DNA from: Moniliella sp. 'wahieum'
Lineage: Eukaryota
Assembly (NCBI GenBank): GCA_003971905.1
Contig: RSEE01000061.1
Span: 124,001 to 188,000 of the forward strand
Reading direction: 5' to 3'
DNA: 64,000 nt
Shown: in pieces, positions 1 to 64,000 of the stretch
How the letters are laid out: each line of letters opens with the position of its first letter
How positions within the stretch are numbered: the stretch's first letter is position 1
Program-made: the position numbers and the translations under genes
The notes under the pieces: generated by a model
Database searches by the model: none
Told to the model about the DNA's origin: nothing
Seen by the model: the letters and a program-made list of their open reading frames with translations, nothing else

Positions 1-274
1 CTCCTCGCCTGGCCGCCAACGTGGAACGCCGACGCGCAGAGCCTTAGCGCTGCGCGCCTGAGCCGCAAGCGCAGACATGTGACCGCCAGCTAGTCATTGC
101 TCGCTTGACTCGTGGGCTGGCCTCCCGGCCTGGGCAAGGCGCCGAGGGCTTCAGCTGTAGCTGGAAAAGCTGATCCATCCACTTCAATCCCATCCAACTG
201 CCCATCCATTCCAGCCAACCATTCCACGGCCACTCCTCCATTCCAATCCAACCCACCATTCCATCCAATTCATC

Positions 275-445
275 TCAACTCATCCAATTCATCTCAACCC
301 GTCCCATCCCATCCATCCCATCCCATCCATCCCATCCCATCCATCCCATCCCATCCCATCCATCCCATCCCATCCATCCCATCCCATCCATCCCATCCCA
401 TCCATCCCATCCCATCCATCCCATCCCATTCCTTCCATCCAATCC
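275..445. repeat. (CCATC/CCAT)n microsatellite, degenerate at the edges
   Basis: Near-perfect mixed CCATC/CCAT tandem run at about 303-430, with CCAAT/CCATT variants flanking it. Confidence 0.9.
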
Positions 446-838
446 ACCAACACAGCTATCTTCTCTGGCAGGCATTTCCAATTCTATTCTCACATAGCAC
501 AGCCCACAAAAACAAAAGGAACTCGTAACAGCGTCGTCCATTAAGATCATCAACAGATCATCCCATCGTTCCATGCGCAAGATACACAGTGCACATGAAG
601 TTAGGTGCAGGCACAGCGAGCAAACCCGCCCGCTCTGTGCGTATAAAGTCGGAGATGAAGTACAGTCCACAGCTCTACAATGGGCGAATAAGGACGACCA
701 TCGCATCGGTAGAAAATAGACAGGGTGGGAAAGGTGCGGTGTGGGTAAAGGTATCGGACCCATTCTCTGCTTCGCATGAGCATGAGCCAAGTCCACAGCT
801 AAATGTAGTTGAGTTGCGGGGACTGTGCGTTGCCTCCG

Positions 839-2342
839 TTACACCGAGTTGTCGGCGCAGGAAAAGGCATGGCCCACATCCCCAGTATCGTAGCTAACAA
901 TGATAGACTTGATCGTAGCGTACGTCCCTGACACGGCAATGAACACGCCGAGCACCAGGAGGAAGAGCGCGACGACCAATTGGATCTGGTCAATGAGAGA
1001 ACCCTGTGTGCCGCGGCGCCACGCCTGGCTGACCCAGTTCGACCTGCCAGAAGCCTTGATGGATGGGTCCTTCTCCTCCGAGGCATCACTCGCCCCCGTC
1101 GGGTCATCCGAAAGGTCGTAAAGCATCAGCAGCGAGGTCAAAACGACCACAAGCAGTCCGCCCGTCAGAGCGCCCACCAGCGACACGATTTGACCGAAAA
1201 TAGGAATGGCCATGGCGAGGATGAAGCCGAGAACGAGGACGGTGAAGAAGCACAACGTCCAGACCACTTGATGCGTCTTGGTCCGGTGAGCCACGTGCCG
1301 CGACCCACGCAGAAGACGGACAAACATGTACTTGGCGCCCAAGTGGGTGAGCAAAAGACACGAGACAAAGAGGCCGAACAGAGAGATGGCATAGCAGATG
1401 ATACGGAACGTGTGCCCGGCCGTGTTGAACGCTGGGCTGGCAAGTACTTACCAGCGCGGGCGTACATGCAGCAACCAATGATAAGGTAGTTGGCAATGAG
1501 GAAGGTGTTGCCGATCAACGTGCTGCGGACAAACTGTTCTGGGCGCTTCATCTCGGCCGAGATGGAAAAGAACATTGGGGAGCCAGTGCAGGCAAATAGC
1601 TGGCTGCACACCGCATTCATCGCCTGCCAGAAGGGAACGGAAGTGGTGGCCGACACTCCAAGCGAGGCGCCTGCGGGACGGTCGGGGGGGTGTCCCTTGA
1701 CCAGCACTGCAATCGTCAAAACCCAGTTTGCGAAGAAAATGCAGCCCAGGCCGATCCATGAAATGAATGCGACGCGCTCCATATCGGGCATGGCAGAACC
1801 AGCAATCAAGACGATGGCACACGCAATCCCAGCCCAGGCGACCGTGCAGATAGCGTGGGAAGACACGGCATTAAGAGCAATCGTGACCGTCGAAATGGAA
1901 GCGCCAGCGACAAGGATCATGAGGATAATGTAGATCGCCCCGAAAGCCTCTCCCATTGCCGGGCCACCGAGAATGGCGCCAAAGTCGGCAATGCTGTGGA
2001 TTTGAGGGTGACGCACCCGTACCTGGGCCACATAGACAGCGCTGAGTGTACTGATGCCCCAGAGCACCAGGAGACAGATGACACCACCCACAAAGCCAAG
2101 GGTAGCGAAGGTGGCGGGAATGCCCATAACGCCAATACCATAGGCCACCTTGACAACGAGGACCGAGGCATACTTCCAGCCCATCAATTTCACGCCGTCT
2201 TGATCGCCTTCGTCAACCTCGAATACGCCGCGCTCCTCGACAGGCTTGGACAAGGCAGGGAGCTTGTCAAACCCCGAAGACTCAATATCCCCTTCTCGTT
2301 CATCTTGCTGTCCGGGTCGGAGCGAATGCTGGTCCCATTCAT
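839..2342 (-). CDS. Amino acid/auxin permease family transporter (Aa_trans, Mtr-like neutral amino acid permease), frameshifted
   Basis: ORFs 1165..2400 and 839..1354 join into a multi-TM protein with MGWKYAS..GIGVMGIPATFATLGFVGG, HPQIHSIADFG, FFSISAEMKRPEQF, AIPIFGQIVSLVGAL and terminal FSCADNSV. Likely start is ATG 2342 (MNGTSIRSD). Indels near 2290 and 1400. Confidence 0.88.
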
Positions 2343-5300
2343 GCGGGCGGGAGATGGTGTGCGTGCTCGTCCCAACATGATGAAGCAGGTGGTAGGTCAA
2401 AAAGAACGCAGACGGTAACAGCCCAGCAAGAGTATATATCCTCGCCCTCGCTGAAGCTCGCCCGCGCGAAAATAAGTCCGTGTCTTGCTATCACCCCCTT
2501 CTCAGACCTCACGCCCTGCTCAGGCCTCAGGGCCTCTTCAGGCTGCAAGCTTCAGGGGGATGGAGGGCTGGAGGGGGCGATGGATGATCGATGACTGCCT
2601 AGTAGAGGCACAAGCCCTCACTAGCTCAGTAGTCACTGTGCGCACATTGAACCAGCTCTGGCACTAGCTTGCTTGGAGACCTGTGGGGTTGCCGGTTAGC
2701 GCTAGCGCCCATGCTGCCCAGGATGCGTGCAGCAGTTGCATGTGGCCACACTTCACGTGTCACAGAACACAGAGCAAATGGGAAACGAGAAAAAATCGCT
2801 TCTGCACACTTGCAAGCTGCACTACGCCAGCCTGAGCTCGTGTGAGACAATTCTGCCAGCCCCCGCACGGCGACAGCCTGAGCCCATCCCAACAGGGGAA
2901 GGTACACTGGTACTGGGCCCATGCCCAGCCGAATTATGCCGACGACGTTGTCCCGTCCGTGGCCCATTTGTCCGTGTGGGCGCAACGCCACAGAACGCCG
3001 TCGGGCAGGGTGCCAGCCAATTCCCCGCACGCGGGGAAAAGCACGGCGCCCACGTGCTGTGTCCCTGTGCCTAACGCCCCTGCCCATCAGGAAGAGGACG
3101 TGGGTGGCGTGGTATGTGGCGCTCCTTTTCTCCGTGTATTTTTTGGAGGGATCTCTCCTGGATCCCACGGACCACCTATCCAGTTTTGCAGGGAGCCGTG
3201 TGTCTATGCATGTCCAAAACCCTCTATGACATGTGACATGTGAGATCTAAGGCCTCCACCACCATCTCACCCGCTTATTCCCTGCTGAGCGACGACCGAC
3301 CTCCATTTGCATGTTGCCAAGAGCTCACTCACATTCGTCTCATGTGTTTTTTTGTGTGTGCTCCTCGTATTTCACTTCCCTCATACAGCTGTCGGGCTGG
3401 AAAAGCCACCTTTTTTTCCACCATTGCAGTGCAGCCGACTTCGGAGAAGTGTAGCAGCTGGCGCTGGGGAGGGGGTCAAGGCACGTGCGGCGTACCTGTG
3501 GACGGCATTGACTACTATTTTAGCACAAGAGACAGGTACCACTAGTCATTGGCGGACTGGCCAGCGGAGATTTCGAACGACGCCAGGCCAGGCGGGGCCT
3601 CGCCAGCTTCGCCCTTATATCGATTATATCGATTATCGATTATCCTGCGCCAGTATCTACTCTCGAAGGGAATCCCCGCGGCTAGATCCGAGAAAGGGGG
3701 CTCGAGAACATGGGTACTTGCATGGGAAAAGAGGTGGCAGATGAGAATTATTGACGAACTGTGGCTTCGGAACAAGGCGTGTCAGGGAATTGAGGCTCAG
3801 TACTCAGTATACTCAGTTCTGAGGCCTGAGGCCTGAGGCCGGATATGCCCCGGCAAGTTGATGGCATCTCACCTTCGGGGAGGACGCCTGTAATTATTGC
3901 CGCTATAGTGTACTTTGGAGGCAAGACTTTGCCACCTGCTTCGCTGCATGCAGCTTTGGACGGCAATAAGCTGGACGAACTGCTATCTGAGACTGACGCT
4001 TTCCTCCGTATGGCGTTTCGACGGACGGATGCGGGAGGATGAGGACCTCCCAGGGTAGGAAGGACGATTACCTTGACGCCCATGTGCATGAGAGCCTGCC
4101 CTTTCGGAGATTATGTGGGATCATGTGGCCGTCCACCATCTCGTACATTGATTGTGTGCCCTATTATGCGCGTATACTCCGCCGGACAATGAGGTCAATT
4201 CCTATCTTTTACCGCTTTGTTGCCTTCACTGTATGGCCGGTGTACATGGCGAGAGAGTGTTTGCGATGCAGTGTCAGCGCTGGGAGGATGTGGGAGATGA
4301 GTTAGTTGGAGCTACCCCAGAACCTCGGAGAAGAGTCGGTAGGAACTACTAATCAAGAACCTCAAGGGGGTGATCGCCGCAACGTATCCCAGCACGGTAG
4401 TGCGTTTAACTATACTTGTCTCTTCGGTGCCCGCGCCTTGTTGTGCTTTTCTACCTCATACCGAATCAGTTCCACATTGGTATACAGCTCCGTACCCACT
4501 CCTGTTCCCCCGCGCACAGAGCAGAGTGCTACCATTATGGCCTGTGGTGCCATCATTGGCGCATCCAAACTGGCACCCGAACCGAATCCAAGGCGGGGCG
4601 TTGCACGATGCTGGATGTGGGATTAGTTCATCTTTAGGCGTGTGTCCTCCATCCAGGACACCCATTAAATCTCAATGACTCGCGCTGAAGAGGAAAAAGG
4701 GGAAATGTGCGCGGAGGGGGATATAGGACCAAGTGCACGCTCTACCGGATAACGGAGCGGAGGCGTTTGTAGAATCAGAGAGACGGAAGTGGACAACACT
4801 CCTAACTACTCGGGAACTAATGTGGAGGGTCAAAAAGCAGCAACGTTTGTGGAACCGTAGGAGAAGAGACTGCATCCACTGTTGCAGCGAAAGGAATGCG
4901 ATAGGAACATCAAGCACCTGGGACTCACTCAAGAGTCTTTCTTCGCCCCATGTGGTCATGAGGACATTATGCGGGTATATTATGAGTCTCTCAATGGGAA
5001 AAAATGGTTCATCGCTGTGGCATATCTCTTCCGCGCTCTTTCGTATCCAATCTTGTTTGAAAGTGAATGACGGCAGCCAGAAAGACTTGGGCTCTGCTAC
5101 GGTTACTCCACTGGCGTTTCTCTTGATTACTGTTACTTTCAGCCATTGTCTCTCAATAGACCACCAACAGCTTGGCCAGTTACATATTGTTGCATAGGTC
5201 GTGGCCCATTGCCTGTCTAGTACATAAGAAAGACCTGCTAAGGGCCACACCTGGCCTTAGGACTCTTCCCTTGGTCTTGTCTTCAGCATTATATTGCAAC

Positions 5301-7538
5301 GGAATTAAACAGGAGAGGAGCAAAATCTGTAAAGCCCATTATGAGTAAGTGGCTCCGTTGTGGTCCTTGGGTGAACGAGCGGCTGGGATACATATGCGGT
5401 AAGGATATATAGCCAACAGATAACAAGATTGGATGTCAGTTAAAGCGTGCCACCCGATATACATATCTTATTGCCTCTGTTAGAATCTCATCGAGTTTTT
5501 TCAGCACATGCTGGCGTAACGTTGCTCTCGCATATCCGCTGTTACAAAGCCATATCTGAGACTTTTTTGAATCCGCACGAGAGGCATGATGACGTGCAAG
5601 AGGGCCACAATATGGGGGTGTAAGTACAAGTATATAACGCAAAGGGATAAGTTATCTTCGCTCCAGCTCAGGGATCATACATCGATAAGCCTGGACCGGA
5701 GGTGTGGGCGCATTTTGTGAATGAATCTGTGGTTGGTAGCCGAATTCACCGAGGTAAAAACGGCATGTATGTATATGAGGAACTGGAATGGTGTTTGTCT
5801 TGAGCTCACCACACCCCACGGACATCAATAAAGGTATAATGATATGCCTTTTAGGAAAAAGTACCACGGATTGGTCCCACTCAAACTCTTTTTCTTCTCC
5901 CGTCCTTGGTATGCATGGAGCGAAGCAATGAAGTTCTTTTGGGAAAAATTGAGGCACACTGGGAAAATGCATTAAGGGTGAGGCCTGAGGAGGCGACTTA
6001 GGAGGGAAATGCTGTCTTCGTCAAACATACCCCTCTCCCCCTCACATTCCCTCCGAAAGTTGTTGCACGCAACTGTGACACTCATAGCCGACTTGTTACG
6101 GTGACATATACCTCCATTGACCATTCAAGCTTCAAGCCTCAAGCATCTCATTCATGCGCGTGCTATTATACGCCACTGGTTGGAGACATACTTCTACTTT
6201 TTGCCCTCCGCACCGCGCAATGTGGGCACATGATGCTCTCCACCGCTTTGCGCGACTCGCATGTGTTACACGTCAAGCTTTCAAGTTGTCTCCTACTTTA
6301 GTTATACCTCCAATGGTTGCTTTTCTATACCATAAAACCTCTTCTGCCTTCTGCTTCTATTATTGTAGGGGGGAGAAAGAGGTCCGACGATGGAAGAGAT
6401 GGGTCACAATGTCTTCGGGAAGATGATCCACACCAACAAGAGCAGCCGACAGGGAAGGCCGGCAGGGTGGGTGACCCGTGGAACCTTTCGTGCACACCGC
6501 AAAACGATAAAAGAGTCAGGCCGTCAGGGAATAGAGCCAACGAGTATATGATCTCGATAGATATCAGATCTCACCCCGCGGTCACCATCGCCCAGCCGGA
6601 AGGGTTGGTACACGCCAGCGCCCCCGTGCTTTGGCGGCACAGGACCACTGTCAGGCTCCAATCCTGCAACCTAGCTCTGGTTTCGGCAGGCCTCCAAGAC
6701 AATTTCTGGCATGGGGGAAGGGTACGAGCAGGTCACAGGTGTCATCGATCATCACGCGTCATGCATCATGCAATGTCGCACATCACATTCACATGTCACA
6801 TCACAATGGCTCCTTCGGTTGTTGCCACATGCATTTCCCTATTGTTACGACAACTCTACATTCCCATCGGGCTGCGCGAGGGGATGGAAAAGCATGTTGC
6901 AGATCGAGTAGGACTAGATGGCTAGTGCTAGTAGTGGCTTTGTTGGCATGGGCAACGTCAACATCAACGTTCAGTACATCCAACGTTCCATAGAATCCAT
7001 GTTGTGTGCGTTTCATGGTTTGCTGTACAAATCCAGCCTCATACAACAGCAATTCACAACACCACGGAAGAATGCATCGCCAGCATCGCTTGGAGCCGGC
7101 AGCGTAAGGCGCGCCGACATATGCAGGTCATGCATAGTATGGTGCTCGCTCTATGGCCTTCTACTGGCCACATGGAGTCGGGCTGACACAAATGGAATAA
7201 GAAATTCGTTCCGCGTCATGACCCGACAAAAGCGCCAGCAACGAAGGACCTACAGGCAGAAGGTGTCGGGGAGTAAATGTGATGAAATAGCCGTGACGGC
7301 AGCGAGAGAGTAAAGAAAACACAAAATGGAGGTGGAAACAGGGAAGCAACATCGTTCAAGCAGAGTGACGATATAGGTATTGGTAGCAACCGGTCGCACA
7401 CGGTTACACGCGCAGCGCACGACAACCGTACCCGACCAGTATTGCATTGCTACTCGACGGCGAAGAGTGTAAAGGTGGGGTTTGGCACAAAGAACGTCTT
7501 CATCCCGTCAACAACGAAAGCGCGAAGGAGTGCTCCAC

Positions 7539-8430
7539 TCAAAGGAGGACAGCGGCGGCAAGACCAACGAAACCAGCCACAGCGGCGGGCACACGAAGGG
7601 AGCCGGCAGCCGAGCTGCTGCTGGATTGAGAGCTGCTGCCCGAAGCGGCAGGGCCAGAAGAGGGGGCCGAGCTCGAGTGAGGGGCCGACGAAGAGGCAGC
7701 AGCCGAGGACGAGTGAGCAGCCGACGAAGAGGCAGCAGCCGAGGACGAGTGAGCAGCCGACGAAGACGAGGGAGCAGCCGACGAGGACGAAGGAGCAGCC
7801 GACGAGGACGAAGGAGCCGCCGACGAGACGAATGACTGGCAGCCGACGAAGACGAATGGCTAGCAGCCGACGAAGACGGGGAGGCGGACGACGACGCAGC
7901 CGAGGACGACGCAGCCGACGAGGAAGGAGCAGCAGCGCCGCTGGAGCTGCCAGCCGACGACGATGCGCCACTAACAACAAGAATCGATTAGAATAATGAA
8001 TCAGAGAGAAGAGAGTTGAAACGTACCATTGGTCGTTGGAAAGCACGGCGTTGGGGGTGCCACCAGTCTGAGCAAGGGCACCGGTAGAGTCAGTCAGGTC
8101 GAACTGAAGCTCCTGGCCCGCAACAGCAGAGGTAGGGGTCCAGGTGTAGCTAGTGCCAGAGAGGTTCTGGAGCGTGTCGACAACGGGGCCAGCAGAACCA
8201 CTGTAGGTGTGAATCACCAGTGTGTACGGGCCGGAACCGCCTTGCCACGTAAGAAGGACAGGCACGCACTGGATACGGCAAACGAAGTCAGCGCTGTGGA
8301 TGGTGGCGGAGGGGAAAACATGGAGAGCCAACGTACGGCAATCAGGGTCTGGGTGGGGGTGTTCATGGTGAACTGCTGGGCCCGGCGGCGCGGCGGCGGC
8401 GAGGAGGGTAAGGGCGACCTTGAGCTGCAT
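7539..8430 (-). CDS. Secreted Ser/Ala-rich, probably GPI-anchored cell-surface protein
   Basis: Signal peptide MQLKVALTLLAAAA; domain FTMNTPT..QCVPVLLTWQGGSGPYTL..SGTSYTWT..GQELQFDLTDSTG typical of basidiomycete Ser/Thr-rich GPI proteins; SSAA-repeat stalk; hydrophobic tail ..AGFVGLAAAVLL* (TGA at 7539). Probable introns near 8273-8335 and 7970-8027. Confidence 0.78.
7686..7960 (-). repeat. Coding minisatellite of the Ser/Ala stalk (GAGCAGCCGACGA-containing units of 21-39 bp)
   Basis: Repeated gagcagccgacgaagaggcagcagccgaggacgagt and gagcagccgacgaggacgaag units. Confidence 0.75.
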
Positions 8431-10964
8431 TGCGACGAACAGGAGAAGGAGGTGGTGGGGGGAGGGAAGACGAGAGGAAGCGCTGATGGGCGTAGAAAAA
8501 GGATTCTGATGGTGCACGGCGCCTGTGTGCCATGCTGCTCGCACGGCGGCAGCCGTTTGCGATGCGCGCGTCTTGGCACTGCGAATTGAGCCTGGGGCGG
8601 AGTGGTACTGAGTAAGTGAGCGCTGACGCGTGACACCGTCGCACGGACTGGGTTGGTGTGGGCGCAACGGACCAACCAGCCAGCGCTGGCGCAGCTGCGT
8701 GTGTCGGCCGGACACCGGCGCACGCGGAGAGACGCACGGCTCGGCAGTGGCCAGTGGCAAGAAGCCTGGGCGCTGGGCTGCAGTGCCTCGCGCGTGTGCC
8801 GCCCGGTGACCGGCACCATGCGTCGGCCTGTGGCAAGCAGTGGCGCAGAGGCACTCAGCCCACCGTACGTACTGCGTGCAACGCTCAATTCATCGATGCA
8901 GTCGAACGGTACGTTGAACGCACTTTGAGCGCGCAGATGCGGCCCGCAGTTTCCAACCTGGTCCAACTGCCGGTAGCAGCGCCACGGACATGCGAGCTGC
9001 GCAGGCAGACCTGTGACCAGTGACCGGTGACCTGGTGATGGTGACTGTGACATGAACATGACATGTCGGTGACGGCTACGACCATGGCGCATGGCTGCAC
9101 AAGTGCCCAGTGCCTAGTGCCTGGTGACTGGGTGACGGTGGGTATTCGTGACAGTGACCTGCAGACAATGGTGACATGCACTGTGACATGGTGACTTGTC
9201 CTGCGCCGGGACGCACCAGCGGAGGCAGTGCGCCAGCCTGCGCTGGCTGGCCAAACGCCGCGCAGCGCCTCCTCGGCTGTTGCACTGCGTGGTTCAGCGC
9301 TGCGGCGCTGAGGCTTAGCCGCACTGCTCGCATGGGGCTGCTAGCACAGTCTGCTGCAGTGCCGCGCCTGGCAGCAGCGGGGGAAGGGTGCGCAGGTGCC
9401 GCTGCCGGCGATCGCAGATCCCCTTTCGAACAGGCCATTGCATCCATGGCTGTATTCCAGGTGGTTCTTGGATGGTCGATGGCTCAGCCGCTGAGGCGCT
9501 GAGAGCCCATGCTCCATGGCCGATCTGAAATCTGATCGATGATCTGTGTCATCTGCGCAGCAAATCATTGCGTAGGAACATGGTAAACGATCTCCATCGT
9601 ATGCTTCGCATCAAAGTTTCGACTCGGGGGAAACCGGCCGATCCTCCTCCTTACCGGCTACCCCTCCTCTGGCCTTGCTCGGCTTACCGGGCACTGGGTA
9701 ATCAGCACCTGCTCAGCCTGCTGGTTGAACCTGCCGAACCTGCTGAGCGCGCCGAGCCTGCCTTCTTCGCTGTTCCTCTCCCAGGTCCCAGTCTCTCCTA
9801 GACCAGAGATGTACTTGGGCCGAAGATCATCGAGATCGTCATGCACATCGGCATCAGACATCAGTTGCACAGTGCCTCACACCCATCAGACATCACACCC
9901 CAGGGCCCTCAGCAGGAACAGTGCAGCCTTCATCGATCTGGAGGGTCAGCCGGTGGGTCCAGCGGGGCTCAGCGCGCGCCCAGCGCTGAGCCTCAGCAGC
10001 TCAGCAGGTTAAAATGTAAGCGCCTCATGCGCTCAGCTTCAAATTGTAGAAGACCAGAGAACAGGCACTTGACGGTGTATTGCATTGCACATGAGCTACA
10101 CAGAGGCCAGGGAATATTTCTGTCCTTCAGGACGGATTTTGCAAGGAATGAACCGGAAGGTTCCGGTTTTGGGCTCCCGACGTCACGCGTCACGCGTCAC
10201 TAGACACGAGTCACTACACCAGTGTGGCGTCACGCGTCACGCGTCACACACACTTCAAATGGCATGCATGTCATGCATCATGCATGTCATAGGTTCTGCC
10301 GGCTTCTTCATTCATTCAAGGGCTAGAGCTGGTTGCTTTTTGCAGTTTGCTTCCGCCTCCATCGATTTGCTAGGTTATGTATTTTGCTGTCGGCAGCCCA
10401 TGCACCGGGGCTTGCAGAAGTCCATCTTGTCCTCGCGCACACGATCACGGACAGGACATCCACCGTCCAATGTAGATGGGGGGATGCTTCAAGTCAACGT
10501 TCACGCGTTCACATTGAATAACACGTTGAACCAATAATGAGAGCTCACTGAACGTCTCGGCCTGAGCTTGAGGCCGTCGAACGTTGGTTGAACGTTGGTT
10601 GAACGTTGAACTCAACACGTTGAACCGGTTGAGGTCTCTGAGGTTCAGGCCTGAGTTCCTGAGAGGGCTCGCGCGTGCTCAACGTGTTGAACGTTCAACG
10701 CGGTATATACACTGCGCGTCTTGGAACTGGTCTCCCCGCGGGCCAACTGAAAGACGCCCCCCCTGCGCCCAGGTGCAGCTGCCAGTCTCTCTCTCTCGTG
10801 TATACAGTCCCACTTGCAATTTATTGTTTGTGTACAACCCACCAGCACCGCTACCTTCCAACAACGCCTCTGCAGACGAGAACCAAAACTTCATCGTTAC
10901 CTAGCACCTCCACTGCTTCACCCATCAAGCCCATAATAATAATTCATGGAGAGCCTTGGTGTTA

Positions 10965-13414
10965 TCACCTCGACCTCCTGTATACACCCACCAGGTCTAT
11001 ACTAAAAGCCTGGGCGGGGTCTGTGCTGGGAGCCCCTACAACACGCACCCAGACCGACTGAGTGTTTTGACAACCTGCAGGCCATCTCCAGCTTACTTCC
11101 GTTCGGTTAGGGCCCTGCTGAGCGGGAGGTACGGCATCGCTTTGGGAATACGGAGGCATTCCTCCCGCGCATCGGCGGATCGCCCCTGGAATTGGAGGGA
11201 GATAAGCGAGTCAATGTTGGCGAGCACAGTCGTGATCTGGTCATGGTGCTGCCCCTCAAATGGAAGGAGGCTTAGCCAAGGCCAGATGTTTTCGACAAGC
11301 AAGATGACTTGGATTCCATGGGAACTTGAAATGCGACTGCACAGTAGCCAACTTCAAGGCATCGACCCACGAGCCCACCTGCTCCAACGCAATGAGCGCC
11401 AGGGCGTGCACGTCCTCCTCCGCTGCCCCCGCTTGGAGCAGGCCCTTCATCAGCAGGGCAAGATGCGGGTTGGACTTCTCGTCCCAAGGATTCCATCCCC
11501 TAGGCGGCGTGTCCTCGTTCTCGTTCGGTACATGGCCCGAGATGAGATTGGCCAGGGGACCAAGATGGCCTCCCGAATCAGACCTGCACCAATTCTTCGT
11601 CCCCCCCGATATTCTGGTCTGAAAACCCGCTGGGCCAGGCGCGGGAGGCGTACGCCCGTGCCTGCTGCAGCCAAGGCAGGGAAATCAATTTCTGCACCGA
11701 GGGCAGCTCAGGGGATTCCATTAGCAAGGCCAGCACTTCCGATCGAGCCAGAAGGACCATGCTTGGGCCAACGAAAGTCCGCCCCAGGCAGCCGTGTACT
11801 CCTCTGGGTACCGTTCCCGCCAGGCGGGAAGCGACCAACCAACGATTGCATTCCTTTGTCGTCCGGCGAGCTGGGCTTGGGAGGCAGGCAGGCAGGCGCG
11901 GGCCGAACGAAACTCAAGGGAGTCCAGTCCGACCAAATTGCTTCCAGCGCTTTGAAAGATACTTGTAATCGGGGTAAGAGTCGTTCGGTAGGTATGCCAA
12001 TCAAAAAACATGGGGCCAGACCGGCCGGCCAGCAGCTGCAGTGTACATATCGAACAAACTGGCCTGGGCTTCCCGCTGCCTCGACCCGTTGCCGAGAGCG
12101 ATGTTCACAATTTCCCGCTCAAGTTCGAGCAAGGAAGGGAACTTGGCTGCTAGGAAACTGTCCAAGTCCTTGACAAACGTATTAAGTTCAGAGAACCAGG
12201 CACTCTTCTTCGCCGCTGCTTCGACCGCCACGCGATTCGCCTCTTGCTCTTCCTTCAGCTCCTCGGACAGTTGTTGGGAATCATGGATGAGGTTTTGCCG
12301 GTGTGAAACGCTTGTCTTCACTTCATCCAGTTTGGCCCGGAGGGCTGTATGCGGGGTGGAAAGTGCCGGCACAGGCCGCTCCTCGGGCAAGGGCGCAGGT
12401 ACATACTCGTCCGGTTTGGATTGGGCACGCTTGGGCATGGGAACGGAATCCTGAAACTTGGCCAATTGAGCAGCCTCCCATGCCAATTCCTCCTCATTAT
12501 CCCCCTCATTGTCTCCACCCTCTGCCCCACTGACACTGGGACCGAGATGAACATTCTCCAAGGCCTGGGATATTTTTTTGCGTTCCTCCTCGGCGTTGTG
12601 CCGTCGGGCCTGTCGACTCAACCCCAACGCTTGTTCGTCCGCCACAAATGTATCATACTCATCCGAATCGGATCCCGTTCGCGCACCAGACGGCTGCCTT
12701 CCGCCCCTGAGCCAAGAGACGAAGTCGTCCCCTTCCCCAACCGCGTTTCCTCGACTCAGCGCTTGTGCTCGCTGTTGCTTGGCCGCCTCGACCGCCCGGT
12801 CCGAGGGGATAACCGTTTGTGCCTGGGGTTCCCCATGCTTGGCAACATCATCGTGTGGGGTGCCCGTATCGCTCTGGTGCAAAGAAGGAGTAGAGGCCTT
12901 CAAATTGGCCAGGTAGGCGCTCGTGTACTGGACTCCCCCCTCCTTGGGCGCGTCGCCTGAGGCCTCTGGTGTCACATCCGGCGTGGTCACCGACACACCC
13001 GCTGTCCGATCCCGCACAGCTTGAGAGAGCTTGGACCTGCGCAACTGGAACGTATCCCCTTCCTCCTGCACAAAAACAGAGTCAGTTCTTATTTCCGCCA
13101 TCAAAGAGGGTACGCACCTCCTCCAGCGACGCATGATTCAACAGCGCGTGTAGCATGGGCCGCCTCCTGGAGGCTAGGCTTGGAGGTGGCGTCGTGGGAA
13201 GCAGCAAGCACGCGCTCCTTGCGCGAGCTCCCTGTTGCGCCGTGCTTGCCGCCGCGCCGGACCACGGCCGGTCCTGCAGCGGCTTCATCCTCGTCCGACT
13301 CGGGAGGAGCGGTCTTGGGCTCCCCTGCGCCAGCTCCGAGGCTGGCGGGGCAGCAGCCCCTGATGCGGAGCCAGGGCCGCCGCGGCGCTTTTTCTTGAAC
13401 AGAACCGATGACAT
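10965..13414 (-). CDS. GCFC/PAXBP1-Ntr2-type spliceosome disassembly factor, frameshifted
   Basis: Starts MSSVLFKKK; FQLRRSKLS, YTSAYLANLKASTP, IPSDRAVEAAKQQR, EEELAWEAAQLAK, KSAWFSELNTFVKDLDSFLAAKFPSLLELE; helical C-terminal fragments (11093..11450). The 3' end is approximate. Confidence 0.75.
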
Positions 13415-14910
13415 GAGGAGGTGGTGGAGTGTGTTCGGAGGCGAGGCAAGTGTTGTCGGCCTTTTATGGCATTCACTGTTCATACGTTCATCGATGGTGG
13501 TCCTCTGTAGTACCTGCAGCGTTTTTCATCGTCCAGGACGTTCAGGCTCGCATTCGCCCCACCTCAGGCTTTGCTGGTTGAACGTTGAACGTTGAGTACT
13601 CCGACTGAGCGCCACACCAGTGTCCGCACCATCATGCATGCAACATGAGATCACACACCACCTTCGACGCTGTTCTGGAATGCTAGGGTTTCAGCGCACG
13701 GCCCTCAGGTGATCGGTGAGCGGTGGCAGCTGGGCAGAAGAGGTCTGCTCGCATCCCCCTGCTTGCCCATCTCGCTCTTCTGTATCTTCCCTCCAGGCAT
13801 TGCTTGAAGACTTGTGGCCCACCACTTACCTTCACGACTTGTCTGAAGACTGCTTTACAGCTGTTCCCGTAGGATAGATCCCCGAGTGCTTCCAACTGAA
13901 GTCGCACTTATAGCACAGCTATGCTCTACCTCTATACGGTAACCACATATCATTGACCGAACTTAAGGCTGGGACAAGAAACGCTCCGCCTAAACAGACC
14001 CGTTCATCCGGTATGCGTTGTTTGTTAGCGCTAACCCCGTTTAAGAAATCAGGGGAATCGCCAGGAAATCAGGACCCTTCTATACAGGGCGCGCCCCCCC
14101 CTCTCTGCCAACTTGACCGTTGATCTGGCAGTTAGTGCATCCATATTGCCTGGACCATTGCAATTGTGTACGCAAGTCTTAACCCGGCGCGCTCAACTTG
14201 GTCGGGGATGTGCACCTCCCTCCCTCCATGCACATAACCTTGATCAAACAGCGTTGGCGGTGGATTGGGGATGCAAGCAAACAAGATGTATGTCTTGCTC
14301 CCTTCGATCTATTCCTTCAAAGCCAAGAGCAAGAGGCACCTTTATCGCCCTCGGCGGTACTAACATTCGCATCATGCAATGGCCGTCTGTGGGAGTCTCA
14401 ATCGGTTTGACCGTATTGTACTGGCTGGCTCTTGCTCCATTTCCAATAATCCTTTCTGATCCGGGCAGGCAAAAGGTTAATGAGTCTCTACTGTTGTCAC
14501 TTTCCACTACGACACTACCACCATGACTGCGTTACCGACGGGCTGGTATGGTTCTGAACGCTCTTTTCACCTTGTCTGTCGAACGACAAGGCATTGCTCC
14601 TCACAACAGGAATTACCAACATGGTATGCTTTCCCTTGAAAGGTATCAATCGTACTGAGAGGGAAAAGCACTTTATAGTCGAGAACTATAAAGTGTGATA
14701 CTAGTAATGACGATCATGCATCCGACAATCGGGGGGAGAAAGTTTATACCCCCCTAGCATCTGGCCAAGACGGTGACGATCGTCAACATCACTTAGTGGG
14801 AAGACTGCCACTTTTGACCCATGCCATACCCAGTGTGCTGAGGATGGCAAGACGCCCCCTTTGACAGGAGCAGGGCAACCTACGGGAGTGTAGAGGACTA
14901 CTAGTTACTC

Positions 14911-14940
14911 TTTGCTTTGCTTTGCTTTGTTTTGCTTTGC
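14911..14940. repeat. (TTTGC)n microsatellite, about 6 copies
   Basis: ttgctttgctttgctttgttttgctttgc. Confidence 0.8.
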
Positions 14941-15085
14941 AGCTGGTATTGAACACATAAATGCCTTTCATTGGAAGCGTAGTGGCTTTGAGGCATAAGA
15001 TCTAGAAGGAACATGCATCATGGGTATGATCCGAAACGTAGTGGCAGAGGCTCAGAGGCGAGGCGTGGCAGGGTATCACTCCAGC

Positions 15086-18000
15086 TTAGCTCGAACTATC
15101 AGGGTCTCGCTTGCGCTGGGCCACAGAGGTAAATCGGCGCTGGGGAAGGGCGCGAGCGGTACCCAAGACAGGGTGCGACGGCATGCGCGGCAGACCCGAG
15201 ACGTGGGAGGCAAACAAACGTGAGGAAGCTAAAATGGGCCGGCGAGAAGGGTCGGGAGACGAGGACCCAGTCCCGGGCCGATCACTGGGTTTAAACGCTC
15301 CACCATCCGAATGGGGACGATCCCATATTAGACGAGTGGGGGGAGCCCAAACGAGAGGGGGGTTGACCATCAGCCCGCCCCCCGCGTAAAGCAGAACCAG
15401 TCGGGTGAATGGGCATGCTCCGTCGGGCGCGTTTCCATCTGACGAGCGAGCAGTAGGCGACCCCGCGGTGGCACGGCGAGCCCCCACACCATTTATCAAA
15501 GACACCTTGCTCGTCTTAGGGACAGGTAGAGAGGATCGTGCTTGGGCTGGCGTGTGTGACGAGGGGCGACGCGCAGGTGGAGCCGCGGCGCTCTCGGATA
15601 CCTCCCTCTCGGTGCTAAGGGTGGGGGAATATTCAGACCCGGAGCGTGCACGGGCATGTTGCGTGGACAGCTGAACCGAAGCTCATCACCTCCTCACGGC
15701 GAGTCGTCAAGTCGGCGCTGGCACCGTGGCGGGAACGCGCATGAGGTGATGGTTGGACGGGAAGCGTGCGGAGCACTCGCCTCCCATGGACGCCGGATCC
15801 AATCGCCGGGCTCGACTTGGACGAGGGCAGGCCACTGAGGGGTCGTTCTTCCCTCGTCGGAGAGACAGGGAGACGGGGACTTGGAAGGGGGCGGGGCGAG
15901 GCAATGGGGTTGTGATCACCCGGTGCGCGGGAGATAGAGGCAATGCGGGTAACAAGGGCGAAGGAGGAGAGCGCGTTCCCTCCCTTCTCTTTCGGTTTAC
16001 GTTATTGATGGAGAGTTGGGTTGGTCGCCGAGTACCAAGGGGTGGGACAATGGACTGGCGTGGGGAGGCAAGAGAGCTAGTAGCAAACCTCGACTGGCTT
16101 GACACCCTCGGACGGAAGTCGCCGATCTCCGATGAGGCCTGCCTGGTATGGTTGCGCGGAAACATCTCGGCTCCATCGTCTTGAGGCGGGAGGGGCGAAG
16201 ATTCGGGCGACTGAGCACGGAGGATCTCGGTTGCTAAGCCTTTGACGATGACTGCCCCTTCGTCCGTACTGACCTCAGAGCTCGTAGAGTGGATAACAAG
16301 TTGGTCTTGTGGAGGACATATCGCCCCTGGGGGTGAGCTTCGACCATGGCCCGCACCAAGCGAAGAAGGTTGAGTCGGGTATCGTTCTTTCGTTGTGTGT
16401 TGCATTAGATTTCTCGTGTAAGCCGGACTCGATACAGCGGATCACGCTGTCATAAGAAACCAGGGCCGCGATGACTTTGGGTGCCAGTCGAGTGAGGCGG
16501 AGGAAAGGAGAGAGCAAGTCAGACGAGGCCCCGGTCGAGGCGCATCCACACCCGATTGGATGTACTGGGCCAAACGTTCAAGGTTGGCGGGTTTGAGGAG
16601 AACATGCTCGATTCGTGCAAAGTCAGCCTGAAGCCAAGCACAGATCGAGGTCATGGCCTGAGCTTGAGAATGGTAGTCAGACGTTTGGCTTACGCCTTTG
16701 GCCAGAGGAATGTCGCTTTGTTGCCGGGCCCAGTAATCCGTCGAAATCATTTCCAGGTACTGCTCCAATGCTTTGGGCCACAATTTTTGCCGCGTTGCAT
16801 TCCCAGCTTGCGCCATATCGCACAACATTGACACAGCAAACGGTTTGACCACACTCTGACGACTAGAGAGTGAGTTGGCCACATTTAGTAGCACGGGTAC
16901 CACCCCCGCCTCTGCCGCTTCTTCCAAGGGGGCATCTCGGGACTCCCTTTGCCCCAGGGGAGGGAGGCGGCACAAATAGTATAAAGCCGTGATGATTTCG
17001 TCGGCGGCACGGTGATCCTCGTCGCTCAAGTGACGAATTAAGAGATGGGTCAGGATCTCGACAGCATTTCCATTCTTGCGCAGACCATCTGCACACTCAG
17101 GTGTCATACTCAAGTTCTTGACACATTGGAGAGCTGTGTACAGTAAATCGGGTTCGGATGAAAGATGATCCGAATCAATCACTCGAAGTAGACGACGGGG
17201 GACAGATCCCTTGGCCAACTGGACTCGCACCTGGGTATCCGAACGAGAGAGGATATTAAGCGTTTTAAAGATATGCTTCCTAGCCGAGCTGGCCTCTGGT
17301 GAGACTGCATCACTCGTCACATTCTGCATCGCGATCGAAAGGGGGTCGAGTACCGCTTGCCGGACGAGCAAGTTGCAGAAAGTACTTTTGCGGCCCTGAA
17401 ATGAGGTCAGACAATGTGGGCTGTGAGAGAATAAGCAGAACGGGAAGAAGGTTACATACGGGGAGGCCAAGAACGCTGTGCACGCACGCTGCACCAAACC
17501 AAACCAGTTCCTTTCCTTCATCGGAGTAGTTTTCTGCCAGCATATCAGCGATGGCCTTGAGCCCACCACATGATAAGATGGTCCGAGGGGCAAAGAAGCT
17601 AGCCCGGGCGTTCGGGAATCGGATCTGCTCTCCCTTCGACAGACACATGGTAGTGAACAAGCGGCCAGCCTCGAGGCGAAGGGAATAGTCGCAATGCGAT
17701 TCAGTGAATGGTTTGATGGCGGGGATAGTCCCAATAACGCAGAGGACTTCCTGGGCCTCGACATCATTCGACGCCAAAACATTAAGCACCCGCAGCACCG
17801 CCAAGGGGAGAATCTCCTTTTCAATCAACTCGAGCAGGGAGAAGGCCCCCTGGGCCGAGAAGAATGTGTGTTTTTGCCTTGCGTCTTCCTGAAATAGCTC
17901 CTGAAGGCGGAAGAGGCTGTCCTCCAATGCGTCAAGCGAGGGGAATACGTTGATGTCTTCCACCAATTGAATGACTTCCTCCCTTCGTCGCTCCGCCTCC

Positions 18001-19498
18001 TCCCGTGCCCTACTCCAGGCTTCCATCTCCTCTGCATCTTCCTCGTCTTCAAGGAGGCGGCGCTCGAGGTCATCTATGCCTTCTTCCGAGCCTGTGTCCC
18101 CCGAGTCAGAGAGAGGATCTGAAAGTTCAGCCGTGTCAGGACGGTGGAGGGAAAGCCGGCGCGAATCCAGCATGTCGATGCCTTGGTCCCATGGCTCCTC
18201 AGTAGATACCGAACATGTTTTACTTGGTGCCCCACGGCTGGCCGCAGCCGCACTGATCGATCCCACTGATGGACGGCCACGTGCTTCCGTTTCTGAGACC
18301 AGCACCACATTGGGGTTGAACGTTTGCGGATGATCGAGGCGTACAAGGTCCGAAACTTCCAAACCAAATTCATCCCCCTCATCCCAGTTTTCCTCCTCCT
18401 CTGATCGGGGAGGTGATGCGGGCATTGCGGGTGAGCTGGATGGGGTAGCCGATTCCTCGTAGAACCCCTTCGGCTGGCCATCCTTCGAGTTGAGGATCCA
18501 CCGGTGGCGACCAAGCATGTCGGCATCATGTCGCAAGGCCTGATCGGTTTGGAAACAGACCCGCAAAAAGTCACGTCCCAGCTCAGTAATTTCAGGAGGA
18601 AAGGCAGGGTGCTGGCCATTGAGCGCACGATAGGAGGCGTTGATATCCGTCAAGAGGTGCCATGGGTGTTGGCCGTGTTGCATCAACTCAATCACCACAC
18701 ATCCTACACTCCAAATGTCCGATTTGGGAGTCGGCTTGGACATGAGTGCCTCGGGTGCCATCCAGTACGGCGTCCCCTGGACCTTGTCCCCCTGGACTGC
18801 TGCAACAGCCGTCGCAATACCAAAGTCGGCGAGTTTGACGCGGGCATTCTTAACCAGCAGAATATTGTCCCCTTGATGTCGCGGTGGATCACACCCTGGT
18901 GGTGAAGGTAGGAGAGGCCATCGAGAACCTGCCCCATAAACTTGGCAATCAAGCGCTCGCGATTATCCAACCCTGGTTGCTTGAACCAACGGTGCAGCGA
19001 ACCGATCTCACAATACTCAAGTACAATGTAGAGCGACTCATGCTGCTCTTGTGGGTCGCGCTGCTCAAACGCATCGAAGTATTTAACAATGTTTTCGTGT
19101 TGAAGAGGCTTCATAATGCGAATCTCGTCTCTAGCTTGACGCATCCCATCCTCCCGTTCCTCGGGCGTCGAGGTGTAGCCCACCGAATTAATCTTCTTGA
19201 TCGCCACGGCTTCCCCTGTTTTGAGGTTGAATCCCTTCCACACCGTCCCGAATGCACCTGATCCTAGGCGGGTCTCGAGCGAATATTGGCGAACGACCAC
19301 AGGTTGCTCTTTGGGGCGCCCGGAGCGTACTTGCGAAAGGTCTGCAACAGGGCGGGAAGGGAAGGGCGTCTGTCTCGGCCCAAGTTCGGATGCAGGTCGC
19401 TGCGCTGCACTGGTGGTGGGTGCAGCAGTGGGAATTGCACGGCGTATACGGGGTACGACGCGCGACGAAACGGTTCGGTCGCCATCCTGAATGTCCAT
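15086..19498 (-). CDS. cdc15: STE-group Ser/Thr kinase of the Cdc15/Cdc7(S. pombe)/SepH septation type, frameshifted
   Basis: Kinase motifs LGSGAFGTVWKG, VAIKKI, LEYCEIGSL, HRDIKG, (D)FG, GTPYWMAPE, SDIWSVGC. Followed by an ARM-like region (QEVLCVIGTIP, ILSCGGL, ALQCVKNLSM, EEAAEAGVVP) and a Ser/Pro-rich tail. The 3' end is uncertain. Confidence 0.8.
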
Positions 19499-21146
19499 AT
19501 CAGGATCGGAAGCTCCGGGCGGGACTTGGTCCAGACGTAAGGGGGCAGCGAGGAGGGTGGGCGCGCCTTGCTCCGACTCGTCAAGGTCAGAGGGGTAGGC
19601 GTCGGAAAGGGAGCGGGTGAAGCGGCGGTGGAGCGGCGCAGCTGGGTCGGGCGTGCTGGAGGGCGCTGTGGTGGGCGGGGGAGAGGGGCATGGACATGGG
19701 CATGGGCATGTGCACTGCGCATGTGGTGGTGGCCGCCAGTCCAGCCGCGGTGGCTCCGACGGGCGGCGCTTGCTTGGCTTGCTGGCCGCCTACTGCCTCT
19801 TCAGGCTTCAAGCTCTTGAAGCGTGATGCACATGGTGTGTGACATGCGATGTGTGATGCGCGCCACAAAAATCCTTGGATCATCGATCAAGTCACTCTGT
19901 ACCCCATGGGCACTTACCTCAGCGCCCCACAACCAAGGCCAACGTCCAACCCAGCCAACGTCCAACCCAGGCCGCCCAACCCCAAGCCGCCTCGCTTCGC
20001 CCCTTGAAGAGGAAGGGACAGAGGGGGGGGGAAGCATGCCTCATCTGCATCCTTGTTCTGTGCTGAGCCGATAGAGATGAAAGCAGTACCCGTCCCAGTG
20101 AAGGCGCGGCAGGTGGTCCGCCACTCACTGTGTATCATAATTAGGTGCCAAGCCCATGAATCATGTGTGTGTATCAGGATGGCCATAGCCCCGCCCTTTG
20201 GGACAGGCGTTTACTTCGTCTAAACTGGCCTCGATGCAAACTGCAACCGCAATGGCCACCAATCGATGTGACGCGGCTAGTGCTGAAGATTCAATTGCTG
20301 CCGTTGAGCGTGTGGGGCGTTGCCGACTCGTCCTATTTGGCATATGGTGTGACAGGGGGGGGCGCGTCGCACTTCGTTTCCTTCACACTGCGGCCCCCGC
20401 CCACCACACAGCGGGGGTGCCGGCTCCACGCATACTAATCACGTCCAAGCTGACTCCGCAATACAGCAACTGGGAAATTGGAGCAAAATCTTGTCCCACG
20501 TCGATGCACTCCTCGGCCTTACGATTGAGGTGGTGTTGCTGGGCTTGAGAAGGGCCTCGAAAGACTATGGTTAGAAGGATTAGGAAGAGGGTTTTTAGCG
20601 GCACAAAACGTACTTCTCAGTGACCACACAGCTGGTGTACGAGACATGCACGCTCTCGTTTATTAGAAGACGTCGCACCCTTCCCGGGTCACAGCGAGGG
20701 AGCGTGCAGACCGCTAGGATGTGGACAGAGAGACGGACCACGTGAGGCGCGTGAGGTGAGGGTGTCGAAGTGTTGGTTGCGTTGTGGCTCTGTCAAGTTA
20801 CCTCGAACGTGCATGTTGAACTTCAACTTTCAAGTTGATGCGCTTTGCAATTTGAATGGCCGATCTCTCAGAGCGGAACTGAGACGTGTACGTAATCCAG
20901 GTGCTGGCAGCGATCATGAAAATCATCGAAATCATCGCCCATGGGTTCATCAACCATCAATTCCCGGATCATGCATCAGGGGCGCGGCGTGAGGCTTGGG
21001 CTCGCTTGGGGCGGCAGGCAAGGCGGGGCACAGTGCATCCATTTCCCCCATCCTGGTTTTCACTTCCAGCCTCCTGCTCTGGCATCCAGACACCCGACGA
21101 CCACACCCACCCCCTCCACCCCGCCCTTCTTACCCTGGCCACCGTC

Positions 21147-21664
21147 ATGCACGACATCATCCGCAGGGCGACTGTGTGTGCTGCGCTTCTTGTTGCGCTC
21201 TTGGCCGCCCTCCTGCCCCTCGTGGCAGGACAGACGACCAACCCAGCTGCCACGCCCAACAACAGCTATGGTGGTGCTCCCTTCGTCCCACCCGTGACCT
21301 GGACCCCCGTCACAACATACAGCAGTGCAATCGGCGCCGTTCCCACCGCCTTGACCGGCGTCGGTCCCTCGCTCCAGCCAGGCCCAGCGAGTTTCAGCTA
21401 CGACATTCCCGTCGCCACAGTGCTCGGGCTGGTCCCCACGGCAGCCTACGCATCCCTAGCTTCTGCCGGTATGCCTACCAATGCTCTTGGGCCCATCCAG
21501 CCTGGATACGACCCGAATCGGATGGTGCGTCTCCCCCCCCCCACCCCTTTCTTGTCCTGGGCTAACCTGATGAGTAGCTCGTCAACCCAAACGCTGGCGC
21601 GCGCGCGCGGGTACCACTCGCCTCCCTTACTTTGGTGGTGGGCACGGCCCTGTTCTTGTGGTGA
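21147..21664 (+). CDS. Small secreted Pro/Thr/Ala-rich protein with C-terminal hydrophobic (GPI-like) signal; 2 exons
   Basis: ATG 21147 MHDIIRRATVCAALLVALLAALLPLVAG (signal peptide). Intron 21525-21577 (GTGCGT..GCTAAC..TAG) splices in frame to LVNPNAGARARVPLASLTLVVGTALFLW*. Confidence 0.75.
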
Positions 21665-21971
21665 AGAAGACGACCATACTCCCACTTACCTGGGTCCTTC
21701 ACAGGACTCCACCCTGGCGCATACGTTGTCTTTTCAGTCTGCTCGTATACTGGAGCTTTGACATACCTCTTCTTATCTTCGTTCCCTCTTGGTTCCAACG
21801 CATTTGCTCTACGTTCCCTACCCACTTTGTTTTTTTTTCTGCCTTGAAATGTGTAACGATTGTTGCGTGAGCTGGGGAGATGATGCATTCGATGCAAGTT
21901 GTGCGGTTGGACGAGGCGGTCACGCTGAATGGAGCGAAGAACCAGCACGTAGTTAGGGCGTTGCAGGGATT

Positions 21972-21984
21972 AAAAAAATAAAAA
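21972..21984 (-). terminator. Pol III oligo-T terminator of the tRNA
   Basis: TTTTTATTTTTTT on the minus strand, about 20 nt after the tRNA 3' end. Confidence 0.7.
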
Positions 21985-22005
21985 GGAAGGGACGCCTTGT
22001 CGGGT

Positions 22006-22086
22006 CGAACGACGCAGGGGTCGAACCTGCAACCTCCTGATTACAAAGATTCGTAGTCAGACGCGCTACCATTGCGCCAGCCGTCC
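22006..22086 (-). tRNA. tRNA-Arg(ACG) with a 9-nt intron at 37/38
   Basis: Minus strand folds as GGACGGC acceptor, D arm GCGC-AATGGTA-GCGC, anticodon stem TCTGA/TCAGG with loop CT-ACG-A[ATCTTTGTA]A, T arm GCAGG-TTCGACC-CCTGC, then GTCGTTC-G. Confidence 0.93.
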
Positions 22087-22304
22087 TTCGATAGCTAACG
22101 AACGACCATATCAGTTGTGGTTCCAATAGTATGTAGCCTTTGAGTGAGTAAGGGTAACAGCCTCGCTCCCTCTCCACCCCTCTAGAGTCGCCTCGATTCA
22201 CCTGAACTATTGCCCCAATTCCCAAGCCCAACCCACAAGGACGTTCTGACCATGGCCAATGAATGAATTGGCGTACCATCGCTGATTTTGCACAAAAAGC
22301 GTTT

Positions 22305-24171
22305 TTAGGCTAGCAGCAAAGACTCGAAACGGGTCTCAGTCTTGATGGCCTCGATGGCTTGTTGCACCTCGAGTCGGGACCGGGCAGCAGCGAGCCAGTC
22401 TTGTGCGATCAGAGCAGGCCAGCCCTCGAGCCCGGTAAGCGCAGCAGTGGCGGTCGCGAGCTGGTTGTGCTCGAGAGCGTTGCGGGCAATGGCAACGGCG
22501 GCAGCAGTCTTGTTGTTACGCGTGAACGCAGCGTTGTACGACAGCAGTGGTCCAAGCACCGCCGATGTAGCATGCGCAATCGGCCCGGCCTCGGGTGGCA
22601 CCAAGGAGGCACTGAGCAACGCTGGCGCAACGCGGTCAACAAACCACACGTTCAGGTAGGGCGCCGAGGCTACACCAGTGTCCGGGGCCGATTGACCATC
22701 AAGCCAGTCTAGCAGTGAAGCAGGGCGCATCCGTCTTGTGTGCCTCTCCATTGGTCTTTCCCACCGACAACACGGCCCCCTTGAGAGCGCGCAGCTCCTC
22801 GCGGAACGGCTGAGGGGAAGCAGCGGCTGATTCGCCAGGAGCGAGGGTGGCATGCTCCAAAGCGCTTGTTGCGTTTTGCAGTTGACGCAGGCGCGCTGCA
22901 TCGTCCCGCCTTTGGCCTCAGCAGCCGTGGCATCCTGCAGGCTCGAGACTTGCTTGGCCAACTGGTCAAGGCGAGCGAGACGTCCACCACGCTCTTGCTC
23001 GACCCGTTGGCCGATCTCATCGATCCACCGCTTCTGAAGCGCCACACCCTGGGCGACCACCTCGTTGTAGAGGCGCTCGTGGATCAGCGCTGCTTGGCTC
23101 GTCAGTTCCGCATTGAGCTTTTTCTCTGCCTCGGACTGCAGAGCCTTGGACTGGGCCTGGAGACGCGTCTCCCATGCTGTATCGCTCTCTCCGGCCTGGC
23201 GGACAGCCTTGTCATGCTGCATCTTGAGTTGCGCCTCGTACTTAGACTGGAGATTCTTGAGCTCCTTGTCCAGCCGGGCTTGCTCCGCCGCCTTGATCTC
23301 ATCCACACGGGCCGTGAGCTTCTGCAGGTCGGCTTGAGCCTCGCGCAGCGCACCCGCTGCGCGGGTGCTACCCGCTTCCCCGGCTGGGTGGCAGCTACAA
23401 CCGCAGCAAGCTCGTCAATCGTCTTAGCCAACTCGCGGATGATTGGCTCGGCCGGGCCCGAAGTCACACTGCCTGCCAGGGACGGAAGCTTGATCCCTCC
23501 TGGCGGGGGGCGAAGTGTGCCAGCCGGAGCCTCCTCAGGATTGAGACGACGATCACTGGGGCCAGGAGAGTGAGAAACCAAACCAACAGGCTTATCCTTC
23601 TTCTCGGGCTTATCTACTCCCAACTGCGCCTTGGCTTCGGCGGCCGCCTCCTGGGCCTTGGTCGCGAGCGCCTCCACCTTGGAGGGTGCAGGCTCCTCCT
23701 TAGGTGCCGGGGGAGGGGGCGGCTCGACGCGCAGGTCACCCTTGGCAACATCCTGCTTGGGCACCGCAGGACCCTTGACCTTGGCAGGAGCGATTACGAC
23801 GGCATCCTTGTCATCCTCAGCATGCTCGCCAGTGAGATATGCATACACGTCCTTGCCTTTGTTGTAGATGGACTGGGCGCCATCGGCGACGGCCCGTGCG
23901 GCTGCCACAGCATCATCAATGTTGTGGGTCTCGAAAAAGTCCAGGGTGCGTCCGCCATAAGGTACATTCTCCGCAAAGAAGTCAGCGTAGCGCTCGCTTT
24001 GCCCACTAGCCACGACCGACAGCCGTAAAACCCAGCGACAGCGGTCAGGGAGTAGAATACGACCCGGCGACCCGTCCTGCGCGGTTTGGGAGCACCAGGT
24101 GAGGAGTATGCGCGCACACCGGCACGCAAGGCAGGCGCAGCACCGCGCGCGCGCAACAGGGCAGCACTCAT
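22305..24171 (-). CDS. MIC60: MICOS subunit Mic60 (mitofilin/Fcj1), frameshifted
   Basis: Arg-rich presequence MSAALLRARG..VRAYS, TM segment, YADFFAENVPYG, coiled coil, LQKRWIDEIGQRVEQERGGRLARLDQL, and mitofilin C-terminus LTGLEGWPALIAQDWLAAARSRLEVQQA. Confidence 0.88.
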
Positions 24172-25699
24172 CGTCGGCGGTAATGTCGTCGAAGGCGTCG
24201 TCGGGGCAGGCTCCACCACTTCCAACGTTGCGTTCGGGTGGCAGTCGCTGGCCAGCTCGGCCAAGGCGGGGATACTGCCCCCATGCCAAGTCCAAAGCTG
24301 ATGTAATACGATGAGAAATCCAATTCGGTCTTGGGAGCAAATTCATTTTTGCCCATTGAAGGTCTGGCTTGCAATAAATAACACGCTTGCGGTAGTTAAC
24401 TGTACGATGCCCACATCGACAGGCTCCTACATCTCCGTTCCCTACACCGAACCCACTGCCATTGGAGGTAGATACTTAGTTACTAGTCATCTAGGATGAA
24501 CCAATGGCATCCGTCCAATTTACCATCCAATTAACCGCGCCGTCGCGCCAGGCTGTGAGCCCAAGCAGATGGTGGGCAAAAATTGTTTGGCCTTCGTGCT
24601 CACGGAAAAGTCAGGCCCCCCGCGCGGTGGGTTGGCCGGATCTGAGAACCATAAACAGGGGGTTGCCCCTGCTCTCCCCCTATCTGGTCGACCTGAACCC
24701 CTCTGATGTGGATTGTTGGTAGAGTTCTTAACAGCAAAAAGTGAGAGGAAAAAGGTGCGTGAATATTCCCTTTTTCTTGCAAGTAAAACCGCAATGCTTG
24801 TTACAGATTGAAGGACAGAGAGGGAGAGGGACACTATCGCTAACAATACGAAGGGGGAAGAGCGGAGCCCGAGCGCATCAGACACAATTGCTGCAATCAA
24901 TCGTATCCAGTATGACGCTTTAAGAGTCAACCCAGAGCCTGCTCAAGAATGTCAGACTTTACTGCGCTCGGGTCGCCGTGGGTACCGTCGAACGGTTACA
25001 ACAGCTTCTGGCTAGTAGCTTGTAATTAACACGAGATCGGCTGCGTGGATTTGGGGATGGAACTATGATGGGCATAGGCCACTGCAACATCGATGTGTTT
25101 GACAGTTCCGCGTGCAATGTCTGTTTCTACTCGTACCAGACATGTACTCGTCGGCTCCGTAAATGTTGGTCGGTTGAACAATGGTTGTATAGGTCCACGG
25201 GCATGCCGCTCCTTCCCGGAACAATTTCTGCATACAATTCATTGCTCGCGGCCTTGATTCCCCCAAGTCTGCTAACAGAAAAGCAAGCGACTATAACCCC
25301 TTGTAGAATGTCAATGGCGGTGAACTGCAGACGAAAATGATCTACATCTTTGATGTCGATCGCTCCCGCACTCTTCCAACGCCCAAACCTGGAACTATGT
25401 CAAGGGAACTGCATCGGCACTGCTTCCGCAAACCAGTGTGACGTACCCTAGTGCGTATATATGAGCTGGTCAAAGCCCTCGTCACGCTGCATTATGTCTT
25501 CGCACACAAATAGAGCCAGGGTAAACTCATTTCATTGTTGCATACATGTTCGAGCCACATCATGTAAGACCCTTCTTTCTTGTCTTTTCTTGGGCTGCTC
25601 TCCACTATACCGCCCAGCATCTCGCCTCGATCACCTAAGGGAAAGCCAAAAGGAAAGCACATGATTGATGTACAGATGGTGTGGTAGGAAGAGGATGCG

Positions 25700-26354
25700 T
25701 CACCTCTTCTTTGTTGAGCCAAACGAACCGAAGCCCAACATGGCCATCGCATCCTGATCCTCTCTCCTTTTTGGCAGTTTCTGCGGCCTTCCGGGCCTCG
25801 ATTTTAGCTTGATGCCGAGCCTCGCGTCGCTTGCGTTTCTGATTCGCATACTGCTCGGCAATGGCCTGAATGCGTTTGTCAAAGTCGTACCGCTGGGACT
25901 TGGTGAGGAGTCGGCGCGTGACGCCTTGCGCCTCAGCTGGTGCCAATCGGTCCCTGAGCACGGCCAATTTTGCTCGTACATCCTCCAACGTTGCCCTGCG
26001 CACCTGGGTCGTCTGCCCCAGCTGCCGAAGATGGTGCCGCCCATTGACGTGGTCCAACCACCGGGCTGAATCTTTGCACTGCACATTGCACATCGCACAG
26101 TGCCATCCAGCCCCGCCCTTGCACCATCATCGTCCGTCCCTCGTTCGCGTCCAGGTTCAGCCGCCCGCCGCTGCTGCAACGCTTCGCTCGCTTTAGGCAG
26201 TTTGGCGCGCGGACGCTTGCGCGGGCCGCCCGTCCTCCCCCTCCTTTGCATCTCGTCTCCCCTTGGACCCAGCTTCGGCTGTGCCTTTGGCGGGGGAGGC
26301 TGATCGTTTCTTGCTCAAAGGATCCTCAGGCCCAACAGGGCGTTGGTTTCCCAT
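25700..26354 (-). CDS. SNU23: U4/U6.U5 tri-snRNP matrin-type zinc-finger protein Snu23/ZMAT2, frameshifted
   Basis: CxxC..KDSARWLDHVNGRHH..LGQTTQVRRATLEDVRAKL, YDFDKRI, and C-terminal AMAMLGFGSFGSTKKR. The start is approximate. Confidence 0.85.
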
Positions 26355-29300
26355 TCGGGTTGGACAGGCAGTTGGCGAGGTGGTTCTAGCATTTCGCCAC
26401 ATCGGCACTGGCTTTGGCCTCTGAATCTGAGGCCCAGACTCTGACGTAACGAGGTTGTGTGCATTCAACTTGAACAATGAAACGTACAAAAGCATCAGAG
26501 GTGATGCGTGATTACAAGGTGATGTAAAATCAGGGCCGGCACCCCCAAAAATCATGATTGGTGCATCAAAAAGTGACTGCGCCCAGAATCGAACTGAGAA
26601 TAACAGACCTTGTGAAGCCGTATGATCGTGTTGCCACAATCTGTCGTGATACCTTTTCACCACGCAATCTTCTGCTGCGAACGGTCCCATAGCTCGTCCG
26701 GTCATATTTTCGATTCAAAACGACAACTACGACCGCTTTGAGATTTGATTCATCTCAGAGCTTGAGCCACAGCACTCTCGCGAAATGAAGCGAAATTGTT
26801 GGGACCATCCCCGCAGGCCCCAGCAGTGACCCAGCCCGTCCCTCCGCAAACTGTGTGCGCAACCGCAGGCGTAATCAGATACAGGGAGGATGCAGATGTT
26901 CCATCATACCGTCAGCAATAATCAATTTCCCTCGACCTCATCAACGTTCACGTTCAACGTTCAACTGAACAGTACGCACCCCTCCGCAAGTTGATGATAG
27001 TACTAGTAGGTTAGACCTTTTAGATCTTACTGACGAAAGAGTGGTGCCCACGGAATATCTCACACACACATCTGGATCTGTCACAACTCTTGCCCCGCAC
27101 GATAGTGCTGTGTCGCTACTATGCGGTCGCCAGCTCATTCCCTCTCTCTGCCCGCTTCTACGTGGCTCTGATATCTCCTCGTCTCCGCGTCCGGCTTAGA
27201 GCTACCTTGCAACCCTCCTCTGCACGTCACTGACGGGGGCTGAGGCGCTGAGGGCGCTGAGGCCGGAGGTCTCGTCTCGTCTGTACCCACACAGAAAAGA
27301 TAGATCCCATGCACACACTCTGTCTCAATCCATCTCCTCCGAACATTAACCGTAAACGTTAAACGTTAAAGGTTGAACCGCCGAGCTAGTGAGCGCTGAG
27401 CGCGCGCTGAGCAGACCTGGACTGAGCACCGCTCTATCCTTCTCTAGTATACACACAAAGTACTAAGTCTTTCGGGCAGTACTATTACAAGTAGTAACTA
27501 GTAACTACTTACCGGAGAAACGCGGTAACCGGTAACCAGTCAAGCTACAAGAGCTTCAAGCTTCGGGGCTTCAACCTATGGTTCGACGTTCAAGCAAGCC
27601 TCAGTCCTCAGAGACCTCACATCCTCAGAGACCTCTCAAGCCTCAATCAAGCCTCAGGCCTCAGGCTTCAGGGCCTCAGGGTGTCCTCTCTGGTCTGAGT
27701 TCCTAAGCCAGCCTCTGAGCTCTTGAAGCTGAAGGACATCTTAGGCATTGAACGCAATCGAAACCGGGTATATCTTTTTAGGCAGTACCTGGCGTCTGGG
27801 ATGGTCGATGGACTGCTGTGTGTCCATCAGATATGGCTCCCATTTGGACTCCTCGCCTCTGGTCCCTAGCCTGCCTTGGATTTAGCGTTATGCGTGACGA
27901 CGCCCCCCCGCCCTGCCGGGTTCCTAAGAGCGGCTTACGCGCTTACGTGGCACCCATTACGCGTTGATGAGTACACGCAGCAGTGGCAAACGCCTGGCTA
28001 CTACCGCAGACTATACCAACGCTGCGAACACCCTGGTTACATTGTTTCAGAAATCGCGGGGCAATGCGGGGATGAAACACAGAGCCAATGCGGCGGGTGT
28101 TCGACCAGGCCCTGCCGGCGACCAGGCTTTACCGGTACCTGCTCGTCCCTGCTCGCCCGGGCCTACCCTTCTCTACCCCCTACCCCCCCCCCAACCGCCG
28201 CAGCGGGGCCGCGGGATCGCCGGAGGCTGAGCGCCGAGGGGCGCTTGCTCAGATGATCGAGGAGCCTCATTGGCTGAGCCTCAAGCCTCAGTACCTCCGT
28301 GCCTCACCTCAGCGCCTCAGCGCTAAGATCGCTGCGAGGCCCTGCTGTGTGTTTTAACGCGGCGGGATGGCCGGGCCGGCGGTGGTGCACGCATGCACAG
28401 CAGCGCCCTCCCTGGCCGCCATTGGCGCCTCGGCGCCTCAACGCCGCAACTCTCATCAACTCCTGATCGCCTCATCGCCGCATCGCCTCTCTCCCTCACC
28501 GGCCACGCCCTCCGTATGACTATCGTCATGACCACAGCCAAATGTCCACTTGCTATTAGGATGGTGAAGTCGTGAGATATGAGCGCGTGGTTAGATCAGC
28601 CTTCGTGCCTCGGCTCCCCTGGGCCGCCGTCTGAGTTGGCTGGTGCAAGCCCGCCGTAGCACGAGCAGGCACTGCACCATTGTCGGAGACAGGTGTACGT
28701 ACATGGCCAGCTCGTACGCATGTGCTTTTGTGCAACGCGCACCCCCACACCTCCCCTCTCACATGCCACGTGTCACATGTCACACCCCCGCGCGGCCCCA
28801 TCTTAACCCGTCGTCTGCTGTCCAGCGGGTGCCTCGGCGGCCATAAAATGTTGGGAGGTTCCTGTATATCGCACACAGGCCCCCTGCCGCGTCGTCTGGG
28901 AGCGGTGGCCGATCATCGATCATCGACCATGGTGCCGATGATCGAAGAGGACCGGGGACCCCACAGCCGTCACCGCGTCACCATTATAGTTGCAACAGGA
29001 TGCATGATGCATGATATCGATATGCAATTCCTCCGGCCCCACGGCATCCTATCTTGTTTGGAGCATCTGCATTGTTTACGTGGTGGACCTCTTGCCTCTC
29101 CTGCAGATGGATGGAAGAGCCTAGCATCTCTATCGTCATAGAACCGGTGCGAGCTTCAAAGGCGCAAAGGCGGGAATATAGTCAGTTGGTCCTCCTTGGG
29201 TGGAAGGGGGTGCCAGGGGGCGCCAAGAAGGCGCGGCGGGCAGCGCGTTTCAGATGGAGTTCTAGCGGCGAACGCGGCTCCGCATCTTACTCTGGCCCGT

Positions 29301-30700
29301 AGGCAGGGCGCCAGTGGAGCTTAGAGGCCGGAGGGAAGGCGGGAGGTGTGTGTGCGGAAACGAGGCGACGTGGGGGCATGTGGGGAAAGGGGGTGCAAGG
29401 CAGAGTGTGTGAACACCAAGGGGCCTTGCAATCATCGATCCGCTGTTGTTCTGTGCAAGTGACTTGAGGCAGTGACATGTGGCATGTGAGGTGAATATAA
29501 TGCTCCCGGGGGGCTTACTGGACTCATATCGACCCTACGATTGCGGTGGCGGCGCCTGTCCCCACGAGCTGCTACCCCGCGGGGGTTCCTGTTTGAACTC
29601 GTCGTCCGCCGATGGGCTGGGATCTGCTGGCACTGGCTACTGCTGGGGCCCCGTGCGGATATAGGATGTGCATGGTTTGCGTGATGGTTTGGGGCCGGGG
29701 TGATCGATCTATGGCCTCGATGATTGCTACTCTTCGCCGATCGATGAGTTCGATGGTGCCCTGTGCTGCGTGATGCATGATGCGGGGGCAGGGGCTGGGG
29801 CTGGGACTGGGGCGGCCGGGACCCGCTGTGGCATGCATGACAGGCTGTAGCCTGCGGTGGCACTGCTGTGGCAGGCTGTGGCCCCTCTGGAGAGCGCAGA
29901 AGGCACGCGGTCTGGCGCAATCTGTGAGTGCGGGGATTAGGCCTGGCCTTAGGCCTTAGGGCTTAGGGAGGGGGCGATTGAGCCAGGAGGGTGGCGTGGG
30001 GTGGCGATGGCTACGATGGAGAGAGGAACTGCTAGGAACCAGCGTTGGACCCGTGGGGGCCTTTAGCCGGGCCGGACACGAGGTGGCAAACGGGCAGTAG
30101 CGCACGAGAGTGGAGTGATTCATGGTGACTTGGCGCATCGCCCTGCCTACCGCCTACGTCCCCTAACGACAGCGGGGGGTGCGGCGTGTGCTGGGGCTGC
30201 TGCCGACCGGGTCGATGGTCGATGGTCGATGATCGATGATCGATGATCCCGGCCCCCGCGTCGGCGCGCGTATCGATTCTGCCGCGTTGGCCCTGGCGGG
30301 GCATGGGGCACGGGGCGTGTGTGCTGAGCGCGGGAGCTGGGCTGGGGCAGCGTCGCGTGCGAGGCGGAAGAGAGCGCTATCCTGCGCTTCGCCCCGCACG
30401 AGTGGGTCAGACTGGTGCCAGGCGGCGGATGTGTTGGTGCGAGACAGCCGCCGTGCGCCGGCGGATGCATGAGGCACGATGCATGATGCGCGTCCAAGCG
30501 GGCGCCGCTAGCACGACGGCCAGGATGCCTGCCTCGTCGCCGCCGGCGAGTCGTGTGCTGCGTGCTGCTGCGGCGGACCGCGTCCTCCGTCGGCGTCCTC
30601 CACGCCCCCGAGGCTGTGTCTGCCCAATCCCACAGTTCGCCCGCCTCGGCCCGACGGCGCATGCGGGCAGGCCGCTGCGGAGATGCGTCGGCCGCAGGCA

Positions 30701-30708
30701 TATATAAA
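30701..30708 (+). promoter_or_regulatory. TATA box of the sugar transporter
   Basis: TATATAAA about 165 bp upstream of ATG 30868, followed by a CT-rich leader. Confidence 0.55.
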
Positions 30709-30867
30709 CTCAATGCGCCCGCCGCCAGGGTGCTCGCCCCCTCCACCCACCCGCCTCTCTCCCATCTCGATCCTGCGAGCCTCTGTTCTTTACCCCACCC
30801 CTCTCTCGGCTCCAGCAGCCCACCTTCGTGAACCCTCTCGCAACCCCCCTCCTCCGTCCTGCCCGTC

Positions 30868-33007
30868 ATGTTTGGGTTTGGCAGCAAGAAGTCTGCCCCT
30901 CCTGCTGAGGAGTGGACAGGCCGCAAGTACATGGGCCTCTCCGGCCCCAAGCTCAGCCGCATGATTGGAGTTGCCAGTGGCGCTGGCTTCCTACTCTTTG
31001 GCTACGATCAGGGTGTGATGGGATCCCTCCTCACCCTCAATGTCTTTAGGCACCAGTTTCCCCAAATCGATACACTGGTCCACTCTACAACGAGCACAAG
31101 GCGGTTATGCAAGGCGTACGTATCAGCTTCATTCCGTGCCAAGATGGGTGGGCTAACGCTGTGTGGTTTTGCAGACGGTCATTAGTATTTACGAGATTGG
31201 GTGCATGGTGGGCGCGCTCCGTGCATGTACCTCGGTGACAAGCTTGGGCGGCGCAAGGTTATCTACATTGGCGTCATCTGGATGGTTATTGGCACTATTC
31301 TACAGTGTACCTCCTTTGGCATCACTCAGCTGGCCATCGCCCGAGTCGTAACGGGCATTGGTAACGGCATGAATACGGCGACTATTCCAACTTGGCAATC
31401 CGAATGTTCCCCAGCTCACTTGCGGGGCAAACTCATCATGGTCGAGGGCGCCCTCATCACGGGAGGAATCATGACCAGTGCGTCTTCCTCCCAGTGTTAC
31501 GGGTCTTTGGATTGATACTGACGTCCTCCGCAGGCTACTGGATCGACTTTGCCTTTACTGGATTGAAAGGAATGGCGCGCCTCATCCCCAAGCAGCTTGG
31601 CGTGTGCCCATTGCGCTCCAGATTCTGCTCTGCATCCCGACTGCGGTTTGACGATCAGATGTCCCGAAAGTCCTCGTTGGCTCATGCTACGCGGTCGGGA
31701 ATCCGAGGCCAGGGAGGTGATGAGTTTTGGAGGAGCTGCCTCCCGACCACCCTGATATCACGCTCAAAGTGAATGAGATGAAGGAATCGCTGGCCGCAGT
31801 GCAGAAAACAACTCTCGCCGACCTGTTTACCAATGGCCACAATCGTAACTTCCACCGTGTGTGCCTCGGTGCTTGGTCTCAATGGGCCCAACAGGTGTGT
31901 AACCCGCTCTTTGTTTACTACCGATTTTGATCTGTGGTGATTCATGGTTTTCATGAGTCACTAGACCATCAATTGGCACTCCCATCCTAAGGCGCACTCT
32001 GACCTTCTCTCTTTTTCTGTTCGTAGCTGACGGGGATCAACCTCATCACATACTACGCTGGCACGATCTTCCAAAACAACTTGGGCTTCCATTCCATGGT
32101 TGCGCGTGTTATGGCTGCTGCCAACGGAACCGAGTACTTTGCTGCTTCGTGGATTGCTGTCTGGCTCGTGGAGCGTGCCGGACGTCGCCCCTCATGCTCT
32201 TCGGTGCCGCTGGCCAGTGCTTGACCATGATGGTCCTGACCATCACCAATGCGCCCAGTGTAACCCATGAAAAAATGAAGAGTGATGGTGTTAAGGGAGG
32301 CACCAACACCGGCGCCGCCGTAGTAGCCACGGTCTGCCTCTTCCTTTTCAATACTTCTTTGCCATTGGTTGGCTGGGTATGACCTGGCTTACTCCAGCCG
32401 AGATGACGCCTCTTAACATTCGTGCAGCGGCAAATGGAGTATGTATCTCTTGTTTTCTGTTCGGAATGCTTGAAAAGCCAAAGCATGGTGAGCATGTACT
32501 GACTCGTGCTCCCACAGATCTCCACAGCGTCCAACTGGGTCAGCAACTTCCTCATTGTTATGGTATGTCCTCATCTCCCTTCTCTCGTCCATTCAGCATA
32601 GTGACTAACTATGTCTTTCTTAGATCACGCCCATTGCGTTCCACAACATCAAAAATTACACTTACACCATCTTTGTGGCACTCAACGCCGTTATCTTCAT
32701 CGTGACCTACTTCACCATCCCCGAGACGGCGGGTCGCTCTCTGGAGGAGATGGATGACATTTTCGCCGCCTCGTCCAAGACGAATCCATTTGATGTGGTA
32801 CTGGTGGAGCGTCGCACGCCGCGTCGGTACGATGCACATGGCAATATCATTGCCCTTCACCCTACCGACCCCGAGACGGCTTTGGGGACGGAAGGGCTGG
32901 GCACCAGGAGCTTGGAGGATGAAGCCCAACGCGCCTCGCTGCCTGATGAGAAGACCAAGCCGGAGGCGGTGCAGCTTCACACGGAGACGAGTCCGGTGTT
33001 GGACTAA
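30868..33007 (+). CDS. MFS sugar porter, STL1-like (polyol/sugar:H+ symporter); about 5 introns plus indels
   Basis: GFLLFGYDQGVMGSLLT, GDKLGRRK, ARVVTGIGNGMNTATIPTWQSEC, PESPRWL, QQ..GINLITYYA, IPETAGRSLEEMDDIF. Introns at about 31116-31174, 31478-31533, 31894-32026, 32439-32517 and 32563-32622. Confidence 0.9.
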
Positions 33008-34336
33008 ATCTCCCTTTTGGTCCATATAAGGTTCCCCAAAATCCACGCCCGTCCCATCTTTTCCCTTCATCTCTGATCCATCACTCCGACAGCCTGCGCT
33101 GACGGGTACGGTGAAGAGATGGAGGATGCCCATACCCTATCGTTTCCCTTTACGTCCCTGATCACTCTCTTCTTTCCTCCTGTAATTAGCTACGGCTCGA
33201 AACGTATTGAGTGCGTACAGCTTCGTTTACGCACCCTAATCATCTTGTTCGCAATAGGAGTAGCGGGAGAGGCCTCACCCTCTGCTTGTTGCTCCCATAT
33301 CTTCATCAAGTTGTCTTTTTTCTTGTATCTCCACCACCTCTAGTACATATATGGTGTGGCTGGTTCTTCCACACAGATCATTTTTGACGGCAAGGATGTC
33401 CCACGGACTACTCCTGCTTGATTGGCCTATCGCATGCATATGCCCACCTGATGGAAGAGGGAGTAGCTTGAGCGGATATGGACGTTGCAGTGACGCGTAG
33501 ACGATTGCTTTTCTCTATAGTTTTTTTTATGGAACAGACCCCGTTGGGGCAACTGAGTTATAGCCGCAAGCCACTGTATTTCCAGTGCATCTACGCCTTC
33601 CTTTTTGAGCTCTTGTGTTTGCTTCCTCCTCGTGTCTTCTCTCCACGTCCTACACCGTATTGGGACCCGCGGTCCCGTACATATAGGCCAAGGCGCCTGA
33701 TCACCCTTCGCCCCTGATTTGACTCCGAAGCCTCCACGTGTACTCAGGCTTGTTTGAACCTCTGTCTCCTCTAGATGTGGCATATGGCTTAGACTTAACG
33801 ACCACCATCGCGAGGCATTGCTCTCATTTCCAGAGAGGTTCTTGATGAGGAGACCTGGAGACCAGATGGTCCTCGAGGGTGATGCAATCGCACTGGTGGT
33901 GGTGGTGGTCTAAGCCAACCAGCAACGCCTACTCAGAGGAACATCAAGCAGCGAGTCGCCACCAGGGGCTAAGCTGCGGAACAAGGAAGAACAGGAGAGA
34001 AAACAACGGGGAACTCCCAGGCCTGAGGAGGAACTAAAGGGACATTGGCCAAAGCACGAGCCACCTGATGGCTCAACAGCTCCACCCAACCCCTTGGGTT
34101 CCTCCGGTCTTACACACCGTTTCCCCTCGATACTCATTCGTTCAACTGTGGGTGTTCACTGATGTTCACCTCCGTCGTCGTGATCATCGATCAGCGCCCT
34201 ACTAGGTCTATTCTTTTCCACAGCGGGGCGTGCCATCTGTTATGGCGGCCGGTGTTGGGTCTCTGCGCAACAAGGCACCTTCATTCGAACGTTCAATATC
34301 AATTGAACTTAACTCGAACGAACAGCGATTGTCCGG

Positions 34337-35544
34337 GTGCTTACGTACTACCGGTCGTACGGCGGAGACAGCAGACACAGCTCGCATGCGCCACAGGCAG
34401 ACGATCTCCCGCACTTGAGACAATCCGCCACTCGTTCCCCGTCACCACCACCTCTGCCTCTGCGCCATGTCCGCCGACCCCCGACGCTGGCTAGTCCCGA
34501 CTCAGTTCAGGGCGAGGCGCCCAGAGCGACACGCAACACGGGTGCCAAGGGCGTACTGGCCGACCAACGTGCCGCAGCACTGGCTGCTCGCCAGGCCCAC
34601 GCTGCGGCTGTGGCCCAGGAAACCGACCGCCTGGAGCGAGCTGCGCTGAACACCCAAACATGGGATCAGGAGGAGCGGCAGCGTGCTGCAGAGGATGCAC
34701 TTGCTGCTCCCCGGAGGAGATCTTCGTCGCTGCCTCGGGCTGACTCCTCGGACGAGGAGAACGAGGACGTAGATTTTCTCTTGGCCCGAGAGGCGCATCG
34801 GTCCCAACGATTGGCTGAGCTTCGTGGTCAGGAAGGCGGTCCCTCGACCCGGTCCTCGCTTTGGTTTGGCCATTTGAGGGAAATCGAACCGCTGAGCTAT
34901 GCGGATACGATCGACAATACCCACCCGGATGTGACAGTGGTCATTCATCTCTACTCAAGGGTACGTTACTCCCTACTCGCATCGCAACGTGCTCCAAACA
35001 GTACGATATTACCTTGCTCGACAGCGCGCTCCACTCTGTCGACACCTCTCTGCCGTTCTTGCCTCGCTTGCACGGCAGTACCCCACCGTCCGATTCCTCC
35101 AGGTCAATGCGGCCGGTTGGGATTTGGGTTTCCTCCACCTCGGGCTGCTGCACGACCGGCCGGACCCAGCGGGTGAAGACGAGGAAGGGGACGACTACGA
35201 CGACTTGATACCCGCCTGCTCAAGGCCGAGCAGGAGTCGGCCGATGTGACCCCCACCATGCTTGTCTACCGTGCCGGCGAGCTGATCCAACCTCGTCCGT
35301 GTCGATTTGGAGCCCGATTGGGGGATGGGGAAAGAATCGGACGTACGGACACTGTTACTCAAGTGGGTCCACCCTTCCTAGAGGTTGGAGGACAAGTAGC
35401 TGACCTTCCCTTTTGATCATCAGTCGAGATGTCTTGCGCGACCCAGACGAGGCAGAGGGGATCAACCTTGAACTGAACAGACCAGGGCCGGGACTGCAAG
35501 GAGCGGATGTGCAATGTCGTCGACTGTGCGTGTCTGGGCAGTGA
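34337..35544 (+). CDS. Phosducin-like protein (thioredoxin fold), frameshifted
   Basis: NTGAKGVLAD, RLAELR..FGHLREI..YADTID..VTVVIHLY, LASLARQYPTVRFLQVNA, PTMLVYRAGEL. Probable introns near 34960 and 35363-35423. Both ends are approximate. Confidence 0.8.
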
Positions 35545-37144
35545 CTTCTCAGTCTCCGTGTGACCCTCTACACTCGACTCTTAAGCGCCAGGGAGTTGGT
35601 ACCTTTTTTGTCGGGAGGTGGGGCGCGGGGGTGGGGTGTGAACGTTGAACGTTAAACGGTGAACGGGTGAACGTTGAACCGGGTCATAAGTGAACGTGGC
35701 AAACCAATGTGCCATCTTTCATGCACTCCCCCAGCTAACACGATCTCTTGGCTCGTATGTGATACCAGCCGCCTGACGTCACATTCACATGGCAACACGT
35801 CGCGGTGCATTTCCTGGGGTCGATCTTCAAGCTCTTCAAGCTTCCAGCTTCGACCTGCAACCTCACTAATCTAATTTGTACACACTCGGAGCAGGCTGCA
35901 GACGCGAAAGTCCCATTGTCGATAGGCCGGCCGGCCAGTAACCCACCACAAACCCAAGCGAAAAAGATTCGGAATGATTAATTAGGCGTTGGACGATCAA
36001 TCTACCCTGCGCCCTGTTCTACCTCCCTGGCCTGCTGCCCCCGTCCCCTCTCCCCGTCCTGTGCTACGCGTGCGACATTAAGGATGTATGTACGTGGAGA
36101 CGACGAGTCCGGAGGCGCACCAAGAATGCTGAGCATCAGAGATTGAGAGGACGGTTTGCCTTCGTAGTCATAAAAAAAACTCGGAGATTAAGAGGTGCCA
36201 GTTGAAGCTGTGGAGTGTAGTAGCGCGTGTGTGGAGCGGAAGAGGCGAAGAGGCGGAGAGGCGCGCACGCTCGCTTTGGCTGAACCTGAACGTTCAGCTG
36301 AACCAATGTTTTTGAGTTGACCGACCCACGACGTCATCATGACGCATGCCGTGCGGCCAGTGTCGTGAAGCCAGCCTGGGGCCTGCGGACAGTAGAAGTA
36401 TGGAATCCTGATTGCTCTTAGAGCTTTGCGGTTCCAGAGCTTTCTCGATCCTCAAACTTCGATCCCCCGAAGATGAAATCGGTGATGTCGATCATGATCG
36501 ATGGATGAGATCTCCAACCAGATCGAGCAGGTTTTATTGTAATGCCCACACACCACAGCTGCTGCTTTTGGCCGCAGGCAGGCTTGCATGGGCGACAAGG
36601 AAATGTGGATGGGGGGAGTGAAGCCCAACAACCCGACTGATGGCATTCTTTGTGAGAGAAGGCGAGTGGGAGGACTGTGGAGGGACAGACAGACAGAAAG
36701 GCACCAGGTCGTATGTCGGAGAGGTTTTTTAATCTGAGAACCTCTTCTGCTGATGGAGAAAGGGCCCATGTGTGCATCGCGATCGAATAGCGACAATACT
36801 GAGAAACGTGTTCGACGCTGCGTTGTGGTGGCGGCTCGTGCCATGTCGATCCCGAGACGCCTGCACAGAGCTGCGTACGCAGCTGCTTCACACACAGGAT
36901 GGCCCTTCTGATCTCGGGTCCTCTGTTGTGCCTCGATGAGACCGAAACGAGACGATGACGGGGATGCCTGGTCTTTATGACCACATCTAGTAGGTGTGAA
37001 GTAAACGAGGCCTTGGATGCACTGACGTCATGGCCATCCAACACCGAAACGGAGCGGATGGCGATGCGGTCGATTGTGTGGGTGTGCTTCCGGATCGAAC
37101 ACGGGCAGGCGGTGAGGCGGGTGGCAACGCACAGGTTCTTTGTG

Positions 37145-37152
37145 TATAAATA
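37145..37152 (+). promoter_or_regulatory. TATA box
   Basis: TATAAATA about 80 bp upstream of ATG 37224, followed by a CT-rich leader. Confidence 0.6.
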
Positions 37153-37223
37153 TCCTCCCTGCTACTCTTGCCGTCTTGCTACCGACCTACCCAGCACCCT
37201 TCTTCATCTTTACTCCTTGCATC

Positions 37224-37635
37224 ATGTCCACCATCGCACACGCCGAAGCTGGCCTCACTGGGGCCGACCAGCTGCCCAAGGGCGACGACCAGTACGCTGG
37301 CAAGGCGCCGCAGCACGCGGGCCAGGTGCACTCGCACGAAACGCTCGACTCGCGCGACGGCAAGTCGCTCAAGGTACGAACGCCGTCCTGCGCCTTATTT
37401 TATGGCTACTGTGATGTGATCGAATGCGTACTGACCAGGGCTCCGTGGTGGTGCAGAACAAGCTGGACCAGGCGCGCGGAGGACAAGGCCGAGAACAGCG
37501 AGCAACCAACCGGACGAGGCGCCTACCGAGCATGCTCGCAAGCACGGCAATGAGCCCTCCAAGGGCGCCAAGATCGACGAGCAAATCGAGAAGGAGGAGG
37601 CTGAGATGCTCAAGAAAAAGGGGATCCAACCGTAA
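37224..37635 (+). CDS. Small hydrophilic fungal protein (HGNEPSKGAKIDE motif), 2 exons
   Basis: MSTIAHAEAGLTGADQLPKG..DSRDGKSLK, intron 37374-37456 (GTACGA..CTGAC..CAG), NKLDQA..ARKHGNEPSKGAKIDEQIEKEEAEMLKKKGIQP*. Small indels in exon 2. Confidence 0.75.
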
Positions 37636-38147
37636 AAAGGAGACTTGGGACTAATCTATGGTGTTTTCCTCCTCGGGTATAAATTCACCCGCCCCCATTA
37701 GTGGTGCTATTTCGTTGTCCGTTGCGCCTGTACGGTGGTTTGCTCCAACGCAGTGGACAAGCGACCTGTCCGAGAAGCGATTTCATATTCCAGTTTTGCT
37801 ACATCTTTATTCTCACCTCTGTTGCCCATGTTGCATCGGGACCCAAGTCGTATGAGTTTAGAGCAGAGACAATAAGGTGCTGTTGCTCTAGCTCCTGATA
37901 TAGTTTGCGAGGTCAATGAGTGTTTTCTAGGAGGAGGGAAGCTGTAATGGCTTAGAACGTTCAGCAAGAAGGATGCATATTGTTGGCACATAACATAAAG
38001 GAAAGCAAAGGAAACGCAACAGAAAAAAAGAGACAAAAATGCACTGTACAGTTTGTAGGATCGGGGTGGCAAAGGGAAGGAGTGGTGATACACTTTACTG
38101 GCTCGGCGGGTCCAGCTTGAACAGCGTGCCTTGGCGCATCATTTGGA

Positions 38148-41100
38148 TCAGGCGCCCCATGGGCCCCCCGACGAGTAAAAGAATAAGAGCGAGGCGATGA
38201 TCAGAGCCGGCAGCCAGAACAGCATCAGCATCCGGTCCTCCTGCCACGTTCGCAGCCAACGTCCTTCCTCCACCTTGCCCCGGCGACGGCGACGTCCATC
38301 TCCCCCCGTTGAAGCCGATGCCGAGGTTGAAGTAGACGAAGTGGAAGTAGACAGAGCAGAAGCAGAAGGGGAGGAGGAGGCGACGGCCGTTTCATAGGCC
38401 GGAGGTGCCACCTCGTCCAATCCCAAGTCGCGCCCTTTTCTTTCTTTTTGGTAGATTGGAGCTGTTCTTCAGAGAACGCCGGAACCGTTTGCTCCACCCT
38501 GTACACCGACAGGGGAGCAGCAATACTGTTCAGCACGGCCGGGAAGAAGAACCGATTGAGGCCTCCGAGATGGAACCTTCTCTTCTTCTCCCCCTTGAGC
38601 GAGGCGGTCAAGAGCCTTCTCATCCGGCTCGGCACATTCCCGCTACGGATCCTTGTCTGGCAACGACTCCATTTTCTCCGACACTGGCTCCTTCTCCAGC
38701 AGCAGCTCCTTGTTTTCGGAAGCAAGCTTCTCTGGTAGGACAACCTTGACAGGCAGTTGAGACGTAGGAGATGATCCCTCTTCGCTCTCCGACTCGGACA
38801 GTGTCTCAGAGGAAATGTTGTCCTCGTCAATGGAGGCTGCCGGGCGGTGACTTGACCCGAGAGAAGCACGAGGAACGCACTCGCCCTCTTCCACTTCTTC
38901 CTCGTCCTCCTCTTCCTCCTCTTCCCCTTCCACGTCCTCGTCTTTTCTTCCGTCTCTTCGTCCCACTCTTCGTCCCACGCCTCCGCATCTGACGATGCCA
39001 TGGTGCACGCAAGGAGGTCAAAGTGTTGCAAAAGAAGTTCCACCGTGTCTTCCTGGCCCGCCATGCGCGCCAGTTGGAGCGGGGTAAGCCCCGAGCGTTT
39101 CGGCACGCGGATCCGCAAACGCACGGAGCAACCGCCTGGTCACCCGCGTCCGGCCATGCAGGGCAGCAAAGTGCAACGGTGTCATGCCACTGTTGTCACG
39201 CGCATTAACCGGCGCTCCCCGACGCAACAGCTCCTCCACCAACCGGGAAAAGCCAAGAACGACAGCTAGGTGCAGTACCGTTTGCCCAGCGCGGTTGGTC
39301 AGGCGGAAGGCGTCCTGCTTCCGCTCGGGGGGAGGAAGGTGGCGCTTGTCGGGGGCGGGCGTGGCACTTCCTCGTCCGATAAGGCAAGCAGAGAGACGAG
39401 GGTGTCTTGGAAATTGAGCGGCTTGTGCGCCCCGTCGGATGCGACACGAGAGAGCAGGGAAAAGTGGGACATGGAACGCTCCAGAGGACGCTCGGCAGAT
39501 TCGTTCGCTGCGCCCTCTGCTGGAGTCGACGAGGAAGGCTCTTGTTTGTCTTGCCCCACCACGCGCATCGCAACATCCCGTGCCGAATGCACTTGTCCCG
39601 TCATCTTGAGTCCCACGACCTGCAGCGCAAGCTCCATCAAGCCCCGATCCGTTTGTTCAACGTAGGTAAAGAACGCCAAGGGCGAGCTTTCTTGCGTATC
39701 GGGAGCAGGAGAGCGAGGGGTTCGAGCGCTCACAATCACTGGGCCCGGGGAGGCGGCCGGAGGCAGGACACAGACCAACGTATTGCTCGCCCACACTTTG
39801 GTGCTGATAGCTGGATGGTCCCCAAAAAGGACCGAGATACCCTGAACAAAGTTTTCTCCCAGAACCGTCACTTCCGTCCCGCCTGTCGTCGGGCCCTCGC
39901 GTGGGATGAGCTGCGTGACTTTCGCCACAGGCTGAGCGGGCGGGGTGAGGGGCGTCATCGAGTTGAGCATCCCCGGTGTCCCGGCATTGGAGCCAAAGAA
40001 GAACATGTTCGACTCGTTCGGACTGGGCAGAGCGTCCATAGGGCTGGGTGGGAAGGAACCGGATGATGGATTGGGCCATTGACCTTGGTTCATCCTCTGC
40101 ATCATCGACATCATAGCCGCATACATTTGCGGAGGCGGCTGCGCATGGTCTTGGAACATGAGGGAATTGCCCGTCGCAGCCTCAGTTTGGGACCGGGCAA
40201 ACATGTAGGCTTGCATTAGCATGGCCGGATCCACCCCGCCGGACGGCTGTGTCGTTTCTTCCGTGGCAAGGGGTTGCAGCGTCTCAGATGACAAGCCCCC
40301 CTGCAGCGCCGAAAGCGGCGCGGTCCCCGTTGGTATCGTTCCCTTGCTTGGAGAGGGAGAGATAGCTTCCTGAGGAGATACAGAGTCACTTATACTCCCA
40401 TGGCGGTGATGCGGCAAGGGAGAAGCACGCTGGGCAGCTGGCGTATGGAAATCACCAGACAACCCTTCCATCGGCGCAGGAGATGAGCTACCGGTTGACA
40501 CTTGCGAGAAGGAACGCTGGGTGCGCATCGCACTTGAGCTGAGCTGCCTGGCATACGGCTTAGGACGAATGATCGTGTTCTTGTGTCGCTGCTGACCGAC
40601 GCGACCAGCCGTGCTGTCCTGAACGGGAGCCGCACCGCCTTCCTCCAGACTGGGAGGGGACGGCGAGGCGGTGCCACGTTGGCCGCTTGACTGAGGCGGT
40701 GGGGTGAACATCTGGTGGTGCAAGTGTGCTGCATTGGCAGCATTCGCACGCGAGAGAGCCTCAGTCAAAGCATCGGCTTGGGCCTGCATCAGGGCCTGGG
40801 CCTGCGGTGTTTGGGACGTCTTGTGGTCGTCGGTAATCATGATTGGCGGTGTGGTACCCGTGGCAAGAAGTTGTCCCGTCCAATCCCGCAGGGTAAAGAT
40901 AATGCAGAACCCCAGCTTCTCCTTATGGTGACGGCAGTAACACGTAATCCGGGTCGGAAGGACCGCTCCCCATTCCGGAACTCAACATAGTCGTGTTGAA
41001 CACACCACTCGGGCCTTTGCCCGTCGTTCCCGCATCTGCACAGCCAGGTCGACCGCCCCTGGGACGGATGGATCGATTCCCAAAGCTTGTATCTCTTCAG

Positions 41101-42055
41101 GGGTGGGAATATCCTCCTTGTCAACCGTACCAGCCTCGCTGTCCTTTCGCTTTCCTCGCCCCTTCATGCGCAAGGTGCGCTTGCGCTCCCGGACTCGGCA
41201 TCCGTCGCATACCTTGATTTGGGAATGGGGTGGGGTGGCGGTGACGACGGTTGCATCAAGGAAGAGCGTGTTTTGCGGGTCAACGTCGGGGGCCTTGTGT
41301 TTGCGGCTCTTGCGTCTCGTGCCTGTGCCGGGGGGCAATTTGATGTGGGAGAAGCTTCCGATCCGCTGCCACAACTCTGTCGGCCCAAAGCGAGCCCGGG
41401 CTGTGGTGAGCGCTTGGGAGGAGGTGATTCCCATGTCGGGAACGGCTTCTTCGCCGGCATGGGGATCCGGACCACCAGGATATGATGGTGGGGTGTTGCG
41501 TACCAATTCGATCCGCATCCGGATCTGAGTCTCCACCCGGCTTTTGGCTCCATAAGCGAGACTCCATGCACGTGGACTTGCAGCTTGTCCACTGTTCCTT
41601 GGGCGGACGGACGATGGTGGTGGCCGTGTACCCTAGGTCAGCGTCGCTTGTGTGGCTATAGTGCGATCCAATACCAAATTGAGCAGGATTGGGCTGCAGG
41701 TCGATCGGCAGTGCCATTTGAGCGGGGTGGACCGCCATAGCTTCGTCTTCCGAGGCCTGCGAGGACAACTTGACGATGGATTCAAGCTCGTTTTCCCTGG
41801 GTCTGATGGGTAGCCGTAGAAATAGTCAGTATAGGCCGCCAAGGCCAGAGACGGACAAGGGACATACGCGATGCTGTCGGAACAAATCATCTCAGCAAAT
41901 GTGGCCTCTACGGCAGCTTCGTCCGAGGTAGGCAGCGGGGCGTTCCAAGCAGACAGGGCCTGTGGCTCGACCGTGTGCGGATTGAAGCCGGAGGAGGAAG
42001 GGGGTGGGAAAGTCGGTGGGCGGGGGGCCGAAAGCTGGCTTGAGGGGTTGGCCAT
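38148..42055 (-). CDS. MGA2: Membrane-bound transcription factor Spt23/Mga2 (IPT/TIG, ankyrin repeats, C-terminal TM), frameshifted
   Basis: (SR)VETQIRMRIEL, VCDGCRVRERKR, RITCYCRH-like segment, IPT LIPREGPTTGGTEVTVLGENF..VWASNTLVCVLPP, TDRGLMELALQVVGLKMTG, ankyrin DNSGMTPLHFAALHG, tail QEDRMLMLFWLPALII. Confidence 0.9.
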
Positions 42056-42449
42056 GCTGGGGGTGATGCGGGTGGTCGTGTTCGCTGGATGGGCCCTCGC
42101 TGGTGAGCGGGGCGGAGCTGGAAGGCGAGGGGGTGTTGAGGGAGAGGTCGGGAGGCGAGTCGAGGGTGGCGGAGGGCGGGGAGGTTGGAGGCAGAGGAGT
42201 CGAAGGATGCGTCGAGGTCATGCTCGCGCGCGTATGAATGCAAGGCGGCGGCAGCGACAGCCGACTGGGCGACGGCGTTGGCAGAGCCAGACATGGCGGC
42301 GGGGAGGAGGAAGGTGTGAGGGAGGAGGGAGTGGTGAGGGTGGTGAGTGCCGAGCAAGGCCAACGAGAGCGGATGCGCTGGCTGGGGCATCCAGTCCAAC
42401 GCAGGCACGCGCGTGTGCTTTGGGGGCCCAACCAATGCTTTTTTGCACC

Positions 42450-42526
42450 ATCACTCGATCACTCGATCACTCGATCACTCGATCACTCGATCACTCGATC
42501 ACTCGATCACTCGATCACTCGATCAC
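42450..42526. repeat. Perfect 8-bp tandem repeat (ATCACTCG)x9.6
   Basis: Read directly from the sequence; about 400 bp upstream of the Spt23/Mga2 start. Confidence 0.95.
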
Positions 42527-43550
42527 CACCAGCACCCGCCGCTGCTCCGACGCAGCCCATGTTGCGCAGCGTGGCATGGCGCGTGTGGGATCGGCCGCTG
42601 CAGCACCCTGCCTCCGCCAGCCAGCGCACGCGCCCCGCACGGCGCCAGTGTTGCCCCGCGCACCCCATTCCGATTTGTTGGGAGCCAGCCCCCCAACTTG
42701 GCTTCGTCTCGTTGGGGCTCGGGCTTCGGCCTTTCCCGCTGCAACTTTCAACCGCACGCGCCAGTCCGCTTAGTCCGCTTTCCTGCGTCCGCATACGCGG
42801 TGCGCGCCACTCAAAGTGCACTCCCCCACGCGCCCCCCACCCGCGCTTCCGTTCCTCGCCTCCCCTGCTGCTGCTCCCCCCCCCACGAATCGGGCGCAAG
42901 CTATGCGGCTACCAGCGGCCAACACACGCGTCCAAGTAAGCCACTGACGTCAGTCGTCCCGTAGAGACACACCTAGTACTCCTTCCGAGTCCTCCCACTA
43001 CCAAGGCGCAGAATTGCTTCGCCCCTTTGCCCCGCACGCGCGCTGATTCGCCGCTCCCTCGCTCCACGGCCGTGCGGGCCGCCATTTCCGCACACACCGC
43101 AATGGGGAATCAAAACGTGTCATGCATCGTCCCATCCACCACCTTCCGGCGCTCATCTTGAATGCACAACGGCCCTCTATTATAACCTTCCGAGTCACCT
43201 TTGATTTGGTCTATCCCTCTCCAGCCCCAAAAGACAGACGCGCTGATGCACTGCGATCACACAGTAACTCCCTCGAGCAGAACCCTTCGCTTCAGATGGT
43301 AGTGCTTGTGAAAGAAGACTTGTGGCTCGTCACTAGTCATTAGCAGGACGGGGTTGGCTCCTACAGCTTCACTGTGTTGGGACCCGGGTGCCCCCCTGCA
43401 TGGGCCAAGGCGCCTTATCGATTGTCGTCCTTTGCCCCTTACTTGATCTCTGAAGCCTCCACGTGGATCCTCCGGTTGCTGTCCCTCTGGTCTATGCACC
43501 ACATCGTCGCCAATGTAGGCAGGGCGGTGGAGACGATATCCCCTTGATTC

Positions 43551-44566
43551 TCATCCCAGTACGGCGCGTGCCAGGAGCAGGAACCCCGCGGCCGTGACAC
43601 AGGAGGCGCACAAGTTGACCGAATTGTTCGACAGTACATCGTGGCCCGTGACCACGACCCACTCCTCCTCCTTGGGCGGCGACCGAGGAGGACCTGTCCT
43701 CCCCCTCCCGGAGCAGGTCGGAACCAAGTCCGCTGCAAGGTGGCACCCAGGACCGAATCAAGCATGCTGCCCCCTAGCCCAGCCAGCGTAGTGAGCGCCA
43801 CCAGCGCCGCTCCTCGCCCCCAAGCGGCTGCCGCGCACGGAATGCTTCCACGGCACGAGGAGGAGACCGATGGTAGTGCCGCCTACGGCAGAACAGAGTG
43901 TCCCCCAGGCAGATACCCCGCCGTTGGTGCCGGGAGGAACGGTGCGTGTGGGGTGGGTGACGAGCCGGGGACGACGTTGGCTAAGAATGCCCAGTTCGCT
44001 GGCCAACGTGTCGCCGAGACAGCACGCGTAGTGGCCTGTGGCAAGAAAGAGGAGGGAAGAAGCGAGAAGCGTGGCGGGGTCGGACCCCCCCACCATCCAA
44101 GAAACCGGGTACCAATGCGTGTCTGGTCCAGGATCGGCTCAGGGAGAGGAAGAAGCGGTAGGTGAGCGCAGCGAGTGCGGCTGCGCGGTGCCATTGCATC
44201 GGGGTCAGAGCATAACTATACAGCTACAGCATCGTTGGACACGGGTGACATACGGAGAAAGGAATTGCAGAGGACTTGGTAGGCGTCCCTTTTGCCGCCA
44301 GAGGAGGACTTGTGTTCCCCTCCCAGCTCGGTTTCGAGCTGCGCCTTGCGCTCGGCCTTGACTTTGGTGGCACGCGAGCCGGCAAAGTAGAACCCGAGGA
44401 GCAGGACACCAAACGCGGGGTGGGGGTTGGCGAGGTGCGCATACCCGACGCCGGCCGCGGCCAGGCCGCCCGAGGCAGACAGACTACCCTTGCGCCATCC
44501 GTGATAGCCGAGCGCGACGGCGAGAGAGAGCGTGCCCAGATGCGGATCAAGGCCGTGGATGAGCAT
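43551..44566 (-). CDS. DUF92/TMEM19 family integral membrane protein, frameshifted
   Basis: [103 protein letters not shown]. Confidence 0.9.
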
Positions 44567-44997
44567 GGCGGTGTTGCTGTGTTGCGAGTGTGGAATTGGG
44601 CCGAGGCAGGGAGCGCAACGCCACGCAGCACGAGAGAATGAACGTTTCAGAGCAGGGCGGTGGCTGCAGGGCAGCTGACATGTGGCATGCGACGGCAGGC
44701 CGAGGGATCTGCCGGATGGCTGCGTCGTGGAGATGATCTCCAGCCAGCGCCGACTGCGGGGGGGGCTGGTAGGGTTGGCTGGCTGCGAGCGGTGGTGACG
44801 TCGTAGGCCGAGGGGTGATGCTCGATGCATGGTGATGCTGATGGCTGCATGGTGATGTGATGTGTGACATGCTGGGCAAAACAGGTTGTTGCACAGGAGC
44901 AGCAACCGCCAGCCCGCAGGCCAGACACGCCCGACCGCACCGCGTCCAGCTGGGCCCTCCCCTCCACCTCCCGCCCTCCCCCCGCCCCCTCGCCGCC

Positions 44998-47157
44998 ATG
45001 GCCGAAGCGTACGGCCGCCGGCCACGCACTACGTTCCCCCTCCGCCCCCCCCCGCCGCCCCTCGTCTACCCTACCCGCCCGCCTCCAGGCCCAACGAGCC
45101 CATGGCATCATACCGTCCCCATCCCCGCCTCCCCCCACACCCTTCCCCTTCTCCGTCGCAGCCCTTGCCGCAGCCTCAGGCCCAGCCCCAGCGGCCGCCG
45201 CCACCCCTCACCACCACCATCACCACCACCACCACCACCACCCCTTCCCACCCGCACATGCACAGCGAGGGCATGCCCCGGGTTCCGCCTAATGAGGTAC
45301 CCACTCCCTACTCCCAGCTTCCGCCGCCCAACTACCCCGACTACCTCTCGTCTCAGCTGCCTGCCTGGTCCGTACCCGCCAGCAACTCTGCTTCCAACAC
45401 AGTCCCCGGCCCCGACCCAATGTATCGCCCCCTCCCCATAGAGGGCATGTCGGCACCTACGCCGATGGGGGCACATCTCGTCTCGGTCCCCATGCCCTCC
45501 GGCTTGCGCCACCCTTCCAAGGCCCTGTTGCCTCTGCCTCTGCTGCTGCCGTTCCTGCAACGACACAGACCCCTCAGGTGCACCTTCCCCGGCCCCGAAC
45601 CGGAATCGGTCGAGCAAGCCGCGCGGCCGGAGTGGGCCTGCCAAGGCCCCGCGCCGCCAAGAAGCCGAGGAACGCGAGCCACGCCGCCGCCGCACGAAGG
45701 GAACAGGTGGAAGAGCCTGCGGGTGAGTCGCGTTTCGCTGCTTCCAACGCCGCGCTGCCTTCGGTCACGGGCGAGAGCAAGAAGGACAAGAAACGAAGGG
45801 AGGTACTGGAACGGATCGAGCGGCAGTACCGTGAATCGTGCGAAAATCGCGAACTGTATGTCCTATCATGGTTTGGGGATACGGGAAACAGAAATTGTGT
45901 AACATTGCGCAACTTGGTCAACTGACGTTCCTATTAGGTTTGCCACGGAGCTCCTGAAAAAAACGGGGAGACCCATACGCGGTTAATGGAGACCCCAACG
46001 TCCGAACGGGAATATCAGTTGGCAGCGGCGCAGTTGACAGTGGAGCGCGACACGTTGCTCACTAAGGTCCAATTGTTCCACCAGTATCTGCTGAAGCAGG
46101 CCCACGCTCGCTTTGAGGCCGACCTGGCGCGGTGGGACGAGGAGGCACAACAGGCCCACCAGCGGATCCGGGACAAGCTCCTCTTTCGGTCGAGCAAAAA
46201 CGAGGGCAGCTCAAGGCGGAAAAGGAGAATGGGGAGGCTGTTTTGAGTACGTATCTTGACTGATCAACGTTCAACGTGGGGAGACGGGACCGCTGACAAT
46301 GGATCGTTCGACCACAGCCGAATCGCTTATGGAGCAACAACGGCAATCCACTCGCAAATTGCGCAACAAACATTCTGGTCGTCCGACACGTGGCTCCTTG
46401 TTGGACGACGATCTGGAAGCGCCCTCGTCCAGCGCGCCAACACGGGGGGACCCTCAGGGTACCCAGGGCGGGAACGCAGGACATCACGGTCTAACCTCTG
46501 GCACCGGAGCATTGGGCCTCAACTTGTCTGGCAGCCTGGTGCAGAGCATGGGCTTTTCCCCCTCGGACTTGTTGGTGCTCACATCTGCAGGTCGCTTGGG
46601 CATCGAGTTTGCACCGCCTCAGTCCGAGGTGAGAGGAACCAAACGCCGCGCAGCGGAGGAGGACGAGTCGATCTCGGATCTGCTTGCAGGGCCGCTGCAT
46701 CTGCGCCTTGACCCTGCCACCGTGCTCGATCTGCTCGGCTTAGGGGGGAGCGCGACCGCTCCCTTTGGTGGCGGCGGGATTATGACCGGTCTTGTTGATG
46801 GGGGCGCAGGGAGCGAACAGGGCGTGGTAATTGTTGGCCCGGGTGCCAACAAGGGCAGGAAAAAGGCACGGCAGGGTCCCGGGGCTGCAGCTGCTGCTGC
46901 TGCTGCGGCGGCGGCTACGGCAAGTGCGCTAGGGGATGTGGAGAGTCCTGTGAGCCACTTGGCGGCTGGCACGGCTGTCCCAGCATCTGTTTTGTCAGCC
47001 ACCATTGGGGCTGGACCAGCAGGCCGGCTCAAGTGGGACCAGGGCAAGTCCCTCCAAGCCCTTACGCGCGGCTGCCCCCGCCGAGGTAGAGGCGGATCTG
47101 GCGCGCATCCGCAAAGCGCTTGGCGCTGGCAACAAGTCACCCGCCAAGCCCATCTGA
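44998..47157 (+). CDS. Sds3-like (Sin3/Rpd3L-associated) protein with Pro/His-rich N-terminus, frameshifted
   Basis: ESKKDKKRREVLERIER..ENRE, intron about 45857-45937, LTVERDTLL..FHQY..RFEAD..QRIRDKLL coiled coil, STRKLRNK, C-terminal EVEADLARIR. The family assignment is by pattern only. Confidence 0.6.
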
Positions 47158-47796
47158 TTCGTATACTGGCAAGTGTCTGCGTCATGTACATCATGTTGTT
47201 TCTATTCGTTCTGTTCTTGAGGGTAGGGCAGCTGAGCGCGGGCTCGAGTTGGTTCTTGGGCTTTTAGGCTAGCAAGGTGTCCCTTGGCGTCTGGCCCAGC
47301 GCACCACATCACGTGCACACACATTTCAAGTTCCAGCGCAGAACATCGATCGACCAGGGAAACTCCGGCGGCAATAGTGGCTGGTTCGGTGCAATTCCCC
47401 CCCCCCCCCCTCGGCCGTGTGATAGATGCGGACAACCCTATTGGCGCTGGTGCGTGGTTCGAACGAGGAGCACGGGGGCAGTCTCCGGCCGGCAGTGTTG
47501 GGGACAAGGGGCACGTTTCAAATGAAACCGCACGGCCGCTGTGGGCATGGCTGCAAAATTTTTTTTCTTCTTCGCCATCGCACCCCGCCAGTGTGAGCCG
47601 CGCGGGCCCAGCTTCCCGTCCAACGCTACCCTCCGTATTTGGTGCTCGCCGTTGGCCGCCTTCGCTTCTCGGTTCGCCACCACCACTGCTCCGTCAGCTG
47701 GAGCCTTTGTACTACTCTGGTACGCTCTCTTCCTTCTCCGTCCCCTCCCCCCGCCCCTGGCCTGCTCATCCCCCTGACACCCGCCCCCAGCCCAGC

Positions 47797-50700
47797 ATGT
47801 CTGTCAACGAGGCGCTTTCACCGACTCGTCTGCCGTTCAGGCCTTGTGGCCGCCGCCAAGGCTGAAGGCCCAAGGCGCTCGCCGGCTTCCCCGAGCTCGT
47901 CCAGAAGGGCTTGACCGACAAGAAGGATGTTGCCCGTGTTGGCGCTGCCGCCCTTGTCAAGGCCATCTGCGACGATGGCACTGGCAAGACGCTGAGGTCT
48001 ACATGTTCCCCGCCACCTACCGTGCTTTGGTTGACGCCATGGGCGACAGGACAAGACTGTTCGCGAGGCTGCGACCAACGCCCTGGTTGCCTTCTCCAGC
48101 GTGCACAGCTCCTGGGCTGTCCCCAAGCCCTCGAGGTGATCCTTGACCAGATCCGCACCGCCGGCAATGGCAAGTCAAGACGGGCCTCGTCAAGGTTCTG
48201 CTCCAGCTTGTCAAGTCAGCCCTGACCGCATTGCTGCGGCCATGCCCGACATTATCCCCGTCATTCGGAGGTCATCTGGACACCAAGCCCGACGTGCAGA
48301 AGGCGTCGCGCGCTGCTCTGACGGACCTTTGCACGCTCATTTCCAACAAGGACATTGAGCGTTTCATTCTGCTCTGATCAAGTCGCTCATCTTCCCGTCG
48401 AGAGGTTCCCAAGACCATTGGTGTGCTTCTCGGCCACTACCTTTGTCCGGAGGTCGACTCGCCCACTCTGGCCCATGGCCCCCCTTCTCCAGCGTGGTTT
48501 GAACGAGCGCCCTACGCCCATCAAGCGTAAGGTAGCCGTCATCATTGACAACATGGCCAAGCTCGTCGACAACGAGCGCACCGTCCGTCCCTTCCTGCCC
48601 AAGCTTCTTCCCGGCTTGATCAAGGTTGAGTCGACCATGGCCGACCCTGAGGCCCGCTCCGTTGTTCAGCGCGCCATCAAGACCCTGCGTGACATTGGCC
48701 ACGTTTCGGGCGACGGCTCGGACATCAAGCCGCTGGAGGACGTGGACTACCCCACCGTTCTCAAGCTCGTTACCGAGCAGTTTGCCGAGAAGAAGCTCGA
48801 CTCGGACAAGGCGCTTGTTGCCTACGTTTCCACCCTCACGGCCAACCTCACCAACGCGCGTGAGTTTGAGCCCTCGGAGTGGGAGGCGGCTCTCCACTCG
48901 TACATCCAGCTCGACAAGAAGGCTACCAAGGAGACCTCTCACGAGATCATCATGGCGCTCCTCAAGTCTCTTGCCAAGTCGTTCGGCGGCGAGGTTGAGG
49001 TCTTTGACGATGAGGAAGAGGGTGTCGACCTCTGCAACTGCCAGTTCTCGCTTGCCTACGGTGCCAAGATTCTGCTCAACACCGCCACCCTCCGTCTTAA
49101 GCGTGGCCACCGCTACGGTCTGCTTGGCCGCAACGGTTCGGGCAAGTCTACCCTGATGCGCGCCATCCAAAACGGCCAGGTCGAGGGCTTCCCTTCGCCC
49201 GAGGAGGTCAAGACGTGGTACGTCGAGCACGACCTTGACGGTTCCGAGGGTACCACCTCGGTTGTCGACTTTATTGTTGCGGACCAGCGCCTCCAGATCA
49301 CCAAGGAGGAGGCCTCCAAGACCCTCAACGAGATGGGCTTTGACCAGGAGCGCCAGGACTCGCCTGTCGCCGGTCTGTCTGGTGGTTGGAAGATGAAGCT
49401 CGCGCTCGCGCGTGCTATCCTCTTCAAGGCCGACATTCTGCTGCTCGACGAGCCGACGAACCACTTGGACGTGGTGAACGTCAAGTGGATCACGGACTAC
49501 CTCAACAGCCTTACCGAGACCACCTCGATCATTGTCTCGCACGACTCGAAGTTCCTCAACGACGTGACGACCGACATTCTCCACCTCAACCGCTTCAAGA
49601 TCAAGCGTTACCCGGGCAACCTCGATGCGTTTGTCAAGCGTGTCCCCGAGGCGCGCTCGTACGTTGAAATCAACTCGGGCGAGGACTACTCGTTCAAGTT
49701 CCCTGAGCCTCCTCTGTTGGACGGTGTCAAGACCAAGGAGAAGTCGCTGCTCAAGATGCGTGATGTGACGTTCCAGTACCCCGGCACGCCCAAGCCCCAG
49801 CTGCTCGGTATCTCGATGCAAGTCTCGCTGTCTTCGCGTGTTGCCATTCTGGGTCCCAACGGTTCGGGCAAGTCGACGCTGGTGAAGCTCATGGTTGGTG
49901 ACACGGAGGCTGCGACGGGTGAGGTGTGGAAGCACCCCAACTTGGTCATTGGTTACGTGGCCCAGCACGCGTTCCACCACATTGACCAGCACTTGGACAA
50001 GACGCCTCTGGAGTACATGCTGTGGCGGTACCAGACCGGTGAGGACTTGGAGGAGTTCCTCAAGAACTCGTCCAAGGAGCTGTCGGAGGAGGAGAAGAAG
50101 ATGCAGAAGCAGGGTGAGGTGTACATTGTGGAGGGTGTCAAGCGCCTGATTGAGTCGATTGTCGGTCGTAAGAAGTTGAAGAACTCGTTCCAATACGAGG
50201 TGTCGTTCAAGAACATGTCGTCGGCCGACAATGTGTGGATTCCGCGTGACGAGCTGATCAAGCGTGGGTTTGAGAAGAAGGTGCTCGAGTTTGACTCGAA
50301 GGAGGCCCAGCGTCTGGGTATGAACCGCCCGCTGGTCCGCAAGGAGATTGAGCAGCACTTTGAGGACTTTGGTCTGGAGCGCGAGTTCACTTCGCACAAC
50401 ACGATGCGTGGCCTGTCGGGTGGCCAGAAGGTCAAGGTCGTGCTGGCTGCCGCTACCTGGCGCCGTCCCCACATCATCATTCTGGATGAGCCGTCCAACT
50501 TCTTGGACCGTGAGTCGCTTGCTGCGCTGATCAATGCGCTCAAGGTGTTTGAGGGTGGTGTGTGCTTGATCACCCACTCGATCGAGGTGTCGGAGGGGGT
50601 GTGCTCGGAAGTCTGGGCCATGGACGGCGGTGTGCTGCGTGCGTCGGGCCACAACTGGGTCGAGGGCCAGGGCTCGGGCCCGCGTATCGACAAGAAGAAG

Positions 50701-50862
50701 GACGAGGAGGAGGAGAAGTTTGATGCGATGGGCAACAAGATTGAGGTGGCCAAGAAGAAGAAGGCGCTCACCTCCAAGGAGGCCCGTAAGGCCAAGAAGG
50801 ACCGTCTGGCCAAGAAGAAGGCTGGCACGTACGACTCGGCTGACGAGCTGGACGACCTCTAA
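47797..50862 (+). CDS. YEF3: Fungal translation elongation factor 3 (HEAT + two ABC domains with chromodomain insertion)
   Basis: [75 protein letters not shown], Lys-rich tail. Strong codon bias. The N-terminal ~700 bp carries several indels. Confidence 0.96.
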
Positions 50863-51454
50863 AGCGTTTAGCGTTCCCTCCTGCTGCTGCTTTGCTGTCC
50901 CCCTTGCTCTTACATGCCGCTATGCGTCCCATGTACCCAAAACTGTGCCGAGTGCTCCGCTGTTAGGTCACCCTAACCTGACCGTACCCACTTTTGCATC
51001 CTGTTCGTTCTGCGAATTCACTGGTCTTCCATATCCATTTCCGTGGGCATTGTAGCTAGACTGCTATTAGATGTAGGAGGTGTCACGTCATACTCGAGGG
51101 CGCTAAGTCGAAGAAGACCACAGTCCGAGAAATGTAGCAATCGTCCGTGGGGAAGAAGCAATCGCATAGAGGGTATAGATCAAAGCCGAAAAAGCAGAAA
51201 AGCAGGGAAAGAGCAAGACTGTTAGTGCGCTTTCCAACCAAATGGACAAGCAATCGGAAATGGGAGCAATCAGCCAAACTAATATGACAACAGGCACATC
51301 TATCTCTCTACTCGGTGCGCCGACCACATCAGGGTTCCAGCTTGAACCGGGTGCGATGGTTGGGCAAAAAAATGAGTGGGAATGGTATGGCACAATCCGA
51401 CGGGTAAAGGGGGCCAGCCCCGTCCCAGTACATGGCAACACAGGAAAAGTACAC

Positions 51455-51490
51455 GAGGCAAGAGGCAAAAGGCAAGAGGCAAGAGGCAAG
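51455..51490. repeat. (GAGGCAA)x5 heptamer repeat
   Basis: gaggcaagaggcaaaaggcaagaggcaagaggcaag. Confidence 0.8.
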
Positions 51491-51563
51491 CGTTGCTTGG
51501 CCCGCAAGGGCAGATCTGAACGAGAGATTGAGGGATATCGGGGCCCGAAGCGCTCTTGGGAGC

Positions 51564-54500
51564 CTAATGCATCGCAGCCTTGCGGGGGAACACGTACGAA
51601 TCCAATTCCTTCTGCGCAGGCGTACGGCGGCGGGTGGTATAGGTCGACAGCGGGCGCTTCACCCCCGCCCGGATCGGAGACGGTCGTGCTAGAGCTGACG
51701 CTCGACAGGTCCTGCTGCACCGGAGGGGAGAAGGCGACGTAGGCACGTGAGACTGCGACGAGGTGGAGGCTCGGGTCCCAGGAACGGGTGCGCCGTTGGC
51801 CCCACCTGAAGTGGGTGACGCGGGCCCCGGCCCACCAGTGGGCTGGACGAGCGAGCCCTTGCCCTGCGCAGGAGAATAGGCTGTGCCTGGAGTTGGATTG
51901 GCAACACGGTGGACCGAGGCGGCTGATCTCATACTCGACCGACGAGACGAGCGAGAGGAAGGGCGCGAGGCGGGGTGAGAGGCTCGAATCGGGGTAACGA
52001 TGGGTGCACTGGGCTGCAGCGACTGCGCAGCCGGCCGACGGGAACTGAGCGCGGCGCAGACGTCGGAGCGGGAGGTTGAAGAGGAAGAGAACTGGGGCGG
52101 GGCGCCGCAGAGTCTTGGGAAGACTTGCCCTGATGCAACCCCGGGAAAAGAAAGCATCGTCTTTCTCTTCCACGCCTTGAACTTTCCATTTTCCACCTTG
52201 TTCCCCTCCCTCCCTTGCTTGGCATCGTGAGCGCGCACCATCTTATCCACCCGCTCAAGGTCCTTGAGCAGCGCAACCTCGGCCTTGAGCTTGGCCTTCT
52301 CCGTCTTGGCCGCAGCCTTAGACGCCTGCCACGCCGCTCTGCGGTCCGCTAGACTGCGTCTCCTCTTTCCTAGGGGATTCGTCACACCCTTTAGACTGTC
52401 AGGCAAGCTCTCCAACACTCCGGAACCCGACCCGGACCCGGACCCGGACCCGGAACCCTTGGATGCACCAGAAGAGTGAGGTGCGACAACCGGTGCCACC
52501 TTGACCCTGAATGGGATCGAGGGGGTAGGCACAACAAACGTAGGAGACTTGCCATCCTTCGTATCACTCTGCCGGGACGTGGGGAAAGGAGATGCCGCCC
52601 GGAAAGCTTGAAGAGGAGCCTTCACGAGTGGGGGTGACCGGTGCTCCCGCAGACGAAGAAGGAGCCCGGAGAATTCCTCCAGAAAGGGGACGGGTCCCTG
52701 TCATAGTCGGGGCAGAGGGTGTCGAGGCAGGCGGGGAAGAGGCTCAGTCGACAAAGATCTCTCCCTCAAAGAATGGGGAGATTGCATGCCGTTTGGTCTC
52801 GTGCCTTCAAGAGGAACTCCAGGGCGCAACCCCGGTGTAGGAGCATGGAGGACGGCGTGGGAGATCTCAGGACTGCCCAACGTGTCAGCGAGAGAGAAGT
52901 TGCTGTGAGAGTCGAAACCGTCCAGATCAGGGAAGGGCCCATGTTCCTCTGCTGAGGCCGAGGGAGCCGGCACCGGCGGTCGAACAGGCGGAGGGGAATG
53001 CGGAGAAGGAACTGGAATCTCTCGGCCTGACGGCCCGATCGGGCCTGGCACGTCTTTTTGCTCCCGAACGGGAGGTTCTTGCTCTCCGGGAAAAGCGGTC
53101 AGGGATTCGACAGGCGTGTCAATGATCCAAGGACAATCATCGAGCAAATCCGAGGAGACTAGGTAGGACAGCCGTCGTTTGTCGGTTGCTTCGGGAGGGG
53201 GCATCATGTCTTCTGCCATTGCGGTTGGGACTCGCCGCATGCTCCTTTCCAAGCAGTTTTGATGGCCGCTGAGAAGACGGCAGTGTGTTGTTCGAGACGA
53301 GAGAGCGGACGCAGGCGGAGAGAGCGGGTGGGACGGTAAAGAAGGGACGGAAGGTGGGGAAACAACGGAAGAGGAGCGGCGGGAGAGTAGCAGATGTCAA
53401 GGATATCTCCAAATCGTGCGATGTACTCTGAGAGGGGAATTCAGGAGAAGTAGCCCGGATGGCCATGAGTCTGCCATCGGAGCAGAAGGAGGATACCTCT
53501 TGACTGGGTTGTCTGGATCAGACACAACTTTCCCTAGGGGTACGCCTTCTCCCCTAAAGAGTTCCGGCGCAAGACGTGAGATAGATCAGGGGCTAATTCA
53601 CCTTTTATTCCCATCTCGGGGCCTTGCTTGCGGGACGGAACCATTTTTTTCTCGGAAGCGGTATAGGCCATGGCGTTCCGTTCAAGACGTGCTTGCACCG
53701 AGGAGGCCGAAGAAAGCACCATGCGTGCGGTGTTGCTCATGAATTTTTCCTCCTCCACCCTTCCCTGGTTCACCGAAGGCAATAAGCTTTCCTCCGTCGG
53801 CGGCGGGCTCATCAGCGGAGACGACTGTGGCGTCATCCACGTATCCGTATGAGAGCTGAGGGAGGACTGGGTTGTGCTTTGGCGCTGATGAGGATGCGCC
53901 TGTAGATCCATAATCGGAATCGCTTCCTCATCCGAGATCTCAGGGGCAATGGTTGGGGAGGAACTATTGTCATGGTGGAAGAGCATGGAACGCCGCTTGC
54001 TTGCGGGGACTGTCACTTGCTGGGTCGTCTCGCCTCCTCGTCGGGATCGGCGGTGACTGTAACGTCAGGAATGGAAAAGTGGGCTCGGCGACGATGGGAT
54101 CGGAGAACGGCATTGGAGGCGTCCCTCTGTGCCATATGAAGCAGCAACGAGCCTTCTGCCGCCAGCTCACAGGGAAGACTCAGTTGATGGATGCCAGGCA
54201 CAACAGGGGCACCATTGGCCCAGGTGGGGGGGCTTGCATGCCTGAGGAAGAGGCCAACCGACTTGCAAGGCCTCTGTAAGAAGGGCGGCACCGTGTTCGG
54301 GGGATAGGGCACGGGATACCCAGCTCGGCACCAGGAGGGATATACGGCCACGGCTCTTGCTCGTAATACTCGTCAGGCAGCTCCTGCCCGTCTCGTCATC
54401 GTACATTGCCACCTCCATCTCTCCAGGCAGGGTAGGGGGAAGAGGCTGGGGACGGGGACGGAGGGTGGATATGGGTCGCCGATGTCTTGGGCTTGCGTCT

Positions 54501-54597
54501 GATGGGCACAGGCCGCCACAGCTGCGGCACTGATGGCGGGGTCCATGCCCCGCTCTGCTAGGACAGTGGCGATGGCGGACGCCGTGTTGTCGGCCAT
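51564..54597 (-). CDS. Hypothetical Ser/Pro-rich protein (~1000 aa), fragmented by indels
   Basis: Chain of same-strand ORFs from MADNTASAIATVLAERGMDP (54597) through 54013..54351, 53534..54016, 52701..53252 and 51564..52625. Includes a (GS)n linker and a basic coiled coil (LGKRRRSLADRR..LLKDLERVDKMV). No family recognised; the 3' end is uncertain. Confidence 0.55.
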
Positions 54598-55935
54598 GTG
54601 GGGGTGGGAGATGAGGGCGATGGTGGTGGTGGCGGCGACGGCGCGGAGAAGAGGGGGTGTATGCTAAGCACCCTGTTTTCCCGGTGGGTGCCAGGGGAGA
54701 TTGCGGCGGCGTGGAGCCCAGAGCGGCGCCTGACGCGCTGGACGTTTCATCAAGCTTTGGAGGGCAGCCTGAGGTAAGGCGAGCGGATAGCTAAGCGAAG
54801 CGCTCTGGAGATGCACTCGCACGCAGTCGGAGCCATCCGCCAGCAATCAGCTGCTCAGCCTGAGGCTGCTGAGCCTCAGCAGCACGCCGGGCTGCCTCGC
54901 TGCCTCGCGGCCTGCGGGGCGCGCGGGTGGAGCAACACTGCTGCCGTGCGCTGCCAGGCGACGCGACGCCTCCGCCTTGGGGCCAGTCCTCCGACGCGGC
55001 GCTCAGTGCCCCCCTGCGCCTGTCTGCGCCCCCACGCCAAGAAAGCGAACCGCACATGATGCATGATGCATGACGCCACACGTCACGTGTGACAGATGGG
55101 ACCAGCCGCAACCCTAGCCTGACTACTCCGTCACACATCCTCTGGGCCAAGGTGACATGGCGACAATTGAATCACTGATTAATGATGCCTGCTGGGACCA
55201 ACGCAGGCCAGCGCACGAACACCTCTGCCAATAGCCCTCGGGGGGAACTCGCTTTTTCCGTCGCCGTTCCCAGGAGAAGAAGGATGCGTCAGACGTCAGA
55301 TCTTAGATGCCACTCTTTCTTCACCTCCGGCTTGACCGCAGGCCTCATGACCTCATGGCCTCATGCGCCTCACGCACATGCACCGCATGCACCTCATGCA
55401 GATGATCATGCTGCGCTATACAAGTGTGCACGTAATTCTTATTTGGAGAGTTCTGCACCATCCAGCCCGCCTCTCACAGATCGCATCGATCATCGACCAT
55501 CGCAGCCTCCATCCCCTTTCCATCTGGCATGCCCTCCACGTACAGATGTCGATGAATCATCTGCCTCAAAACGAAGGCTCACTAGTCACTGTAGTCACTG
55601 TTCTTACGCCCACTGTAAGACCCCTGCCGCCGCTCATTCAAATAGAAATCGTTTATTACCCTTCTACAGGCAAAAACGCAAGAGACAAGATATTGTTGTG
55701 GTAATGCAAAACTACTGCAACTACTGCTGAGAAAGAAGAGTAAAGAATGAAAACGCAGGCCTGTTCGTGAAGTGCATACGGTAAGATGGGGTTGAAGTTG
55801 TTTGAAGGAATTTCGGAAAGCGAGATGAATGAAGATGGGCATCCAAAAAGTAGTTGGCAGAGGTGATGACAGTTGAAAGTGATTATAAAGTATCCCAACC
55901 AAAAATGGAAAAGCTCTCATATAGGGGTTAGAGAG

Positions 55936-56771
55936 TTACCGGAACTCGACAGGGAGGTGGTACTCTTTGGGCAGTCGTTCGTCAAACCGGAACGGCGGCG
56001 GGCTCAATGGTCCAGGGGTAATTGGGGACAGAGGGTCAGTACCCAGGCTGGATCCCATCTCACCCAACGAGCCCTGTCCCATGGGCAATCCCAAGCTCGA
56101 AAGGTGACGCGCCCTTTCGACCAGGAAGCGTTCCCTGGCGTCGCGGTACCCGGGGGGACGGGACGACTTGGTGTGCAGGTTTTTCTTGGCCATCTCGGTT
56201 TTGAGTACGCATCCTCGGTCTGCATCAACAAGGCGTCCATTGAGGAAGTCCTTGGCATTGGCGGCATCAGCACGGGAACGGAACTTGGCAAACCCAATGA
56301 TCTGCTCATTCTTTTTTCTTTCCTCGGACGAGGGAAATTTCAAGGACGATGCCTCAAAGCCACGAGCAAACACAAAGTAGTTGCTGAATTCGCGCTCCGT
56401 GATGTCTTCCGGGAAGCCAGCGAGAAAGATGGTGGTGATCTCCTCATTAGGATCTTGCTTGAGCCGGTTGGGGATTCCTCGCAGGCCACGATAGCGGGCA
56501 TTGAAATCGTACTCTGCAGGGGACCCGGGCATGCCCAGGCTCGGTCGTCGTTCTGACGGGGGGCCGAAGAGGCGGAGGAGAATGAGAGATGGCCCAGGAG
56601 ATGGCTCAGGTCCTCCGGTGGATCGAAGGAGCGGGACCGAGGCGCCCACGCCTCATCCATGACGTCCTTACGCGAGTAGATCGGCCAGTCGCCCCCCCAA
56701 GCAGCCTGGGAAGGCGAAGAGGCCACCTCGTATGTTGGAACGGTCTCGTCGTAGGGGGAGCGCAGTGCCAT
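55936..56771 (-). CDS. RRM RNA-binding protein, Scw1/Whi3/RBPMS-like, single RRM visible
   Basis: EEITTIFLAGFPEDITEREFSNYF..GFEASSLKFP..QIIGFAKFRSR..LNGRLVD..GCVLKTEMAKKNLHTK. The N-terminus MALRSPYD joins across an indel. Confidence 0.8.
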
Positions 56772-57940
56772 TGCGACTGGGCGGAGAGGTGCAGATGATG
56801 GCGAAGTGGGAAAGGTAGGCGGCGAACGTGGGGCAGATAGATGGTGGTGAAGAGTTGTAGCTCACAGTAGTGGGCTTGGGCCCTGACGAGCTTGTACAAC
56901 GCCGGCTTGAAGCTTGGAGGTTGCACACGTAGGTTGAACCCGTCGAGTCTCGAGATCTGAGATCTGAGTTTCTGAGAGCTTGAGAGCTTGAGCTCGAATC
57001 AAATTACTCACATTAATCAAGCTTAATCAAGTCAAGCTCAAGCTTCCATCCTGCGCACTCAGTAACTCAGTACTCGGGAGACCCCAGAACTCGGTCGTCG
57101 GCCTCAACGTACCGGGTATTTCAGCGAGAACCTACTCAGGACTCTTAGATTTTAGATCGTATGGGCACCTGCACGCTTTCGCGCGGCAAAGCACACGTCG
57201 AGCCCAGACAACACGCGAAGCCAGTATGGTGCCGCGGCCAACCGGTTAGGTCACCGGTCAGCAGGTCAGTACGTCAGTGCTCTGTACTCAGTGCCGGGTG
57301 GTACTGGCCGCACGACCGGTGACTGTGCCTTAGACCCTGCCCCACGTGGCCGCAGCGGGTGCAGAGGACGCACGGGACAGTGTGTGTGTGCCCCGCATTT
57401 GCCACACCCTGGCACACCCTGGCCACGACCCCCTGTCGCTCGTCGATCTTGCTCCGTGTTGCCCCGCTGAGCGGACCAGTGTGCTGATGCGCCCAGGCGC
57501 CCTTGCCACTCCACTTGCTGGACGCGTTGCTTCGGCGGGGCACCCGGGGCCGTATGAGGCCGTAGGCTGTAGGCCGCACCAGTGCCGTGCCAGGCCGCGC
57601 CTTGGACCGACAGCAGTCCAGCCAGTCCAGCCTAGCACACTGACTCTGTGCGGCCAACGCACTGCCCCCTGTCCTTCTGCGCTACGTACTCCGCACCACC
57701 CTGTCCAATTAACCGCTCAAACCGTCTTACATAACGCGTAACGCATAACGCGCGCGCTGTCTGCACCTGACTAGCTTGCCTCGCCAGGCATGCCCGCCAC
57801 CCCAATTCCGCCCATCTACTTCCGCTGGCTCGACCCTGGGCGCGTGCACTGACGTCACGATGTGGGCGAGGGTGCGAGACCTGCGTGGCTAGTCTGGCCA
57901 GGACTTTTGGCACCACCGCTGTTAGATCACACCACCAACG

Positions 57941-58634
57941 ATGCAACACTGGGTGCCCCTCGAATCGGACCCCGAGGTCTTCAATGCGTACACCCATAAA
58001 CTGGGCTTGCCCTCATCGTGGCAGTTCCACGATGTGTACGGTTTGGACCCCGATTTGCCATGGTACCGCAGCCTGTGGGCGCAGTGATTCTCATCTTCCC
58101 GCTCACCAAAGCCATTGAGGAGGGCCTCGCTCAAATGCACAGCACCCCTGCCAAGCAACAGGACTCCGTTTTGTGGCTCAAGCAGACCATTCCTAATGCG
58201 TGTGGGACGATCGCGATGCTGCATGCAATCGCCAATTCTCCTGCGCGGGCAGCACTTCCGGCCAACTCGGCCTTGGCTACCCTGCTCACTACAGCGCAGA
58301 CGGAGCCCCCCTCAAAGAGGGCCGAGGTGCTCGAGGCTAGTTCGGCCTTGGCCTCGGCGCATGCCGAAGCCGCGCAGGAGGGTCAAACTCAAGCCCCTGC
58401 TGCGACCGATCCAGTCGATCTTCACTTCATTGCGTTTGTGCGGGACCCCGAGGAAAAGGTGTTGGTGCATCTCGATGGGCGGCTGGACGGGCCTATGCGC
58501 TGCAAGATGCACCTGTTGAAACGCAGGAGGACTTGCTTCCAGTGGCAGCAAAGTGGATCCAGGAAAAGATGCTCAAGCCCTTCCCGTCCGAAACCAACTT
58601 CAATCTGATTGCCCTTGCACCAGTCGAGGGCTAA
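57941..58634 (+). CDS. YUH1: Ubiquitin C-terminal hydrolase, peptidase C12 (Yuh1/UCH-L3), frameshifted
   Basis: MQHWVPLESDPEVFN..FHDVYGLD, PQPVGAVILIFP, KQTIPNACGTIAMLHA (catalytic Cys), DLHFIAFV, LDGR..GP, NFNLIALA. Confidence 0.92.
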
Positions 58635-59324
58635 ACGGCTACCCTTTGGGGAATCTCCAAATGGTGGACTGGACAATGTCTGATGTGTTTTTGGCTGCTT
58701 CTGTGCCACATCACATCTCATTTGAAGTGCACATGTAGGTGTCGACCGCGAGGGAGAGTGATCACTAGGTCACTAGCTATTCAATGCCCCTAGAGCAGGG
58801 TGGAGATGGCCAACAACTTCACCTGAGCCAAATCGATCGAGCACTGATGGTATCATATATCAACTCCGATCGCTTGTTTTCCGGTACGCAATTGTGGTCT
58901 CCTTTTTTGCCCCATTCCCTCAGTGCGTGGTCCACCACCCCGTTCCTTATCCTCCGAACGCCCCTGGTTCCCATCACTTGGTAGTCTGTACACCTAGCCA
59001 TCCTCCCTCGCCGCGTCCCGTCCTCTTCCATGTCAGTAGCGGCTCATGTGTACTGGGAATGCTGTGAATTCAGAAAGCTCCGCGCTGCGCCATTTTGGCG
59101 CATGGGGTGGGTGCATGGGATGGTGTCTGGGGGGCTAACCCGCTAATCGGTAAACTGACTGACGTGATATTGATGTGTGGCCGAGTAGCAGCCACCGTTT
59201 GGGGCAATGTGATGCGTGATGCATGATGGGTTGCATGGGGGCAGGATCGAGGCGCTTGGGCTGGCACAGATATCGACGTCAGCGCACCTCGTTTACCCAC
59301 CATCACCGAAACCAGCTCTACCCC

Positions 59325-61816
59325 ATGTCCAACACCAAGATGCGGGAGCGGAGTGCGTCGCAGGCGTCCACCTCATCTTTGTCTACGGCGCATGAACCAC
59401 TGGCCATGACGCGCACGCCGCCCCAATCATCATCGACACCTGCGTCGCCGCGCTCCGTTGTACCAGCTTGGCTTGGTGCGGGCACGTCTTGGGACTGGGA
59501 GCATGTGCCACATGAGATCCTTTTGCAGATCATGCGTACCCTCCAGCAGTTGGGTGGACCCCTCTTTCCGTGCACGACAGTATGTCGCGCCTGGGGCGCA
59601 GGCTGCGGTAGCGCTTCTTTGGTTGCGCCCTGTTTTCCACCACACTTCCAGCTTCCACCGTATGGCTCATGTCCTTTCCCAGGCCATGACCGGAAATACA
59701 ACCCACCCGTATCCCTTGCTGGTTCGGCGACTCAATTTTGTTGCCCTCGGACCAACGCTTGATGGGGAATTGTTTGAGCGCATCGCAGCTTGCACTCGGC
59801 TTGAGCGCCTGATTCTATCCGGATGCACAGGCTTGACCGACTCACACCTGGGTACTGTGATTGGGGCCTGCCCTAACCTGGTCTCCGTGGACTTGACGGG
59901 TATCGAAGAGGTCGGGCCACTCACAATTACGGCACTGGGTAAGGCGCACCGGCTCCAAGCGGTTGTGTTTAGTGGTTGTCCTCGCGTCACGGGGGGGATG
60001 GTATTGGCAATCGCCCGAAACTGCCCGCTTTTGAAGCGGGTCAAACTCGAACGAGCCGAGTGGGTGACCGACCCGGGCGTAATTGCACTTGCCCACAATT
60101 GCCCGCAGCTCGTTGAACTCGATTTGGATGATGTCAAGTACATCACTGATGCAGCGTTGAGAGAGCTATGGGTGCACGCTGAAAACTTACGAGAACTCCG
60201 ACTGGCACAATGTAAGAACCTGACGCCCTCTGCCTTCCCCGACGCGAGCACACTGGAACTCCCCCAGCCAGAGGATGTCCTCCTCCCTCCCCCACCTGAT
60301 ATCCAATCCCGGGGCTGTGAACCGGACATGTCGCCTTCCCCCCCTCTGCTCGACGCTGGCCTCGGGGTCGGGGTGAATTTCGCTGCTTCCCTACGCTTGG
60401 AGAGGGAACGAACGGCCAAGTCACTTTTGATGGTGACCAACTTCGCATGGTGGATCTCACAGGGTGCGAGCAGGTAACTGATGCGGCCATTCAGGGGCTT
60501 ATCGCAGCCGCGCCGCGATTACACAACGTCACGCTAAGCAAGTGTGTGCGGCTAACAGATGTAGCGCTGGAAGCGCTAGGCAAACTCGGACGTGTTCTTC
60601 ACCTCTTGCATCTGGGTCGCCTGGAGCAGATCACGGACACGGGCGTGATCCAACTGACACGTAAATGCACGCGACTGCGCTATCTCGACCTCGCCTACTG
60701 CTCCCGGTTGACGGACCGTGCAGTGGCGGCCGTTGCCAGCAACCTTCCCAAGCTCAAGCGAATCGGGTTGGTCAAGGTACCCAACCTTACACCCGAGGGC
60801 GTTTATACACTTACCGCTCGTTTCCACAGTCTGGAGCGGGTTCATCTATCCTACTGCGAACACCTCACCATTCCAGCCATATTTGACCTACTCGTTTCCC
60901 TCCCCATCTGACCCACCTAAGCCTGACAGGCATCCCTGCATTTCGGCGTACGGACTTGCAGCAATTTTGCCGGCCTCCACCCAAGGATTGACCTCGGCCC
61001 AGCGGGCCATCTTCTGCGTTTACTCTGGCCGCGGCATCCCCGCCCTCAAGGAGTACATGAAGACCCACTTTTTCCCCGCGGGTACGGAAGCCCTTCTTCG
61101 CTCGCTCTCGATCGACGAGAAGAGCACATTCCTGGACCTAGCTATGGCTTCAGTCAGCCACCCGTTTGTTCAGGACGCGCTGCGCCAAAACCTGGCTGGC
61201 ACACTAACCCCCCACTCCAGCCTGTTCCCGGCAACTTGGGCATCGGCATCGAGTGGCGCCCTCCGGGGGAAGATGAGGATGGGCGCATGTGCTTGCCGTC
61301 GAAGCAGCTCAGCGAAACCAAGGGATCTACAACCCACTTGAGCGACCATGGTCCGCTGCTCGGAGTGGTGAAACTGTCGCTTCGCGGGAAGTCTGGACGC
61401 TCCCCCTTTGGCAGATGCGGATGACAACCCACCTGCGCCTGAGGTTCTGGGATGACCGACAACCCGGCCCCCTCCTTGTCCACTTTCCACCCCCACCGGA
61501 ACCTAGCCGCAGTGATGGTCAAGCCCATGTTGGGGGTCAGCAGGCCTTCGTTGGGTTTTAATCTGTCTGCCCCGCTGATCGGGAGGATGGGCAACGGGCA
61601 GACATACGCTAGCTCAACTTGGTCCGTCTATCGAACCTGGCGCATCCGGCTCTGAGGCGGGGACGAAACGGAGCGCGTCCAGTACTGGGGACGTTGGCTC
61701 TCCACCACGCAAGTCTCCTCGGCGGCGCGCATCGCTTCTGGACCGGAGGGATCAGTGGCGATTTCCTCAGAAGCCTCAGGGATGAGAGAGGGAAGAGTAC
61801 CGGAGCAGGGAGCTGA
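59325..61816 (+). CDS. GRR1: SCF F-box/LRR protein Grr1, frameshifted
   Basis: F-box VPHEILLQI..VCRAW..LLWLRP, YPLLVRRLNF, CTRLERLILSGC, tandem LRRs (LRYLDLAYCSRLTD, LPKLKRIGLVK, LERVHLSYC), QRAIFCVYSGRGI. The 3' end is uncertain. Confidence 0.88.
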
Positions 61817-62862
61817 CTGGATACTATGGATCTAGAAGATGTTTATCGCCCCGTTCGTTGGCTCGGGAAAAAACTTTGAGCCTATATTTGATGTAGGTCG
61901 AAAGGAGGAGCCCACGGTTCTGTTGGGAGGATCTATTGAGAAGATGAATGGATCAGTGGGTGGCGCCCTTCCTAATCAGCGATCGGGTCTCCATTTGCAT
62001 CCAACACGTAGGCGGCGATCTTCGCCATGTAGTTTTTTCTTAAGGAGCAACGAGGCCACAAGATGCACGTGACATTTAGAGGTCGCGTACTGTTGCACGC
62101 CTTTCACAACAATCTGCATGGCGGATCATGGGGAACCAAACCTCGTCGCGGGCATTGTCTCCTGCCAGGCTGAGAAGCAAGCGGATTGTGTCAATATACT
62201 CCACACTCGTATACTCAGTTGCGCACTTTTTCCGTCAAGAAGGTGATATGAGTAAACCAGCAACTCTTGCTGCTTTGCCATTCAGCTGAAGGGAGAGAGA
62301 AGAACGGTTTAGCGACAGCTGGTTAGTGCTGCCTTCAGTTCTTCTTGAAAAAGCTCCGTGACGTGGGGGAAATCAGCCTACGAGAGCCACACAGGTTTTC
62401 TTCATCTCAACGTCTCGGCCATCTCCTTTTACAATCCTGTTGGTAATCGTGGCGTGCAAGGCGGGTATTGACGTCATCCACGTCTTCAAGACGCTTGCGC
62501 ATGAAGTTGGTAACCGAAAAGTCAGCCAGGTTGGACGTGGCGGGGAGACATAGTAGGAAGAGAGGAGAGGTGGAAGTTATATCAGACTGACTCTCGCCAG
62601 AGCACAGATGACGTCGATCGTTCGGATGTGCATCATCGATCATCGATGATTTCGACGATCCCTTGCAAGTTTCAACTGCAATGTGCCCGCTTGCCCGATC
62701 TCTCCACTTGGGCCCTGGCAGCCCCGACGCTGGTCTGGCGGGCATGGTCTCTCATTCCGCCTCGGGCATTCCGCCAGTCTGGCATCGTTTGCTCTCCATC
62801 TGCCGACAACATGCCTGCCCTTGCCTCCCTCCCCGCCGCCCACGCCACGCACCACCACTCCT

Positions 62863-63181
62863 ATGGCCTTTACGCCACTCACACCCAAGCCCTTCTTGGC
62901 GCAGATGGTGGGAAAGAAGGTGGTTGTGAAGCTTAAGTGGGGCCTCGAGTACAGTGGGTACCTGGTCAGCACTGACAGCTACATGAACGTCCAGGTACGT
63001 CTTCTTTTTACAACGTCGCGTGGCTAGCTGTTGTTGCTAATCCTTGTGCCTCTCTCAGTTGACCAACACAGAGGAGATTCAAGACGGCGTATCGAACGGC
63101 ATGTTGGGCGAGGTGTTTGTCCGCTGCAACAATGTACTCTACTTCCGTGAAGTCGAAGAGCCAGAAGCACAAGTACCCTAA
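62863..63181 (+). CDS. SmF: Small nuclear ribonucleoprotein SmF; 2 exons
   Basis: [44 protein letters not shown], intron 62995-63058 (GTACGT..GCTAAT..CAG), [31 protein letters not shown]. Confidence 0.95.
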
Positions 63182-63296
63182 AACCCTATGGACGTGCTGC
63201 TACCGCGGCATGTGAAACATGTCAACATCAAGGAAACAGATGTAGAACCTAGGTCAGAACAGGTGGTCCGGAGCAGGGAGAGGGCGCCAGCAGGGC

Positions 63297-64000
63297 TTAG
63301 GCCGCCTCTTCGGCGGGAGGCTCGGCTGCGGGCTCGGCGGGCTTCTCAGCCTCCTGCATGTCCGACGTCCAGAGCGTCAGGTTATCCCGGAGCAGCTGCA
63401 TAATGAGCGTCGAGTCCTTGTACGATTCCTCCGAAAGCGTGTCGAGCTCGGCAATGGCATCGTCAAACGCCTGCTTGGCCAGGTGGCAGGCACGGTCGGG
63501 CGAGTTGAGAATCTCGTAGTAGAAGACGGAGAAGTTGAGCGCCAGGCCGAGGCGGATGGGGGGGTGGGAGCCAAGTCGGCGGTAGCCACCTCGGAAGCCT
63601 TCTGGTACGCCTCCAGCGACTGGTTGGCGCTTTCCTCGCGCGTCGCGCCCGTAGCAAACTCGGCGAGGTAGCGGTGGTAGTCGCCCTTCATCTTGTAGTA
63701 GAACACCTTGCTCTCCCGGAAGCAGCCGAGGGGATGAGGTGGGTGTCGAGAACGTTGAGGATGTCCTGGCAAATCTTGGCCAGTTCCGTCTCAATCTTCT
63801 CGCGGTAGGTCTTGACCAGACCGGCCTGGGAAGTATGGCCCTTGCTCTCCTCCTTCTGCTCGATGGATGACACGATCCGCCACGAGGCACGGCGAGCACC
63901 AATCACGTTCTTGTACGCAACCGACAGCAGGTTGCGCTCCTCAACCGTCAGCTCCTCGCCAGTGGAGGCAACGAGCTTCATGTGTTCCACCATTTCTAAC
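63297..64000 (-). CDS. 14-3-3 protein (Bmh/Rad24 family); 5' part lies outside the window; frameshifted
   Basis: [122 protein letters not shown]. Confidence 0.97.

Follow-up and report, generated by a model that had tools for sequence, protein, structure and literature searches.

The window, a 64-kb stretch of contig RSEE01000061.1 of Moniliella sp. 'wahieum', consists to 35.3% of confident coding DNA (assigned with a codon-usage model made for this analysis) and to 69.3% of open frames of at least 150 codons. A sequence-only reading had described the non-coding DNA as palindromic cores set between T-N-A triplets that recur every 7 bp, and both the recurrence and the excess of palindromes proved real. 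TNA-to-TNA pairs at a lag of 7 number 186, compared with 121.9 ± 10.9 in 50 dinucleotide shuffles (z 5.9), and this is the sole outstanding lag between 1 and 30, the excess over the shuffles never rising above z 2.2 at any other lag in the window. The intervening N4 is palindromic in 76 of these 186 TNA-N4-TNA, as against 7.25 ± 2.9 and at most 18 in 100 shuffles. Hexamers of the form A-xyy'x'-T occur 268 times and form 21 pairs at lag 7, versus 0–5 at each other lag from 1 to 35, while the window as a whole shows no general excess of palindromes (1041 palindromic hexamers vs 64000/64 = 1000 expected). At least 12 cores had been listed; all 12 are found in perfect events (as defined below) and ATATAT in addition, which brings the repertoire at cluster level to 13 of 16 possible cores. 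The weakest part of the description was that interchangeable cores are chained in register, as only 6 of the 18 A-xyy'x'-T chains mix their cores and the other 12 repeat a single one; some of the mixed-core neighbours, such as AGGCCT at 3250, break the duplication rule given below and may have arisen by chance.

One elementary event at T-N-A sites underlies this apparent grammar. The sequence ab-TNA-xy becomes ab-TNA-xy-y'x'-TNA-xy or, in the mirror form, ab-TNA-b'a'-ab-TNA-xy, with a net gain of 7 bp, which leaves two direct copies of the target joined through 2 nt that repeat its flank in inverted form. Because the event duplicates TNAxy with rc(xy) between the copies, it is the flank that supplies the sequence of the palindromic core. 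The form TNAxy + rc(xy) + TNAxy is found 67 times in the window, in 35 clusters, compared with 0.3–0.45 times in shuffles; its middle base is C in 28 cases, G in 28, A in 6 and T in 5, and the strands are in balance (28 TGA, 28 TCA). The same search of the window returned no event anchored on ANT, CNG or GNC, and the 42 instances that have no TNA anchor are mostly other registers of the same arrays, as inspection of the listing revealed. Period-7 runs amount to about 162–163 (about 55–56 in shuffles), and rule-conforming units are present in 47 of 163 versus 0.65 of 55 in shuffles; by a hand count on the run listing, 11 of the 13 rule-conforming runs with a minimal repeat of 5 begin precisely at TNAxy or y'x'TNA, two of the seven possible registers. 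The middle base is the same on both sides in 62 of the 76 palindromic TNA-N4-TNA, and in these the core matches the downstream flank only (22), the upstream flank only (13), both (16) or neither (11), that is, at least one side in 51 of 62, where chance would give 1/16 per side. TSA units make up 35 of 41 cluster units. An A/T-only core is present in just one of the 41 combinations of cluster and unit, although xy is A/T-only at 622 of the 3525 available sites. The event can also be seen as a difference between two copies: paralogous segments, an old pair of ~75% identity, differ by one 7-nt insertion of this form that is present in one copy only (TTATC + GA + TTGTC at 43415–43426 on the forward strand; empty paralogous site at 33692–33705).

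The 35 clusters of perfect events plus the +8 and +9 bp loci cover the cluster positions reported earlier, except that near 44.8k there is no rule-conforming event, just a 20-bp repeat, and near 36.3k a single TGA-ACGT-TCA and nothing more. Single +7 events lie at 2520–2531 (TCAGG-CC-TCAGG), 2583–2594 (GATGA-TC-GATGA, mirror form), 5979–5990 (TGAGG-CC-TGAGG), 6125–6136 (TCAAG-CT-TCAAG), 9021–9032 (TGACC-GG-TGACC), 9533–9544 (TGATC-GA-TGATC), 19878–19889, 29003–29014 and 29771–29782 (both TGATGCA), 34182–34193, 46264–46275, 55579–55590 (TCACTAG), 57249–57278 (TCACCGG, together with a +8 event), 57732–57743 (TAACGCG), 58851–58862 (TATA, the only A/T-only core), 59217–59228 and 62633–62644 (TCATCGA). 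Pairs of units are found at 26952–26965 (TCAACGT), 27493–27537 (TAACTAG and TAACCGG, middle base A), 27652–27665 (TCAGGCC), 28771–28784 (TCACATG), 28911–28924 (TCATCGA) and 29947–29960 (TTAGGCC), and arrays at 3227–3243 (TGACATG, 2.4 units, followed by GATC and GGCC cores outside the rule), 3631–3644 (TTATCGA, middle base T), 10181–10282 (two TCACGCG arrays and one of TCATGCA), 13577–13595 (TGAACGT, 2.7 units), 30228–30248 (TGATCGA, three units) and 55055–55073 (TGATGCA, 2.7 units). Other loci are composite: a TCAGTAC event, a +9-like GTATAC junction and a threefold TGAGGCC array at 3797–3838; a chain of TCGA, CGCG, TGCA and CATG cores at 6742–6800; a TAAACGT array, a TGAGCGC event and a +11 junction with both inverted dinucleotides at 27353–27412; TGAACGT events with a +8 junction between them at 35639–35679; and a TGAGATC event with an adjoining +8 event at 56956–56992. 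An 11-bp repeat ending in a TGAACGT pair (10585–10611) fits the model poorly, and a perfect 8-bp array of 9.6 copies of G-TGA-TC-GA type (42450–42526) has probably been expanded by slippage.

The rarer junctions are informative about the length of the underlying duplication. Events of +8 are located at 6515–6528 (GTCAGG-CC-GTCAGG), 9490–9503, 13478–13491, 27933–27947 (GCTTACG-C-GCTTACG), 28307–28321, 28968–28982, 55351–55365 and 57057–57071 (a 7-nt repeat with one inverted nt), and +9 events at 20741–20756 (a 7-nt direct repeat with two inverted nt), 20921–20936 (AATCATC-GA-AATCATC) and 35825–35840 (CTTCAAG-CT-CTTCAAG); both kinds occur on GC-TGA-GG at 27239–27262, and a +10 junction, AATCAAG-CTT-AATCAAG, at 57014–57031. 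The +8 and +9 forms also duplicate bases 5' of TNA, which argues for a target duplication of 7 rather than 5 bp. Where the inverted filler is 2 nt long, a direct repeat of 5 nt accounts for 67 cases, one of 6 nt for 19 (at 12 loci), one of 7 nt for 4 and one of 8–9 nt for 3, compared with 0.38, 0, 0 and 0.03 in shuffles. In TNAxy-y'x'-N-TNAxy, N is the base before the first T at 11 of 13 loci (p 1e-5), and in TNAxy-y'-NN-TNAxy, NN are the two preceding bases at 8 of 17 (p 3e-6). Where a non-palindromic target carries a 2-nt filler, the other end begins 2 nt into the duplication at 27 loci, 1 nt at 11, 0 nt at 3 and 3 nt at 10 (0.27, 0.17, 0.03 and 1.63 in shuffles), and a plain 7-bp duplication free of filler is rare (2 loci).

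The clusters avoid coding DNA, as the sequence-only reading had noticed by eye: none of the 35 falls in confident coding DNA (binomial p 2.5e-7), and 15 of 35 in open frames of at least 150 codons (p 0.001). This location is no evidence of function, because a 7-bp insertion is barred from coding DNA by the frameshift alone. Besides the 67 perfect instances, a single change is present in 107 and two changes in 266 (0.45, 11.75 and 153.65 in shuffles), and decayed copies that outnumber perfect ones fit neutral scars.

We think it somewhat probable that the arrays are scars left by a cut-and-paste element that repeatedly inserted and was excised by way of flank hairpins. Such an element would, on insertion, duplicate 7 bp of target with TNA at their centre, and its excision would leave both flanks as perfect hairpins. 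A host nuclease of Pso2/Artemis type would open each hairpin, mostly 2 nt 3' of the tip, to give 4-nt palindromic 3' overhangs (xyy'x' on one side, b'a'ab on the other), of which end joining would retain one and drop the other, yielding +7; other opening positions would produce the rarer +6, +8, +9, +10 and +11 forms. After the first event, the new TNA would lie within a fully palindromic heptamer, so that later cycles, with identical cohesive overhangs, would add exact 7-bp units, and a point mutation of the terminal unit followed by a new event would create a neighbour with a different core. Replication slippage probably extends existing arrays. Several observations count against this reading: the opening position at one end is not fully independent of that at the other, since the 7+1 class (7 loci) exceeds what simply multiplying the frequencies would predict, the 11-bp repeat at 10585–10604 lies outside the hairpin model, and the near absence of A/T-only cores does not follow from it. 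To our knowledge, the density of scars (35 perfect clusters per 64 kb) is also far above that of any transposon. The required opening activity is documented, Artemis:DNA-PKcs being described as opening hairpins at +1 to +4, primarily at +2 (PMC2175297), and yeast Pso2 as cutting 2 nt from the apex and repairing the hairpins of Ac/Ds excision (PMC3299998).

The window itself is without an element: no Pfam transposase was identified in its 162 open frames of at least 130 aa (16 + 146), and pairs of inverted ends flanked by TNA-type duplications are not above chance in it. This counts against the cut-and-paste reading and, together with the strict T-N-A specificity and the very high density of events, would suit a host enzyme, either a domesticated transposase or another TNA-specific nuclease, that makes a 7-nt staggered cut, both ends being filled in and one passing through a hairpin or snap-back before joining. 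We regard this as possible, if unlikely. A filled-in stagger should mostly give filler-free duplications, which are seen at 2 loci vs 27 for the main class, and a hairpin on the end that keeps its target copy would need two copies, which an element supplies and a single cut does not. We know of no TNA-specific enzyme of this kind.

An element of Transib/RAG type whose target duplication is 5 bp long (TNAxy) could leave the same kind of scar, with two P nucleotides contributed by the TNA-distal flank alone. The dominant class is literally five direct plus two inverted bases and is explained equally well by such a duplication and one hairpin, which counts against the 7-bp reading; the palindromes are even, as expected from a perfect hairpin, and both Transib and RAG are described as forming flank hairpins (PMC5499845). 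However, the +8 and +9 classes duplicate the bases 5' of TNA as well, far more often than by chance, a target with TNA at its edge is asymmetric, yet the strands are used equally, and a 5-bp duplication bordered by P nucleotides on either side, a product to be expected, occurs just once. We consider this version rather doubtful.

It is very improbable that the pattern originated, without any site-specific enzyme, from ordinary slippage during replication or from template switching at quasi-palindromes prone to form hairpins. Such a process has some points in its favour. It would agree with the self-complementary units and with perfect-copy arrays such as the one of 9.6 copies, and it must surely add and remove units in existing arrays; slippage, however, copies only what exists and cannot create 2 nt of inverted filler where the site is single-copy (35 one-sided events), it has no need for T-N-A, and a fold-back copy would yield TGA...TCA, whereas TGA...TCA or TCA...TGA accounts for only 4 of the 76 palindromic cases. 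The sequence-only reading had offered a template-switching process that perfects palindromes; a mutational, palindrome-making process in non-coding DNA was a sound idea, but nothing existing is perfected, because the 2-nt inverted flank copy arises between two direct TNAxy copies, in one step. Its other proposal, a regulatory or chromatin factor polymerising on TGA-N4-TCA half-sites, found no support, since the core is set by the adjoining dinucleotide and there is no fixed motif; opposed half-sites are as scarce as stated. More generally, arrays of binding sites under selection for a regulatory or chromatin protein, suggested by palindromic units like the sites of dimeric factors and by clusters in non-coding DNA adjoining genes, are extremely unlikely given 13 different cores, each determined by its flank, the preponderance of decayed copies and the uninformative location. 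An assembly or sequencing artefact is barely conceivable, because read or polishing errors are not expected to give confinement to non-coding DNA, graded decay and an instance confined to one copy of an old pair of paralogues.

A literature search found no description of this pattern, and one on Ustilago and heptamer terms, where a relative had been suspected, gave nothing relevant. Heptamer satellites and short tandem repeats that slippage has spread, for example (CAACGTT)n in metagenome contigs, share the period and even a unit, but are single long arrays (43 and 65 copies), and in the contigs that carry them other cores are not above chance (0.117 per kb, compared with 0.95 per kb for the window). 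PIF/Harbinger and Tourist elements such as mPing share the T-N-A target triplet but are described with a 3-bp duplication, a preference for TTA/TAA (45 of 46 insertions, against the TSA preference here) and precise excision without footprints (PMC4561436). There is a likeness to the excision footprints, with P nucleotides, of transposases that form flank hairpins (Ac/Ds and other hAT elements, MULE and Transib) and to V(D)J coding joints, which share a target duplication kept at the empty site, a short inverted copy of the flank at the junction, and junction variants that fit hairpin opening at +1 to +4, predominantly at +2 (PMC5873905, PMC5499845, PMC2175297, PMC3299998). The scars described here differ in being genome-wide, fixed, dense and array-building rather than experimental revertants, in the dominance of one junction type, and in their strict T-N-A target and 7-bp duplication. 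Their palindromes are even, whereas the hallmark hAT junction is described as centred on the complement of the element-adjacent base (PMC5873905), a form that is at background in the window (0–3 instances vs 0.3–1.4 in shuffles).

For the cut-and-paste reading, candidate agents exist among basidiomycete lineages described with 7-bp duplications, namely hAT7 and Kyakuja (PMC12730594). That source describes them from rusts and mushrooms rather than from this fungus, and Kyakuja as having no inverted ends; the 64-kb window holds no copy of either, and hAT enzymes leave hairpins on the flanks. On balance, the heptamer arrays of this genome would be a record of repeated transposition rather than a binding code.

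The 7-bp register of palindromes described in the sequence-only reading is confirmed. Pairs of TNA triplets (T, any base, A) spaced 7 bp apart number 186 across the whole window, compared with 121.9 ± 10.9 in 50 dinucleotide-preserving shuffles (z = 5.9), and this peak is sharp and single, with none of the other lags from 1 to 30 rising above z 2.2. Moreover, the four bases enclosed between the triplets are palindromic in 76 of these 186 pairs, against 7.25 ± 2.9 and at most 18 in 100 shuffles. Consistent with this spacing, the 268 hexamers of the form A-xyy'x'-T (primes denoting complements) form 21 pairs spaced by 7 but only 0 to 5 pairs at each other spacing up to 35, and six-base palindromes as a class are not enriched in the window (1041 vs about 1000 expected). 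Numerous short period-7 arrays were also detected by Tandem Repeats Finder, and our own period scan identified 162 period-7 runs with at least 5 repeated bases (56 in shuffles), while 7 or more bases were repeated in 42 runs (3.9 in shuffles); once multiples of three, a product of coding DNA, are set aside, no other period is as prominent. The repeated unit consists of T-N-A plus a 4-bp palindrome in 47 of 163 runs, compared with 0.65 of 55 in shuffles, and this rule is obeyed by 20 of the 23 runs with at least 8 repeated bases.

Close inspection of the palindromic pairs reveals a single elementary event. Both triplets carry the same middle base in 62 of the 76 pairs (CC 29, GG 25, AA 5 and TT 3), and only 4 of the 76 are truly palindromic TGA...TCA or TCA...TGA combinations, which indicates that the triplet is repeated directly and not inverted; a fold-back copy, which requires TGA...TCA, is rejected on the same count. 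The origin of the palindrome is apparent from the flanks of the 62 same-middle-base pairs. Scoring a match when the dinucleotide following the second triplet is identical to the first half of the core, or the one preceding the first triplet to the second half of the core (chance 1/16 per side), 22 pairs match downstream only, 13 upstream only, 16 on both sides and 11 on neither; both mirror products are therefore present, with a total of 35 one-sided first events. These matches define the minimal unit as TNAxy + rc(xy) + TNAxy (xy being the two bases that follow the triplet and rc the reverse complement), an arrangement that occurs 67 times in the window and about 0.23-0.45 times in shuffles. 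A microsatellite made by slippage, which would multiply an arbitrary unit in identical copies, is at odds both with these one-sided first events and with the rule followed by 20 of the 23 long runs, and is very unlikely.

Several further counts specify this unit. The middle base of the 67 perfect instances is C in 28, G in 28, A in 6 and T in 5, and neither TGA nor TCA predominates on a given strand. When any 5-mer is allowed, the same pattern is found in 109 cases, and most of the 42 that lack a TNA anchor are, by inspection, other registers of the same arrays. Wherever a TNAxy repeat is interrupted by a 2-nt filler, the filler is rc(xy) in 67 of 89 instances (0.33 in shuffles), and among the 13 rule-conforming runs in which exactly 5 bases are repeated, 11 start, by hand count, precisely at TNAxy or y'x'TNA, that is, in two of the seven registers. 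The middle base is G or C in 35 of 41 cluster units, the available non-coding sites being 2575 with G or C and 950 with A or T, and only one of the 41 has a core made of A and T alone.

Thus, the core is built from the dinucleotide adjoining the triplet instead of being drawn from a repertoire, which explains both why 13 of the 16 possible cores are used and how palindromy and register persist through a change of core. The end unit of an array would mutate and the next event would then build a new palindrome on the mutated unit, as may have happened in the change from TCACG to TCATG at 6752-6765. The sequence-only reading had proposed either a factor polymerising on TGA-N4-TCA half-sites or a template-switching process that perfects palindromes. 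The first does not survive: arrays of transcription-factor sites would share a conserved core, whereas here there are 13 different cores, each copied from its flank. The second is retained in its mutational origin, with a single flank-copying event, seen 67 times as TNAxy + rc(xy) + TNAxy, taking the place of palindrome perfection. The regular 7-bp 'grammar' does not amount to evidence of a DNA-binding code, and a tempting misreading is corrected.

The extent of the duplicated block can be read from the junctions themselves. Direct repeats of 5 nt around a 2-nt inverted filler form the main class (67 instances, shuffle mean 0.38), accompanied by repeats of 4 nt (12 instances, 1.6), 6 nt (19 instances at 12 loci, 0), 7 nt (4 instances, 0), 8 nt (1 instance, 0.03) and 9 nt (2 instances, 0). 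In junctions of the form TNAxy-y'x'-N-TNAxy, the additional base equals the one preceding the first T at 11 of 13 loci (p = 1e-5), while in TNAxy-y'-NN-TNAxy the two additional bases equal the two preceding ones at 8 of 17 (p = 3e-6). Since 5' bases are co-duplicated, the block can reach 2 nt 5' and 2 nt 3' of the triplet, making 7 bp centred on the middle base. At targets that were not yet palindromic, the other copy starts 2, 1, 0 and 3 nt into this block at 27, 11, 3 and 10 loci when the filler is 2 nt long (0.27, 0.17, 0.03 and 1.63 in shuffles), and at 7, 11, 7 and 6 loci when it is 1 nt long, some loci being shared between these classes. Inverted dinucleotides from both sides are present in the junctions at 27393-27412 and 57014-31. 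Plain 7-bp duplications without filler occur at 2 loci only, and a plain staggered cut with fill-in is accordingly discarded. The junction classes of the window loci gave no clean fit to independent opening of two hairpins.

Among repeats within the window, a single usable pair of paralogous segments displays an insertion directly. A 7-nt gap distinguishes the non-coding segments at 33650-33740 and 43367-43465 (~130 nt, ~75% identical, each located in a spacer): where the former has ...GGCGCC-TGATC-ACCC, the latter has ...GGCGCC-TTATC-GATTGTC-GTCC. The 7 nt inserted in the latter consist of GA, which is the reverse complement of TC, and a copy of TTATC that has since changed at one position. 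The segments themselves may represent a small, old element or a regulatory block common to both. Two arrays deserve separate mention. At 42450-42526, the 8-mer ATCACTCG is repeated perfectly in 9.6 copies. This array has the form of a +8 junction, one base longer than the main class (G-TGA-TC-GA), and was probably expanded from it many times by slippage; it lies just upstream of the confident coding segments of a minus-strand gene whose downstream parts encode SPT23/MGA2 and TIG domains. At 29937-29967, an array that follows the rule with T as middle base drifts from two TTAGGCC units through TTAGGGC to a telomere-like TTAGGG, a resemblance that is probably coincidental.

The 67 perfect instances group into 35 clusters in the window, none of which falls in confident coding DNA (35.3% of the window, p = 2.5e-7), as delimited by a codon-usage model trained on Pfam-supported frames, and 15 of which lie within long open frames (69.3% of the window, p = 0.001). 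The arrays had been judged by eye to be rare in coding sequences, and this holds. A 7-bp insertion shifts the reading frame, and the non-coding distribution consequently says nothing about function; the arrays behave as neutral DNA. In addition to the perfect instances (67, 0.45 expected from shuffles), the window contains 107 that are one change away (11.75 expected) and 266 that are two changes away (153.65 expected), an excess of approximately 95 and 110 instances, respectively, in 64 kb. This graded series indicates that the process has been long-running and that its products decay.

Taken together, these features make it very probable that the heptamer units are insertion scars. To account for them, we propose that insertion of an element creates a 7-bp target duplication, NN-TNA-NN, and that excision of the element would leave both flanks as perfect hairpins. 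Opening mostly 2 nt 3' of the tip would generate duplexes that end in ...ab-TNA (ab being the two bases before the triplet) and begin with TNA-xy..., bearing the 4-nt palindromic 3' overhangs xyy'x' and b'a'ab. One overhang would be joined to the opposite flank's recessed 5' end and the second removed as a flap, yielding ab-TNA-xyy'x'-TNA-xy or its mirror, ab-TNA-b'a'-ab-TNA-xy, both 7 bp longer than the original site, and opening at +1 or at the tip would give the +8 and +9 forms. At a palindromic site (ab = y'x') the overhangs would be identical and cohesive, so exactly 7 bp would be gained in each further cycle. Slippage probably acts on the arrays as well.

The individual steps have published counterparts. 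For Artemis:DNA-PKcs, hairpin opening is described at positions +1 to +4 (in nt 3' of the tip), primarily at +2 and with 4-nt overhangs dominant (PMC2175297), a +2 preference is described for Pso2 (PMC3299998), and P nucleotides are described in Ac/Ds footprints of Candida, yeast and plants (PMC5873905). Excision footprints of the flank-hairpin type retain the direct repeat of the target at the empty site, as does the TNAxy repeat here (67 times vs 0.38 in shuffles, extending one or two bases further 5' 19 and 4 times, vs 0), and contain P nucleotides, which correspond to the filler that equals rc(xy) in 67 of 89 cases (vs 0.33). Such footprints also show openings from +1 to +4, mostly at +2, as described for the two nucleases (PMC2175297, PMC3299998), and the offsets of 2, 1, 0 and 3 nt at 27, 11, 3 and 10 loci agree with this. 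A resident element with a matching duplication, a further feature of these systems, was not found in the window, and the presence/absence differences to be expected of excision are represented by the one paralogue-specific 7-nt insertion. On balance, we lean towards an element of the flank-hairpin type that duplicates 7 bp and whose insertion and excision produced the scars. The chemistry involved is known; the target, the scale and the consequence of the scars have no known precedent.

Known transposons resemble this system to different degrees. Two basidiomycete lineages, hAT7 of rusts and Kyakuja of mushrooms, are described with 7-bp target duplications, Kyakuja having CA..TG termini but lacking inverted ends (PMC12730594). 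Both can be regarded as candidate agents; the duplication length is deduced here from the scars only, and no transposase of either lineage was found in the window. Elements of the Transib/RAG type form perfect hairpins that give even palindromes, the form observed here (67 vs 0.23), and their 5-bp duplication would fit the main 5+2 class, but the co-duplication of 5' bases in the +8 and +9 classes argues for 7. Classical hAT elements, in contrast, produce an 8-bp duplication, against the period of 7 and a block reaching 2 nt on either side of TNA, and their odd-palindrome hallmark (in which the complement of the base adjoining the element forms the centre of the footprint) is at background, with 0 to 3 occurrences vs 0.27 to 1.43 in shuffles, while the even form occurs 67 times vs 0.23. 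PIF/Harbinger elements share the TNA target, and are described as making a 3-bp duplication with TTA/TAA preferred and excising precisely (PMC4561436); here, the gain is 7 bp, TSA triplets (S being G or C) account for 35 of 41 units, and footprints are the reverse of precise excision. Two further models were rejected on the counts: a 3-bp duplication with hairpins, which predicts, on paper, TSATSA, and two bases retained from each end of an element, which do not account for the flank matches.

We looked for the element and its relatives in the window and beyond. The window has a G+C content of ~58% and a fungal gene complement by Pfam (elongation factor 3, EF3, with a chromo domain, an SPT23/MGA2-type factor, NTR2, mitofilin, a protein kinase, 14-3-3 and a UCH peptidase), and none of its 162 open frames matched a Pfam transposase. 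Pairs of 12-nt inverted ends (at least 10 matches) flanked by TNA-carrying 7-, 5- or 3-bp duplications, or by any 8- or 9-bp duplication, were not more frequent in the window than in shuffles, and the sole 7/9-bp inverted-end match (19806/27554) spans housekeeping genes. The candidate end motif CTCACTG is not enriched in the window either (4 matches vs 12.5 expected). In metagenomes, arrays of three TSAACGT units were present in at least 124 stretches, from which 122 loci (588,610 bases) were analysed; no relative was found among these 122 loci, which contained only unrelated heptamer satellites. The density of non-ACGT cores at these loci is 0.117 per kb, the level of the window shuffles, compared with 0.95 per kb in the window. 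Two of the metagenome contigs, L010 (877-1344, 65 copies) and L004 (2820-3122, 43 copies), each carry a single long pure satellite, (CAACGTT)n, with no other cores above chance; its unit is also that of one fungal array. The literature searched, whose coverage leaves out most subscription journals, yielded no description of genome-wide TNA-anchored heptamer scars or of the heptamer tracts in Ustilago that the sequence-only reading had mentioned.

Other features of the window were recorded alongside. The segment 4001-6000 has a G+C content of 0.49, compared with 0.53-0.65 elsewhere in the window, and is without a confident coding segment. At the left edge (248-446) lies a C-rich satellite of CCATC-type units with periods of 14 and 19 and ~14 copies, unrelated to the TNA rule, while imperfect 18/21/36-bp repeats rich in GAC, GAG and GCA at 7666-7924 probably encode an acidic low-complexity protein stretch, given their partial overlap with codon-model coding segments. 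ARAGORN placed a tRNA-Ser(CGA) at 22006-22086 and, at 26573-26669, another tRNA-like gene for which it called an odd anticodon of four bases; this second gene may be an intron-containing tRNA read under bacterial settings.

More speculatively, a low-copy but highly active element that duplicates a 7-bp, TNA-centred target, or an enzyme descended from such an element, might long have cycled in and out of gene-flanking DNA and made its scars a major source of new non-coding sequence, a scenario that we consider rather unlikely. If true, the scars would create palindromic heptamers de novo, turn them into self-extending sites and seed tandem repeats beside genes, providing a new birth route for short tandem repeats and palindromic promoter motifs together with a natural record of hairpin opening in a fungus. 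Should the reading of the scars as products of flank-hairpin excision hold, a visible part of the non-coding DNA of this fungus would be the work of one transposon-and-repair reaction, and gene-adjacent tandem repeats and small palindromes could arise without slippage. It would further offer thousands of natural junctions from which to read where a fungal Pso2-like nuclease prefers to open hairpins, and would point to an element or domesticated enzyme with an unusual, undescribed 7-bp TNA-centred target.
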